A stretch of 64,000 nucleotides of DNA from a virus. Its lineage: Duplodnaviria > Caudoviricetes. Under the pieces are notes generated by a model. That model was not told the DNA's origin. It worked only from the letters and a program-made list of their open reading frames with translations, and did no database searches. The translations under genes and the position numbers were made by a program. The first letter of the stretch is position 1. Each line of letters opens with the position of its first letter. The DNA is taken from positions 32,001-96,000 of IMG/VR virus record IMGVR_UViG_3300031994_000011. One strand, written 5' to 3'. This document shows, one piece after another, positions 1 through 64,000 of the stretch.

Positions 1-2
1 AT

Positions 3-3000
3 ACGAATGTTATGTCTGGCGGAGTGGTAGTTAAAGGAACTGGTGTTGGATCGGCAAAAACTATTGATTTTTCTTATGAAGCTGGTGGAGTTCAACATAA
101 CGCTACTCAAACAGCCTCTGGCGCCGGGTCTTTCTCTGAAGGAATAAATACAATTGCTAGCGGTATAGGTGCTCATGCTTAGGGCAATACAAGTGAAGCT
201 TCTGGAATTAACGCACATGCTGAAGGGTCAGGAACAAAAGCAACTAATTATGATACGCATGCTGAAGGATATTATACACAAGCAACTGGTCCATTAAGTC
301 ATGCCGAAGGGAGCACAACCGTTGCTAGTGGTAACGATTCACATGCTGAAGGCAGTATAACTGTTGCTTCTGGCAATCATTCACATGCTGAAGGTGATAG
401 AACAACAGCTTCTGGCGATGTATCACACGCTGAAGGTATTTTTTCAACAGCTTCCGGAAATTACTCTCACGCAGAAAATTATCAGGGTGAAGCTTCTGGA
501 GAAAATTCTCATGCTGAAGGATATATTTCAAAAGCTACTAAAAATTCTGCTCATGCTGAAGGTTATAGAACTGAAGCAAAAGGCAATTATTCTCACTCTG
601 AAGGTTATGAAACTGTAGTTACTGGTGAAGCGGCCCATGCTGAAGGACATCAAGCTTCTGCAAGTAAAGCTAGCGCCCACGCTGAAGGTTATCATACTCA
701 AGCTACTAATAATAATACACATGCTTAGGGATATTTTACTGTTGCTAGTGGATTAAATTCACATGCTTAGGGAGAATTTACAAATGCTGTTGGAAAAGAT
801 AGCCATGCTGAAGGATATTATACTTATGCTAATGGAATAAATAGCCATTCAGAAGGATACGCGACGTGGGTAAATGGAGATTATTCTCATGCTGGTGGAT
901 ATTATACAATTGCTTCGGGTAATAATCAATATGTAAGTGGTAAATATAATATAGAAGATTTAAATAATTTATACGCTGTTATTGTTGGTATTGGTACATA
1001 TAACAATAATAGATTAAATGGTTACACGTTGGATTGGAGCGGTAATGGTTGGTATGCAGGAAAAGTGTCTGTAACTGATACTACTCCTGTACTTAATACT
1101 GATTTAACATCTAAATTATACGTAGATACAATGCTTGCCTTAAAAGCAGATATTCAAGATATACCTGATATTTCTGGCAAAGCAGATAAGGTGTCTAATG
1201 CCACAAGTGGAAACTTTGCTAGCCTTGATGCTAATGGTAATTTAATCGATAGCGGTCATAAACATTCTGATTATCTTACTGAGCATCAAGATATTAGTGG
1301 AAAACAAGATAAACTTACATTTGATGCTATACCTACACAATCAAGTAATAATCCCGTAACAAGCGGCGGAATTAAAAGTGCGCTCAGTGGCCTTGAATGG
1401 TCATTATCTGAAAGAGCTAATATGATTGATGATAGAGTCGATGATTTACAAAATGATATTGCTGGACATACAATGGATATAGCTTTGTTAGAATCTAATA
1501 TAACTAGTCTTGAAACTAATAAACAAGATAAATTAACATTTGATATTACTCCTAGAGCCTATAGCAATAATCCCGTTACTAGCGGTGGTATATATAATGC
1601 AATAACAAATATTAAAACAATGCAAATTCATATTTGCACTAATGAAGAATATAATTCTTAGACTGGTATTCCAATTATTAACTCTCCAGATACAAAAACA
1701 TTTTATTTAGTGCCTGGAGGAGAAGGAAATAATTTATATATTGAATGGGTATATATTAATAATACATGGGAACAATTTGGTAGCGCAACTATAGATTTAA
1801 GTGATTATGCTATAAAAAATGAAATACCTGAAATGATATTTGCCCCTCAGCCACTTATCGTAACTGTTCTTAATGGAGAACGAGCGATTAGATATAATAC
1901 TGGTGAATTATATAATAGTTCTGCTTATAACGCTAGTGATTATGTTGATTTGTCTGGTATATATGCTATTCGTTATAAACGTACAAAAACAACCGCTTCG
2001 TCTTCTGCTATTGGAATTGCATTTTATGATACTTCAAAAACTTATGCTAATTCTGGAGTACAAGTAGTTCTTAATTAGAAAGCTTTTGGTTATGCTGGAT
2101 TCTATGATGTTATTGTACCAGAAGGTGCAGCATATGTACGATTTACAATGATTGCTGATACATAGACTTATGGTGATTTTGAAGCGTATGGGTTAAGAAA
2201 AACTCTTACATTTGATAATACACCAACTGCTAATAGTACAAATCCAGTTACTAGTGGTGGCGTATATAGGGCTATTACAAATATAAAAACAATGGGTATA
2301 CATATTTGTACAAGTTAGGAATATAATTCATAGACGGGTATTCCAACAGTAGCCTCCCCCGATACTAAAACATTCTATCTTGTTCCTGGTGGAGAAGGAA
2401 GTAATTTATATATTGAATGGGTTTATGTTAATAATGCTTGGTAGCAATTTGGTAGCGCGACTATAGATTTAAGCGGCTATGCGCTATTGTCTGATATTCC
2501 TTCAAATGTAAGTGAATTTACAAATGATGCTGGATATCTTACTTAGCATCAAGATATTTCAGGTAAGGCAGATAAATCAGATACAGTTCTTAATACTACA
2601 TTATCTAGAGGAAGAAAAGCTAATACCACTATTGGAGAAGGTTCTTTTGCTTTTGGAATAGATACAACAGCAAGTGGAGCATATTCACATGCATAGGGAA
2701 ATAACACATCGGCTGCCAGAGACTATTCACATGCAGAAGGCTTTAATACAAAAGCTCATGGATATTATTCTCATGCAGAGGGTCATGGCTCAATAGCATC
2801 TAATACTTGTTCTCATGCTGAGGGCTCCGGCACAATAGCATCTGCTATTTGTTCTCATGCTGAAGGCTAGAGTACAACAGCTAGTGAAGCCGGTTCACAT
2901 GCTGAAGGTACAAATACAGTAGCTTCTGGTAATTATTCTCATGCTGAAGGTGGAAGTACAGTAGCATCTGGATTGGTATCACATGCAGAAGGTGGCACCA

Positions 3001-5327
3001 CAACAGCATCTGGAGACGGCTCTCATGCAGAAGGTACATATACAGTAGCTTCTGGAGTTTGCTCACATGCTGAAGGAACGAATACAGTAGCAACTGGTTA
3101 TATACAACATGTTAGTGGAAAATATAATATTTAGGATTTAAATAATAAGTATGCTGAAATTGTTGGTATTGGTACATATGATAACGCTAGAGCTAATGGC
3201 CGCACATTAGATTGGAATGGTAACGCATAGTATGCTGGTAAAGTAAGTGTTGGAAATACCATTCCTACAAAAAATAATGATTTAACTTCAAAAGCCTACG
3301 TTGATTCTGTAGTTCCAACAAATGTGTCCGATCTGTCGAATGACGTTGGATACATTACAGATGAAGATTTTATTCCCGAACAGCTTACGGCGATGGTTTC
3401 AGCAGAAGAGAAATTTATCGCGTATACAACAGGTAGCACAAATACAGCATCTTACTACAATGCGTCTGAGTTTGTAGATGTTTCGGATTGGTATGCCATA
3501 AGGTATAAACGTGCAAAGTCAACCGTGTCAACAACTACGGTCGGCATGGCATTTTACGATGATACGCAAACCTTTATCCCTGATTCTGGTGTGCAGAATG
3601 TCATCGGTGACGCTGTTGGTTATGCCGGGATGTATGATGTTATCGTTCCACAGGGCGCAAAGTATGCGCGGTTTTCTATCCTGTCCGACACAGCAACATA
3701 TGGGATATTTGAACTGTATGGCATTAGTCGGGAAGTGTACGAACTTGGATTGAAAGTTGATAAGGTCGTTGGTGCTGTCTCCGGTAATTTCGCCGCACTT
3801 GATTCAAACGGAAATCTGGCTGATAGTGGGGTAAAGGCAAGCGACTATTTGACAAAAGCTGAATATACGATTGATTCGTCTCTTGATTCACTGTCGGATA
3901 ATCCGGTAAAAAACAAAACCATAACTGCAGAAACACAGGGAATCCGAAGTGTTATTCTTTCTGGTTATGCTCCTGCTGAGTCACCGGCATTTGAATCAGG
4001 CAACTGGAAAACTTCGGACGGTTCGTCCGGTACGAATCCAAAGCGCATTCGTCAAACAAAGGCAACTCAGATAAATTCGCTTAATTATTATATTCGTGCT
4101 GAAGATGGTGTGCTTATTGTTCCATACTATTATAATGGTGATACATTTATCGGGTATGGACCAGAATGGCGGTCTGAATATTATGTTGCTGTTGATGCTT
4201 TAACTGGAGCTACCGGATTTAGACTGCTTGTAAGAACAGACCCGGAAGTTGATCTATCCGAATCGGTGCAGGAAACCGTGGCAAAGGTACATTTTTATCG
4301 TGAAAACAAGATTGATAAAGTAAGTGGTGCGACCGCTGGAAATTTTGCTGCTCTTGATGCGAGTGGAAGTTTAATAGATAGCGGGAACAAAGCAAGCGAT
4401 TTTGTAACGGATGTACAAGTCAATGGAACAAGTGTGTTGAACAATGGTATAGCTAATATACCTAAAGCTTCTTCTTCTGGCTTCGGTGTAATAAAAGCTG
4501 GCGGAGCTTTAAGGTCTGGGGCTGAAATTACCGGCGGAAATGCTGATGTAATGTACGTTCAATCAACAACAATAAATGGAACAAGATTAGGTACATCTGA
4601 CACTTTTCCTATTACTCCATCTGTTGAACATTCTGCCACATTTTACGGCCTTGCCAAAGCCGCAGGGGACGCCACACAGGCCACTTCAGAAAATGCCGTG
4701 GGTACATATACGGATGACGCAAAAGCATCAATCAGGACGATGCTCGGAGCAGTCGGAAATGCGAATTATGCGACATCATCAACTGGTGGCGTAGTAAAAA
4801 TAGATATAGCTAATGGATTATATATTAGTCCTGCCGGACAACTATATGTCAATCGTGCAAATGATGCACAAGTTAAAACGTCCTCTTCTGATACAAGAGC
4901 AATTACGCCAACCATTCAACATTCTTCTACTTTCTATGGACTGGCTAAAGCGGCGGGAGATACTACGCAATCAAGTTCAAGCAACGCTGTAGGAAGTTAT
5001 ACAACAGAAGCAAAAGCAGCAATACAAACAATGTTAGGAGTTGAATCTGGCGTATCTTTCGTAGAAACCATTTCTGGTACAGATGTTACTATTCCTGGTA
5101 TTCCAAATACTAGATATGTTTGTGGTGAGGTTAGCACAATTTCTATTACTCCACCATCTGCAGGAACCATCATTGTTCGCTTTACTAGCGGAACTACGGC
5201 AGCAGTATTAACATTACCTTCTACAGTTAAAATGCCCGACTGGTGGAATGGCGTTTCTACTAATTATATCTATTAGATTTGTATTTAGGATGGTGTGTAT
5301 GGGAGCGTGATGGCATGGCCAGTTTAA
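3..5327 (+). CDS. Large tail fibre/adhesin-like virion protein (5'-partial), TAG read through
   Basis: ORF-track pieces 1029, 1710 and 3324 share one frame separated by TAGs. It carries SHAEG 14-aa repeats (YadA-head-like), LTEHQDISGK and KQDKLTFD motifs, and ends at TAA 5325-5327. Confidence 0.8.
100..920 (+). repeat. Tandem 42-bp (14-aa) xxTxASGxxSHAEG coding repeats, block 1
   Basis: CATGCTGAAGG recurs about every 42 nt; some copies read CATGCTTAGGG. Confidence 0.9.
2630..3110 (+). repeat. Tandem 42-bp SHAEG coding repeats, block 2
   Basis: CATGC(T/A)GA(A/G)GG recurs about every 42 nt. Confidence 0.9.
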
Positions 5328-7294
5328 CGCATACAATAAGTGGAAATATAGTACAAATAAGAAGTCCTGATGAAACTTCTATCAATTCATTAAAAGTATA
5401 TTTTTCACCAAAACAATCAGGAAGTGGCACTCCATCACCAACTAATATAAGAGCAATTACTGGATGGACTGATTTTAACATTTATAAAGGAAAAAATATA
5501 ATTCCATCTATAGCAGAGTATGTATCTGGAAAATTTATTTCTGATACTGGTGATATAGGATCAACTAGTTATTATATGTATTTAAAAAATTTTATTCCAG
5601 TTCAGCCTAATACAAATTATACATTTAGCTTTAATAAAGTTTCTGCTGCTAGTCGCGCGGTTACAGTACCATTTTACAACGCAAATCAAGAATTTATAAG
5701 TCGTATTGTCGCGATGAATAATACTAAAGAAACAGGAAATCTCAATTGTAGTTTTACAACTCCTGAAAATACATATTTTATACGAGTATCACTTCCAGAT
5801 CGTTCTGAAAATATACAACTTGAATTAGGCACAACAGCTACTTCATATATAGAAACTGCGCCAATTGAAATAACATTGGAGAATACATATTATTATGGTT
5901 ATATGGATCTCGTAGCTGGACAACTTGTAAAAACACATGGATATATTGAATATGATGGCAGCGAAGATGAAAATTGGGAAGATCAAATTTTTCAAGATAA
6001 TTATAATTTTTATATAACTGCACCTTCGGATGCAAAAGTTAATACAACTCTTAATGATGATCTTATATGTAACGTGTCTACTAGTTCTGAAGGAAGCTTA
6101 CAAAATAATAAAATAAAAATCTCTAAGGCAAGATATTTTAATGCTGATATTGGAACAGCATTAAATATTTCATCTGCTTCTGATTTTAAAACATGGTTAT
6201 CAGAGCATCCAATGCAAGTAGTATATAAACTCGCAACGCCGGAAACAATTCAACTCACTGCTCAACAAATGAAAGTCAATCAGGGAGCAACAAGCATATG
6301 GAGTAATTCTAATAATAATGTAGAAATAAATTATAATTTACATGAAACATCAGAAATACAAGCTATAAAACATAGCATACTTGTTATGTCTGCAGATAAT
6401 GGATATCAAGAGGTTGAATGGTTGTATAGGAATAAGAATAATGCCGGTCCATATTGTCGATTAAATTGGAATTTAGTTATAGGTGATCAAATAACAACAA
6501 AAACACTTATGCTTGATACAGCAAAAACAGAGTCAGCATTTGGCGCAAGCACAAGCCCAGGCTCGGTAGAATTATATTATAAAGTAACTAGTGGAGATTT
6601 AACAACATGGCAATCTACTAGTAATACATGGATTGATAATACTACAACTACTTTAAATATACCAAATGAACTTAATACTACAGTTATTAGTCCATTTACA
6701 TTTCAAATGTGGGGCTGCTATCGCATAGGCAGATATCCTTTTATGGGGCGTTTATATGGAGTTACTGTAAAAAATAGTAATAATGTTTTAATACACAACC
6801 TTGTTCCTTGTTTTAGAAAACGGGATAATATTCCAGGATTTTTTGATAAAATTACGAAACAATTTTATCCTAATGCTGCAGATACGGGTAGTTTTGAATT
6901 ACCTGTATATATAGGTGGTTTACCAGTACTTATAAATAATGCTTATTTTAGTTCTTCAATAGACGGAAATGGAAAATTTAATAATTATTCTGAAAATAAT
7001 GACTGGTTTCTTACTGGTCCATTTGATACTGGAAGTTCATAGTCTAAAAGTTATACGTGTACACGACATAGCTCAGCAATAATCGGTAATACAAGTAATA
7101 AAATACGTTTTTATAACGATATTAATGCAGATAGTATTGATTATTGGATATTAAGCGGTTCTGATGAACCACGAACTTTTACATCTAGTGGACGATATAT
7201 AATAATTGGTATATACAAGCCAAAAGCTGCAGACTCTTATTTATATGATAATACCAATCAACGTTATATTTTTAAAGGTTCTAATGTAACCTAA
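5315..7294 (+). CDS. Tail-associated structural protein
   Basis: Starts MASLTHTISG; QSGSGTPSPTNIRAITGW and IQLELGTTATSY motifs; one in-frame TAG at 7040; TAA at 7292-7294. Confidence 0.7.
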
Positions 7295-7308
7295 AGGAGG
7301 AATTTACT

Positions 7309-7578
7309 ATGACTTATTATGCTCAAAGAAAATCTATTTTAAATGGTGAACCCCAGACTGTTAATAACAGATATGGCACTAGAAAAGAAATGGAATATCA
7401 ATTTTATCTTTATTGCGCGAACGCGGTAAAGAATGATGCTGGCTATGAAGTAGACGCAGTAGAATGGGGTACTGTAGAACAGGGTGCTCTTGAAAGAAAG
7501 CGTTGGATCAATGAAGTTGAACCAGCTCAATAGGTTGAACCGGCTCAATAGGTTGAACCAGAGGAAGAAAATCCTTAA
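7309..7578 (+). CDS. Hypothetical protein with C-terminal EVEPAQ repeats
   Basis: AGGAGG RBS; two TAGs inside an 18-bp repeat; TAA at 7576. Confidence 0.8.
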
Positions 7579-7641
7579 TTAACGTATGAAAAAAATAATG
7601 AAACTTTCATTTATAAAAAGTACTTTTAGAATGAAAGGAAC

Positions 7642-7677
7642 TGGGGTTCTGATTATACAGAACCCCACTTTTTTTAT
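7642..7677 (+). terminator. Intrinsic terminator
   Basis: TGGGGTTCTG...CAGAACCCCA followed by a T run. Confidence 0.75.
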
Positions 7678-7701
7678 AGTATATTATCAGGAGGGATAAA
7701 T

Positions 7702-7983
7702 ATGCCTTCACTAGATTGGAACACAGAAAGACATAGAACAAGAGATCTATTATTAGAACACATTTATCCTTGGGAAAGTGATGGAAGTCAAAACATTCCT
7801 TCTCAAAAATAGATTATGTTTGGAACTTTTGAAGATTTTCCTGAAATTGGAGATTCAGATAAACTTTATTTTAATACAGATGATAAAATTTTATATTATT
7901 ATGATAATAAAATATAGGAATATTATCCTATTCATAGTTATACTATAGATAATATAGCAGTAATTCCAGAATAGCAGGAATAA
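7702..7983 (+). CDS. Hypothetical protein (3 TAG)
   Basis: GGAGG RBS; open to TAA when TAG is read; FPEIGDSDKLYF motif seen in phage tail-region proteins. Confidence 0.7.
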
Positions 7984-7995
7984 TGAGGTGATATT

Positions 7996-8493
7996 ATGAA
8001 TATAATGACGAAACGCGGACAAATGGATAATGTTGTTACCTATTAGTACTATTGTGATACAGCTAACGACCTTCAAAATATACCACAATAGCACACCACT
8101 CTAGGAAGCGTTGCTATTGTTTTATCTGGCAGTGATGGAGGTCTTTAGATATATATTGCTAATTCTAATAAATAGTGGAATCAATTAACTTCTATAGGTG
8201 GAAGTGGTAGTAGTAGTAGTGATATTGATTTATCTAATTATTTATTAAAAAGCGATATTGCTGCTTGGGCAAAGACAGAGAATAAACCTACTTATACTGC
8301 TCAATAGGTTGGCGCGCTACCCTCTAATACAGTTATTCCAAGTTTAAGTGGGTATGCTACATAGGCTTATGTAAATGCTAGAATTCCTACTCCTCCACAA
8401 AATAATGGTACATATAATTTACAATTAACTGTAAATAATGGACAATTAACTTATCAATGGATAAATATGAGTTCTTTCCTATAGGCTGATTAA
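7996..8493 (+). CDS. Hypothetical virion protein, N-terminal paralog of 10154..10351
   Basis: KRGQMDN(V/I)VTY*...TLGSVAIVL shared with the 10154 gene; several TAGs. Confidence 0.75.
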
Positions 8494-8524
8494 TTTTATA
8501 ATTAATAAAAAAGGAGTGATTTAC

Positions 8525-9130
8525 ATGAAAATTAGTGAATTAGCTTCAGTAAATGATGATACAGCGCCTTTTTCAGGCAATAGATATGTAATTATAGATC
8601 AAGTTGATAATGGTCCAAATTATTCTCATCAAACAAAAAAATATGCTTTATCAAATTTTGTTCTTACTAATGATTTATCTAACTATGCAACTTTTAATGA
8701 TTTATCTGATTATATAACACAAAATGATTTGTCTGGTTATATCACTCAAAATGATTTATCTAACTATGCAACTTTTAATGATTTATCTGATTATATAACA
8801 CAAAATGATTTGTCTGGTTATATCACTCAAAATGATTTATCTGACTATGTTACTCAGGATAATTTATCTAATTATATAACTATTAATGCATTAGGTGATG
8901 AACAAATTCCAATGATGATAAGTAGTAATGAATATAGCGGAGTAACCAGTGATTACATAGTAAGACGTGCTTATGCATCAGGGAATGTATACTCATAGAT
9001 TAATAATAATCCTCTTAGTGATTATGATTTATTAATTAGTGCACATGATCAAAATGGCAATTATCAATAGTTATTAAAAGTAAGTATTACTGAATTAGCC
9101 CAATATATCCAAAATTATTCTCCAACGTAA
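8525..9130 (+). CDS. Hypothetical protein with NDLSxYxTx 9-aa repeats
   Basis: 27-bp repeats at about 8668-8880; two TAGs; TAA at 9128. Confidence 0.75.
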
Positions 9131-9143
9131 AGGAGTTTAAATA

Positions 9144-10130
9144 ATGAAGCTACAATTATTAATTCCTCAATATAAAGAAACAGAAAAAACTATTAAGTTT
9201 ATGCTTAATAGTATAGAACAACAACTTAATATCAACTTTAATAAAGACTTTGAAGTCTTAATAGGAAATGATGGCTCTGATATACTATTATCTAAAAAAT
9301 TTCTTCAGAACTATTCATTTCCTATAAAATATTACAAATTCTAGCATACTCGACTAGCAGGTTGCCGCCAAAAGCTTTTTGAAAAATCTACAGCAGATTA
9401 TATTATGTACTGTGATGCTGATGATGCTTTTATAAGTACAATCGCGCTCTCACTTATATTTAATTTTATAAAAGATAATTTTGATATATTAAATTGTACT
9501 TTTTTTGAATAGCATCATAAAGAAAATGGAACATTTTATGTTCCTCATATAGATGATAAAACATTTGTACACGGTAAAGTATATCGGCGCGCCTTCCTAA
9601 TAGAAAATAATATTAATTGGCATCAAGAATTATATGAACATCAAGATGGTTGTTATACAGCATTAGCATTGTCTCTTTCAAAAAAAACACTTAATTGTAA
9701 TATACCCTTATACCTATGGCATAATAATCCAAACTCTATTGCTCGTAAAGATGGCGAATTACATATAATAAAAACATTTAATCATTTCTTAGATGCGCAA
9801 ACTTATCTTGTTAATGATTATCTTGAGCATAAATTATAGACAAGCGCTATATACCATGCCAATTATATTATGTATTATTGTTATTACATAATGATGAATA
9901 ATTTATGGTATTTAAACTAGAATTTTAGTTACCGAAATAATGCTTATGCTAGAATAGCTAAATTTTATAGAAACTTTAAATTTCTTTTAGAAAAAGAAGT
10001 TGATTAGGAAAAATTAAAAAAAATATTAACCTAGCTTAAAAAAATACTAAATGAAATGTATCCACAAAGACTAACTCATTCTTTACCAGAATTTGAAAAA
10101 TGGATGCAATGTATTTTAGCATTATATTAA
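9144..10130 (+). CDS. Glycosyltransferase family 2
   Basis: LLIPQYKE, EVLIGNDGS and YIMYCDADD (DxD) GT-A motifs; continuous only if TAG is sense. Confidence 0.8.
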
Positions 10131-10153
10131 TTATAAAAAGGAGTGTGACTAAA

Positions 10154-10351
10154 ATGGCATATATAACATCAAAACGTGGCCAAATGGATAACATAGTCAC
10201 ATATTAGCATATATGCGATCATATTGAAGATCTCGCTAATATAGATCCACATGATATTACCTTAGGTAGTGTAGCAATTGTTCTATAGGGCAATTCCGGT
10301 TTAGAAGTATATATGGCAAATAGTGAAAAATAGTGGGTCTCTTTAACTTAA
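10154..10351 (+). CDS. Small hypothetical protein (paralog of 7996 gene)
   Basis: AGGAG RBS; 3 TAG; TAA end. Confidence 0.7.
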
Positions 10352-10377
10352 ATTAACTAAAAGAGGTGAAAAAATCA

Positions 10378-12183
10378 ATGGATATTATAGATATTTTACT
10401 AGCAAAAGCAATGACCCCGCAAGGTCAAATTGAAACTTATGCTGCTAAAGCCGCTACTGCCGCAACACAAGCAAGCCAAGCCTTATCAGAAGCAAATGAA
10501 GCAATAGAATATTTAGACACTATCTCTTCTAATGTTGGCGCGGCCGCAGCTACAGAAATTGATAAATTAGCTTTAACCTTAACACAAACAGATGCTTCTT
10601 CTTATATCAGTAATAATATTTAGGCTTCTTATCCCAGTAGTAAAGAAGAGACTCTTACAGATGTTGTAAAATATTATAAAACAACAGGCAATAATGAAGA
10701 TGGCACAATGACGCAAAAAGCTATTACTGAAGCGCTTTCTAATGCCGGTGGCGGGCCCTTTAATCTTGGTGCTGATAATGCAGGAAAAATTGTTGTTATT
10801 GATGAGAATGGTAATATTATTTCAAGTACTAGTATTAGCGAGTCTGATTTAATAGATATATTAATGAAAACAGATGATTTCTTAGTAGATGGTGTTGTTG
10901 GTTTAAATATTGATTATACTAACTATACTTATACCAGAACGCAAGAAGCAGAAAATTATAATGATAGCTCTGATTTTAATAAATACGCTATGTATGGTGG
11001 AAGAAAACGTTGTCTTGTTTCTAATAATGGTGAAATTGTAGCTTTTTATGGTGATAATAATTATAATGAAAACTCATCAAACGGGTATCAAGTAATGGTA
11101 TATCAGCCAAAATTTTATTATTATAGAAATATAATTAAAACAGACACTGTTTCTAATTCACAAATAGTTCGTAAAGAAAATATCATGATAAGCTCTACAC
11201 CACAACCAGGTTTTAAATTACATCCATTATTTATTAACGAAAATAATGAATAGATAGATTACGTCTTATTGCCAGCTTATGAAGGTTCTATCTAGTCTTC
11301 TGATAATAATTCTTATACTAATAATGTAATTCAAAATTTTGCTAACCAAAAACTTTCTTCTGTTTCAAATGCCTATCCAATTACAGGCGAAAATAACTAG
11401 TTAACAATAACTAATGCTGAAAAATTAGCAAATAACAGAGGAACGGGTTGGCACATAACAAATCTTCGTTTTGAAAGTGCTATGCAAATGCTACAAATGG
11501 TTGAATATGGTGGCTTAAATAGTCAAGAAAATATTGAATCTGGTATTTCAGATATTAGTGGTTCAAATGTATCTATAATTACTGGTTCAACTTCTACTTT
11601 AGGACAAGATAATTTTACTGGCCATGCGAGTCAAACTACTTTTTTAATCTCTGGAAGTTTAACAACTTATTCAGAAGAAGGAAAAAGAGCTATTGCTTAT
11701 CGTGGGGTTGAAAATCCTTGGGGTAATCTTTGGCGCTATGTTAATGGTATTAACTTAATTGGAAATGGTCTTAAACGTGGCGGTCAACCATACATTTGTA
11801 AAAATTATAATTATGATGAGGCAAATAATTATTAGGCATTAAACTTTACACTTCCGAATGCTTCTGGATGGATTTCTGGTTTTGGCTATAGTGGAGATAA
11901 ATATGATTGGGTATATCTTCCCGCAGAGTGCAATGGTGGAAATAGTTCTTTCCCTATTGGTGATAATGTTTGGCCAATGCCTAATTTAAATGGTACTAAT
12001 ATTGTTTCGTGTGGTGGCGCGGCATCTTATGGACTAAATAACGGAGCTTTTTATTATGCTGGAGATAGAAAAGCAACAGAATATACCTCTAGACAAAACG
12101 CCCGCTTAATGTATATTCCATTGTTATCTAATCAATATTATGCTTCTAATATTGTAAAATGGCAAAGTCATAACGGAGGATGA
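10378..12183 (+). CDS. Putative tail fibre/receptor-binding protein
   Basis: Four same-frame ORF pieces joined by TAG; QVMVYQPKFYY, GFKLHPLF and YRGVENPWGNLW motifs; TGA end. Confidence 0.7.
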
Positions 12184-12188
12184 TTATT

Positions 12189-12446
12189 ATGAAAAAAATA
12201 ACTAAAGTTCATAGCGATATATGTCCTCCAGAAATAAAAGTTATGGAAGGATATGTATTTGTTGCTTCTAATATTACCTAGTATACTGAAACAATAGATG
12301 ATAAATAGGTAACTGGATATTAGTATTCTTATACAATATATACTAAAGATTAGTATATTACATTGATAGCACAGCAAACCAAAGCAATTGAATAGCTTCA
12401 AGACGAGCTTTAGGCCGCAAAAATATTATTAGGAGTTGATGACTAA
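12189..12446 (+). CDS. Small tail-region protein (6 TAG)
   Basis: YTKD*YI matches a common phage Y.KDEYI motif. Confidence 0.7.
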
Positions 12447-12847
12447 TGGCTAAAAGTTTGAAATAGTTAGCGTTACAGATGCGCCCTATGATATAGTAGG
12501 CGGCTAGTTCGTTATCAGATAATGAAGCGTTAAAAGCGGTTAATCTTTTTCCTAAATGGGCAGTAGACAAAACTTATGAAACAGGCGTAAGAGTAAGATA
12601 TAATAAGGTATTATATAGATGCTTACACTATCATACTTCTAGAGAAACTTGGAATCCTGAAGCCTCTAGTGTAATATGGGAAAGAGTTGTTGCTACAGAG
12701 TAGCCAGAAGAAATTATTGAAGAATGGGATACTAATAAAAAGCCTTATTCTAAAGGTTCTAAAGTAACCTATAACGGAGATACTTGGGAATCTACTGTTA
12801 ATAATAATATATGGACTCCTGGTATTTATGGTTGGAATAAAATATAA
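12446..12847 (+). CDS. Carbohydrate-binding module (CBM5/12-like) protein
   Basis: FPKW...Y.TG.RVRYNKVLYRCL..HTS and YSKGSKVTYNGDTWES...WTPGIYGW. Confidence 0.7.
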
Positions 12848-12851
12848 AATT

Positions 12852-12880
12852 GGGCTCGCGTATGCGAGCCCTTATTTTTT
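12852..12880 (+). terminator. Intrinsic terminator ending the structural block
   Basis: GGGCTCGC-GTAT-GCGAGCCC followed by a T-rich tail. Confidence 0.85.
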
Positions 12881-12885
12881 ATTAT

Positions 12886-12914
12886 TTGACTTTTTTTTAA
12901 AATTATATTATAAT
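12886..12914 (+). promoter_or_regulatory. Sigma-A/70 consensus promoter
   Basis: TTGACT-17-TATAAT. Similar promoters occur near 13606, 14586, 16028, 18514, 20300, 23241, 24125, 29906, 32259, 39246, 44375, 47612, 55203, 57249 and 62606. Confidence 0.85.
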
Positions 12915-13031
12915 AAATATGTTGAAAGGGAAAATAATCCTGAGTAAACCCCTATGAAGAATCTGCAGAATTAGTAATAGGAAAATAGGGTAAGATAGGA
13001 CTTACCAAAAAAAATAAGGAGAGGAACTTAT

Positions 13032-13331
13032 ATGAAATACTATAGTGAAGTTACTAAGAAGTTCTACGATACAGCCGAAGCTTGTAATAAGGCAGAAGTA
13101 GAAATGGTTGAAAAGCAGAATGTTGAAAAGCTACGCAAAGAGAAGGAGGCCGCAGAACGTAAGGCTGCCGCGGACCAAGTAGAGGCCGCGAGAAAGGCTT
13201 ACGTTGAAGCGCATAAGAATTATAAAAAAGTTCTTACGGATTTTTGCGAAAAGTATGGACCTTATCATACTTCTCTGAATAAGAGTAATGCTGATGACTT
13301 TGATATTTTTGATATTTTCCACTGGCTATAA
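13032..13331 (+). CDS. Hypothetical coiled-coil protein
   Basis: ORF with strong RBS directly after a promoter. Confidence 0.8.
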   Translation: MKYYSEVTKKFYDTAEACNKAEVEMVEKQNVEKLRKEKEAAERKAAADQVEAARKAYVEAHKNYKKVLTDFCEKYGPYHTSLNKSNADDFDIFDIFHWL

Positions 13332-13356
13332 TAATAGGGCGCGTGAGCGCCCATGA

Positions 13357-13430
13357 CGGGGTATAGCGCAGTCTGGTAGCGCGTTCGGTTTGGGACCGAA
13401 ATGCCAGAGGTTCAAATCCTCTTACCCCGA
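13357..13430 (+). tRNA. tRNA-Pro(UGG)
   Basis: Cloverleaf CGGGGTA/TACCCCG; anticodon loop TT-TGG-GA. Confidence 0.95.
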
Positions 13431-13492
13431 TTATAAGTTAGCCCTTCAATTTTAAATTATATTTAAATCCTTACTTATTTGGGGCTAACTAT

Positions 13493-13565
13493 GGGGCATT
13501 AACTCAGTGGTGAGAGTGGCAGTCTTATAAACTGCTGGTCCTTGGTTCGAATCCAAGATGCCCTA
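13493..13565 (+). tRNA. tRNA-Ile(UAU)
   Basis: Cloverleaf; GCAGT-CT-TAT-AA-ACTGC. Confidence 0.9.
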
Positions 13566-13650
13566 CTAATTTTGAAACGAATTGTAAAATTCGTTTCTTT
13601 TTTATTTGACTAAAATTAAAATTTAGTATATAATATAAAGGGTGAAAGAA

Positions 13651-13998
13651 ATGAAAAACATTTTTATTTATGTAGATTATCTTAAAACCGATTATAGTTT
13701 TTCTAATGTAATCGCGCGCCATCTTAATCTATTAAATAATAATGAAACAATTGATGAAGTTTATATCGCACGCTCGTATAATAAAGCTATTGAATTACTT
13801 GAAACTTATAAAGGTGACAATATAATTATAGATTTAAGCTATAATCTATGTGAAGAAAAAACTGGGCTTGATATTTGTAAATACATTACAAAATTTAAAA
13901 TCCCAATATTATTCTTTCATATTCATTCGGTTGATTTAGAAAAACGTTTTGAAATGAGAGAAGAACTATCACAAAATGGATATAAGGAGTTTTCTTAA
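13651..13998 (+). CDS. Cyclic-phosphate-processing receiver-like domain protein
   Basis: IDLSYNL.E.KTGLDICKYI...FHIHS resembles that receiver family; adjacent to a phosphoesterase. Confidence 0.55.
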   Translation: MKNIFIYVDYLKTDYSFSNVIARHLNLLNNNETIDEVYIARSYNKAIELLETYKGDNIIIDLSYNLCEEKTGLDICKYITKFKIPILFFHIHSVDLEKRFEMREELSQNGYKEFS

Positions 13999-14588
13999 TG
14001 TATAATATTTATTTTACTTCAGACCTACATTTTGGGCATGATAAAGATTTTATGTATGTTCCTCGTGGCTTTTCTTTTATTGAGGAACACGATAACGCAA
14101 TTATTAAAAATTGGAATGAAACCGTGCGGCCGCAAGATTATGTATATATTTTAGGAGATTTAGTCCTTGGCGATTTAGATAAGGGACTAGAAAAATTAAA
14201 TAAACTTAATGGCGCAAAATATATGATTCGTGGCAATCATGACACAGAAAATAAACTTGATAGATATTACATTGAAACCGATATTATGCCTATGGAAAGC
14301 GATGAATATACACTAGCATCTACTTTTCAAATTGGAAAATGGAATTTTTATCTAAGTCATTATCCAGTATGCTTGAATGATTATCGTTGTGCTTCTAGTA
14401 GTAGGAAATGGTGCCTTTGCGGGCATAGTCATACTAAAAATAAATGGCAGGATATTGAAAGATGTAGCTATCATGTAGAATTAGATTGCCATGATAATAG
14501 ACCCGTCTCTCTTGATGAAATTAAAAAAGATATAAATTGGTTTAAAGCATTATCCGACGAAGAAAAAATTAAACTCATAAATAATTGA
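13998..14588 (+). CDS. Calcineurin-like metallophosphoesterase
   Basis: SDLHFGH, LGD, GNHD, SHYP and GHSH motifs. Confidence 0.9.
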   Translation: MYNIYFTSDLHFGHDKDFMYVPRGFSFIEEHDNAIIKNWNETVRPQDYVYILGDLVLGDLDKGLEKLNKLNGAKYMIRGNHDTENKLDRYYIETDIMPMESDEYTLASTFQIGKWNFYLSHYPVCLNDYRCASSSRKWCLCGHSHTKNKWQDIERCSYHVELDCHDNRPVSLDEIKKDINWFKALSDEEKIKLINN

Positions 14589-14636
14589 CTTATTTTTAAA
14601 ATTCTGCTATAATATATATGTAAGAAAGAAAAGGAG

Positions 14637-14861
14637 ATGAAAAAAATGTTCCACTATGAAGTAAGGTACTATGATGAAATTGATGGCGAAAACACTGTTG
14701 ATGAAGGAATTGTTTACGGTCAGGACATTGATGAAGCTGCGAAAGAAGTTAAATTTTATTATGGTCGCGTTAACGTAATTACTGTTTCCCTTACTCCTCT
14801 TGAAGATGAAAAAGTAATGTCTCTTTCGGCAATTAAGGAAGAATTTAAGATGGAGGGATAA
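14637..14861 (+). CDS. Hypothetical protein
   Basis: Promoter, RBS and ORF. Confidence 0.7.
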   Translation: MKKMFHYEVRYYDEIDGENTVDEGIVYGQDIDEAAKEVKFYYGRVNVITVSLTPLEDEKVMSLSAIKEEFKMEG

Positions 14862-15015
14862 TTATGAGGAAGCTAGTATTTTCATCTCGTTGGTCTAAAG
14901 TAAAGCAAGCACTTGAGGAAGATAACTGGCAGACTTACGCGCTTCGCACAAATTGCGGCCAAAGAATGCGCTACCGCTTGCTCGTATACAAACAAATATA
15001 AGAGAGGATAAATAA

Positions 15016-15663
15016 ATGAGAAAGTACGAAAAAATTGAAACTATCTATGCTCGGGATACTCAAGGAACGAAGAAACTGATTCCTGGTGAGTTTAGAGATG
15101 AAACTATTCATTCGCTTGCTAATATTAGGTGGATTTGGACTGAAAAAGTAGATGGCACGAATATTCGCATTTATTGGGATGGACATAAAATCAGTTTTGG
15201 TGGTCGGACTGACTCAGCAATGATTCCTAGTCCTCTCATGAATCGGCTTAATGAACTATTTGGCGGTACAGTAAATGAGGAAGTATTTGAACAAATCTTT
15301 GGTGAAAAAGAAGTGATTCTTTTTGGCGAAGGTTATGGTAACAAAATTCAAAAAGTTGGAAAAGACTACTTGCCCGATAGTGTAAACTTTATTTTGTTTG
15401 ATGTACTTATTGGAGATAACTATCAGCCTAGAGGAACTGTTGAAAAAATCGCGGCAGCTTTTAATGTTCCTGTTGTTCCTATTGTTGGATATGGTACTCT
15501 ATATGATGCAATCAGTTATGTAGAGGCCAATCCTAAGTCTATTGTGGCGCAAGAACGTTGTAGCATGGAAGGTATTGTATGCAGGCCTGAAATGGAATTG
15601 CGCGATAGGTGCGGCAATAGGATTATCGTAAAAATTAAGTGGGAAGATTTTAAAACAATTTAA
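15016..15663 (+). CDS. ATP-dependent RNA ligase, Rnl2-like
   Basis: Nucleotidyltransferase motifs EKVDGTN, FGEGYG, FILFDV, EGIV and IVKIK; no OB domain. Confidence 0.85.
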   Translation: MRKYEKIETIYARDTQGTKKLIPGEFRDETIHSLANIRWIWTEKVDGTNIRIYWDGHKISFGGRTDSAMIPSPLMNRLNELFGGTVNEEVFEQIFGEKEVILFGEGYGNKIQKVGKDYLPDSVNFILFDVLIGDNYQPRGTVEKIAAAFNVPVVPIVGYGTLYDAISYVEANPKSIVAQERCSMEGIVCRPEMELRDRCGNRIIVKIKWEDFKTI

Positions 15664-15677
15664 TATGAGGTGAGAGA

Positions 15678-15917
15678 ATGGCTTATCATCACATTAGAAG
15701 TTGGAGACGACATCAAGATTGGACTAAAGCCCTTCATAAGCGTGAAATGGACAGAGAAGTAAAACCTGGTTCTAAAGATACTTATGATAATTTACATCAG
15801 TATAGTAAAAATAAAATAGGCAATTCTTCCCAAAAAGAATCTTACTACGGTAAAAGAATCAATGAACGTAAACAATATGATAGTTTGACAGAGCAGGAAA
15901 AAACTTATACAATTTAA
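15678..15917 (+). CDS. Hypothetical basic protein
   Basis: RBS and ORF. Confidence 0.65.
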   Translation: MAYHHIRSWRRHQDWTKALHKREMDREVKPGSKDTYDNLHQYSKNKIGNSSQKESYYGKRINERKQYDSLTEQEKTYTI

Positions 15918-16090
15918 TAGAATTTATAGGCGCAGTACAGCAAATTCAGAACAATAAATTGGCTATTTATTTATTCGCGCGCCTAGTTATAAAATTCCGC
16001 TTTAGCGGAATTTTTTTATTTTTTCTCTTGACTTTCTTTTAAATTTCTGCTATAATATTTATGTAAGAAAGAGAAAGGAAGGTAAGAAAA

Positions 16091-16936
16091 ATGGCCGTTG
16101 CTAAATCTTATGAGAACATGGAACTGATGGGCCAGCCTTTTGAACGCAACAGTAAAATGTATGTTAAGGTTAAGAGCAAGTGCCCTCGCTGTGGTGGCTC
16201 TGGTCATTATTCTTACAACCAGATGGATGGCACCCGTTGCTATGGTTGCGGTGGAAGCGGCATTAAAGTAATGGAAGTGCGCTGGTATACTGATGCTCAG
16301 CGTGCCTCTATGGATAAGGCCGCTGAAAAACGCGCGGCTGAGCGAGTTGCTAAGCAGGAAGCTCGCCGCGTAAAATTTGCCGCGCGCAATGCTTTTGGTT
16401 TCGGTGAAAAAGGCTATATCACTCTTATTTGGGGTGATAATGAAGAAATTAAAAAATGGCGTGAAGATCTTCCTGAACATACTGTCTGGTATAATAATTT
16501 CTTTGGTTGGTTTATTCCCTCTAACCGTGAGTATGAAGGACTTGAAATTCCCGAAAATATTAAGCATGAGAAGTTTGATTGGGAAAAAATTCGTAATAAA
16601 GAAGACCCTGAGAACCTTGAAATGATTGATAACGAAGAAGTTAAAAAGATCGTTCAAGAAATTATTTATGAACCTAGTAAAAGCGAGTATCAGGGTGAGG
16701 TGGGTCAGTGGCTTGAAAAAGATGTAAAAATTACTAAGCGGCTTGCTTTTGAATCTAACTATGGCGTAAGTAACATGCATATTATGGAAGATGCCGATGA
16801 AAATGTGTATATCTGGAATACCAGTTCTAAGTCTCTAAATGAAAATCAAACTTATCATCTTAAAATGAAAGTTAAAGAGCACAAAGATTATCAGGGAACC
16901 AAACAGACTGTTGTATGGTATTGTAAAGTAAAATAA
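16091..16936 (+). CDS. Zinc-finger (CxxCGGxG twice) protein with probable C-terminal OB fold
   Basis: CPRCGGSG...CYGCGGSG; C-terminal VKEHKDYQGTKQT. Confidence 0.7.
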   Translation: MAVAKSYENMELMGQPFERNSKMYVKVKSKCPRCGGSGHYSYNQMDGTRCYGCGGSGIKVMEVRWYTDAQRASMDKAAEKRAAERVAKQEARRVKFAARNAFGFGEKGYITLIWGDNEEIKKWREDLPEHTVWYNNFFGWFIPSNREYEGLEIPENIKHEKFDWEKIRNKEDPENLEMIDNEEVKKIVQEIIYEPSKSEYQGEVGQWLEKDVKITKRLAFESNYGVSNMHIMEDADENVYIWNTSSKSLNENQTYHLKMKVKEHKDYQGTKQTVVWYCKVK

Positions 16937-16978
16937 TCCACAGCCTTGATAAAGGCCAAGATGAAAGGAGAATATTAT

Positions 16979-18517
16979 ATGAATGAACTTTTAAAGGCTC
17001 TTAAAGAAAATTTCAACACTACTCTTACTGAAAATGGCGCGACCACATATAAGTCTACACTTGATAGTGTATATGATATGTTCGCGCTGGGTGGCGCGTA
17101 TCGTGAACGCTCTGATGAAGATGTTATTATGCTTTTTAAAAAGGCATATCAGCAAGATCCTACGCTTGCTATGAAGTGTCTATTTTATCTTCGTGATGTA
17201 ACCGAAGGCCAAGGAGAAAGACGCTTTTTTAGAGTTATCATTAACTGGTTGGCGCGCACAATGCCAGAAGAAGCACTTAATTTCCTAAAGCAAATTCCAG
17301 AATATGGAAGATTTGATGACTTGTATTCACTTATTGGTGCTTCTATTGATGAGGATGTATTTCGTTTTATTAAATCTCAGTTAATTGCTGACCTACATAC
17401 TGATACACCTTCTCTACTTGCTAAGTGGCTAAAGTCAGAAAATGCTTCTTCTCCAGAAACTAAAAAGCTTGCTACAGAAACTAGGAAGCATCTAGGTCTT
17501 ACTTCTGCTCAGTATCGTCATATGCTTTCTATGCTTCGTAATAGAATAAAAATCGTTGAGACTCTTATGTCTCAAAATCGTTGGACTGAAATTGAATTTG
17601 ATAAAATTCCTAGCCGTGCTGGATTTATTTATCGTAAGGCATTTGCTCGTAATGAACTTATTGGCGATAAGTATGCCGAATTTATGAGTAAACCTAATAC
17701 TACGGTAAATGCGAGAACTCTTTATCCTTATGAAGTCGTTGAAAAAGCAGCTAAGCTAGCCAATGGTGGATGGGGTAGTCTTCCTTCTATTGATGATGTA
17801 GAAAGAATTACTATAAATAAATATTGGGACAATCTTACCGATTATTTCAATGGTGCTACTCTTAACGCACTTGCTGTGGTAGATACATCTGGCTCTATGT
17901 GGGGACAACCCATTAACGTAGCTATTTCTCTTGGCCTATATTGTGCGGATAAGGCAAATGGACCTTTTAAGAATCATTTTATTTCCTTTAGCCGCAATCC
18001 TAAACTAATTGAAACCGTAGGTGTAGATTTCTGTGATAAAGTTAATAGAATTTATCAGCAAAATTTGTGTGAAAATACTAACATTGAAAAAACTTTTGAT
18101 TTAATTCTAAATATCGCAAGAAAAAATAATTTATCACAAAAAGAACTACCTGAGTCTCTTATTATAATTAGCGATATGGAATTTGATGCAGCAATCAGTA
18201 ACTATGATTATTATAGAGAATCTAATGGGAATAGCAGCCTAATAGAGAATATTGAAAGAAAATGGAACGCGTTCGGATATAAAATGCCGAAACTGGTTTT
18301 TTGGAATGTTAATGCGCGCCATGATAATATTCCTATGAAAGAAAGAAATGGTATTACTTTTATATCTGGTTGTTCTCCTGTAATTTTTGATATGATTATG
18401 TCGGGAAAAACTGCTAAAGAACTCATGCTAGATAAACTACTATCTGATAGGTATGCTAAAATCTTTTCTGTAACTGATCATAAATATTTGCTATATAAAA
18501 ATCTTATAAATACTTGA
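16979..18517 (+). CDS. DUF2828-type (TROVE/Ro-like helical + vWA) protein
   Basis: TENGA, FYLRD...GQGERRFF, SLLAKW, DTSGSM (MIDAS), ISDMEFD and FWNV motifs. Confidence 0.85.
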   Translation: MNELLKALKENFNTTLTENGATTYKSTLDSVYDMFALGGAYRERSDEDVIMLFKKAYQQDPTLAMKCLFYLRDVTEGQGERRFFRVIINWLARTMPEEALNFLKQIPEYGRFDDLYSLIGASIDEDVFRFIKSQLIADLHTDTPSLLAKWLKSENASSPETKKLATETRKHLGLTSAQYRHMLSMLRNRIKIVETLMSQNRWTEIEFDKIPSRAGFIYRKAFARNELIGDKYAEFMSKPNTTVNARTLYPYEVVEKAAKLANGGWGSLPSIDDVERITINKYWDNLTDYFNGATLNALAVVDTSGSMWGQPINVAISLGLYCADKANGPFKNHFISFSRNPKLIETVGVDFCDKVNRIYQQNLCENTNIEKTFDLILNIARKNNLSQKELPESLIIISDMEFDAAISNYDYYRESNGNSSLIENIERKWNAFGYKMPKLVFWNVNARHDNIPMKERNGITFISGCSPVIFDMIMSGKTAKELMLDKLLSDRYAKIFSVTDHKYLLYKNLINT

Positions 18518-18542
18518 CTTTCTTTTAAATTTATAGTATAAT
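18514..18542 (+). promoter_or_regulatory. Sigma-A promoter directly upstream of the amber suppressor tRNA
   Basis: TTGACT-17-TATAAT. Confidence 0.85.
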
Positions 18543-18569
18543 AAAACAGTAAGGGGAGAAATCCCTTAT

Positions 18570-18642
18570 GGCGGTATCTTCTAGTGGTCTAGGAAAACGG
18601 TCTCTAAAACCGATAACCCGGGTCCGAATCCCGGTACCGCTA
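18570..18642 (+). tRNA. Amber suppressor tRNA(CUA) with a tRNA-Glu-like body
   Basis: Acceptor GGCGGTA/TACCGCT; D arm TTCT-AGTGGTCTA-GGAA; loop CT-CTA-AA (anticodon 18604-18606); 4-nt variable loop TAAC. Confidence 0.92.
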
Positions 18643-18646
18643 CTCT

Positions 18647-18756
18647 TAAGAGATGGCTGAATGGTTAAGGCAGCCTACCGAAGAGTAGGCGTAGGACGTT
18701 CGATTCGTCTTTAGGTTGAGGTAAACCATAGTGGGTTCGATTCCCACTTCTCTTAA
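18647..18756 (+). ncRNA. Atypical tRNA-Ser-like RNA with two T-arms and no clear anticodon
   Basis: Ser-type 5' end and terminal T-arm; an extra AGGACG-TTCGATT-CGTCTT hairpin lies in the anticodon region. Confidence 0.6.
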
Positions 18757-18759
18757 TAT

Positions 18760-18900
18760 TGGGGTGTAGCCAAATGGTAAGGCAACGGACTTATCAGGAT
18801 AGCATAACGCAATGCGCTCCGGCAGGAGAGAAGCGTGGGTCATAACCAGCTCCTGATGCAATGACTCCGTGATTTGCTGGTCCGATTCCAGCCACCCCAG
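18760..18900 (+). tRNA. tRNA-Gln(UUG) with a 69-nt tRNA-like insert (18793..18861)
   Basis: Removing the insert restores ACGGA-CT-TTG-AC-TCCGT; U1:A72 acceptor. Confidence 0.9.
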
Positions 18901-18923
18901 CTATTTTATTATTGGAGGCTAAT

Positions 18924-19364
18924 ATGCGTCAAATTATTATTGTTCGTAAAGATTTGAATATGAATTCCGGTAAACTTGCGGCACAGGTGGCGCATGCTTC
19001 CTTGGCTTTTATTTCTAATGCTATTCGTAATTGCGTAGAATGTTCAAGTTTAAGTCAAAATTATCTTATAAGTTTGAAAATTCCAAAAGATGTATACGAA
19101 CAGTGGTTCTGTGGAATATTTACTAAGACCGTTTGTGAAGCCAAAAATCACAGACAAATAATGAAAGCTATATCTATTGCCGAAGAGATTGGTCTTAAAG
19201 AAGGCACAGATTTTTTTCTCATTAAAGATGCTTGCCTTACAGATCTAGAACCAGAAGAAATCGATGAAAATGGGCAAGGCCGTACTCTTACTTGTATTGG
19301 TTTCAGGCCTCTTGACGATGAGACAGCTTGGAAAATTTCTAAAAAATTTCAACTGTATCACTGA
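18924..19364 (+). CDS. pth2: Peptidyl-tRNA hydrolase, Pth2 family
   Basis: QIIIVRKDLNMNSGKLAAQVAHAS, IKDACLT and TCIGFRP motifs. Confidence 0.9.
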   Translation: MRQIIIVRKDLNMNSGKLAAQVAHASLAFISNAIRNCVECSSLSQNYLISLKIPKDVYEQWFCGIFTKTVCEAKNHRQIMKAISIAEEIGLKEGTDFFLIKDACLTDLEPEEIDENGQGRTLTCIGFRPLDDETAWKISKKFQLYH

Positions 19365-19444
19365 TGCTATTAGTGCCCAAATCATGTCTCCATGATTTAC
19401 TGGTCCAGACTCAGCTTTGCAACTTTTTATTTTAGGAGGTAATT

Positions 19445-20017
19445 ATGGATCTTAATAGTGATGCTAATTATGACAATAAATTTTATGAAGTTTATCCTTC
19501 TCTTGAGGTGTCAGAAGAAGTAAAAAAAGAAAATAAACGTCTTTGTGATACTTATCCTTTTTTAATTCCTTCTAATCGTTTTAGTGGAAAGCGCATCAAC
19601 AGTGGTGAGGAAGGATACTGGCCAGGGACTCCAGAAGTAATGCCACAATGGGACTATGAATATACTGAATTAGATGAAATGCCAGACGGTTGGAGAAAAG
19701 CATTTGGAGAACAAATGTGTCAAGAGATAAAGCAAGCACTTCTTGATGTAGGTGAAGTTGGAGAAAAATTACTTGATAGATATAGAATAGTACAAATTAA
19801 AGAAAAATATGGATATTTGCGTTGGTATGATAATTTTTCTACTAATAAAATTCAAGGAATAATTCGTAAGTATGAAACCATTAGTCAATATACTTGTATA
19901 CATTGTGGCGCGCCCGCAACTAAAATTACTCGTGGATGGATTATGCCGGTTTGTGATGCTTGCGTTCCAGAGAATACTGACACTTTGCCTGTTAAAGAAT
20001 ATTGGGAGAATTGGTAA
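19445..20017 (+). CDS. Conserved phage hypothetical protein
   Basis: QIKEKYGYLRWY motif and a C-terminal CxxC pair. Confidence 0.7.
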   Translation: MDLNSDANYDNKFYEVYPSLEVSEEVKKENKRLCDTYPFLIPSNRFSGKRINSGEEGYWPGTPEVMPQWDYEYTELDEMPDGWRKAFGEQMCQEIKQALLDVGEVGEKLLDRYRIVQIKEKYGYLRWYDNFSTNKIQGIIRKYETISQYTCIHCGAPATKITRGWIMPVCDACVPENTDTLPVKEYWENW

Positions 20018-20088
20018 TGAAATTGTATACAAGTTATTGGGCACTGATAAAATAAAATCTTATATTGGTGAATTAAAGGAGAATTTAA

Positions 20089-20307
20089 ATGTATATAATT
20101 CCTTGTCCTAAATGTGGAAGAATGCCTAAAATTTATGAATGTATTCCAATAAAAGAGAAAAGACATAGAATAATTTGTTGTCCTAATCTTTGTTCTGTTA
20201 TCTCTACAAAAGAAAATGGATTTTTTAAATTTTATGTCACATATTTAGGAAATGGAGATGACAATACTCTTTTTAAAGAATGGAATAAAATGTTATCTAT
20301 TGACTAA
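20089..20307 (+). CDS. Small Cys-rich hypothetical protein
   Basis: CPKC; RBS. Confidence 0.6.
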   Translation: MYIIPCPKCGRMPKIYECIPIKEKRHRIICCPNLCSVISTKENGFFKFYVTYLGNGDDNTLFKEWNKMLSID

Positions 20308-20358
20308 TAATAAAAATTATATTATAATATATATGTAAGAAAGAGAAAGGAGAAAGAA

Positions 20359-20733
20359 ATGAAAATTATTGATTTTGAGCGTAAGGGCAATATAGTTCGT
20401 TTTTATCTTGGAGAAGACAGTCTTACTGAATGGTATGGCGATGATTGGGATGATGTGCCCTACGAGCATAATGCTGGAAGAGTTTATGATGAATTTATCT
20501 CCTCCTATAAAGATATAGCTTTTCCTTTTGATTTCACAGTGTTGGAACCTAAGAATGATTATCATTTCAATGGAAATTCTCCTTGGAGTAAAAAAGATAT
20601 GATTGCACGAAAAGTACCATGTATTATAGTAGCTCCAAAGGATGATGAATTCTGGGCAGATGAAAGTTTTATACTTTATGTTGCAAATGATAATGTTCAA
20701 AGATTTTACTTTGGCGATAAAATGGAACCTTAA
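20359..20733 (+). CDS. Hypothetical protein
   Basis: Promoter and RBS; WYGDDWDDVPYEHNAG. Confidence 0.75.
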   Translation: MKIIDFERKGNIVRFYLGEDSLTEWYGDDWDDVPYEHNAGRVYDEFISSYKDIAFPFDFTVLEPKNDYHFNGNSPWSKKDMIARKVPCIIVAPKDDEFWADESFILYVANDNVQRFYFGDKMEP

Positions 20734-20763
20734 TATTTAATATATAAAATATAGGAGAAAATT

Positions 20764-21315
20764 ATGAATAGTATGCTTAATGGAATGTTTGGAAAAATTG
20801 CCCCTGGCATGTGCCGTGTCTCTATGAATGGTGAAATTGCTATTAAAACCTCTAATGGTTATAAGACATATAATGTAGAAACTGGTACGCTAACTAATTG
20901 TGATAATTTCGCATTTGATATTGGTGAAGATTTCTTCTTCATTATCCCAACCAATAAAGTTCACAAGGGAGACATTATTCTCGCGGGCGGTAAACCTCGT
21001 TGCGTAATTGAAGCCGCGGCGAATGAAATTAAGACATTCTGCTATGAGGATGGTACTATTGGAACTATTGTTCCCGAACACCACATGTTTATGGGTAAGC
21101 AGTATTTCTATGGTAAGATTGTCTCGATGTTCGGTAATATGATGAGCGAAAAGGGTGGCATGAATAACATGATGAAGTATATGATGATGTCTGAAATGAT
21201 GAAAGGCAACAGCAATACTAATTCTATGCTACCAATGATGTTCATGATGAACGGCGGCCTTAACTTTGACGGAATTTTTGATATGGACGAAGAGAAAGAA
21301 AAGGAGGATAAGTAA
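20764..21315 (+). CDS. Hypothetical protein with Met-rich C-terminus
   Basis: RBS; first gene of a tightly coupled three-gene unit. Confidence 0.75.
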   Translation: MNSMLNGMFGKIAPGMCRVSMNGEIAIKTSNGYKTYNVETGTLTNCDNFAFDIGEDFFFIIPTNKVHKGDIILAGGKPRCVIEAAANEIKTFCYEDGTIGTIVPEHHMFMGKQYFYGKIVSMFGNMMSEKGGMNNMMKYMMMSEMMKGNSNTNSMLPMMFMMNGGLNFDGIFDMDEEKEKEDK

Positions 21316-21317
21316 GT

Positions 21318-22166
21318 ATGGGTGGCGGTACATGGACTACCACAGCTTATAATGCTAGTATCAAAAGCATGGGCTTCAAGAACGCAACCTCTGTAAGTTA
21401 TACTAGTAATATCCAGTCGATTTATAAAGAAAATCATCTACACCCTCTGCTGAATCCTTATGGAGTTACTCGTGAATGTCGCGACACGGAAGAGCATCCA
21501 GAAACAATTCCGGTTATTCTCGCGCTAGATGTTACTGGAAGCATGGGACGGGCAGCCGCAATGTGCGCGGGAAAACTAGATGAAGTAATGCAGGAACTTT
21601 ACTCAAAAGTAAAAGATGTAGAGTTTCTAATGATGGGCATTGGCGATTTGAGTTATGACGACGCGCCAATCCAGGCTTCACAATTTGAAAGCGACATCCG
21701 TATTCTAGACCAGACTACAAAGATTTATTTTGAAGGTGGTGGTGGCGGCAATTCGTTTGAATCCTATACTGCCGCTTGGTATTTTGGTCTACATAACACC
21801 GAGCTTGATTGTTGGAAACGTGGAAAGAAAGGTGTCATCATCACACTCGGTGATGAACCACTAAATCCATATCTTCCCGGTCATGATTTAAGTAAAGCAC
21901 TTGGATGCCCCGCACAGGATGTTAATACCCAAGAACTTTATAAAGAAGTCTGTGAAAAATTTGATGTATATCATATTGCTATTACCAATGAAAGTAGTTA
22001 TAGGCATTACGATGAAGAAATTAAGAACACTTGGGGCAAACTTCTAGGCCAACATTTAATCATCGCGTCTAGTGAAGAACTACCAAAGGTAATCGGTGAA
22101 ATTGTAGCAGAACATGAAAATGGCATTAGTACAATTAAGGTAACAGGGGAAGGAATTAGTTGGTAA
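21318..22166 (+). CDS. vWA-domain protein
   Basis: LALDVTGSMG (MIDAS), EGGGGGNSFESY and ITLGDE motifs. Confidence 0.85.
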   Translation: MGGGTWTTTAYNASIKSMGFKNATSVSYTSNIQSIYKENHLHPLLNPYGVTRECRDTEEHPETIPVILALDVTGSMGRAAAMCAGKLDEVMQELYSKVKDVEFLMMGIGDLSYDDAPIQASQFESDIRILDQTTKIYFEGGGGGNSFESYTAAWYFGLHNTELDCWKRGKKGVIITLGDEPLNPYLPGHDLSKALGCPAQDVNTQELYKEVCEKFDVYHIAITNESSYRHYDEEIKNTWGKLLGQHLIIASSEELPKVIGEIVAEHENGISTIKVTGEGISW

Positions 22167-22167
22167 T

Positions 22168-23244
22168 ATGGAAGTCAAAGTTGTAATTGGCAGTAACTAT
22201 GGCGATGAAGGCAAGGGACTAGTATCAGCAAATCTCGCGCGCGTGGCAAAGCAAGAAAATAAAAAAACTCTAACCGTATTCTATAATGGTACTACACAGA
22301 GAGCACATTCATTTGGAGATACAGTACGTCATTGTACCGCCGCTGGCGAAGGATTTGGTAGTGATACTTATTATCATCCTATGTTTGTAGTTGATCCAAT
22401 TGCACTTTGGCTTACCCAGTCTTATGTGTATATTGACCCAAATTGTCGTGTAATTCTACCTTGCGATGTTATGGACAATCGCAAGATAGAGAAAAGCCGC
22501 GGTGACAAGCGTCATGGCTCATGTGGATTAGGTCTATTCGCTGCGGTAAAACGCAGCAAAAAATTAGAAGATAATGTTGTAATTAATGATTTTCATAGTC
22601 CATATAATCTATATTTTAAATTAAAAGAAATTGAACGACGTCATCCAACAGAAAAAGATACGCTATATAATATTGATATGTTTATGCGGGCGGTCGCGTG
22701 GATTGTGAATAATTGTAGAATTATTACATTTGACAACTTGGTAAAAAATCATCAGTATGATACAATTATTTACGAAGGCGGACAAGGACTACTACTTGAC
22801 CAAACCAATATGGATGATTTTCCGCACTTAACTCCTTCCAGTGTAGGTATGTACAATATTACACATGATATTAATAAATTAAATTGTACGCCTGAACTAT
22901 TCTATGTTTCGCGCACTTATATGACACGACATGGCGCGGGCCCCATGGAATTTGAATGTAAAAAAGAAGATATTAATCCAAGCATTGTTGACAATATTAA
23001 TCAACCAAACGAATGGCAAGGCACTTTAAGATTTGGTTATATTGATTTAGAAACTCTTTATAAACGTATACAAAAAGATGCCGCGTTATATAATAATAAT
23101 TCAAATATTAATCTTGTTTTTACTCAATTAAATTACACTAATAATAAAATTGAAACAAATAAAGGCCGAGTAGATATTATTAAACCAAACTTTTGTTCAA
23201 AAATTTATGTTTCTACTGATAAATTTTATATATATAATATTTGA
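22168..23244 (+). CDS. purA: Adenylosuccinate synthetase-like protein
   Basis: IGSNYGDEGKG, HGSCGLG, YEGGQGLLLD, LTPS and TRHGAGP motifs. Confidence 0.8.
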   Translation: MEVKVVIGSNYGDEGKGLVSANLARVAKQENKKTLTVFYNGTTQRAHSFGDTVRHCTAAGEGFGSDTYYHPMFVVDPIALWLTQSYVYIDPNCRVILPCDVMDNRKIEKSRGDKRHGSCGLGLFAAVKRSKKLEDNVVINDFHSPYNLYFKLKEIERRHPTEKDTLYNIDMFMRAVAWIVNNCRIITFDNLVKNHQYDTIIYEGGQGLLLDQTNMDDFPHLTPSSVGMYNITHDINKLNCTPELFYVSRTYMTRHGAGPMEFECKKEDINPSIVDNINQPNEWQGTLRFGYIDLETLYKRIQKDAALYNNNSNINLVFTQLNYTNNKIETNKGRVDIIKPNFCSKIYVSTDKFYIYNI

Positions 23245-23291
23245 CTTCTAATAAAAATTATATTATAATATATAGGTAAGAAAAAGGAGGA

Positions 23292-32310: not shown

Positions 32311-32808
32311 ATGGAACAAAGACAAGGATTAATACCTATTGAAATCTATACAGATGGCTCATCAAAAAATATTAAAGGAACACGTTTCGGTGGATGGGCC
32401 TATATTGTAGTAAAAGATGGACAAGAAGTATTACATGTGGCGGACGGAGAAAATCTTGCTACCAATCAAAAAATGGAACTTGTAGCAATTATGAATGCAT
32501 TAAAATACGCAGCCTCCGTTCGCCAACCTTATGAACATGTAATGATTTACAGCGATTCAGCTTACGCTATAAATTGTTATAAAAATCAATGGTATTTGAA
32601 TTGGCAATCTAATGGATGGCGAAATGCTAAAAATCAAGATGTAGCAAATAAAGAAATTTGGTATGAAATAGTACCTTTTTTTGAAAATCCTTGGTATGCT
32701 TTTTATAAAGTAGAAGGACACAATGGTGTCTTTTGGAATGAAAAATGCGATAAACTTGCTCAACGAGAAGCAGAGAGATTAAAATTAAAATGGCGAGGTT
32801 TCACATGA
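32311..32808 (+). CDS. rnhA: Ribonuclease HI
   Basis: IYTDGS, GGW, TNQKMEL, SDSAY and VEGH..NEKCD motifs. Confidence 0.92.
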   Translation: MEQRQGLIPIEIYTDGSSKNIKGTRFGGWAYIVVKDGQEVLHVADGENLATNQKMELVAIMNALKYAASVRQPYEHVMIYSDSAYAINCYKNQWYLNWQSNGWRNAKNQDVANKEIWYEIVPFFENPWYAFYKVEGHNGVFWNEKCDKLAQREAERLKLKWRGFT

Positions 32809-33131
32809 ATAATGATATTTATGAAGTAACACGAGATGATTATGTTGGCTTTCTTTGGCAAATAAAAAAAGAAGCTATGAGAGTAGAAGAAGAAAATTCA
32901 AATGACTTTCATTTTGTTAAAACTTATAGTGTAAATACTGGTAATTATCTTTGTATGCGCATGATACCTTCTAAAGATAATGAAACAGATATTGAACATT
33001 ACTATATTTTTAATATGCCAGAAGATAGTGAAAGGCAACCACCAAAACCAGTAAGAAAAATTGTACTTGAAACTAAAGAAGAAGTACAAGAATTTTTTAA
33101 TATTTTAAGCAAAGTTAATAATAAAAAATAA
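32805..33131 (+). CDS. Hypothetical protein
   Basis: ORF coupled to rnhA. Confidence 0.7.
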   Translation: MNNDIYEVTRDDYVGFLWQIKKEAMRVEEENSNDFHFVKTYSVNTGNYLCMRMIPSKDNETDIEHYYIFNMPEDSERQPPKPVRKIVLETKEEVQEFFNILSKVNNKK

Positions 33132-33155
33132 CCATATAATAAATGTGGTGATATT

Positions 33156-35555
33156 ATGGGTAGAGGTAGTTTTAGAAAAAATTTTTTTGATGAAGATAAT
33201 ATAAGTGTTGGAAAAAGATATGTTTTTTTTCAAAGTTTAGGCACACCTGGTCCTGGATATAAAAAAACTTCACCAATATATTTTATATTAAGAGGATTAG
33301 GAGAAAGCTATGTCTCACAAGCCGCTGCCGCATTGGGCAAAGTTTCTTCTAAATAGTAGATGAATAATTAGCAAATAAAGAAAATAGAAACATATATACA
33401 AGTTATTGGATAGGCAGCAACAAATTAGTTTAACTCTTAGCATCAATTTTTATAGCATATGCTTGAATATAGCTAGAAGGATTAGAGTATTAAAATGTTC
33501 TTTTAGCAACATAGAGATTTATTAGACCCAGATTCAAAAAATTTTAATTATACTGTCTTTATAAAATTACTTAATGAAGAAATATCATAGTTCAAAAATT
33601 TTCAGCAATAGAGACAAAGAGTATTATTAGAAAATGCTCGATTTATAGAAAAAAAAATAGAATAGTTATCAAGATAGGACCCTGAAGCTGCGGAAGAAAT
33701 TGAAAGAGCATTTTATGAATAGGATTATAAAGTTTATGAAAAAAAATTAGATGAATATGATATTTTAAAAAAAATATCTGAGGATGATAAATTTCAAAAG
33801 GATTATATAGGATTATTACGTGATAAAATTATGACTATAATGGGACAATTTAGCCGATCAATAGGAGATAAACAAATAAAAGAAAAACTATAGCAAGGTG
33901 TTAGACAATATGGTCTAAGTGGTTCTGAAGATAATTTAGCTAATGAAGTGTTAACATTATTAATTAATTATCTTCTTAATAATGCTAATTTTTAGCAACT
34001 TCAAAATGAAACCGCTGGCGCAATTAAAAAGAATTTTTTAGATTCATTAGATTCTAAGCCTGGCCATGAAATTTCTCTTGGACCTAATAATTTAAAAAAT
34101 ATACAAAACGCAGTTGGGAGAAAAGCCGTTAAATCAATAGAAGAATTATCAATTTCAATTGGAAAAAACATTGGTGAAGCTTTTATATCTTTATCTCAAT
34201 AGGCTAGAAATACAATTATTGGGCAATATGAAGTACAAAATGAACTTAATAAAATACTTAGAAATGTTACAGATATGACACAAATAACCGCAGCACAAAA
34301 AGGACAAATAACTAAACTTTTTAATCAAAAGATTGCCGAAAGGTTACAAGAAAAAAATATTAAATTAAAAGATCTTGATAGGCAACAAAGACAGGCTTTA
34401 ATCAAACAATTTGAAAAATAGCAGCCTGATTTTTTTTCTCCAACAGAAATTGAAAATAGTCTGCGTAATAGTTTTAAAGTATCAGTACAAGGCGGCTCTT
34501 TAGCTGAAATTGTATAGGCCATGATAATTAACGCTATTGGTGGAGCCTTACAAGGGGGAAATATGACGGCTACTGTACATGGCGCCAAAACAAATGTAAA
34601 GACTGATATAACTTTTAATTATGAACTTCCTTCGTCTTTAAAAATTAAAGATGAAACCTTACGTCATCATGCAAAAAGAATTGTTGACGACGCAAGAGTG
34701 AATTTCGTTTCAAATTATAAAGATAGAATACTTGAATATAATAATGGTAGTACTAGTGTAGCTGAAGCTAGCACAGCTTATTTAGATACTCTTAGGCAAG
34801 CAAGTAAAGAGCTTGAACAAGTTGCTATGAATTTAGGAAAAAGTGGAAAATAGGTCCCAGAAACTGTTGCACAAGCTTTTTCTAGTTTTCTTGGAGGAAA
34901 TATATCTGTAAAATAGTACGTAAAAAGTGGAAATTTAGGATTTCATGGAGGCTCTCTTGGTGGTAATGGCGCACCAGATGAAGTATTAGAAAATATAACT
35001 GAAATGTATACCTTAGGTGGAATTAGTCCAATAGATAAAGATACTTTATATTTTGCTGTAATTAACTGTGGAGCAGATGCTCTTGGAGCAGGATTAAAAT
35101 CTTCCATACAGGATTATCTTTTAGGTGGAGCGGCTTTAATGATGTTTGACGATGGATTTACAGCAACAAATAATTACTTGGAAACAATGAGAACTGCTTT
35201 AGGCTTTTCTGCTGCCCCAGGATTACATTTATTTGCTGTAAATGGTAGATTAATTCCAGCTTCATATGTATATTCTTCTATTTATAATGCTTTATCACAA
35301 GCTTATGCTCATATTATAGAAGAAGTACAAATAACATTTAAGTCACAAGCTTCTTCAATAAATAAAGTTACTATAACAAATAGTATTTCTTAGGAAGGAA
35401 ATAAACCTAGTTACTTAAGTATGCCCGCCGCGCAAGACAGATGGAATAAAGTCGCTGAAGATGCTCAAAATTCTATAAATATTTCTTTTTCGTTTTTAGG
35501 TGGAATATTAGATATTTTTGAAGGTATTGATAAAGCATTTGACAGTTTTGCCTAA
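33156..35555 (+). CDS. Large (about 800 aa) TAG-rich hypothetical protein
   Basis: ORF pieces 33156, 34521 and 35004 are in frame; the stretches read by eye are interrupted only by TAG. Confidence 0.75.
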
Positions 35556-35586
35556 ATATGATATAATAAATATAATTGGAGGATAT

Positions 35587-36141
35587 ATGAAAGTAATTTT
35601 AATCAGTGGAAAAAGTGGTTCTGGAAAAGATACTATAGCTTCTTTTCTTAAAAAAATTTATTAGCAAAAAAATAAAAAAGTGATAATTATTCATTTTGCT
35701 GATATGGTAAAAGAATATGCTAAATTATATTATAATTGGAATGGTGAAAAAGATGTGGCTGGGCGACAGCTTCTTCAACAGCTCGGTACAAATACAGTGC
35801 GCGCGGCCTACCCTAATTATTGGGCTGAACTTGTAGCTAAATTTTTAAATGCCGCAGGAAGAAAAAATCATTTTGATATTGCTTTAATCCCAGATTTACG
35901 TTTCTTAAATGAATATTTAATAGTTAAAAAGTACAATAAAGATTGTACTACAATTCGTATAAATAAAATCAATGATGACGGTACTTATATACTTAATAAA
36001 GCTTTTACTCAAGAACAAAATAATCATCCAAGTGAATGCGATTTAGATGACTATAATTTTGATATTATGGTTAATAATAATGGAACACTTGAAGATTTAG
36101 AACAAAGTGCTCAAGAAATTATTAAAGAATATTTAAATTAA
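35587..36141 (+). CDS. Deoxynucleoside monophosphate kinase-like P-loop protein
   Basis: ISGKSGSGKDT, HFAD, RQLLQQLGT, PDLRFLNE and HPSE motifs; TAG at codon 26. Confidence 0.85.
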
Positions 36142-36150
36142 GGAGATAAT

Positions 36151-37341
36151 ATGGAACTTTTAAGGAAACTTGATGTTGAAAAGTATTGGTCTTTTCCGAC
36201 TTCATATAGTCAAGAAAAACGAGAAAATGAAATTAAAGCTATGATAATGGATGGTCGTCATTATTATCAATTAAAAACCGACGGTAATTATAGTGCTTTT
36301 GTATGTGATTTTGATGGAGAAAAGCATATTATTAGCAGAGGAAAATCTACTGTTACTGATGAATATTGCCTTCTTGAAGATAGACTATTTTTCTTTAACG
36401 CTGTAGCAAAAGTATTTGATAAACCTACTAGATTGATGGGTGAAATCTATTATGACGGTGGAATTGATCGTCAGGTAGGCTCTGTATTGCGCGCGCTACC
36501 AGAGAAGTCCAAAAGTATTCAAGATAGAGATTATTATCTTGAAGCGCAAAAGAAAGTAAAATTCACCGCTAAAGACAAACGAGATATTGAAAATAATGAA
36601 TTTTTTAATCAAAAGTTAAAGTGGAGAATTTTTGACTGCTGGTACTATGATGGTGAAAGCCTCATGAAAACTCCTTGGATTGAACGTCAAAAATATGTTA
36701 AAATGGCCGCCGAACGTATAAATCATCCATTAGTTTCATATGTTCCATATTATCCAATGGATAATAATTTTTATGATAATCTTGCTAAGATTTTTGAAAA
36801 CGGCGGTGAAGGAGTAGTTTGCTATCTTGATAGCGGCATTCCAGAACCTTCTAAAAGAACAGCACATAAAACTCTTAAAGTTAAACGAGAAGTAGAACAT
36901 CTTTTGGATGTAGTCTTTACTGGTCTTGATGAATGTAAAAAGAATTATGATGGAAAAGAGCTATCTTCTTGGCCTTATTGGGAGAACACTAGAACTGGTG
37001 AAAAAATTCAAGGACAATTTTTTGGAGAATTTCAGAATGGCGGCTCTTATATTCCAGTAACTCGTAATTATTTTTATAATTGGCCAGGCGCGGTATTTTG
37101 TAGCGCTTATGATGATAATGGAGAATTAGTTCCTATCTGTAAAGTCTCTAACCTAACAGATGAATTAAAAACTTCATTAAGAGATAGTTTTTCTACAGAA
37201 TGGATGCTTTGTCCCGCAACTATTGGCGGCATGGCGTTAAGTGATGCTAATGGTCTTTCTGTTAGACATCCTTATTTAAAATCTATTCGTAAAAATGATC
37301 TTGATCCAAAAGATTGTACTTTAAAGAAAATACTATCATAA
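36151..37341 (+). CDS. ATP-dependent DNA ligase
   Basis: QLKTDGN, GEI, IFDC, GEGVV and LKVK motifs with a C-terminal OB region (RHP). Confidence 0.85.
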   Translation: MELLRKLDVEKYWSFPTSYSQEKRENEIKAMIMDGRHYYQLKTDGNYSAFVCDFDGEKHIISRGKSTVTDEYCLLEDRLFFFNAVAKVFDKPTRLMGEIYYDGGIDRQVGSVLRALPEKSKSIQDRDYYLEAQKKVKFTAKDKRDIENNEFFNQKLKWRIFDCWYYDGESLMKTPWIERQKYVKMAAERINHPLVSYVPYYPMDNNFYDNLAKIFENGGEGVVCYLDSGIPEPSKRTAHKTLKVKREVEHLLDVVFTGLDECKKNYDGKELSSWPYWENTRTGEKIQGQFFGEFQNGGSYIPVTRNYFYNWPGAVFCSAYDDNGELVPICKVSNLTDELKTSLRDSFSTEWMLCPATIGGMALSDANGLSVRHPYLKSIRKNDLDPKDCTLKKILS

Positions 37342-37369
37342 GTTATTGAAAAATAACGAGGAGCTATAT

Positions 37370-37981
37370 ATGGATTTAGATTTTTTAACTATACCTGAAT
37401 AGGTTAGTAGTTTAGACCCTGTAAAATTTCAATATTTTAATCAACTTTTTAATCATAGAACAATCATATTAAATCAAGAAATTAGCTAGAATCTCGTATA
37501 GACTGTTTATCTTCCTTTACGAGAATTTGAAACTGATTCTTGTACCGAGCCTATAACTTTAATATTAAATTCTATGGGAGGGTCCGTTTCTGACGGATTC
37601 TTTCTTGCTCATTATTTAACTACTTATTCAAAAGAACTAAATATTATAGTTACAGGTTGCGCGGCCAGTATGGGCGCTGTAATACTCTGCGGAGGTGGAA
37701 AAAATCCTAATGTTCATAGAATGTGCTTCCCAAGTACATATGGACTAATTCATGACGGGTATATTACATTATCTACTAATGAATCTAAAACTGCTTCAGA
37801 TATTATGGCATTTAATGATAAAGTTGATCTCCAAATTAGAGATTTTATTTTAAGTAACACAAATATTACAGCTGAGCAATACGATGCTCAAACACGCCAC
37901 CAATGGTTTCTGACAGCAGAAGAAATGAAAGAATTAAATCTGATTGATGAAATTATTGGAAGTGATAATAATGATAATTAA
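37370..37981 (+). CDS. clpP: ClpP-like protease
   Basis: LNSMGGSV, AASMG, LIHD and WFLTAEE..LIDEI motifs; 3 TAG. Confidence 0.85.
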
Positions 37982-39212
37982 TTTTTTAGATACCTCCGCT
38001 ATTTTAAATGGCGCGCTAACTACATATAAAAAAGATGCTTGTATAAGTTCTATTTCTTTAATGTAGTTATAGAATATAAAAACATCTGCTTTTAAAGACA
38101 ATCAAATTAAGTATCAAGCTAGATAGGCAGTTAGAGAAATCATTGATAATAATAATAATTTCTTTTTTCCTTCTTTCTCTCAAAGATAGATAGAAAAAAC
38201 TTTAAAAAAGTATAATTTTTTATCTAATATAAATGATCATTACATAATTTGTTAGGCCGCACTAATGGCAAAAAGTAGCGCATATTAGGTAAATTTTATT
38301 ACTTGCGATGGCGCGCAATACTTACTAGCAAAAAGAATACCTTCTTTAAATTCAATATATTATGATAAGATATTACTTGATAATTATGAAAATAATTAGT
38401 ATTGTGGCTGGGGTAAATATTATCCTAATGAAAAACAATTATAGGCGCTATATGCCGATCCTAAAATGAATATTTTAAATTGTAAAACCAATGAATATGC
38501 TTAGATTTATTATTAGAATAAATTACAAGATGTTCTTAGATGGTCTGGAAAAGAATACGAACCGTTAAAATATAAGGACATTAAGAGTCGTTTTTTAAAT
38601 GAAACAATTAAGCCATTAAATTTGTAGCAAAAAATGGCTTTTGATTTATTACAAAATAATTAGATTCCTGTAAAATTATTGCCAGGCGCAGTAGGAACAG
38701 GTAAAGATTATCTTATGCTTACTCACGCGCTTGATTTGGTTCAAAGAGGAACTATGAATAAAATTATTTTTGTAAGAAACCTTGTTCCTTTTAAAGATGC
38801 ACCATAGATAGGATATCTTGCTGGTAATTTACAAGAAAAAATTGCTTGGGGCATGGGGCCGCTAGCATCAATTCTTGGTGCTGCAGGATTATAGGAAATG
38901 TAGGCTCAGGATATGATTGAAGCAGTAAACCTTGGCTTTATCAGAGGTATGTCATGGGATAAAACAATTATATATGTTTCTTAGGGTCAAAATATAACTG
39001 GCGGCGGCTACAAGTTATTAGTCAGCAGATGCGGAGAAGGAAGTCAATTATGGGTAAATGGCGATATTCTTCAAACAGATGCTAAACGTTTTTAGGAAAA
39101 TAATGGTATTGATAGATTAATTAAATCACTTAGTGGCGATCCACTATTTGGAATGGTTAAATTAATAAAAACAGAACGTTCTAAAACAGCAGAACTAGCT
39201 TCTAAAATTTAA
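37971..39212 (+). CDS. phoH: PIN-PhoH (PhoH2-type) protein, TAG-rich
   Basis: FLDTS PIN start; GAVGTGKD; IGYLAG; FIRGMSW; YVS*GQN; GDILQTD. Confidence 0.9.
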
Positions 39213-39216
39213 TAAT

Positions 39217-39240
39217 GTGGGCGGGAAACCGCCCACTTTT
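39217..39240 (+). terminator. Intrinsic terminator
   Basis: GTGGGCGG-GAAA-CCGCCCAC-TTTT. Confidence 0.85.
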
Positions 39241-39294
39241 ATTTTTGACTTTTTTTAAAATTCATGATATAATAAAAGAAAAAAGGAGGAAAAT

Positions 39295-39600
39295 ATGGAA
39301 GAGAACTTTGAAGCCTTGAAAAAAAGATATTGGATATTTTTTAATTTCGCTGAATTTGATAATAATGTAGAAAATTTTGCTAAAGATATATATGAAGATA
39401 TAAAAAATAATATTACATTAGTCGCAGCATTTGTAACGGTCCTTAATCATAAATGCTGGTATTGGTATGATAAGGGAAATGATGAATTATCATCAAAATA
39501 CTCAGATTTATATTATAAATATAATGATAAAGCTTGGGACTGGTTGGAAGAGCAAGGAACCGACGAAGAAAAAAGTTGGTACTTTAAAACAATGGATTAA
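39295..39600 (+). CDS. Hypothetical protein
   Basis: Promoter, RBS and ORF. Confidence 0.75.
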   Translation: MEENFEALKKRYWIFFNFAEFDNNVENFAKDIYEDIKNNITLVAAFVTVLNHKCWYWYDKGNDELSSKYSDLYYKYNDKAWDWLEEQGTDEEKSWYFKTMD

Positions 39601-39613
39601 AGGAGAATAAAAT

Positions 39614-40135
39614 ATGAAAATTTATTTAGCAGGTAGTATATTTTATTATGGAGATGTATTACGAAATACAGAATGGGCTAAAAAAATTCGTGAAGCGATT
39701 CCAAATGTAAACTTATATAGTCCAATTGAAAATACTGAAATTAACGGAGCCGAGGGAAAAAAGAAATTTGCCGGCTCACAAGAGATTGCTAATGGAGATA
39801 ATGTTCGTTTAAACAATACTGATATTTTAGTTGCTTGTATTGATGGAGATATTCTTCCGGCAGGAACTTGCGCCGAAATTGGTAAATTTCATGAAAAAAT
39901 TGAACGTGGTGATCATAAATATATTGTTGGTATTTGTACCGATAATCGCCAAATGTACTTAACTTATAGTGAAGAAAAAAATAAAGGCGGTGCTGCTTCT
40001 CTTGGAGAACAACAATATAGTTATCAGAATCTTTACGTTACTGGTTTAATTAAACAAGGCGGCATTTTAGTATCTAATATTGATGATGCTATTTCTTTTA
40101 TAAAAGAAAAAGAAAAGGAGTATAAAGATGAATAA
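39614..40135 (+). CDS. Nucleoside 2-deoxyribosyltransferase-like protein
   Basis: KIYLAG, YSP, GTCAEIG and NLYVTG motifs. Confidence 0.8.
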   Translation: MKIYLAGSIFYYGDVLRNTEWAKKIREAIPNVNLYSPIENTEINGAEGKKKFAGSQEIANGDNVRLNNTDILVACIDGDILPAGTCAEIGKFHEKIERGDHKYIVGICTDNRQMYLTYSEEKNKGGAASLGEQQYSYQNLYVTGLIKQGGILVSNIDDAISFIKEKEKEYKDE

Positions 40136-41363
40136 AATTATTCATTTCTTCTATTCGCTATATAATCCTTATCCTTGCGGCCGCACTAAAGTTGATAGTT
40201 ATTTATGTTGTAAACGAAAAATGAATAGATGGAATTCTTATCTAACCAAAGATAAAAGAAAATGTTATTGTCGTTTTTGTAATACCATAAAATTTTCAAG
40301 TACTCATCCAATTGATTTTAAACAACCACATAAATGGTAAGGAGGAATATAAAAATGAGTGAAAATTCCTTATGTAATACTTGTGGAAATTTTCATTGTA
40401 TATTTCAATCAGGCATTAACTACGTTAAATGTGACTTTTATATACCTAAAACTTATGAAGAAATATACATAAAATTTATTGATACTGCTGGCAATTTTCA
40501 TTGGATAGGAACTAAAGGTGAACATATAATAAAGCTCTCTTTATAAATATTTAAAAGAATTGGTGGAGAAAAAGATGACAAATCCTAGTAAACCAATTGT
40601 TCAATTAAAAGATAATAAAATTATAGCAATATATAATTCTGCTTATGACGCCGCAAAAATAACTAATTTATCATATAATCATATACAAAAAGCTTGCCAT
40701 AATAAACGTGGTGGCGCAGGCGGCTATAAATGGAGATATGCCACTTTAGAAGAAATTGAATAGTATAATAAAGTTTATTATATAAAAGGAGGAAAAAATC
40801 ATGAATTTTAATCAAATTTCAACTGGCGGACCAGAAGATATGCCAAAATCAACAACTACTTGGACAATAAATAATGATTATTTATTTACGCCTCAAGGAT
40901 GGATTTGTCCTAAATGTGGAAGAGTATATTCACCTACGACAGAAATGTGTTTTTACTGCGGCAATGAAACAAATCAAATTACTGTAAGCGATAAAACTTT
41001 TCCAGATGATTGGTTTATTTATCATGTTACAGACCCTCTAAAAGAACCAGAAGTTCATTTAGATAAAGATTGGAAGAATAAAGAATTTTATGTTGATTAT
41101 GAGTCTCTACCATATTATAATGATGATAATTTTTATAAATTTTATTTAAATCATAATATATAAAGGAGCATAAAATGAGAAATCCCGGACGTATTAAAAT
41201 TATTTGTGAACAGCTTGCTTCTATATGGCAGGAAATCCCTGATTGGCGACTTGCTCAACTTATGAGTAATATATTTGCTACAAAAGATTGCTTCTATATG
41301 GAAGATAAAGAGTTCATTGAGTATATACAAAAATATATAAAAGAGGTAAAATATGGAGAATAA
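40128..41363 (+). other. Run of five small hypothetical ORFs (one NUMOD1-like, about 40575)
   Basis: ORF track 40128, 40334, 40560, 40801 and 41175, mostly with RBS. Confidence 0.55.
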
Positions 41364-42633
41364 TTTAATTTATGGTATTAAAGATAAACCAAAAACAGTA
41401 AAATAGTGGATTCTATATCCACTACAACAAGTCTTTTCTGTATTAACAGCAACATTATTGATTTCAACAGTATGCGGCGCGCCGCTAAGTAGTGGAGTTT
41501 TTGCTGCTGGTATTGGAACATTAGTATATCTTATTTTTACAGGCTTTAATAGCCCAATGTTTGTTTCAAATGCGGGCGCTACTTGCTCAGCAGTTATTGC
41601 CTCGCTAGCCCTAAGTGGCGGAAACACTGTAGCAGTTATAGTTGGTGGAAGTGTAACTGCGCTACTTTATTGTATAATTGCGCTAGGAATAAAGCTAAAA
41701 GGAACTTCTTGGTTGAATAAAATATTTTCAACTTATACTATTGGCGCAATTATTATGGTAATTGGCATTAACTTATCTAAATTTGCAGTATCATATGTTC
41801 AAGTAAATAATGAATATAGCTTAGTTGGCATGTTAGTCGCTATCTTTGTTATGTTTGTAACAGCTATTACAGCACGATATGGAAAAGGTTTTATTAAAAC
41901 AATTCCTTTCCTTATTGGACTTTTAGGTGGATATGTACTATGTCTTGTTCTAGAACTGTTTAACATTCACCTACTAAACTTTTCAGCTTTTGATAATTTA
42001 ACTCTATTCTCAGTTCCACATTTTGCCTTCTATGACGCCAATTTTTCTAACTTTAATTGGATGTTAGTTCCTCAAATCATTGTTATTTGGGTAGCAACTT
42101 CTATTCCAATGCTATTAGAGCATCTTGGCGATCATAAAAGTCTAAGTAGCGTTATTGGAACAGACCTCACTCAAAATCCTGGTATTCATAGAACATTAGT
42201 TTCTGATGGCCTCGCGTCTCTTATTGGATGTATTTTTGGAAAAACTCCCAATACTAGCTATGGAGAAAGTATTAGCTGTACAGCTGTAAGTAGAGTCGGC
42301 AGTAGTTATGTTATTGTTACCGCAGCTGGCATTATGATTTTAGCCTCATTCTTTACTCCTCTTATGGCCTTCTTTGAAAGTATTAGTTCTGTAATCTTTG
42401 GCGGAATTAGTTTTATCGCCTATGGTATGATTGCTTTCTCTGGTCTTAACATGCTTATTAACAGTGGAATAAATTATAAAGATACTTCAAAAGTAATGGT
42501 TGTATGCGCTATTCTCACTACTGGTATAAGCGGCGTTGAGCTACAGCTTGGTCCAATTGTATTCAGTGGAGTTAGTCTAGCAATGCTAGTTGGTTTAATT
42601 ATGGATTTAGTTTTAAATTATAAAAAGAATTGA
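41353..42633 (+). CDS. NCS2 uracil/xanthine permease
   Basis: Multi-TM protein; EHLGD and PNTSYGES signature; TAG at codon 18. Confidence 0.9.
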
Positions 42634-42641
42634 GGTATAAA

Positions 42642-43352
42642 ATGACATATCAAGGTTCAAAGGCTAAATATTCAAAATATATTTGTCCAATATTACAAAA
42701 TTATATTGATAAAAATAATATTGAAACTTTTGTAGATTGCTTTGTTGGCGGGGCAAATATAATCACTGATATTAAATGTAAAAACAGAATTGGTATAGAC
42801 AATAATCAATATTTAATTGCTTTATGGAAATACTTACAAAATAATCCAGATTATGAGTTCCCAGTATATCCATCAAGATAGGATTGGGATAGATGTAAAA
42901 ATAAAATAGAAGAAAAAGATTGGTATATTGGATTAGTATCAATTTTTTGTAGCAATATGGCTGGTGGATTTCCAGCAGGTTATGATAAAATGGGACTTAG
43001 ATATAATGGTAGAATTAAAAATTGTAAAAAAGATTTACCATTTTTAAAAGGTGTTAATTTTATCTGCGATGACTATCATAGTATATCAAACTATACAAAC
43101 TGTTTAATTTATTGTGACCCGCCATATAGCAATACGCATAGATATAATTATCAAAAATTTGATAGTAATGAATTTTGGAATTTTATAAGAGAACAATCTA
43201 GCAAAAATTATATTTTTGTAAGTGAACAAAACGCTCCTGAAGATTTTATTTCTATATGGAGTAAAGATATTGAACACAATATTCGTGGAGCAAAAAGAAT
43301 TGCAACTGAACGTTTATTTGTATTTAATAATGGTCTTATAAAAAATTATTAA
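42642..43352 (+). CDS. DNA adenine methyltransferase (Dam/D12 class)
   Basis: YQGSK, DCFVGGAN and IYCDPPY motifs; one TAG at 42879 joins the two ORF pieces. Confidence 0.85.
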
Positions 43353-43412
43353 GAAATATGCCTATCGCAAGATAGGATTATTTCTTTTTATTAAAGGAGT
43401 GTCTAATAAGTC

Positions 43413-43592
43413 ATGATACAAGAAATAATAGATAGATATTATAATTTTATAAAACATAAAGGATGGACTTATGAAACCGCAGCTGAAAAAATAGAATGTA
43501 GTCGTACACATTTAGGCCGTGTATTTAATGGACGACGTGCTCCATCTATGACATTACTTATGAAAATGGAAGAGGTTATGAAAAATGGATGA
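43413..43592 (+). CDS. XRE-family HTH protein
   Basis: WTYETAAEKIECSRTHLGRVFNGRRAPS. Confidence 0.75.
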   Translation: MIQEIIDRYYNFIKHKGWTYETAAEKIECSRTHLGRVFNGRRAPSMTLLMKMEEVMKNG

Positions 43593-43773
43593 AATTAAAA
43601 CTTATTGTGTATATACACGTTGGCTAGCATTAGAATTACGTAAACAAGGATTTAAAATTATTAAAACAGGTATAAATGAATATCATCCACAATTTGATGT
43701 ATGGTTTTTTGAAGATACCAAAGAATTACAGGCCGCTATATCAGCATTAAATAAACAACGTAAACGCGGCTGA
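43585..43773 (+). CDS. Small hypothetical protein
   Basis: Overlaps the upstream stop codon; LALELRKQGF. Confidence 0.7.
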   Translation: MDEIKTYCVYTRWLALELRKQGFKIIKTGINEYHPQFDVWFFEDTKELQAAISALNKQRKRG

Positions 43774-43787
43774 GGAGGAACCTAAGT

Positions 43788-44165
43788 ATGCCAAATTATT
43801 CAAATCAATTACGTTTAAATTTAACTGAATTAGATAAAATCACACATAAAGAAGGTAATCGCTTTATACAGCCAATTGATTTTAAGTGGGAAGCCGCAGC
43901 TATGCGCAACCTTAATGGAAATGCTTATAAAATATGGCGCTATCTTCTACGATGGTATGGTAAAGATTATTTTTATTATTCTCCTGCCGCTATTCGTAAA
44001 GAATTAGGTTTAGGAGAAAATGGCGCGACATCAGCTAGAAAAGAATTGGAAGCAAAAGGATACATTACTCCTGTAAATAATAAAGAAAATATTTATACTT
44101 TTACTCCTGTTCTTCCGGTTGATTATGAAAATTTAAAAAATAAAAAAGATTTATTTGATGAATAA
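43788..44165 (+). CDS. Winged-HTH protein, candidate replication initiator
   Basis: LNGNAYKIWRYL...LGLG....SARKELEAKGYI; abuts the repeat array. Confidence 0.6.
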   Translation: MPNYSNQLRLNLTELDKITHKEGNRFIQPIDFKWEAAAMRNLNGNAYKIWRYLLRWYGKDYFYYSPAAIRKELGLGENGATSARKELEAKGYITPVNNKENIYTFTPVLPVDYENLKNKKDLFDE

Positions 44166-44350
44166 CCACTTTTTTCGTGGTATTCATTGCCACAAAAATC
44201 GTGGAATTATATCACGAAAATCGTGGCATAGTTCCACGAAAATCGTGGTCTTTCCACGAAAAAAGTGGCAATATCCACGAAAATCGTGTAAGTAATATAA
44301 ATATAATATAAATAGAATAAAAATAATAATATAAATAAAAAATAAAAATA
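44166..44350. repeat. Six 15-bp CCACGAAAATCGTGG repeats plus an AT-rich tract (putative origin)
   Basis: Copies start at 44166, 44190, 44212, 44234, 44254 and 44275; almost pure A/T at 44290-44350. Confidence 0.85.
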
Positions 44351-44432
44351 TGGTCGCGCCGCGACATGAATATTTGACTTAATATAAAAATTACGATATA
44401 ATTATTATAGAAAAAGAAAGGAGATTAAAAAA

Positions 44433-44804
44433 ATGGGGCTTGATTGTAGAATCATAATGGCAAAAAATCGTAAACAAATCGAGATGGAAGATTTCTGGGA
44501 CAAGTGTGCTACCGGTTTTGTACGTGATGAAGATGGCTGTATTGATTTTACCGTACCCTCGGAAGTTGCTTATTGGAGAAAATTTTGGGATTTGTATACA
44601 CCAGTAAGCAATCGTCTTGGACTTGAGAATGGTGAGATGGCTGAAATTAATAAAGATGATCTTTATTTCATTCTTGATATTATTTGTGCCACTCCTGATT
44701 ATTGGGGTAAGTTTGATACAGTTCCTACAATTTGTGAACTAATTTATCATTATAATGAGATTCGTGAACATGGTATGACATTATTCTTTGAAGGAGATTA
44801 TTGA
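44433..44804 (+). CDS. Hypothetical protein
   Basis: MGLD start and EVAYWRK motif. Confidence 0.75.
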   Translation: MGLDCRIIMAKNRKQIEMEDFWDKCATGFVRDEDGCIDFTVPSEVAYWRKFWDLYTPVSNRLGLENGEMAEINKDDLYFILDIICATPDYWGKFDTVPTICELIYHYNEIREHGMTLFFEGDY

Positions 44805-44805
44805 T

Positions 44806-45519
44806 ATGTCAAGAATAATTATCACTGGAGATACTCATGGTTCTGTTGAAATGAATCGTCTGAGTTTTAAAAATTTTCCAGAGGGACACAACCTTACCAA
44901 AAATGATTATGTAATAATTACTGGCGATTTTGGTGCAGTTTGGGATGGAACTAAAACAGATGAGTATTGGCTAGATTTTCTTGAGGATAAGCCTTTTACA
45001 ACTTTGTTTTGTGATGGAAATCATGAAAATTTTAATCTTCTTTATAATTATCCCGAAGAGGAATGGAACGGTGGAAAAACTCATGTAATTAGACCATCAA
45101 TTCGTCATCTTATGAGAGGGCAGATTTTTACAATTGATAATAAGAAGTTTTTTGTAATGGGTGGCGCGACCTCTATTGATAAAGGTTTTAGAAAAGAAAA
45201 TGAAAGTTGGTGGTCGCAAGAAATTCCATCTGTTGAAGAATTTGATGAAGGAATTGTAAATCTTGAAGCTAATAATTATAAAGTAGATTATATTATAACC
45301 CATTGTCTTCCAGATAGTTTACTTGATATTCTTTATTGCGGTTATAATGAACATGATTTACTTACCAATTATCTTGAACATATGGTCGCGCGCACTACTA
45401 CTTTTAAAAATTGGTTTTGCGGACATTATCATACTGATAAAGTAATTCATAATAAATTTTATGTTTGTTATCATGACTTTTATGAAATTACTGATAATAA
45501 AATTATAAAAATTGATTAA
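44806..45519 (+). CDS. Metallophosphoesterase
   Basis: GDTHG, GDFG, DGNHEN, ITH and GHYH motifs. Confidence 0.9.
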   Translation: MSRIIITGDTHGSVEMNRLSFKNFPEGHNLTKNDYVIITGDFGAVWDGTKTDEYWLDFLEDKPFTTLFCDGNHENFNLLYNYPEEEWNGGKTHVIRPSIRHLMRGQIFTIDNKKFFVMGGATSIDKGFRKENESWWSQEIPSVEEFDEGIVNLEANNYKVDYIITHCLPDSLLDILYCGYNEHDLLTNYLEHMVARTTTFKNWFCGHYHTDKVIHNKFYVCYHDFYEITDNKIIKID

Positions 45520-45726
45520 GGAGATAAGTATGAGTAAAACTATTTATGATTCTGTTTGCCCTAAATGCGGCAGCGATAATTGGTATCAATATAGTACTGA
45601 TGAAATTGAATTTTCCTCTGATGGGACAGGTCATTATTATATTTACTGCCATTGTAAAAATTGCGACAATGAATGGAAACAACACTATGAGTTTAAGTAT
45701 ACTATTGAGAGGGAGCGAGATTAATA

Positions 45727-46143
45727 ATGCGTTTGTGGCATAAATATCTTATTTCAGTATTACCTCGTGAGCAACTAGTAAGTCAATGGCGCGAATGCAG
45801 TGCTCTAGCTTCGAATATTCAAAAGAAGGGTAGCCCTAATCATATTTTATGTAATTTTATTTTAAATTATGATTATGATCATTTTATTTCTTATGCTTAT
45901 TATATTAGAGAAGAAATGACTAAACGCGGCTATCGTACAATGAATAGTGTATGGAATAAGATTGTTTCACTTAAAACTGATTATAAACTTTTGTCGCTAA
46001 AAGATATTTATCCAGAAGAAATGAATGATACTTATTGGACTATATGCTATTATAATCTAATGGAAAAATGGTTGCGCGGCGGCATTAAAAATGAAGATTG
46101 GATGAAAATTGATATTGCGGATAGTGAATGGAGAAGTAATTAA
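45727..46143 (+). CDS. Pyrimidine-dimer DNA glycosylase-like protein
   Basis: MRLWH..LI.VLPREQL..QWRE and EMTKRGY motifs. Confidence 0.65.
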   Translation: MRLWHKYLISVLPREQLVSQWRECSALASNIQKKGSPNHILCNFILNYDYDHFISYAYYIREEMTKRGYRTMNSVWNKIVSLKTDYKLLSLKDIYPEEMNDTYWTICYYNLMEKWLRGGIKNEDWMKIDIADSEWRSN

Positions 46144-46153
46144 GGAGTAATAA

Positions 46154-46612
46154 ATGGAAATCTATCTTGGCGGACCTTGCGATAGTGAACATCGTACTCT
46201 AATGGTCCACGTTGCGGAAACACTACGAAATATGGGGCATGAAGTATACTGCCCTTTTGAATTAAAAATTGAAAATGCATGGGATTATTCTCAGGAAGAT
46301 TGGGCGCAGATGGTATTTAAAGCAGACATTTCCGCAATGAACAGCTGTGACTGTGCTATTGTTATTTCCTTAGGTCGCATTTCTAGCGCGGGGACTAATT
46401 GGGAATGTGGTTATCTATATGCTTGTGGAATTCCGGTATATATATTACAGATTACTGGAGCCCCTACTTCTTTAATGACATTCTGTGGCGCAGATTATTT
46501 TGTATCTACAAGCGAGGCCGATTTGACAAATGAATTAGAAACTCTTATACCCCTAATTGAAAACCAAATCATTAATTCTTATAAAAAGGAATGCCTTACT
46601 GTACTAACATAA
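46154..46612 (+). CDS. Second nucleoside 2-deoxyribosyltransferase-like protein
   Basis: IYLGGP, VFKADI.AM..CD and SAGTNWECGY motifs. Confidence 0.8.
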   Translation: MEIYLGGPCDSEHRTLMVHVAETLRNMGHEVYCPFELKIENAWDYSQEDWAQMVFKADISAMNSCDCAIVISLGRISSAGTNWECGYLYACGIPVYILQITGAPTSLMTFCGADYFVSTSEADLTNELETLIPLIENQIINSYKKECLTVLT

Positions 46613-46626
46613 ATATTGGAGAAAGT

Positions 46627-47595
46627 ATGAAGATTAAATATAAATTGATTTATGAATGGGTGAGTGAAGAACCTGATATTCTTGATTGCATGAATGCGAA
46701 TGAATATTCAATTGAAGAGGCAATTAATGATTCAATTCAATGGAATCAAGAGGAATTTGCTGATAGATTGAACAGTTATAGCATGAAAATGTTAGGACTT
46801 GAAGGACAATTTGAATACGAGGTTGTGAATGATAGGTAAAGATAAAGCAATTGAATATCTTGATTGGTATTTTTATGATGATGATGGTAATGTAGATAAA
46901 TATGCAATTCAAAAGTATAATAATTTAAAGAATTATATTGATATTTGTGAAAAATGCTTAATGAAAACCACACATATTGAAGCTGGTTTTCAAGGACATA
47001 ATTTAATTATACAGGAGAGATAAGATGCCTTGTGGTTTTGGTGATAAAGAATGTGCAATTTGTTTTTATGGCTCAGGTTGTATAGCCGCAATGTTAGATG
47101 ACTATTGGCAACCTGCTACGAAAGAACAATTAATTTCTAGATTAAATAATAATGAATATTCTGATTATAGACAATTAATGATCGATACATTATATTCAAA
47201 TTTTAATATAAAATATAATATAGAAAAAACAGACATAAAAAAGGTTTAACTTTTCTTTTAATTTATAATATAATAATAAAAAGAAAGGAATAATTATGCA
47301 GACACATATCATTGAAGAACAAACTTGTGATATGGGCCACGGGAAAGGTGAATATATCTTTTCAAATATGACTTTAGAACAAGTTTTAGATTGGTTTGAA
47401 CAAAACTTACATGACTGGGGAACAATTATAATCCAATTTAAAGATGGAGATATTTTAAGAAAATTTGATTATAATTTATATAATGATTCACAATTCTATC
47501 ATCATTTAAGTTGGGAATATAATTTATTGGTAGAAAAAATAGAATTCTATTATTGTTTTATGAATAAGGACATTATTATTTATTTAAATAAATAA
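46627..47595 (+). other. Four small hypothetical ORFs
   Basis: ORF track 46591, 46829, 47025 and 47296 with RBS. Confidence 0.55.
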
Positions 47596-47667
47596 GTCAA
47601 ATCAATAAGATTTGACTTTCTTTTTAATTTATGATATAATTAAATATAAAGAAAAGGAGGCGATAAA

Positions 47668-49533
47668 GTGGCTTATGATGCTAATTCAATTCAGGTAAGA
47701 GATTTTCGTACTGCCGCACGAACTACACCTGGTATGTATATTGGCGCGGATGGGCAAGATGCAATGTTTAATTGTTTTCTAGAAATTCTTAATAATGCTT
47801 GTGATGAAGCTATTATGGGGCGAGGAAACGAAATTACTGTAGAAGTAAATGATAATGATATTAAGATTTCTGATAAAGGAGCGGGAGTTCCCCATGGAAA
47901 AAATAAAGATACAGAAGAAGTACTCATCGAAATATACACTTCTGCTCATTCTTCTGGGAAATTTGATTCAACTAATTATAAAAGAGTTCGTGGTATGCAT
48001 GGTATTGGGTCCAGTACGGTGTGCGTTTGCTCGGAAATTTTTGAAGTATGGAGCAAACGAGATGGGGCAGAATGGCACCTCTTATTCAAAGATGGCATAC
48101 CGCAATCTAAAACGGCGGATAGAATTCGATCTACAAAAGAAACAGGTACAACAGTGTATTTTAAACCTGATAAAACCATATTCCATCTAAATGATGAAAC
48201 GCCATCTTTTGATAAAGGACGAATTAAAAATGAATTACGTTTAACTAGTTATTTTATTCCAAATGTTACTTTTATCTATAAAACGAATGAACAAGAAGAA
48301 AGGTTCATATCTAAAAATGGGCTAAAAGATTTTGCCGCTGATAATATCACAAAGCCGCTTCATAAACAATATATTTATGGAACAAAAACATTTGATGGCG
48401 ATATTGATATTGAAGTATTTGCACAATGGACTACAGGACGTGAAAAATGTTATGTATTTTCTAATGGCGCTTTAAATAGTGGTGGTGGTACTCCTGTAAC
48501 AGGAATGAAAGCGGCTTTTACGCGCACTATTAATGATCAAGCAAAAGAAAATTTTGATAGTGAAATGATTCGTAAAGGACTAGTCACAATAATTAACATT
48601 AAACACCCACATCCAATATATCAAAATCAAGTTAAAGATAAAATTCAAAATCAAGAACTTCGTGGTTATACGCAGACAACCTTTACAGAAGCGATTAAAG
48701 ATTGGATTATAAAAAATCAAAATGATTTTAATAAAATTATAAATATACTTATTACTGATAAAAAAGCAGAAGCCGCCGCGGAAAAAGCACGCCAAGGTGT
48801 TCTTAACTTTGAGAAAAAAGAAACAGAGCATAAAAAGCAAAAAATAACTTCTTCTGATAAGTTTAAAGATTGCGAAAAGCATGGGCAAGATTCAATGTTA
48901 ATTATATGTGAGGGTAATTCAGCACTTGGCGGCCTCATGCCCGCACGAGACGTCAATAAGGAAGCTCTGTATGCTGTGCGTGGTAAGGTAAAAAATCTAT
49001 TAAAGCATCCACTTGATGAATGTCTTGAAAATCAAGAAGTTTCTGATATCATCATGGCACTTGGATGCGGCATTCAAGAAAAGTATAATAGTAAAAAACT
49101 TAATTATGGTAAAGTAGCTATCGCAACAGATGGCGACGTCGATGGTTTCTCAATTATGTGCCTTATCTCAACGCTATTTTATGTGTTGATGCCAAAATTT
49201 ATTGAAGAAGGCAGACTATGCTGGCTTCGTGCACCACTTTATAAAATTGAAAAAGGTGGACAAAAATTATTCGCCTATAATGATGAAGAGCTAGAAAAAA
49301 TTCGGCAAGATCGCACGAATTGGGAAATTACTCGCGCAAAGGGTCTTGGTGAACTTAATGCTGATGATATGGAGTGTTCTATGCTTCATCCTACAGAACG
49401 AAGGCTTGAAGTATTAACCATTCACGATGCTGAAGCTGCGGCAGCAAGTATTATGATGTTAATGGGGCCAGAGGTTGAAGGTAGAAGAAAATTCCTATTT
49501 GAGAATGTGGATTTTAATATATTAAATAATTAA
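47668..49533 (+). CDS. gyrB: Type IIA topoisomerase B subunit (GyrB/ParE)
   Basis: PGMYIG, EILNNACDE, HSSGKF, GMHGIG, EGNSA, DGDVDG and KGLGE motifs. Confidence 0.93.
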   Translation: MAYDANSIQVRDFRTAARTTPGMYIGADGQDAMFNCFLEILNNACDEAIMGRGNEITVEVNDNDIKISDKGAGVPHGKNKDTEEVLIEIYTSAHSSGKFDSTNYKRVRGMHGIGSSTVCVCSEIFEVWSKRDGAEWHLLFKDGIPQSKTADRIRSTKETGTTVYFKPDKTIFHLNDETPSFDKGRIKNELRLTSYFIPNVTFIYKTNEQEERFISKNGLKDFAADNITKPLHKQYIYGTKTFDGDIDIEVFAQWTTGREKCYVFSNGALNSGGGTPVTGMKAAFTRTINDQAKENFDSEMIRKGLVTIINIKHPHPIYQNQVKDKIQNQELRGYTQTTFTEAIKDWIIKNQNDFNKIINILITDKKAEAAAEKARQGVLNFEKKETEHKKQKITSSDKFKDCEKHGQDSMLIICEGNSALGGLMPARDVNKEALYAVRGKVKNLLKHPLDECLENQEVSDIIMALGCGIQEKYNSKKLNYGKVAIATDGDVDGFSIMCLISTLFYVLMPKFIEEGRLCWLRAPLYKIEKGGQKLFAYNDEELEKIRQDRTNWEITRAKGLGELNADDMECSMLHPTERRLEVLTIHDAEAAAASIMMLMGPEVEGRRKFLFENVDFNILNN

Positions 49534-49534
49534 A

Positions 49535-49813
49535 ATGATAATTTATAGATATGAAAAAGAAGATGGCGGAGGGCCATATTTTACACCTGATGGGCATTCA
49601 AGGACGTATACAGATATTTATTTTAATGATGATATATTATGTGGAGCTGAATCAATTGATAATTTAAATAAATGGTTTATAGAAAGAAATGCTACTAAAT
49701 TAATTCAAGATTGTAAAATTGTCAAATATGAAGGAGAACTAATTCATAAATTTATTCATAGTGGAGAGGCAGTGATTAGAAAATCAACTGCTAAACAATT
49801 AACTTCTCCTTAA
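49535..49813 (+). CDS. Hypothetical protein inserted after gyrB
   Basis: IYRYE...GGPY; flanked by a duplicated gyrB 3' end. Confidence 0.65.
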   Translation: MIIYRYEKEDGGGPYFTPDGHSRTYTDIYFNDDILCGAESIDNLNKWFIERNATKLIQDCKIVKYEGELIHKFIHSGEAVIRKSTAKQLTSP

Positions 49814-49891
49814 AATTATGTATAAGTTTATAGATAATTATAATTTTTGAGAATGTAGATTTTAGTATTTTAAATAGATAAGGAGAATAGT

Positions 49892-50071
49892 ATGAATAAT
49901 AATTCGCGTAATCGTGGTATTGGATTTATGGGCTTGCTTACAATAGCATTTATTGTATTAAAACTATGTCATGTTATAGAATGGTCTTGGCTTTGGGTAT
50001 TGTCTCCACTATGGATTTCATTTGTAATTATTATGATGATTGCTATTTGGCTTGCGAATAAATTTCAATAA
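49892..50071 (+). CDS. Small membrane protein
   Basis: GIGFMGLLTIAFIVLKL..VIEWSWLWVLSPLWI; RBS. Confidence 0.75.
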   Translation: MNNNSRNRGIGFMGLLTIAFIVLKLCHVIEWSWLWVLSPLWISFVIIMMIAIWLANKFQ

Positions 50072-50162
50072 ATTTAAATTGGGATAGGGCTTGGACGTTA
50101 GAAATAAAAGAAAATTTCTTATTTAAAATGTTGATTTAATATCTTAAATAATTGAGGTAAAT

Positions 50163-51001
50163 ATGAATATTGAGAATGCAAAAATTACAAATACACGTAT
50201 TTCTATGGCTGACCATGGTTGCTTAACTTTTGATTTAACACTTGAAGGTGCCGGTTGGGGTTGTAATTACGGTGGATATTGTATTGGTAATGGATACTTA
50301 GGTGCTAAAGAATTTACAGCAAGTTCAGGTAATGGACTCGTGGCTATAATGAAGATTATGGATACAGTCGGTGTAGAGTGTTGGGAAGATTTAAAAGGTA
50401 AATATGTTCGATGCAAGATAAATGATTGGGGAGGAACTATTGATGAAATTGGTAATTTAATAGAAAATGAATGGTTTAATATTCGTGAATTTTTTTCTAA
50501 TAATAATTAACAATAATTAAAATTTCTGATATATAATAAGAGGTATAAAAATGGATAATAAATATAAAATTATGGATATTTTATTAGAAGAATTTAAATA
50601 TATTTACTGTGATAGTTGTAGACTTCAAGACAGTGAAAATTGTGAAGGATGCTATAGAAAATATATTAATTGGTCTTTGTCATCAGAAACAGCAGCGAAT
50701 ATTGCTGATAAAATTATAAATGTATTTGAAGATAATAAACCATAAATTTTGAATGGATGATAATATGAATGAAAAAGAATTTATAGCAGCTATAAATGAG
50801 ATTATTCTTAGTTCAACAGCTAATGGTGGTGATCCCGGTGGTCCTTATATGACGGAGCAAGAATGGGCACAAAAAAGTATAGAAAAATTATTATATTTAT
50901 TAAATTTAAATAATAAATACCATGTTGAATTAGTTAGAAATTTAAGATATGATCTCACAACTTGGATAGATCCAATTCCGCAAATAGTTGACAATAATTA
51001 A
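50163..51001 (+). other. Three hypothetical ORFs (50163, 50551, 50753)
   Basis: ORF track. Confidence 0.55.
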
Positions 51002-51038
51002 ATTTTATGTTATAATATAAAATGGGAGATAAGAAGAT

Positions 51039-51800
51039 ATGGCACAAAAAATTGATATGACGGGTTGGATATTAAGTGAACATGGTGTCCCAGACAGTAT
51101 TCTCACCGTCCTTGAAGAAGATAAAGAATACCGTATTTTGCATAATATTAAATTAACTGAAGCATATTGGAAATGTCAATGCAAATGTGGAAATATAATC
51201 AGTGCACGAGGCTCTTCACTAAGAAGAGGAGATATTTTATCATGCGGATGTATTCAAAAGCAGCGTACATCTGCTGCCAGAAGATATAATTTAGTTGGAC
51301 AACGCTTTGGAAAATTATTAGTATTAGAATATAGTAAAACTTATACAAGACCAAATGGAAAAAGTGGAGATGCCATTTGGAAATGCCGATGTGATTGTGG
51401 CAATATAACATATGTAGTAACTAATAGTTTAATGAGCGGTCAAACAACAAGTTGTGGTTGTAATGTTTCATCCGCAGAAGAATTAATTAGAACCATATTA
51501 ATAAAACATAATATTCCATTTGAAGTTCAAAAACGGTATAATGATTGTAGAGATAAAAAGCCATTACCTTTTGATTTTTATATAAATAATAATTTTTTAT
51601 TGGAATATGATGGGGAACAACATTATAAAGAATGGAATCGTGGAGAATCAACTCTGGCAGATAGACAAAAACATGATAATATTAAAAATAAATATGCAAA
51701 AGATAATCATATTCCTTTAAAACGTATACCATATTGGGATTATAATAAAATAACATTTGAAACTATTATGGATGATACGTTTTTATTAAAGGAGAAATAA
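51039..51800 (+). CDS. Putative free-standing homing endonuclease
   Basis: Two WKCxCxCG...SCGC repeats and a C-terminal PFDFY...LEYDGEQH (Vsr/DUF559-like) domain. Confidence 0.75.
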   Translation: MAQKIDMTGWILSEHGVPDSILTVLEEDKEYRILHNIKLTEAYWKCQCKCGNIISARGSSLRRGDILSCGCIQKQRTSAARRYNLVGQRFGKLLVLEYSKTYTRPNGKSGDAIWKCRCDCGNITYVVTNSLMSGQTTSCGCNVSSAEELIRTILIKHNIPFEVQKRYNDCRDKKPLPFDFYINNNFLLEYDGEQHYKEWNRGESTLADRQKHDNIKNKYAKDNHIPLKRIPYWDYNKITFETIMDDTFLLKEK

Positions 51801-51802
51801 TA

Positions 51803-54181
51803 ATGCAAAAGAACGTAGATTTTCAAAATACATTAGAGGCATCGTTTCTTGCCTACGCTGCTTCGGTCGCGCAGGAACGAGCAATTCCCGATGTAAGAGA
51901 TATGCTAAAGATTGGTCTTCGTCAAGGCTTATATGCTCAATATACAAACAAATTAACTTATAAAGATAAATTTCAAAAGGCGCAAAAAAGTGTCGCAGCG
52001 GCTATGACTCAATCATATGTTCATGGTGACGCAGCGATGTATGATACTTTTATTCGCGCGGCAAGACCATGGTCCTATCGTTATCCTCTTGAAGCAGTTC
52101 AGGGTAACTATGGTAATCCTACATCACCTGATAGTCATGCTCAAGCACGTTATGTTGAAATGAAAGCCGCGGAAATATCTAGTATATTTTTTGATGGCTT
52201 AAAGAAAAATGCTATTGGCGACGAATATTATTCAAATTATGATGATACTGAAATGATTCCAAGTGTCTTCCCTTCAATTGGCTTTTGGAATATAGTTAAT
52301 GGATGCTCTGGTATTGCGGTTGCTTTAGCCACTTCAGTACCAGCTTTTAATCTTAAAGAAGTAAATAATGCGTTAATTACTTTAATTAAAAATCCAAATG
52401 CTACTTTTGATGAAATATATTGTATTCCGGATTTTCCTTGCGGCGGTACAATTATAAATCCTAGTGCTGTAAAAGAATCGTTGAAAATTGGTAAAGGCGA
52501 ATCTATTAGATTAAGAGCAACATTAAAATATATTCCTGATCAAAACATGATTCAAGCAACCGAACTTCCTCATAGTGTCTTTACTAATACTGTAATTGAT
52601 CAACTCGCTGAATTAGTAAATAACAATGAAAGTTATGGTATTGAAAGAGTAGTAGACCATACAAAAAAAGAAGCAGATATTCGTATTTATCTTTCTAAAG
52701 GCGTAAATCCAAAACGAATGATTGAAAAACTTTATAAAGATACCTCATTAGAATATTGGTATTCTGTAAATATGGTGCTTCTTGACCAAGGAAGATTCCC
52801 TAAAATTTTTGGATGGAAGACAGCTTGTGAAGCTTATATTACTCATATTCGTCTTTGTAAACGTCGTGAAATTCAATTTGATTTAGACAAAGCTCTTGCT
52901 AGAAAAAATATTGTAGAGGGCTTGATTAAAGCATATTCTATTATTGATGAAATAATTGCTTTAATTAAATCTTCAGCTAATCCAGCAGAAGCATCTGTTA
53001 AATTGATTTCTGAATATGCCTTTAATGAAGAACAAGTAAAAGCAATTCTTGCTATGAAACTTTCTTCATTAACTAAACTTGATATTGTAAAACTTAATAA
53101 TGAACTGGAAGAACTTAATGAAAAAATATCCTGGTTCCAATACTTATTAAATAACCCCTCTGCTCTAGATGAAGAACTAATAAAGATTTTAAAAGATGTA
53201 GCTGAAAAATTTGGAGACGAGAGAAGAACAAAAGTATTGAATTTAATTGATAGTAATTCTGAAGACTTGGAAGAAGTTTCAGAAGAAGAAGTTGGTATTT
53301 TACTTTTTGATAATAATATGTTGCGCGTGGTAAAAAGAGATGATATTCAGGGCGCAAAGCGGGGAAGAAAAGGAACTAATATTAAACCTCCTAAAGGCGC
53401 AAATCTAATAAATACCTTGTATACAACTACACTTGGAACTGTTGCTGCTTTCACAAATGCGGGCCGTATGTATAATTTTAATCTCTCGGATATTGATTGT
53501 GATAAAGATTATTCAATTTATGAACTAATCAATGTTCAAGGAGATGAAAAAATTATACTTCTCACTGATATGACTTCTTTTAATGCTTATCATAATTTAA
53601 TTACAGTAAGTAAAAATGGATACATTAAAAAAAGTAAAATCAGTGAATATAATACAAAAATAAAGAAAGGCGTAGTAGCAGTAAAACTGGAAGATAAAGA
53701 TAGTCTTGTGGGAGTATTTCTATCTAGAAATGAAAAAGATAGAATGTTTATTGCCGGTTCTGGCGGGAACTATAATTTCTATAAAGTAGAAGAAATTTCT
53801 GCTACTGGTCGCGCGACTAAAGGCGTAAAAGCAATTAAATTAAATACGGGAGAATTTATTCAGTCAGTAACTATAGTAAAAGAAGATATTCCTTACAGGG
53901 GAATTTTAACTATTACTTCGTCTGGTAAAGGTAAAATAACTTCAATTGAAGATTTTCCAGAAACAAGTCGTGGAATAAAAGGACCACAAGTTATGGCAAC
54001 TAAAGAAGAAAAACTTTCTGTGGTCTATGCCGTTCCTGATACACAAGAAAAAATCTTTATTTCTACTAATAATAAAGCCGTATTATTGAATATAGAATCA
54101 ATTCCAGTTCAAAATAGAATTACAACTGGAGTACGCATTATAGATGCGAGGGACAGTAACACAACTATTGAGATTATGTAA
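51803..54181 (+). CDS. gyrA: Type IIA topoisomerase A subunit (GyrA/ParC)
   Basis: RAIPDVRD.LK, VHGD, QGNYG, catalytic ARY, GIAV, PDFP and a C-terminal pinwheel. Confidence 0.93.
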   Translation: MQKNVDFQNTLEASFLAYAASVAQERAIPDVRDMLKIGLRQGLYAQYTNKLTYKDKFQKAQKSVAAAMTQSYVHGDAAMYDTFIRAARPWSYRYPLEAVQGNYGNPTSPDSHAQARYVEMKAAEISSIFFDGLKKNAIGDEYYSNYDDTEMIPSVFPSIGFWNIVNGCSGIAVALATSVPAFNLKEVNNALITLIKNPNATFDEIYCIPDFPCGGTIINPSAVKESLKIGKGESIRLRATLKYIPDQNMIQATELPHSVFTNTVIDQLAELVNNNESYGIERVVDHTKKEADIRIYLSKGVNPKRMIEKLYKDTSLEYWYSVNMVLLDQGRFPKIFGWKTACEAYITHIRLCKRREIQFDLDKALARKNIVEGLIKAYSIIDEIIALIKSSANPAEASVKLISEYAFNEEQVKAILAMKLSSLTKLDIVKLNNELEELNEKISWFQYLLNNPSALDEELIKILKDVAEKFGDERRTKVLNLIDSNSEDLEEVSEEEVGILLFDNNMLRVVKRDDIQGAKRGRKGTNIKPPKGANLINTLYTTTLGTVAAFTNAGRMYNFNLSDIDCDKDYSIYELINVQGDEKIILLTDMTSFNAYHNLITVSKNGYIKKSKISEYNTKIKKGVVAVKLEDKDSLVGVFLSRNEKDRMFIAGSGGNYNFYKVEEISATGRATKGVKAIKLNTGEFIQSVTIVKEDIPYRGILTITSSGKGKITSIEDFPETSRGIKGPQVMATKEEKLSVVYAVPDTQEKIFISTNNKAVLLNIESIPVQNRITTGVRIIDARDSNTTIEIM

Positions 54182-54193
54182 AGGAGAATAAAA

Positions 54194-54655
54194 ATGGATA
54201 AACATTATCTAAAACTTTTTACTTAGCTAGCTCATACTATTGAAGTTCTTGCTGAACAGGTGATTTCTATTAACCATGATAAGAAAGATGAAAAAGGTGA
54301 AGAGACTGCTACTATCATGCGCGATGATTATCAGCAACTTTATGATAGAATGCGTCAGGCTGATTTTGACCCGGTTACACTTTCTAAGCGAGACTATGCT
54401 CGTTTCCTTGTCGGCGCGATTATAGTAGTTCAGCAAATTGAAACTCGTATTGAGAATGAAAAGAAAGCTATTTCTGGCTATAAAATTGATTTAATTCCTA
54501 AACTTGAAAGAATTATAAATGAAATTAAAGAAGGGGAAGAAGATAAATTACCAGCTTTAATTTCAGAGCTATTTGAAATCAAGCCAGAAGAAAAGACAGA
54601 AACTAATTCTTCTAATGAAGAAAAAGTTAAAGAAAAAGAAAAGTCTAATAATTGA
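54194..54655 (+). CDS. Hypothetical protein (TAG at codon 11)
   Basis: AGGAG RBS before ATG 54194, in frame with ORF 54260. Confidence 0.75.
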
Positions 54656-54841
54656 CTAAAAGCAAAAATTACGCTATAATATAATTGTTGAAAGGGAGAA
54701 AAAGTCCTTCAACCTCGGTAAAAAGAAAAAATTATTATTTGACTTTTTACGAAAAATACATTATAATAGATATATAAGAAGGCGGGAGACTGACTTCTTA
54801 ATATAAAAAAATATTTTAAAAAGAAAAAGGAGATTATTACT

Positions 54842-55159
54842 ATGACTGTTAATAGCGAACTCGTACTAAACTATCTAAAGAAAGAATTTGGCAAGGAACA
54901 TACAAAGCAGGAAATCGCCGAGACTCTAGGCATTTCTCTCCCCGCCGTAACCGGTAGTGTTAATTCTTTAAGGACTAAGGGTTATGTCTCTGAGCGTGTT
55001 GAAGAAGTTGAACTTGAACCCGCAACTGAAACCCGCAAGGCTAAGATGAAGGTTATTCGTTATGAAACTCTAACTGAAGCTGGTCTATCCTATGATCCTC
55101 AGGTTGAGGCTGAGCAGAAGGCTGCTGAAAAGGCCGCGAAGAAGGCTGCTAAGGCTTGA
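54842..55159 (+). CDS. Winged-HTH DNA-binding protein
   Basis: KQEIAETLGIS...VNSLRTKGYV...LTEAG. Confidence 0.75.
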   Translation: MTVNSELVLNYLKKEFGKEHTKQEIAETLGISLPAVTGSVNSLRTKGYVSERVEEVELEPATETRKAKMKVIRYETLTEAGLSYDPQVEAEQKAAEKAAKKAAKA

Positions 55160-55269
55160 TGGAAGGCTTGATGGAAGGCAGTCCGAAAGGGCTGCTTTTT
55201 ATTTGACTAATAATAAAATTTGAAATATAATAATATTGTAAAAGATAAAAAATAAAGGAGAAAAAAATT

Positions 55270-56166
55270 ATGAAGAATATTCTTGAACAGGCAATGAATA
55301 AAGTAAATGTAGTAGGGAAACTTCTTTAGGCGGCTGTATTTGATGGTTCTCTGAAGGATGGAAGAAAATATCTAAGAGCTAATCTTACTATTAAAGTGAC
55401 GCAGACTTATGGTGGACGTGAAGAAGTAAGTGAAATTCCTGTAAGCATGTTTGCTGCACAGTATACTAATGATGGTCGTCCCAATCCGGGTTATAGTCAG
55501 ATTCAGGACCTTACTAATATGAAGAGCGCGCAGACCGTAGGTTATGATAATGCTGATGTAGTTAGAATTAGCGGCGCAAATCTTCGTGAAAATAACTTTG
55601 TTTCAAAGAGTGGTCAGCTAATTGATGGTTGGCAGATTAACACTTCTTTTATCAACCTTGGTAAAGGTGACGGTGTAGCTTCTTTCGCTGCTGATATTTT
55701 TATTATGGATATGAGTCGTGAAACTGACCGTGATGGTGATGAAACTGGACGTCTTATTATTAAGGGCGGCCTAGTCCAGTATGGTGGACGCCTTGATGTT
55801 GTGGAATTTGTTGTTGAAAATCCTGAAGCAGTTGATTTTGTTGAACGTAATTGGAATATTAATGATACTGTTGGAGTTAAGGGTCGTATTCGTGTAAGCT
55901 CTAGAGAAGAAAAAGCGTCTGGTGCTTCTAGTTCTTGGGGTGAAGATGTCCCTGATATGACTACTAGAACTATTAGGGAACTAGTTATTACGACAGGTAA
56001 TGACGAAGGCAAGGAAGAAGAATTTGCTTATGATCCTGCTGATATTAAGAAAGCTTTTAATGTAAGAAAGGCAAATATTGAGCAGCTACAGATTGATGCT
56101 AAGAACGCAAGTGCTAAGAAACCTGCAGCTCCGGCAGCTACTGCCTCTAAGTATAGCTGGGAGTAA
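55270..56166 (+). CDS. Probable single-stranded DNA-binding protein (TAG at codon 20)
   Basis: NKVNVVGKL OB-fold-like start, flexible tail ending in W-E, upstream of a Sak4-like gene. Confidence 0.65.
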
Positions 56167-56197
56167 TCCCAGCTATTTCTTATAAGGAGGGATATAA

Positions 56198-57208
56198 ATG
56201 GCAAAGATAAATTTAGCAGAATTACAGCCAACAAGATTATGTAAAGATTTACGTGGACGATTTGTTGAAATTTTCGGTCGTGAAAAAGCAGGAAAAACAA
56301 GTACTGCTGTGTTGTGGCCGCGCCCGCTACTTTGCGCCTTTGAAATTGGTTATCACGCATTAGCAAATATATATGCTGCAGATATTGATAATTGGAGCAC
56401 TTTTAAAGATATCTGTCGTCAGTTAAAAAAGCAAGAATTTAAAGAACGTTTTGAAACTATTATTATAGATACTGTTGGCATAGCTTATAGTATGTGTGAA
56501 GACTATATAAAGCAACAGCAGGGAGTCACAGAAATTTCTGAAATTCCTTGGGGTCGCGGTTTTAAAATGTTGCGTGAAGAGTTTGAGAAAACTTTTAGAG
56601 AACTTTCTAAACAAGGATATGCTATTGTTTTTATTGCTCATTCAAAAACAAAAACCACAGATGTAACAGATAGTGAAGGAAATAAACTTGAACAAATTAG
56701 TCCTAATTTACCACCAGCATGTGCTGAGGCAGTAAATGGCTTAGTTGATATTATTGCTTATTTAGGAGTAGAATATGATGAAAATCGTAATGCTACTCGT
56801 TGGTTATATTTAAGAGAAACTCCCACTATTTTTGCGGGATCAAGATATAGAGCGATTGTGCCTAAAATTCCTTTAAGTTATGATGGTTTAGTAAAAGCAG
56901 TGGCGGACGCTATGGAAGAAGAAGCTAAAATTACTGGTACTAGTTTTATGACTGAAGAAGAATTAAATAACTCTAATATTGAGAAGCCAGAAGCTTCTTT
57001 TCAAGAGGTAATGACAGAAGCTAAAGAATTGTGGAGTAGATATTTAGATGCTGCTAATTCTCAGGAAGAAAAAGACATAAGATTAAATACAATGCAAGCG
57101 ATCATTTCTAAAATTTTTGGCGGAAATGGCTTTAAACTAAGTCAAGCAATACCGCAGCAAAAATCTTTAGTAGAATTATTTAATGCAGAAATGGAAGATA
57201 TTATATAA
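56198..57208 (+). CDS. Sak4-like AAA recombination ATPase
   Basis: GREKAGKTS, IIIDT, IPWGRG and FIAH motifs. Confidence 0.8.
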   Translation: MAKINLAELQPTRLCKDLRGRFVEIFGREKAGKTSTAVLWPRPLLCAFEIGYHALANIYAADIDNWSTFKDICRQLKKQEFKERFETIIIDTVGIAYSMCEDYIKQQQGVTEISEIPWGRGFKMLREEFEKTFRELSKQGYAIVFIAHSKTKTTDVTDSEGNKLEQISPNLPPACAEAVNGLVDIIAYLGVEYDENRNATRWLYLRETPTIFAGSRYRAIVPKIPLSYDGLVKAVADAMEEEAKITGTSFMTEEELNNSNIEKPEASFQEVMTEAKELWSRYLDAANSQEEKDIRLNTMQAIISKIFGGNGFKLSQAIPQQKSLVELFNAEMEDII

Positions 57209-57313
57209 AAAATTTTTATTGGGCTTATGTGGAAACATAAGCTCTTTTTTGACTTTTTTTGAATTTTATGTTATAATATAAATAGAGCATGAAATAGAAA
57301 GGAGTTTATATGT

Positions 57314-57802
57314 ATGAGTGATACGTTAAAATGCTTTGAATGTAAGCAATCATTTAGAAAAGAAGAATTGGTTTTTTATACTCCAATCTCTGCTAAAATT
57401 GGACATAATTATTGTATTAAATGTCTACAGGAAAAACAGCAAAGAGAAAAGTTCTCAAATAAAGTATGTGAGATTTTTGGTTTGAAGTCTCCAGGGCCTC
57501 GTATTTGGACTGAGAGAAAACGTTTAATTAACACTTATGGATATACAGATGACGTAATAGTAAATTGTTTAGATTATATTTATAATGTAGACAAAAAGAA
57601 AAAGTTATCTGAATCACTTTGTTTAGTTAATCCAACTACAGTAAATAGAATGATGAACTATCATCGTTCTGAAGAAAATAAAATTAAACGCATGGCTAAC
57701 ATGATTGCAGAAACTGAACAAATTAAACCGCACATTGTTCCAATAGAAAAGAAAGAAAATAAAAAGCAATCATGGGATTCGGATGAATGGCTTGATGATT
57801 AA
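57314..57802 (+). CDS. Zn-finger hypothetical replication protein
   Basis: CFEC...HNYCIKC; directly upstream of the helicase. Confidence 0.6.
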   Translation: MSDTLKCFECKQSFRKEELVFYTPISAKIGHNYCIKCLQEKQQREKFSNKVCEIFGLKSPGPRIWTERKRLINTYGYTDDVIVNCLDYIYNVDKKKKLSESLCLVNPTTVNRMMNYHRSEENKIKRMANMIAETEQIKPHIVPIEKKENKKQSWDSDEWLDD

Positions 57803-57814
57803 GGAGGGTTTTAA

Positions 57815-59419
57815 TTGACATTATCAGATAAAATGGCATACCGTCAAATTATCGGTTGTTTAATGAAAAACCCGCTTCTTTTTTTAGAATATATAGATAT
57901 AGTACCAACTGATTTTGATATAAAAGTCGCGCGAATTTGCTTTATAAATATTAGAAAGCTTTATGATGAAGGCGCGACTGTATTAACTCCAATTGAAGTA
58001 GATCAAGAAATTGAAAAACATGAAAATAGCGCAGAAATTTATAAAAAAGAAGGCGGGCTAGACTTTTTAAAAACAGCGTATGAATTTGCCGAGCCAACTA
58101 ACTTTAAAATGTATTATACTCGTTTAAAAAAATATGCGCTATTAAGAAGGCTATATAAAGAGAAGTATGATATAAGCGAATTTTATATAGATGATAAAGA
58201 TATAGATGATCCATTAAAAGCATTAAGTATACAAGAGCATTTTGATGAATCAAGTCTTGAAGATATTTTAAATTCAATTGAGGGTAGATATAATATTATT
58301 AGAAATGAGTTCTTAAATGGTGGGCGCGCAAAAGGTGATCCAGCAGAAGGAATTACAGAACTTATTGAAGAGTTACAACGTACTCCTAATATGGGACCAA
58401 GCTTAGAAGGAAGAATATTTAGTAGCGTATGTAGAGGAGCAAGACAAGGATGCTTTTATTTAAAAAGTGCTTCTTCTGGTTGTGGTAAGTCAAGAGGAAG
58501 TGTATTTGATGCCTGTCATTTAGCTTATCCTATAAGATGGTCATATGATGATGAAACTTTCGTTCAAGCTATGGATTATAAAGGAGATCCAGTTGAACCA
58601 GAAAAAGTATTATTTATCGTAACAGAGATGGATAAAGAAGAATTACAAACGATTATTCTAGCTTATCTATCTGGAGTTGATGAAGGACATATTTTAACTG
58701 GTAGATATGATTGGGGAGAATTATCAAGGGTTGAATATGCCGCACAAATAATTAAAAAATATAGCGGTTATTTTTTAATTGAAGAAATAAGTGAACCGAA
58801 TCTTGTTAATATACAAGCAACAATTAAAAAATATGCGACTATAGAAAATGTTAAATTTGTATTTTACGATTATATTCATACAACCGCGGCCTTAGTTAAT
58901 GAATTTTCAAAAAACGGGCTGCGAGAAGATGTCGTACTTATGCTTCTCTCAAATCAACTTAAACAGTTAGCAAAGGATTATAATTTATTCATTATGTCAG
59001 CAACTCAAGTTAATGCTAACGCAATGGCTGAAGATGGTGAATTTAAAAATGAAACTAGTATAAGAGCTTCAAAAGCAATTGTAGATAAAGCTGACGTAGC
59101 AATGGTTATGACCAGAGTGAACGATAAAATCTGGAATAGTTTAATGCCACAATTAAAGATTGGGGTAAGAGAAAATTTAATAGATCCTAAGATTATTGAA
59201 GATTCAAATTATAAACCAACGCATATTATTGATATATATAAAATGCGAAGAGGAAGATATAAAAATGTTAGAATATGGATAAGTCTTCATCTTGGCACTG
59301 GAAGAAGAAAAGATTTATTTATAACCTCAGCAGATAATCAACCATTAGGAGAAATTCCTGATTTATTTGAAACTTCAACTTTCGTTCCAATACTTAATTG
59401 GAAAGAAGGGATAAAATGA
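57815..59419 (+). CDS. dnaB: DnaB-like replicative helicase
   Basis: ASSGCGKSR, VTEM, FYDYI, SATQVN and IYKMRRG motifs. Confidence 0.85.
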   Translation: MTLSDKMAYRQIIGCLMKNPLLFLEYIDIVPTDFDIKVARICFINIRKLYDEGATVLTPIEVDQEIEKHENSAEIYKKEGGLDFLKTAYEFAEPTNFKMYYTRLKKYALLRRLYKEKYDISEFYIDDKDIDDPLKALSIQEHFDESSLEDILNSIEGRYNIIRNEFLNGGRAKGDPAEGITELIEELQRTPNMGPSLEGRIFSSVCRGARQGCFYLKSASSGCGKSRGSVFDACHLAYPIRWSYDDETFVQAMDYKGDPVEPEKVLFIVTEMDKEELQTIILAYLSGVDEGHILTGRYDWGELSRVEYAAQIIKKYSGYFLIEEISEPNLVNIQATIKKYATIENVKFVFYDYIHTTAALVNEFSKNGLREDVVLMLLSNQLKQLAKDYNLFIMSATQVNANAMAEDGEFKNETSIRASKAIVDKADVAMVMTRVNDKIWNSLMPQLKIGVRENLIDPKIIEDSNYKPTHIIDIYKMRRGRYKNVRIWISLHLGTGRRKDLFITSADNQPLGEIPDLFETSTFVPILNWKEGIK

Positions 59420-60540
59420 TTTCTACATTAAAAAATCAAGATGAAGAATTAAACTATATAAATATTACTAAACAAGATATCTTTAAATCTATAACTTTAG
59501 AAGATGTTAAAAATTTTCTTGAAAGTTTAGGTGTTTCTAAGATTATTGTAAATGAAAATAAAAATTATATAGTTTGTCCTACAATATGTCATAATCCAAT
59601 AGAATATGCTGAATCAATGAAACTTTATTGGTATCAAGACCATAAAATCTTTCGTTGTTATACTGAATGTGATGAAAGTATGACAATTTTTAAATTATAT
59701 CAGAAATTTATTAAAGTAAATGAAAATAAAGAAATTTCTGAAGAAGAAGCAATTAAATATGTAGCAAAATGTTTAAATCATTTAGTTCAAGAACAAACGC
59801 CAATAGAAAAGAAAATAGATATTGATTTTGAGAAATATCAGTTCGATAAAAATATTCCACAACTTCCAGCTTATTCATCTGCTTTGTTAGGATGCTTTAC
59901 ACATTATTATCATCCATTATGGCTAAAGGATGGTATAAAAAAAGAAGTTATGGATAAATTTAAAATTTCATTTTCAATTAGCCAAAATAAAATTATTATT
60001 CCACATTTTGATATAGATGGTAGATTAGTAGGAATAAGAGGTCGCGCGCTAAATGAAGAAGATATTGCTTTAGGTAAATATCGTCCAATACAAATTGGGA
60101 CTACTACTTATTCACATCAGTTACAGTTTAATTTGTATGGAATATATGAACATAAAAAGGGTATTATCGCGCGCAGACAAGCCATAATTTCAGAAGGCGA
60201 AAAATCTGTAATGCTTGATGATGGATATTATGGCGAATTTAGCAATTGCGTAGCCTGTTGCGGCTCTACATTTAATAAATATCAAATTAGTATGTTAACT
60301 GATATATTAGGCGCAAACGAAATTATAGTAGCGCTGGATAAAGAATACGATGATTGGCGTTCACTTCGTGCGAAAAAATATAGAGAAAAAATAGAAAAGA
60401 TGTGTAGAAGATATACAAATCAAGCATCATTTTCTTATATTTGGGATTATGATAATCTTTTAAATGAAAAAGATTCTCCTTTTGATAGAGGAAAAGAAGT
60501 TTTTGAAAAACTTTATAAAAGCAGAGTAAAAATTAGATGA
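59416..60540 (+). CDS. dnaG: DNA primase
   Basis: CH...CYTEC zinc domain, IIIPH, GIRGR, EGEKS and TOPRIM ALDKE motifs. Confidence 0.85.
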   Translation: MISTLKNQDEELNYINITKQDIFKSITLEDVKNFLESLGVSKIIVNENKNYIVCPTICHNPIEYAESMKLYWYQDHKIFRCYTECDESMTIFKLYQKFIKVNENKEISEEEAIKYVAKCLNHLVQEQTPIEKKIDIDFEKYQFDKNIPQLPAYSSALLGCFTHYYHPLWLKDGIKKEVMDKFKISFSISQNKIIIPHFDIDGRLVGIRGRALNEEDIALGKYRPIQIGTTTYSHQLQFNLYGIYEHKKGIIARRQAIISEGEKSVMLDDGYYGEFSNCVACCGSTFNKYQISMLTDILGANEIIVALDKEYDDWRSLRAKKYREKIEKMCRRYTNQASFSYIWDYDNLLNEKDSPFDRGKEVFEKLYKSRVKIR

Positions 60541-60554
60541 AAGGAGTAATGTAA

Positions 60555-62609
60555 ATGAAATATAAACTAAGAAAAAATTTTACAAAAGACCCAGAAAATG
60601 CTATATATGAAATACTTACAGATAGGGGAGTAGAGGATTTACAAAATTTTATACATCCTAATGAAGGATGCGAATTAGATTCACATGACTTAAATAATAT
60701 TGAAGCCGCCGCAGATAAATTACTTTCTCATTTGAGAAAAAATAGTAGTATACTAATTGTAGTGGATTAACGTCATAGTCCACTTTAAACCGGTTAAATT
60801 GCGGGAAGTTCCTTAGAGCCTTAACAACCAAATTAAAATAGTAATATTTTAATGGCGAGGTTAGCGACCAAGGTAAGGTAAAATCGTTAAGGATTGGATA
60901 ACCAGACGCAGCGAAGTTTCTTATTACAAGAAAAACGTTCAACGACTATAATACCGGACATATTTTATATGTATTGTATAGTCTAATCCCTAAAAATTCT
61001 TATTCAAGAATTATTAAAAATACGATGAAAATCGGGGTATATAATGTGCGACGCAGATGGTTTTACAAGTAGTTCTATTTTATGGCTTTACATTAAACAT
61101 ATTTTCCCTAAAGCTAATTTAGATTTTACAGTTCATGAGCATAAACAACATGGACTGGATGACAAAATAGACTGGATTAGTAATGAAGCAAAATGGGATT
61201 TAGTCGTTGTTCCAGATGCTGGAAGTTACGATGTTGAAGAACATAGGATTCTTAATGATATAGGAATTGATGTTATTGTATTAGACCACCACGAACAATT
61301 ATATGATGAAAACGGAAAACCAATTATTTCAAAAGCTCCTAAAACTATTGTTGTAAATAATCAATTATCTCCAAATTATAAAAATAAATCTTTATGTGGC
61401 GCGGGCGTAGTATATAAATTCTGTGAGGTTTTAGATGAAAAATTAGGAATAAATCAAGCAAGTAATTATATTGATTTAGCTGCCTTAGGAGAAATTGCTG
61501 ATGTAATGAATAAAGCAGATACAGAAACAAATTATATCATGCAGGAAGGGCTATCTCACATAAAAAATAAAGGCTTCCAAACTTTAATAGAAGCTCAATC
61601 TTTTTCACTAAAAGAGAAAGCCAAGTATCCGTATCCAGGATTAACAACAACAGATATTGCTTTTTATATTGCGCCATTGATAAATGCTATTACTAGAGTT
61701 GGAACATTAGATGATAAAAGAACAATGTTCTATTGTTTTATTGACCCGATGAAAGAAGTTCCTAGTACAAAACGCGGTGCAAAAATTGGTGATATAGAAT
61801 ATGCCGCAGAAAAGACTGCTAGAGTTGGTGCTAACGCAAAATCAAGGCAGAATAAAATAAAAGAAAAAGCAATTGATTTGATTGATTTTAAAATCAAAAG
61901 AGATAAGCTAGATGAAAACAATATTATAATAGTTGAATTAACAAATGCTGATGACATTCCTCAAGAAATGACTGGCTTAATTGCTATGGCGGTAGTAACT
62001 AAATATCATAAACCATGTCTTATTGGAAGGAAAAATGAAAAAACTAATTATTTCCAAGGTAGCGCGCGAAGTGATGGAAACTTTATATCCATGCCAAGCT
62101 TGAAAAAGTTCTTAGAGGAAAGTGGATATTTCATCTATGTTGCGGGTCATGAAAACGCTTTCGGGCATGGTATAGACTATGATAATATTGGTTTATTTAC
62201 TAAATATGCTAATTCTACTTTATCGCCAGCTGACTTTGAAAATTGTTATATAGTAGATTATATATTAGATGCTCGTGATGATAATTATGAATTACTAGAC
62301 ACTCTAGGAAGATATCCAGAATATTTTGGTAATCAAATTGATAAAATTACAGTAGTAGTAGAAAATATTTCATTAGAAAACATTCAATTGATGGGCGCAG
62401 ATAAAGATAGTATAAAAATTAGTTTTAATGGAATAGATTATGTAAAATTTAAAGATATGAATTTTATTGAAGAAGTAATGTCTAATAGGCTAAAAGAACT
62501 TACTATTAAAGGCAGCGTTAATTTAAATACATGGGGCGGGCGCACTACAGTTCAATGCTTTATCGAAGATTATGAATTTAAATGTGATGATCATAAATAT
62601 GATTTTTGA
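60555..62609 (+). CDS. recJ: RecJ-like DHH exonuclease, exons 60555..60767 and 61047..62609
   Basis: Splicing gives IVVD-CDADG; HG, DHH, GAGV, GSAR and GHENAFG motifs follow. Confidence 0.9.
60768..61046 (+). mobile_element. Group I intron (279 nt, no ORF)
   Basis: Exon ends in U and intron ends in G; P1 GTGGAT/GTCCAC; core AAATTGCGGGAA, CGCAGC, GTTCAACGACTA, TATAGTCTA. Confidence 0.92.
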
Positions 62610-62656
62610 CTTTTGGTATAAATTATGCTATAATATGATTAAAAGGAGATGATAAA

Positions 62657-64000
62657 ATGAGTTTATATCCCGGTAGTGTTCATAATCATACTGATTACAG
62701 TAATGAAACTCTACGTGATTGTATTAACACAGTTTTCAGCTTAATTGATTTAGCAATTAATCTTGGGCATGAATGTGTGGCAATTACAGACCACGAAACT
62801 ATTTCTAGTTATATTAAAGCAGAGCAATATTATAAAAAAGTCAAAGAAAAGCATCCAGATTTTAAACTTATTCGTGGAAATGAAATTTATCTTACACGAA
62901 ATGGTTTGAACGCAAAGAATTATGATAGAACAAAAGATAGATATTTTCATTTTATTCTTCTTTGTAAAGATTTGATTGGATATCATCAAATCTGTGAGTT
63001 ATCAACTCGCGCGTGGATGCGTTCATATATGAGCCGCAGATTACGTAGACGTCCAACTTATTATCAAGATTTAAAAGATATAGTAAAAGCTAACCCTGGG
63101 CACTTGATTGCATCAAGTGCTTGTTTGGGTTCACAATTAGATAAATTTTTACTTCAATATATGGATACGGGCGACGAAGAATTTTATATCACAGCAAAGC
63201 GCTGGTGTCTATATATTGAAGATATTTTTGGAAAAGGCAATTTTTACCTTGAAATGCAGCCATCCAATAATAGGGAACAGATTTTTATAAATAAACAACT
63301 TTTAAAAATTTCAAAAGAACTCAATCTTCCATATATCATTACAACCGATAGTCATTATGGAAGGCCGGAAGATGCGTCTATTCACGAAGCCTTTCTTAAT
63401 GCCCAGGAAGGCGAACGAGAAGTTAAAAGTTTCTATGCTACCACTTATATGATGAAAGATGAAGAAATTAGAAGTTTCTTTCCATATTTAAGTGAAGAAG
63501 AACTTGAAACGGCATATAATTGGATTCGTCATATAAAAGATGAATGTGAAGATTTTAGTATCCTGCAGCCGCTAGAAATCCCTCAGCTTCCTTGGCGTCA
63601 TTTTGAAGGCCCGACTGGATTAGAATTAGCGCGTATGATTAAAGTTATACCAGCAATAGAAAAATTTTATAATTCACCTTATGAAGCAGATAAAACATTA
63701 GTAAAAGCCGTATATCATGGTATAATAAATCATCCAGATCTTCAGAATGAAAAAGCCTATCAGGCAATTAACAAATGTCTTGAAATGACACGGGAATCAA
63801 GTGAAGTTAATAATGCGCGTTGGTCAGCATACTTTTTGAATCTTCAAAAGATTATAGATGAATGTTGGAATGCAGGAACATTAGTTCTTCCTGCCAGAGG
63901 TTCTGGTATGGGATTTGTTCTTCTGTATGCTTTAGATATTATTCAAATTAATTGTTTAAGAGAGAATACTAAAACTTATCCTTGGAGGTTTCTTAACCCA
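62657..64000 (+). CDS. dnaE: DNA polymerase III alpha subunit (3'-partial)
   Basis: PHP motifs HNHTDYS, AITDHE, GNEIY, SACLG, FYLE and TDSHY; RGSG. Confidence 0.92.
   Translation, partial: MSLYPGSVHNHTDYSNETLRDCINTVFSLIDLAINLGHECVAITDHETISSYIKAEQYYKKVKEKHPDFKLIRGNEIYLTRNGLNAKNYDRTKDRYFHFILLCKDLIGYHQICELSTRAWMRSYMSRRLRRRPTYYQDLKDIVKANPGHLIASSACLGSQLDKFLLQYMDTGDEEFYITAKRWCLYIEDIFGKGNFYLEMQPSNNREQIFINKQLLKISKELNLPYIITTDSHYGRPEDASIHEAFLNAQEGEREVKSFYATTYMMKDEEIRSFFPYLSEEELETAYNWIRHIKDECEDFSILQPLEIPQLPWRHFEGPTGLELARMIKVIPAIEKFYNSPYEADKTLVKAVYHGIINHPDLQNEKAYQAINKCLEMTRESSEVNNARWSAYFLNLQKIIDECWNAGTLVLPARGSGMGFVLLYALDIIQINCLRENTKTYPWRFLNP

Follow-up and report, generated by a model that had tools for sequence, protein, structure and literature searches.

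Amber-recoded gut phages that use genetic code 15, in which TAG is read as glutamine, include the crAss-like and Lak phages, the Garnet, Topaz and Agate clades and the phAss-1 group (10.1101/2021.08.26.457843; PMC9523058; PMC10607447). In phages with a code unlike that of the host, only TAG-to-Gln and TGA-to-Trp changes have been seen, and the restriction to these two outcomes is currently put down to an inherent ease of hijacking GlnRS and TrpRS (Borges et al.). In a survey of 180 phage suppressor tRNAs, the predicted isotypes were Gln, Trp, Ile and Tyr, and Glu was absent. Suppressor tRNAs can also be carried without being used, as in the Zeta crAss-like and other phages (PMC12386605). UAG is read as glutamate in eukaryotic nuclear codes, namely those of the peritrich ciliates (NCBI table 30), of Blastocrithidia (table 31) and of a ciliate with UAA=Lys and UAG=Glu (10.1101/2022.12.16.520718).

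Here we present a comparative analysis of a phage for which the best explanation, very probably, is a late-gene amber recoding system with UAG meaning glutamate, the tRNA and GatCAB mechanism proposed below included. The phage resembles the code-15 gut phages in that in-frame TAG is found chiefly in late and structural genes while early genes keep the standard code, in having its own tRNA(CUA), gene ends at TAA or TGA and inserts in tRNA genes, and in its portal protein, which is distantly related (28% identity) to the portals of the code-15 phage phAss-1 and of Enterococcus phages. It is unlike them in the amino acid, apparently Glu instead of Gln, and in a suppressor whose body is tRNA-Glu-like where theirs are Gln-like. 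With the eukaryotic codes it would share the decoding of UAG as glutamate by a cognate CUA-type tRNA; those codes, however, are cellular and genome-wide and reassign UAA too, whereas here UAG alone is reassigned, in only part of a virus genome, with TAA and TGA as stops. The tRNA(CUA) gene is phage-borne as in the Zeta crAss-like phages but, unlike theirs, the suppressor is needed, since 755 in-frame TAGs depend on it. Our literature searches turned up no published phage with TAG=Glu. The wording of the preliminary description of this DNA, a candidate new phage genetic code, was a fair one.

The phage genome is complete, with terminal repeats, and is 171,958 bp (~172 kb) long; the window, that is, the whole stretch of 64,000 nucleotides analysed here, is part of it (Table 1). 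The 755 in-frame TAGs were counted genome-wide in our own ORF set, in which frames are closed only at TAA or TGA by construction (166 ends at TAA, 61 at TGA), and nearly all lie in virion and late genes. When TAG is read through, fragments become long frames, such as the fibre-like, 799-codon and PhoH-like genes of Table 1, and the longest such frame has 6244 codons with 195 in-frame TAGs. The excess of in-frame TAGs is far beyond chance. TAG is a sense codon in about half of the genes (virion, fibre and several enzyme genes): 53 genes contain it, at a density of 26.8 per 1000 codons, and in these it makes up about one third of the glutamate codons, whereas 72 genes of at least 100 codons, together 16,942 codons and mostly in the replication and early blocks, have none. 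In the replication and early block of the window the ORF ends are identical under both codes, and plus-strand ORFs there hold 5 in-frame TAGs, against hundreds in the late genes. By gene distribution, then, recoding is confined to late and structural genes and the early genes are in the standard code, the timing of expression being inferred. What defines late-gene amber recoding is also present, namely TAG-rich genes that are intact and conserved, together with a phage-encoded cognate suppressor tRNA.

Table 1. Coordinates of the genes and other features discussed, in positions of the window
Feature	Position	Strand	Remarks
Fibre-like gene, part within the window	3..5327	+	whole gene 2028 codons; 14-residue SHAEG-type repeats
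Run of TAG-containing late genes	5279..12847	+	ORFs close only with TAG read through
Late-gene ORFs of the run, first half	5279-7294, 7309-7578, 7702-7983, 7996-8493, 8516-9130	+	
Late-gene ORFs of the run, second half	9144-10130, 10100-10351, 10366-12183, 12180-12446, 12446-12847	+	ORF 9144-10130 is a glycosyltransferase family 2 gene (Pfam GT2)
Sigma-70-type promoter-like site	18514..18542	+	TTGACT, 17 nt, TATAAT; 11/12 consensus positions (consensus match only)
Suppressor tRNA, anticodon CUA	18570..18642	+	ARAGORN; Rfam tRNA 55.3 bits
GIY-YIG / NUMOD1 homing-endonuclease gene	26751..27659	+	Pfam match; 4 in-frame TAGs
MazG-like pyrophosphohydrolase gene	30729..31052	+	Pfam PF03819; 5 in-frame TAGs
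799-codon gene, no family match	33156..35555	+	23 in-frame TAGs
ClpP-like protease gene	37346..37981	+	Pfam PF00574; 3 in-frame TAGs
PhoH-like ATPase gene	37944..39212	+	Pfam PF02562; 17 in-frame TAGs
Replication/early block, nearly TAG-free	39295..64000	+	xanthine/uracil permease, GyrB, GyrA, AAA_24 protein, DnaB-like helicase, RecJ-like nuclease; standard code

These frames bear directly on the trivial reading, that the TAGs are not translated at all and reflect decayed genes or a faulty assembly. It has nothing in its favour beyond the mere presence of stop codons, and it is already contradicted by the analysis: the 755 TAGs stand in frames that are open for up to 6244 codons with TAG alone read through, orthologues are conserved across the TAGs at 57-73% protein identity, and the genome is complete with terminal repeats. 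We give it next to no credence.

To read the residue at TAG sites from homologues, orthologues were aligned from 44 related IMG/VR loci, and the 124 TAG sites for which 5 or more relatives gave coverage were scored by their commonest residue. E led at 80 of them, D at 14 and Q at 6, and in columns conserved to at least 80% the leading residue was E at 49 of 51 and Q at the other 2. With the same per-site procedure, GAA codons of the phage gave E at 157 of 179 sites and CAA codons gave Q at 71 of 80; by this test TAG behaves like GAA/GAG and not like CAA/CAG. A second comparison was restricted to the six relatives without in-frame TAG. Opposite these, the TAGs of the phage faced E in 287, D in 74 and Q in 23 of 469 cells, and the log-likelihood for Glu exceeded that for Asp by 476 nats and that for Gln by 731. 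The substitution profile of TAG (E 0.61, D 0.16, Q 0.05) matches that of the phage's own glutamate codons GAA/GAG (E 0.66, D 0.09, Q 0.04), which is the result expected of a TAG=Glu code; Asp alone is somewhat commoner at TAG columns than at true Glu codons (16% vs 9%). Furthermore, for the block at 30-43 kb of the window, 21 further loci, with a single exception, gave E at TAG. Composition points the same way, with GAA, GAG and TAG together amounting to 80.0 per 1000 codons in TAG-containing genes, against 74.2 for Glu in TAG-free genes. On this evidence the alignments support UAG as an ordinary glutamate codon in the phage, TAA and TGA remaining stops. The comparative data give the residue that is selected at TAG sites, not the residue that is inserted, and there are no protein or aminoacylation data.

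Could the phage be an ordinary code-15 phage after all, its Glu signal having arisen by GAG-to-TAG mutation at tolerant sites? Gln is the sole amber meaning reported for phages, and a single transversion turns GAG into TAG. The mutational partners are nevertheless wrong: across 23 relatives compared in the portal region, TAG of the phage was paired mainly with GAA (778), and not with GAG (165), which matches general Glu usage, with GAT (155) and CAA (67) accounting for further pairs. The Gln reading is also 731 nats worse, it meets Glu at 49 of 51 conserved columns, and counting TAG as Gln would double the Gln content of the late genes. Moreover, the identical test does return Gln where it should. 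When the same procedure was applied to 16 relatives, their own TAGs stood opposite Q in 280 cases, K in 50 and E in 45, which indicates Gln, and at the codon level TAGs of relatives faced CAA (210) and CAG (73) of the phage; thus the method separates E from Q, and Gln at TAG columns, the mark of genetic code 15, is seen in these 16 relatives and not in the phage. A code-15 reading of the phage is, by these alignments, already contradicted, and we regard it as virtually ruled out.

A subtler possibility is that UAG is ambiguous, a partly amidated or mischarged suppressor giving a mixture of Glu and Gln. Where GlnRS is present, amber suppressors frequently acquire Gln by mischarging; the first pair of the phage tRNA is a weak G1.U72, unlike both the G-C of tRNA-Glu and the U-A of tRNA-Gln; and 6 of the 124 TAG sites do have Q as the commonest residue. 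The Q share at TAG columns (4.9%), however, equals that at true Glu codons (4.1%), and TAG occupies catalytic carboxylate positions in PhoH, MazG and TerL, at which a Gln should abolish activity. A mixture of the two residues therefore seems to us very unlikely.

The glutamate reading had been put forward in the preliminary description from repeats, paralogues and conserved motifs, and had been held to fail if homologues showed mainly Q at the TAG sites. The orthologue columns, which are independent of those examples, support it, with E commonest at 80 of the 124 sites and Q at only 6. Coordinates were checked at 21 positions that covered all classes of example except a PIN motif, and the cited codons and contexts were present as described at 21 of 21. 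The fibre-like gene has 16 in-frame TAGs within the window and 22 over its whole length. Its 14-residue repeat reads HAEG in 20 copies, HA[TAG]G in 4 (TAG at 180, 726, 768 and 2694) and HAGG in 1, and three internal paralogous pairs set E against TAG: WEQF at 1770 and W[TAG]QF at 2442, LTEHQDISG at 1281 and 2544, and KYNIEDLNN at 954 and 3132. The tandem (E/TAG)VEPAQ at 7513, 7531 and 7549, the pair GL[TAG]IY at 8146 and GLEVY at 10304, and the single TAG/TGG pair at 3228 and 1050 were likewise found. Divergent paralogues did not serve as evidence: a whole-proteome self-BLAST was noisy, with D 12, E 6 and Q 4 opposite TAG. Among paralogues, only the close repeats within the fibre gene are informative.

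The motif contexts of the same description were also borne out. In the MazG-like gene, 2 of the 5 TAGs lie within acidic metal-binding motifs, GEAG[TAG]VAD at 30837 and K[TAG]LGD at 30906, the latter opposite EEIGD of PDB 2gta in a weak match (E 0.063). The Walker B glutamate position of the PhoH-like ATPase is a TAG, VS[TAG]GQN at 38982 standing opposite LDEAQN of PDB 3b85, and the TAG columns of this gene read E in 21 related loci. The GIY-YIG gene has LD[TAG]REIYWI at 27018. Further contexts are IS[TAG]NLV[TAG] of the ClpP-like protease, opposite IDDNVAN in solved ClpP structures, and GILE[TAG] of TerL, with TAG at the catalytic position; a comparison of TerL with solved structures gave no match. 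The 799-codon gene has orthologues in 12 related loci, and E dominates the TAG columns of its block.

Not all relatives share the glutamate meaning. Beside the 16 that read TAG as Gln and the 6 without in-frame TAG, one other phage with TAG=Glu was found, on two contigs. In this second phage (L022) 44 TAG columns were available, with E commonest at 29, and conserved columns gave E at 16 of 19. By these comparisons, the meaning of UAG differs within one phage family, being Glu, Gln or stop. A quick tree of four core proteins left the sister status of the two TAG=Glu phages unresolved. As to the hosts of the group, the portal had 83 matches among known phages, all to phages of Bacillota hosts among the matches and tallies listed.

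The predicted suppressor tRNA has G1.U72, A73 and a 4-nt variable loop, UAAC, and CCA is not encoded. The promoter-like site lies directly upstream of it, in a block poor in in-frame TAGs. When it was compared by BLAST with 401 Clostridia genomes, the six strongest matches on tRNA genes were all tRNA-Glu; with the anticodon arm set aside, its identity to these is 68-71%, and to other tRNAs in the same loci at most 58%. Its body is thus tRNA-Glu-like by sequence similarity, resembling Clostridial tRNA-Glu. The anticodon arm is similar to that of tRNA-Trp and of other CUA suppressors. In two other gut genomes (Bacillota) whole-sequence similarity was ambiguous, and a tRNA-Trp came out on top owing to the anticodon arm that CUA and CCA tRNAs have in common; the isotype could not be assigned from these genomes and the tRNAs of relatives, and was resolved only by the 401-genome search. 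Comparison with phage and E. coli collections yielded nothing useful.

Identity elements give a partial picture. In E. coli, the elements recognised by GluRS include U11-A24 and U13-G22 with A46 and no nucleotide 47, and tRNA-Gln is marked by U1-A72 and G73. The phage tRNA has U11-A24, U13.G22 and the UAAC variable loop, though the gut-genome tRNA-Trp also has a 4-nt variable loop, and the anticodon elements of tRNA-Glu are necessarily absent. A homologous CUA tRNA occurs in the second TAG=Glu phage, at 84% identity, with identical acceptor stem and D arm and with compensatory changes in the anticodon and T stems, and in none of four other records searched. The CUA tRNA carried by one Gln-type relative (G004) is not the same one, having U1-A72 and G73, and no informative bacterial match was found for it; in two other Gln-type relatives, G003 (complete) and G002, no suppressor tRNA was recognisable.

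How the tRNA would be charged has to be inferred. No match to PF00749 (synthetases of the GluRS/GlnRS type) or PF00472 (release factor) was found in the phage genome. In all five Clostridia genomes with the best-matching tRNA-Glu, GatB is present and the GlnRS domain PF03950 is absent; these genomes were picked by tRNA similarity only, and the host is not identified. An attempt to name it from the permease failed, the nearest bacteria (uncultured Bacillota) being only 34-36% identical. We propose that tRNA(CUA) is transcribed early, from the host-type promoter in the TAG-poor block, and is charged with Glu by host GluRS. Having G1.U72 and A73 and not the U1-A72 pair of tRNA-Gln, it would not be converted by host GatCAB; Glu-tRNA(CUA) would then reach the ribosome and compete with RF1, and the TAG-rich late genes would be completed only after the tRNA has accumulated. 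In a host without GlnRS every tRNA-Gln first receives Glu, so that recognition by GatCAB would set Gln or Glu for a CUA suppressor, which would explain both TAG meanings in one phage family. Charging by host GluRS and escape from GatCAB are inferred and not shown. Bacterial GluRS normally reads the anticodon, and efficient charging of a CUA tRNA is thus unexplained.

Laboratory amber suppressors of E. coli, such as supE tRNA-Gln and synthetic tRNA-Glu(CUA), offer a parallel, in that there too a CUA tRNA competes with RF1 and the residue is set by identity elements. In E. coli, however, CUA suppressors on other bodies tend toward mischarging with Gln by GlnRS, a route that the likely host type, without GlnRS, would remove.

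The proposal takes the host to be a standard-code bacterium. If the host itself read UAG as Glu, the phage would simply follow the host code and its tRNA would only boost supply. The code-25 phages of Absconditabacteria are a precedent for this, and the body of the phage tRNA most resembles Clostridial tRNA-Glu. But the 72 TAG-free genes (16,942 codons), set against 26.8 TAGs per 1000 codons elsewhere, form the pattern of code-switching phages in standard-code hosts, in close relatives TAG either means Gln or is not read as sense, and among the 30 best-match loci of the 401 Clostridia genomes ARAGORN called no tRNA with a CUA anticodon. A host that shares the code is accordingly unlikely in our view, and TAG=Glu is probably imposed by the phage on a bacterium that itself uses the standard code.

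A TAG=Glu phage with a tRNA-Glu-type suppressor would mean that a third recoding outcome can be reached, which contradicts the assumption that only Gln and Trp are possible, and it points to the indirect route to Gln as the step at which the meaning of UAG is switched. The family offers a natural experiment on how a codon gains or changes its meaning, since its members, at 57-73% protein identity, include the standard, Gln and Glu states; its tRNA would be a naturally occurring amber suppressor that inserts Glu, of possible use in Gram-positive hosts. There is also a practical consequence. Table 15 is what gene callers and virus databases apply to amber-recoded phages, and in the TAG=Glu lineage this would place Gln at hundreds of Glu positions, catalytic residues included, corrupting homology searches, structure predictions and proteomic databases.

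More broadly, we can imagine one Bacillota phage family in which UAG was set independently, or switched, among stop, Gln and Glu, as permitted by the indirect Gln-tRNA route of the hosts. GluRS would load any suitable CUA suppressor, the reading of the first base pair and D loop by GatCAB would alone decide the residue, a change of a few nucleotides in the tRNA would make a new code, and TAG=Glu phages would stand mistranslated as code 15 in public databases. This wider scheme is tentative, and we put its prospects at somewhat below even.

Two minor observations remain. A search of IMG/VR and metagenomes for the exact tRNA pattern returned only a 429-kb, 24%-GC phage contig and a 61%-GC chance match; the contig, which had no TerL Pfam match, carries CUA and UUA tRNAs, but was rejected as a recoded phage, its coding density being equal under the standard code (0.834 vs 0.832), and it is a further case of an unused suppressor. 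Finally, in about five to seven genes of the phage a TAG lies 0-14 codons ahead of the final TAA or TGA, and for these a role of TAG as terminator in early infection, with the second stop as backup, is not excluded.

The window is drawn from a single contig of 171,958 bp and 34% G+C (bases 32001-96000), which carries a direct terminal repeat of 127 bp, and the phage genome is therefore complete. Read in the standard code, the window's left 40 kb consists of fragmented ORFs, which become long frames when TAG is read through. With stops restricted by construction to TAA and TGA, a simple genome-wide ORF set comprised 228 ORFs that together span 91% of the DNA and contain 755 in-frame TAGs; a 6244-codon frame holds 195 of these and a 2545-codon frame 96, and the replication block (GyrA, GyrB, DnaB-like helicase, RecJ-like nuclease and ligase) was almost free of TAG. 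Several genes have a TAG within the last 0-5 codons and a TAA or TGA shortly after; such TAGs may be former terminators with a back-up stop.

Features of the phage genome (window coordinates unless marked genome)
Feature	Position	Detail
Fibre-like gene, TAG read through	3-5327	16 TAG
Long frame, TAG read through	33156-35555	23 TAG
PhoH-like gene, TAG read through	37944-39212	17 TAG
Gene with near-terminal TAG	genome 7342-7869 (-)
Gene with near-terminal TAG	genome 13486-13884 (-)
Gene with near-terminal TAG	genome 153637-153993 (-)
Gene with near-terminal TAG	31905-32255
Suppressor tRNA	18570-18642	anticodon CUA; ARAGORN and Rfam
Insert-bearing tRNA	18647-18756	Lys; ARAGORN, intron search
Insert-bearing (split) tRNA	18760-18901	Gln(UUG); ARAGORN, intron search
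Insert-bearing tRNA	23951-24100	Gln; ARAGORN, intron search
Insert-bearing tRNA	28815-28932	Ala; ARAGORN, intron search
Insert-bearing tRNA	30100-30233	Leu; ARAGORN, intron search
tRNA-Gly(UCC)	24393-24466
tRNA-like gene	25724-25796	Rfam, 32 bits
DUF3800-I RNA (RF02969)	25281-25386	57.3 bits; gathering score 44.2
DUF2828/DUF7788 protein gene	16946-18517
Adenylosuccinate-synthetase-like gene	22168-23244
Xanthine/uracil permease gene	41353-42633

A portal protein search of IMG/VR yielded 23 related loci (57-71% identity) and a PhoH search 21 further loci spanning the 30-43 kb block of the window; all orthologous ORF pairs were aligned and tabulated codon against codon. In the portal-region relatives, the partners of this phage's TAG were GAA (778), GAG (165), GAT (155) and CAA (67), and the relatives' own TAG was partnered in this phage by CAA (210), CAG (73) and GAA (52). 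Taken locus by locus, TAG aligned to Gln in 16 of these relatives and to Glu in one, L022, and six (L011, L013, L015, L016, L017 and L030) had no in-frame TAG. Using an empirical substitution table derived from the same alignments, log-likelihoods for this phage's TAG against the six TAG-free relatives favoured Glu over Asp by 476 nats and over Gln by 731, and those for the relatives' own TAG favoured Gln over Glu by 765. As related sequences do not give independent cells, we added per-site counts, limited to sites covered by at least five relatives and with columns taken as conserved at 80% or more. The preliminary description had held that TAG encodes glutamate and not glutamine, and the homologue columns bear this out: the commonest residue at 124 TAG sites was E at 80, D at 14 and Q at 6, and E occupied 49 of 51 conserved columns. 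The corresponding figures were E at 317 of 449 sites (157 of 179 conserved columns) for this phage's GAA and Q at 118 of 193 (71 of 80) for its CAA. In the PhoH block, TAG paired most often with E in 20 of the 21 loci.

The individual examples from which the glutamate reading had been proposed were also upheld, all 21 of the TAG coordinates compared being exact (the PIN motif lay outside this set). The fibre-like gene contains 25 copies of a 14-residue repeat, reading HAEG in 20, HA[TAG]G in four and HAGG in one, and three longer internal duplications in which the single differing position is GAA or GAG versus TAG. VS[TAG]GQN in the PhoH Walker B motif aligned to LDEAQN of PDB 3b85, and K[TAG]LGD in the MazG acidic motif to EEIGD of 2gta, the latter a weak match. 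Furthermore, IS[TAG]NLV of ClpP aligned to IDDNV, and the Walker B motif of a terminase-like ORF outside the window reads GILE[TAG]. Codon composition agrees: per 1000 codons, the 53 TAG-containing genes have 53.2 GAA+GAG and 26.8 TAG, summing to 80.0, and the 72 TAG-free genes have 74.2 Glu and 29 Gln; counting TAG as Gln raises Gln in the TAG-containing genes from 36 to 63. The support for assigning TAG to glutamate in this phage is, on sequence grounds, as strong as comparative evidence can make it.

In the literature searched, glutamine was the sole meaning found for phage amber recoding. Borges et al. state that phages whose code differs from the host's show only TAG-to-Gln and TGA-to-Trp, the isotypes predicted in a survey of 180 phage suppressor tRNAs were Gln, Trp, Ile and Tyr, and UAG as glutamate is known from ciliates and Blastocrithidia. 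The glutamate meaning found here is a new form of phage stop-codon recoding.

It is shared by a second phage, represented by two contigs from one sample. In L022 (IMGVR_UViG_3300021399_000154), the commonest residue of the other relatives was E at 29 of 44 TAG columns and at 16 of the 19 conserved ones; L129 (IMGVR_UViG_3300021399_000301) showed the same pattern at fewer sites. TAG positions common to this phage and L022 were over-represented at Glu positions (odds ratio 2.9, p 0.015). In a quick tree of four core proteins, both phages formed long branches within a clade that also contains Gln-reading and standard-code relatives, and a single origin of the glutamate code is neither shown nor excluded.

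The suppressor tRNA, which does not encode CCA, was read against the GluRS identity set of E. coli; it has G1.U72, A73, U11-A24 and U13.G22 in the D stem and a 4-nt variable loop, UAAC. Its isotype was ambiguous by similarity to the tRNAs of two gut Bacillota genomes and of relatives, and its anticodon arm is nearly identical to that of tRNA-Trp(CCA) and to that of the CUA tRNA of another phage. In a BLAST search of 401 Clostridia genomes, all six top matches on tRNA genes were tRNA-Glu; outside the anticodon arm, identity to these was 68-71%, and it did not exceed 58% for some 50 further tRNAs from the same loci (Trp 54%, Gln 52.5%). Descent from a tRNA-Glu is well supported, as judged from sequence similarity. 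The L129 record contains a homologue, 84% identical, with the same acceptor stem and D arm and with compensatory changes in the anticodon and T stems, the mark of a tRNA that is functional and under selection. A search of the records of four other relatives gave no match, nor did ARAGORN find a resembling tRNA in relatives G002-G005. Gln-type G004 has a different CUA tRNA (86 nt, U1-A72, G73, long variable region), and no tRNA(CUA) could be recognised along the whole contigs of Gln-reading G003 (IMGVR_UViG_3300031992_000015, complete) and G002 (IMGVR_UViG_3300031994_000024).

Neither a GluRS/GlnRS catalytic domain nor a release-factor domain was found in the phage genome; lacking the former, the phage must rely on its host to charge the suppressor. 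Portal matches in known phages comprised 83 records; each listed row and tally was of Bacillota phages, the amber-recoded phAss-1 among them. In the five Clostridia genomes with the tRNA-Glu closest to the suppressor, the anticodon-binding domain of GlnRS is absent and GatB is always present; Gln-tRNA is made there via GluRS and GatCAB. U1-A72 has a role in GatCAB recognition. We infer that host RNA polymerase would transcribe the suppressor early, a near-consensus sigma-70-type promoter-like site lying 28 nt upstream; that host GluRS would charge it with Glu; that GatCAB would skip it, as the first base pair of tRNA-Gln is missing; and that the TAG-rich late genes would then be translated.

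Other features of the tRNA genes were observed. The suppressor, tRNA-Gly(UCC) and the split tRNA-Gln share a UCCGA T loop, in which C replaces the universal U at position 55, and the homologous suppressor of the second phage has it too. Five tRNA genes carry 27-75 nt inserts in the anticodon loop, and Rfam matches four of these genes as tRNAs of excessive length; inserts of this kind are reported from recoded jumbo phages (PMC13037316). Apart from the suppressor, the phage has tRNA-Gln(UUG)-like genes, and these carry U1-A72. The low-scoring tRNA-like gene has U1-A72 and carries UUG in a 6-nt anticodon loop; it is possibly a tRNA-Gln that is degenerate or unusual. A DUF3800-I RNA match lies among the tRNA genes. 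A huge phage of 429 kb and 24% G+C (IMGVR_UViG_3300025030_000039; loci L066 and L181-L200) has a short CUA tRNA matching this phage's suppressor in anticodon arm and variable loop, besides an intron-containing UUA tRNA; its coding density is unchanged under the standard code, indicating suppressor tRNAs without recoding. Unusual phage cargo comprises the permease gene, whose nearest bacterial relatives are uncultured Bacillota (34-36% identity), the adenylosuccinate-synthetase-like gene and the DUF2828/DUF7788 gene, the end of which lies roughly 50 nt upstream of the suppressor.

Follow-up and report, generated by a model that had tools for sequence, protein, structure and literature searches.

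Which amino acid does a phage insert at TAG when its late genes are full of this stop codon, and which tRNA would deliver it? The question is raised by a gut-type, 172-kb phage whose genome is rated 100% complete by CheckV. The window, that is the whole stretch of DNA analysed here, is 64,000 nucleotides long and carries a gene for a tRNA with the anticodon CUA, referred to below as tRNA(CUA). About 630 in-frame TAG codons are spread across 27 ORFs whose genes are otherwise intact, and one ORF of 6244 codons has 195 of them. TAG serves as the gene end in none of 28 long TAG-free genes. The two marks of a stop-codon-recoded phage, many in-frame TAG codons and no use of TAG as a gene end, are thus both present. 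Most of the structural proteins were not recognised by Pfam. The genome is also partitioned into recoded late genes and standard-code early genes, with the suppressor on the standard-code side, where the timing of expression is inferred. The tRNA(CUA) gene sits within a TAG-free block (13032-23244), downstream of an early-type promoter.

The amber tRNA and its neighbourhood

The features of the locus, together with one gene that would depend on the tRNA, are listed in Table 1.

Table 1. Positions in the window of the amber tRNA, its neighbours and a recoded client gene.
Feature	Position	Strand	Evidence and remarks
Sigma-70/sigma-A type promoter TTGACT-17-TATAAT	18514..18542	+	11/12 matches; would drive the tRNA cluster (function inferred)
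5' leader hairpin UAAGGGGAGAAAUCCCUUA	18550..18568	+	19 nt, read from the sequence; ends one base before the tRNA
tRNA(CUA) amber suppressor with tRNA-Glu(CUC) body	18570..18642	+	ARAGORN, Rfam and covariance-model alignment; canonical, 73 nt; anticodon 18604-18606; discriminator A73 at 18642
tRNA-like element, not a confident tRNA	18648..18755	+	Same transcription unit as tRNA(CUA); Rfam tRNA 24.7 bits, below the gathering score of 29
tRNA-Gln(UUG) with 72-nt insert in the anticodon loop	18760..18900	+	Rfam 50.3 bits; also ARAGORN with introns allowed
PTH2-type peptidyl-tRNA hydrolase gene, TAG-free	18912..19364	+	Pfam PF01981, E 1.1e-20; directly 3' of the tRNA cluster
PhoH-like ATPase gene, client example	37944..39212	+	17 in-frame TAG; Walker B TAG at 38982-38984

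ARAGORN reports a tRNA with anticodon cta at 18570-18643, and the Rfam tRNA model scores 55.3 bits (E 2e-11, gathering score 29). The covariance-model alignment gives an acceptor stem GGCGGUA/UACCGCU with G1.U72, G2-C71, C3-G70 and A73, and a D stem UUCU/GGAA that comprises U10-A25, U11-A24, C12-G23 and U13.G22. The D loop, AGUGGUcuA, is 9 nt long and its 'cu' is modelled as the inserted nucleotides 20a/20b. The anticodon stem (ACGGU/ACCGA) has an A27.A43 mismatch and encloses the loop CUCUAAA. It is followed by a 4-nt variable loop, UAAC, with A46 and no nucleotide 47, and by the T arm CCGGG-UCCGAAU-CCCGG. Position 55 is C and the CCA end is not encoded. A plain minimum-free-energy fold favours a 6-bp D hairpin; the D-stem register given by the first-pass annotation is preferred because homology to tRNA-Glu supports it. 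ARAGORN labels the gene tRNA-Pyl, which is its naming convention for any CUA anticodon. That identity was rejected, as the 3-nt variable loop, short D loop and long anticodon stem of tRNA-Pyl are not met by this canonical cloverleaf.

The presence of the promoter is shown, and tRNA(CUA) is the first gene downstream of it. There are 18 sites of the TTGACT-17-TATAAT type in the window against 0.11 expected. They are all on the + strand and all fall in TAG-free gene blocks, and the recoded genes have none. They fit an early promoter class that would be read by host RNA polymerase. The leader hairpin has a stem of 6 pairs, is kept in a relative (L011) and was also flagged on the opposite strand by a terminator scan. 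It is presumably cut off by RNase P and its role is unknown. For the tRNA-like element, ARAGORN with introns allowed returns 'Lys ctt' with a 27-nt insert. The phage tRNA-Gln(UUG) has U1-A72, G73 and C11-G24 and provides an internal contrast to tRNA(CUA). The first-pass annotation had described the CTA anticodon, the D stem, the UAAC loop and G1.U72, a consensus promoter directly upstream, and a neighbouring tRNA-Gln with U1:A72. All of these held, with the covariance-model alignment adding the exact register and the tRNA-Gln also having G73.

Conservation of the tRNA with covariation is shown by four orthologous or similar tRNA-CUA genes (the window, L213, L214 and LR756500.1). Six pairs in the anticodon and T stems have changed on both sides, and the covariation score exceeds that of all 500 shuffles. 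G1.U72, U11-A24, C12-G23 and U13.G22 are invariant where aligned; together with the compensatory stem changes, this points to selection on the tRNA. The D loop of L213 and L214 is 8 nt long instead of 9, which means that the antideterminant formed by the extra base is conserved only in part. An exact-pattern search of viral contigs for tRNA(CUA) gave nothing and a looser pattern gave two orthologues; BLAST against the phage collection gave only weak matches, with the exception of LR756500.1. The latter has a Glu-like tRNA-CUA, yet no recoding was seen in the 160 kb sampled and its PhoH gene has no stops. It lends no further support. No tRNA-CUA was found near the neighbouring DUF2828 gene through which the relatives L007, L008 and L012 were identified. 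L013 and L014 carry long-arm tRNA-CUA genes, and the short loci of L012-L014 are too noisy to tell what TAG means there.

A glutamate-type tRNA body

The body of tRNA(CUA) was compared with bacterial tRNAs in two ways. A signature made of the D arm (UCUAG.GG...AGGA), the variable loop UAAC and the T loop was searched in 120 stretches of bacterial genomes, and 159 of 159 matches had Glu anticodons (132 UUC, 27 CUC). The UAAC loop belonged to the search pattern and is shared by all 159 by construction; it is also found in most Bacillota tRNA-Glu among the compared BLAST matches. When 401 whole Bacillota genomes were searched by BLAST with tRNA(CUA), every match with E<0.01 was a tRNA-Glu, the best having E 3e-9 and 80% identity over nt 7-66. 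No match was obtained by BLAST against E. coli genomes.

The closest counterpart is bacterial tRNA-Glu(CUC) of the Bacillota and Actinobacteria type. It shares with the phage tRNA the acceptor features G1.U72, G2-C71, C3-G70 and A73, the D arm with U11-A24, C12-G23, U13.G22 and the extra D-loop nucleotides, the residues C32, U33, C34, U35, A37 and A38, and the UAAC loop with A46 and no 47. The Bacillota tRNA-Glu(CUC) of L140, L141, L153 and L154 have exactly the same 15-nt D arm, UCUAGUGGUCUAGGA, and G1.U72 with A73 is the commonest acceptor end of bacterial tRNA-Glu(CUC) (19/27). The anticodon loops (phage CUCUAAA, tRNA-Glu(CUC) CUCUCAA) differ only at position 36, where A replaces C and UAG is read instead of GAG. 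The phage tRNA further differs in having U10-A25 for G10-C25, the A27.A43 mismatch, C55 and no encoded CCA, and in being phage-borne. It meets the tRNA-Glu criteria of an augmented D helix (U11-A24, U13.G22 with A46), a 4-nt variable loop and nucleotides 20a/20b. The criterion of a YUC anticodon with A37 is not met, because the replacement of C36 by A makes the anticodon CUA, with C34, U35 and A37 retained. Hence, tRNA(CUA) has a Glu-type body and is a tRNA-Glu derivative, not a tRNA-Glu by decoding.

Not all of these features tell Glu from Gln. U11-A24, U13.G22 and a variable loop of 4 nt are equally found in Bacillota tRNA-Gln(CUG), representing the tRNA-Gln of the indirect pathway (non-discriminating GluRS and GatCAB), so the D-stem elements do not separate the two. 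What does separate them is the 1:72 pair, base 73 and the size of the D loop (9 nt against 7 nt). U1-A72, G73 and a D loop of 7 nt, which make Glu-tRNA-Gln a GatCAB substrate, occur in Bacillota tRNA-Gln(CUG) as well as in the tRNA-Gln of the phage itself, and are missing from tRNA(CUA). The Gln-type requirement of U1-A72 (or a weak 1:72 pair) together with G73 is not met by G1.U72 and A73.

The meaning of TAG

TAG stands at glutamate positions in the recoded genes. In PhoH, up to 119 of 120 homologues have Glu in the columns aligned with TAG, and the Walker B position is Glu in 24 of 24 standard-code bacterial PhoH proteins; these distant proteins (~30% identity) are informative at the Walker B site only. 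When columns in which at least 80% of homologues agree were considered for PhoH, helicase and TerL, those aligned with TAG were Glu in 17 cases, Gln in one and Arg in one. Each of the three genes has TAG at invariant Glu positions, including Walker B of TerL. The mark of a TAG = Gln code, namely TAG aligning with Gln in standard-code homologues, was not met. The exception is helicase column 148, which is Gln in 104 of 120 homologues, and it is possible that some of these residues are themselves TAG translated by code 15.

Codon exchanges point the same way. Between the phage and its close relatives, 11 swaps of TAG are with GAA/GAG and a single one is with CAA. In the comparison with G404, which has retained this tRNA, 19 swaps of TAG involve GAA/GAG and 5 involve CAA/CAG. 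TAG accounts for 2.9% of the codons of TAG-rich genes, and the Glu content of these genes is 2.3 points lower. In a protein collection, a 94%-identical PhoH shows Q at each of the 17 TAG sites, and Q in the nearest database proteins is TAG translated as Q. As the tRNA body and the codon alignments agree, TAG most probably encodes glutamate in this phage, with no aminoacylation or peptide data at hand. The first-pass annotation had offered the tRNA as independent support for the codon alignments.

Proposed mechanism, rival readings and known codes

We consider it likely that tRNA(CUA) is a functional amber suppressor whose ancestor was a bacterial tRNA-Glu(CUC) and which arose when one anticodon base, C36, became A; the charging enzyme and the competition with RF1 are inferred. 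In this model, host RNA polymerase would transcribe the gene early from the consensus promoter in the TAG-free part of the genome, and RNase P and the host CCA-adding enzyme would process the transcript. Host glutamyl-tRNA synthetase would then load Glu through a recognition surface that is kept: the augmented D helix (U11-A24, U13.G22..A46, no 47), A37, and C34 and U35 of the CUC isoacceptor. The Glu would not be converted to Gln and GlnRS would not take the tRNA. The putative blocks are G1.U72 and A73 in place of U1-A72 and G73, U10 and C3-G70 in place of G10 and G3-C70, and the D loop with extra nucleotides; it is by such features that GatCAB rejects tRNA-Glu. Glu-tRNA(CUA) would finally read the ~630 in-frame TAG codons as Glu in late, structural and other recoded genes. 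A Glu-type body would therefore make TAG glutamate and not glutamine.

This mechanism, proposed in the first-pass annotation as a Glu-type tRNA without the features for Gln loading, is supported with three corrections. The literature agrees with its premises. Major determinants of E. coli GluRS include U11-A24, U13-G22:A46 and a missing 47 (PMC9976931), U1-A72 is required by bacterial GatCAB, which rejects the supernumerary D-loop base of tRNA-Glu (PMC2811023), and a non-discriminating GluRS is the sole GluRS in 18 of 28 Firmicutes surveyed (PMC3927822). The first correction is that G1.U72 and A73 are inherited from tRNA-Glu(CUC) and are no phage device against transamidation. The second is that U11-A24, U13.G22 and the 4-nt variable loop mark a tRNA as a substrate of GluRS and do not tell whether it belongs to Glu or to Gln. 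The third concerns C36, a strong E. coli GluRS determinant (PMC9976931) and precisely the base altered in the phage tRNA. Charging by GluRS is for this reason inferred and not shown, and TAG at Glu positions supports it only indirectly. Tolerance of A36 is no more than plausible, extrapolated from the C/G tolerance of the non-discriminating enzyme.

The search of the remaining genome that was called for found no phage GluRS, GlnRS or release factor in a genome of the completeness given above. By inference, host GluRS would have to charge the tRNA. Five Bacillota genomes whose tRNA-Glu(CUC) is most similar were compared: GatB is present in three, of which two have a single GluRS-type enzyme, and is missing from the other two, which have a second enzyme of GlnRS size. 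The charging pathway in the real host is unsettled because these genomes differ and the host is unknown (B. subtilis, named in the first-pass annotation, was a guess). Some observations count against the proposal. The A27.A43 mismatch, C55 and the absence of an encoded CCA do not favour a functional suppressor, the 6244-codon ORF with its 195 TAG codons requires near-complete suppression, and no means of removing RF1 was found in the phage.

Of the rival readings, ambiguous decoding survives best, and we regard it as unlikely. With GluRS recognition weakened by the altered anticodon, the tRNA would be charged mainly with Glu and in sizeable part with Gln or Lys, and TAG sites would be statistical mixtures. 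In its favour are the C36 dependence of E. coli GluRS and the fact that Lys and Gln are the next commonest residues in some TAG columns. Mischarging with Gln or Lys is also a known property of several E. coli tRNAs that were converted into amber suppressors. Against it, accurate decoding is suggested by the number of TAG codons (~630, of which 195 lie in one ORF) and by their presence at catalytic Glu sites, and the identity elements are kept among diverged orthologues.

An ordinary code-15 suppressor, with TAG read as glutamine through direct GlnRS charging or through non-discriminating GluRS and GatCAB amidation, appears very unlikely. CUA anticodons are classic GlnRS targets, Gln is the published assignment for every recoded phage that uses TAG as a sense codon, TAG of this phage lineage is rendered as Q in public protein collections, and there are the one mostly Q helicase column and 6 TAG/CAA-CAG swaps. 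However, TAG occupies the invariant catalytic Glu positions of PhoH and of TerL Walker B, where Gln is the classic ATPase-dead substitution, and swaps with GAA/GAG outnumber those with CAA/CAG by 30 to 6. The tRNA lacks the U1-A72, G73, G10 and short D loop of Gln tRNAs, and its D loop carries the insert of tRNA-Glu, which GatCAB rejects. If TAG were Gln, late proteins would contain 6.6% Gln and early ones 2.9%.

A host that already reads TAG as Glu, with the phage tRNA topping up supply and imposing no code change, is likewise very unlikely: the early blocks with host-type promoters are strictly TAG-free and the recoded genes have no such promoters, as is typical of phages that differ from the host code, and the Glu-type CUA tRNA pattern is absent from the 401 sampled Bacillota genomes.

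Returning to TAG as glutamate, a bolder reading also seems likely: a lineage of large gut phages would use a code unrecorded for any virus or prokaryote. As part of the same claim, this code would have arisen by a one-base change in a captured tRNA-Glu(CUC), whose native G1.U72, A73 and extra D-loop bases would shield it from GatCAB and GlnRS. The literature searched holds no description of TAG = Glu in phages, and a large survey lists only TAG-to-Gln and TGA-to-Trp where the phage code differs from that of the host. At present, recoded phages are annotated with TAG = Gln by default. If the bolder reading is true, code-15 public protein sets of these phages show Gln at every TAG, catalytic Glu sites included, a systematic mistranslation of which the PhoH with Q at 17 TAG sites is an example. 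A new amino acid assignment would join the known phage codes by a very short evolutionary route, one base in tRNA-Glu(CUC). The body type of a suppressor tRNA could then predict the code of other recoded phages, and the tRNA would be a natural and apparently efficient amber-to-Glu suppressor for Gram-positive systems.

Two known systems offer a comparison. Some ciliate nuclear codes, such as those of phyllopharyngeans (PMC11687900), read UAG (or UAA/UAG) as Glu. The peritrich code, NCBI table 30, does the same. The codon-to-amino-acid assignment is identical to that proposed here, whereas the ciliate codes are eukaryotic and nuclear, with other tRNAs, synthetases and release factor, and there is no evolutionary link. 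Code 15 phages (crAss-like phages, phAss-1 and the clades of Borges et al.) resemble the present phage in having a phage-encoded amber suppressor, TAG-free early and TAG-rich late genes, tRNA genes with inserts, and no synthetase of their own, which makes them reliant on host enzymes. They differ in the tRNA and in the meaning of the codon. The code-15 suppressors are Gln-type, those of phAss-1 having U1 or A1, G73 and a short D loop; in code 15 phages tRNAscan assigns Gln and TAG aligns with Gln, whereas in the present phage the suppressor has a Glu-type body and TAG aligns with Glu.

The amino acid read at TAG codons

Reading TAG as a sense codon would give open reading frames (ORFs) of 1771, 799 and 422 codons in the window and of 2545 and 6244 codons outside it. 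The 27 ORFs of this kind hold about 630 TAG (2.9% of codons), and none of the 28 long TAG-free genes is terminated by TAG. The codon alignment evidence for glutamate (Glu) held for columns of PhoH, a helicase and TerL and for swaps with relatives. PhoH has 17 TAG codons, and those at positions 41, 43, 228, 288, 347 and 384 are Glu in 111-119 of 120 homologues. Among them is the Walker B Glu (position 347), present in 24/24 bacterial PhoH genes. Conserved columns at the 25 TAG codons of the helicase are Glu in nine cases, Gln in one and Arg in one. The TAG sites of TerL include the Walker B Glu (66/67 sequences) and a second site that is Glu in 62/67. TAG is exchanged with GAA/GAG 11 times and with CAA once in two relatives' loci (L010 and L011). 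For G404, a relative's genome that keeps the orthologous tRNA, the counts are 19 for GAA/GAG and five for CAA/CAG; its helicase carries 15 TAG, and its TerL carries 7 in the matched part out of 16 across the 625-aa ORF. The share of Glu is 7.7% in TAG-free genes but 5.4% in TAG-rich ones, where that of Gln is higher.

The nearest database PhoH (94% identical) has Gln at 17/17 TAG sites. Its own DNA carries TAG there and it matches the record only with TAG=Q, therefore these Gln residues are translation artefacts. Public protein collections translate phage relatives in this way (P0002, P0003, P0006, P0242 and others), which puts Gln at catalytic Glu positions.

The 6244-codon ORF (genome 117298-136032, minus strand) contains 195 in-frame TAG and the adjoining 2545-codon ORF contains 96; making these proteins in full demands almost total suppression, yet the phage genome has no release-factor gene and no anti-RF1 function that was recognized. 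The TerL ORF (genome 148179-149237, minus strand) has 352 codons and covers the ATPase part only, while its G404 orthologue is a single ORF of 625 codons, so an interruption or splitting of terL in this phage is possible.

The amber tRNA gene and its setting

The virus record, of which the window covers bases 32001-96000, is 171,958 bp long with direct terminal repeats and 34% G+C, and is 100% complete by CheckV. The amber suppressor (tRNA-CUA) scores 55.3 bits (E 2e-11) with the Rfam tRNA model. In the model alignment its acceptor is GGCGGUA/UACCGCU (G1.U72, G2-C71, C3-G70) with discriminator A73, its D stem is UUCU/GGAA (U10-A25, U11-A24, C12-G23, U13.G22) and its 9-nt D loop is AGUGGUcuA, including two inserted bases. 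The anticodon stem ACGGU/ACCGA has an A27.A43 mismatch, the anticodon loop is CUCUAAA, the variable loop is UAAC (4 nt), the T arm is CCGGG-UCCGAAU-CCCGG, and no CCA is encoded. This alignment confirms every tRNA detail of the first-pass annotation (anticodon, D stem, variable loop, G1.U72); the promoter and the U1-A72 pair of the neighboring tRNA-Gln also held.

Features of the tRNA region and of other phage tRNAs
Feature	Window position	Strand	Remarks
Metallophosphoesterase gene	13998-14588		TAG-free
RNA ligase gene	15016-15663		TAG-free
DUF2828/DUF7788 protein gene	16946-18517		TAG-free; RNA-binding or vWA-like in the annotation of some phage records
Promoter TTGACT-17-TATAAT	18514-18542	+	Sequence match, upstream of tRNA-CUA
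Short leader hairpin	18550-18568	+	Between promoter and tRNA-CUA
tRNA-CUA	18570-18643	+	ARAGORN; sole CUA-anticodon tRNA across the whole genome
Doubtful tRNA-like element	18648-18755		Between tRNA-CUA and tRNA-Gln; Rfam tRNA 24.7 bits only
tRNA-Gln(UUG)	18760-18901		Downstream of tRNA-CUA; U1-A72, G73, 72-nt anticodon-loop insert
PTH2 peptidyl-tRNA hydrolase gene	18912-19364		TAG-free; downstream of tRNA cluster
tRNAs with inserts	18760-18901, 23951-24100, 28815-28932, 30100-30233
C55 T loops	18623-18629 (CUA), 18875-18881 (Gln), 24441-24447 (Gly)

Exact TTGACT-N17-TATAAT sites number 18 between window positions 12886 and 62634 (0.11 expected); all are on the + strand within TAG-free blocks, and none of the 18 stands in front of a TAG-rich block. 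The metallophosphoesterase, RNA ligase, DUF2828/DUF7788 and PTH2 genes form an RNA-handling set around the tRNA cluster. Inserts of 45-75 nt occur in the anticodon loops of four phage tRNA genes (Gln; Gln or Lys; Ala or Thr; Leu). RNA ligase and phosphoesterase genes are located nearby. tRNA introns are mentioned in the literature on recoded phages. The doubtful tRNA-like element has normal D and T arms and a 34-nt stretch where the anticodon loop should be. Three phage tRNAs have C at T-loop position 55 (UCCGAnU) instead of the near-universal U, as does one Bacillota tRNA-Glu(CUC) (L165); the L011 orthologue of tRNA-CUA has a normal UUCGAAC. An Rfam DUF3800-I RNA match lies at window 25281-25386 (57.3 bits, above the gathering score of 44.2).

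Origin and amino acid identity of the tRNA body

Two family searches left the anticodon free. The first used a pattern (D arm UCUAG.GG...AGGA, U33, variable loop UAAC and a loosely defined T loop) on one genome per bacterial species. It gave at least 159 matches, counted over 120 genome stretches, and 159/159 of these have a Glu anticodon (132 UUC, 27 CUC). The second was a BLAST search of the whole tRNA-CUA against 401 complete Bacillota genomes, in which any isotype could match. Every match with E < 0.01 belongs to a tRNA-Glu gene. Gly and Asp follow as the nearest other isotypes, with a similarity confined to a 15-nt stretch of the T arm. The nearest bodies are tRNA-Glu(CUC), with an identical 15-nt D arm (UCUAGUGGUCUAGGA) and the anticodon loop CUCUCAA. 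The acceptor end is shared as well: 19/27 tRNA-Glu(CUC) genes combine G1.U72 with A73, compared with only 8/131 tRNA-Glu(UUC). The first-pass reading of G1.U72 is thereby corrected to a feature inherited from tRNA-Glu(CUC). The simplest history, and probably the correct one, is that the phage would have captured a tRNA-Glu(CUC), after which anticodon base C36 would have changed to A, giving CUA. No match to a Glu-type CUA tRNA pattern was found in the 401 sampled Bacillota genomes.

The D-stem elements, earlier read as Glu identity elements, held only in part. Bacillota tRNA-Gln(CUG) genes adjoin tRNA-Glu and share U11-A24, U13.G22 and the 4-nt variable loop, as expected where a single GluRS charges both; hence these elements mark a GluRS substrate without fixing which amino acid the tRNA ends up with. 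tRNA-Gln(CUG) differs by U1-A72, G73 and a 7-nt D loop. These three features are read by bacterial GatCAB, which requires U1-A72 and rejects tRNA-Glu owing to the extra D-loop base (PMC2811023). tRNA-CUA is tRNA-Glu-like on all three, which supports the proposed escape from transamidation. The Gln-type suppressors of phAss-1, a phage of code 15 (TAG read as Gln), have U1 or A1 with G73, unlike the G1.U72 and A73 seen here.

Neither a class Ic synthetase domain (GluRS/GlnRS) nor a release-factor domain was found in the phage genome; host enzymes must therefore act on tRNA-CUA. The host is not identified; the sigma-70 promoters are of host type and one relative encodes an r1t-type holin, which suggests a Gram-positive bacterium. 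Five Bacillota genomes whose tRNA-Glu(CUC) is closest to tRNA-CUA were compared: GatB is present in three (two of these with a single GluRS-type enzyme) and absent from two, which carry an additional enzyme of GlnRS size, so either Gln-tRNA route is possible in the host. Judged from sequence alone, tRNA-CUA lacks the Gln determinants for both GatCAB and GlnRS. The weak step of the explanation is charging by GluRS, since C36, a strong determinant in E. coli (PMC9976931), is replaced by A. For non-discriminating GluRS, base 36 can be C or G, and that A36 would be accepted too is inferred without aminoacylation data.

Relatives, selection and known recoded systems

Orthologues of tRNA-CUA (about 85% identical) are found in two diverged IMG/VR relatives, L213 (a 163.5-kb contig) and L214. 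In L011, a 95%-related contig, this gene is interrupted after nt 37/38; the insert (774 nt, L011:11631-12404) is almost wholly one ORF for a PDDEXK_5 nuclease-like protein. The tRNA of the window was aligned with its L213 and L214 orthologues and with a similar one from phage LR756500.1. Both partners are altered in six base pairs of the anticodon and T stems, G1.U72, G2-C71, C3-G70, U11-A24, C12-G23 and U13.G22 are invariant where aligned, and 0/500 shuffles reach the observed covariation score. The compensatory changes, unvarying pairs and shuffle test show that tRNA-CUA is under selection.

The tRNA-CUA of LR756500.1, a 462-kb phage, is 69 nt long (L009:294-362), with G1.U72, A73, the same anticodon arm and the variable loop UAAC, but its D arm is shortened. 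The 160 kb sampled of that phage showed no TAG-recoded ORFs, and its PhoH has no stops. In more distant relatives (DUF2828 protein about 61% identical) the amber tRNA is another one, 89-91 nt long (L013:2507-2597, L014:5030-5118), which has A1.C72, G73 and an extended variable arm. The meaning of TAG might differ in these sister lineages, but the short loci are too noisy to tell.

Overall, the first-pass observation is confirmed, and its interpretation, with the corrections described, is likely to be right. A survey of phages whose code differs from that of the host shows only TAG-to-Gln and TGA-to-Trp (Borges et al.), and the full-text literature searched gave no description of a phage or bacterium in which TAG means Glu. 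UAG is read as Glu in some ciliates. This phage works like the recoded gut phages of Borges et al. and others: early genes keep the standard code, late genes are recoded, and the genome encodes a suppressor tRNA as well as insert-bearing tRNA genes. It differs from them in the amino acid assigned to TAG, most likely Glu.
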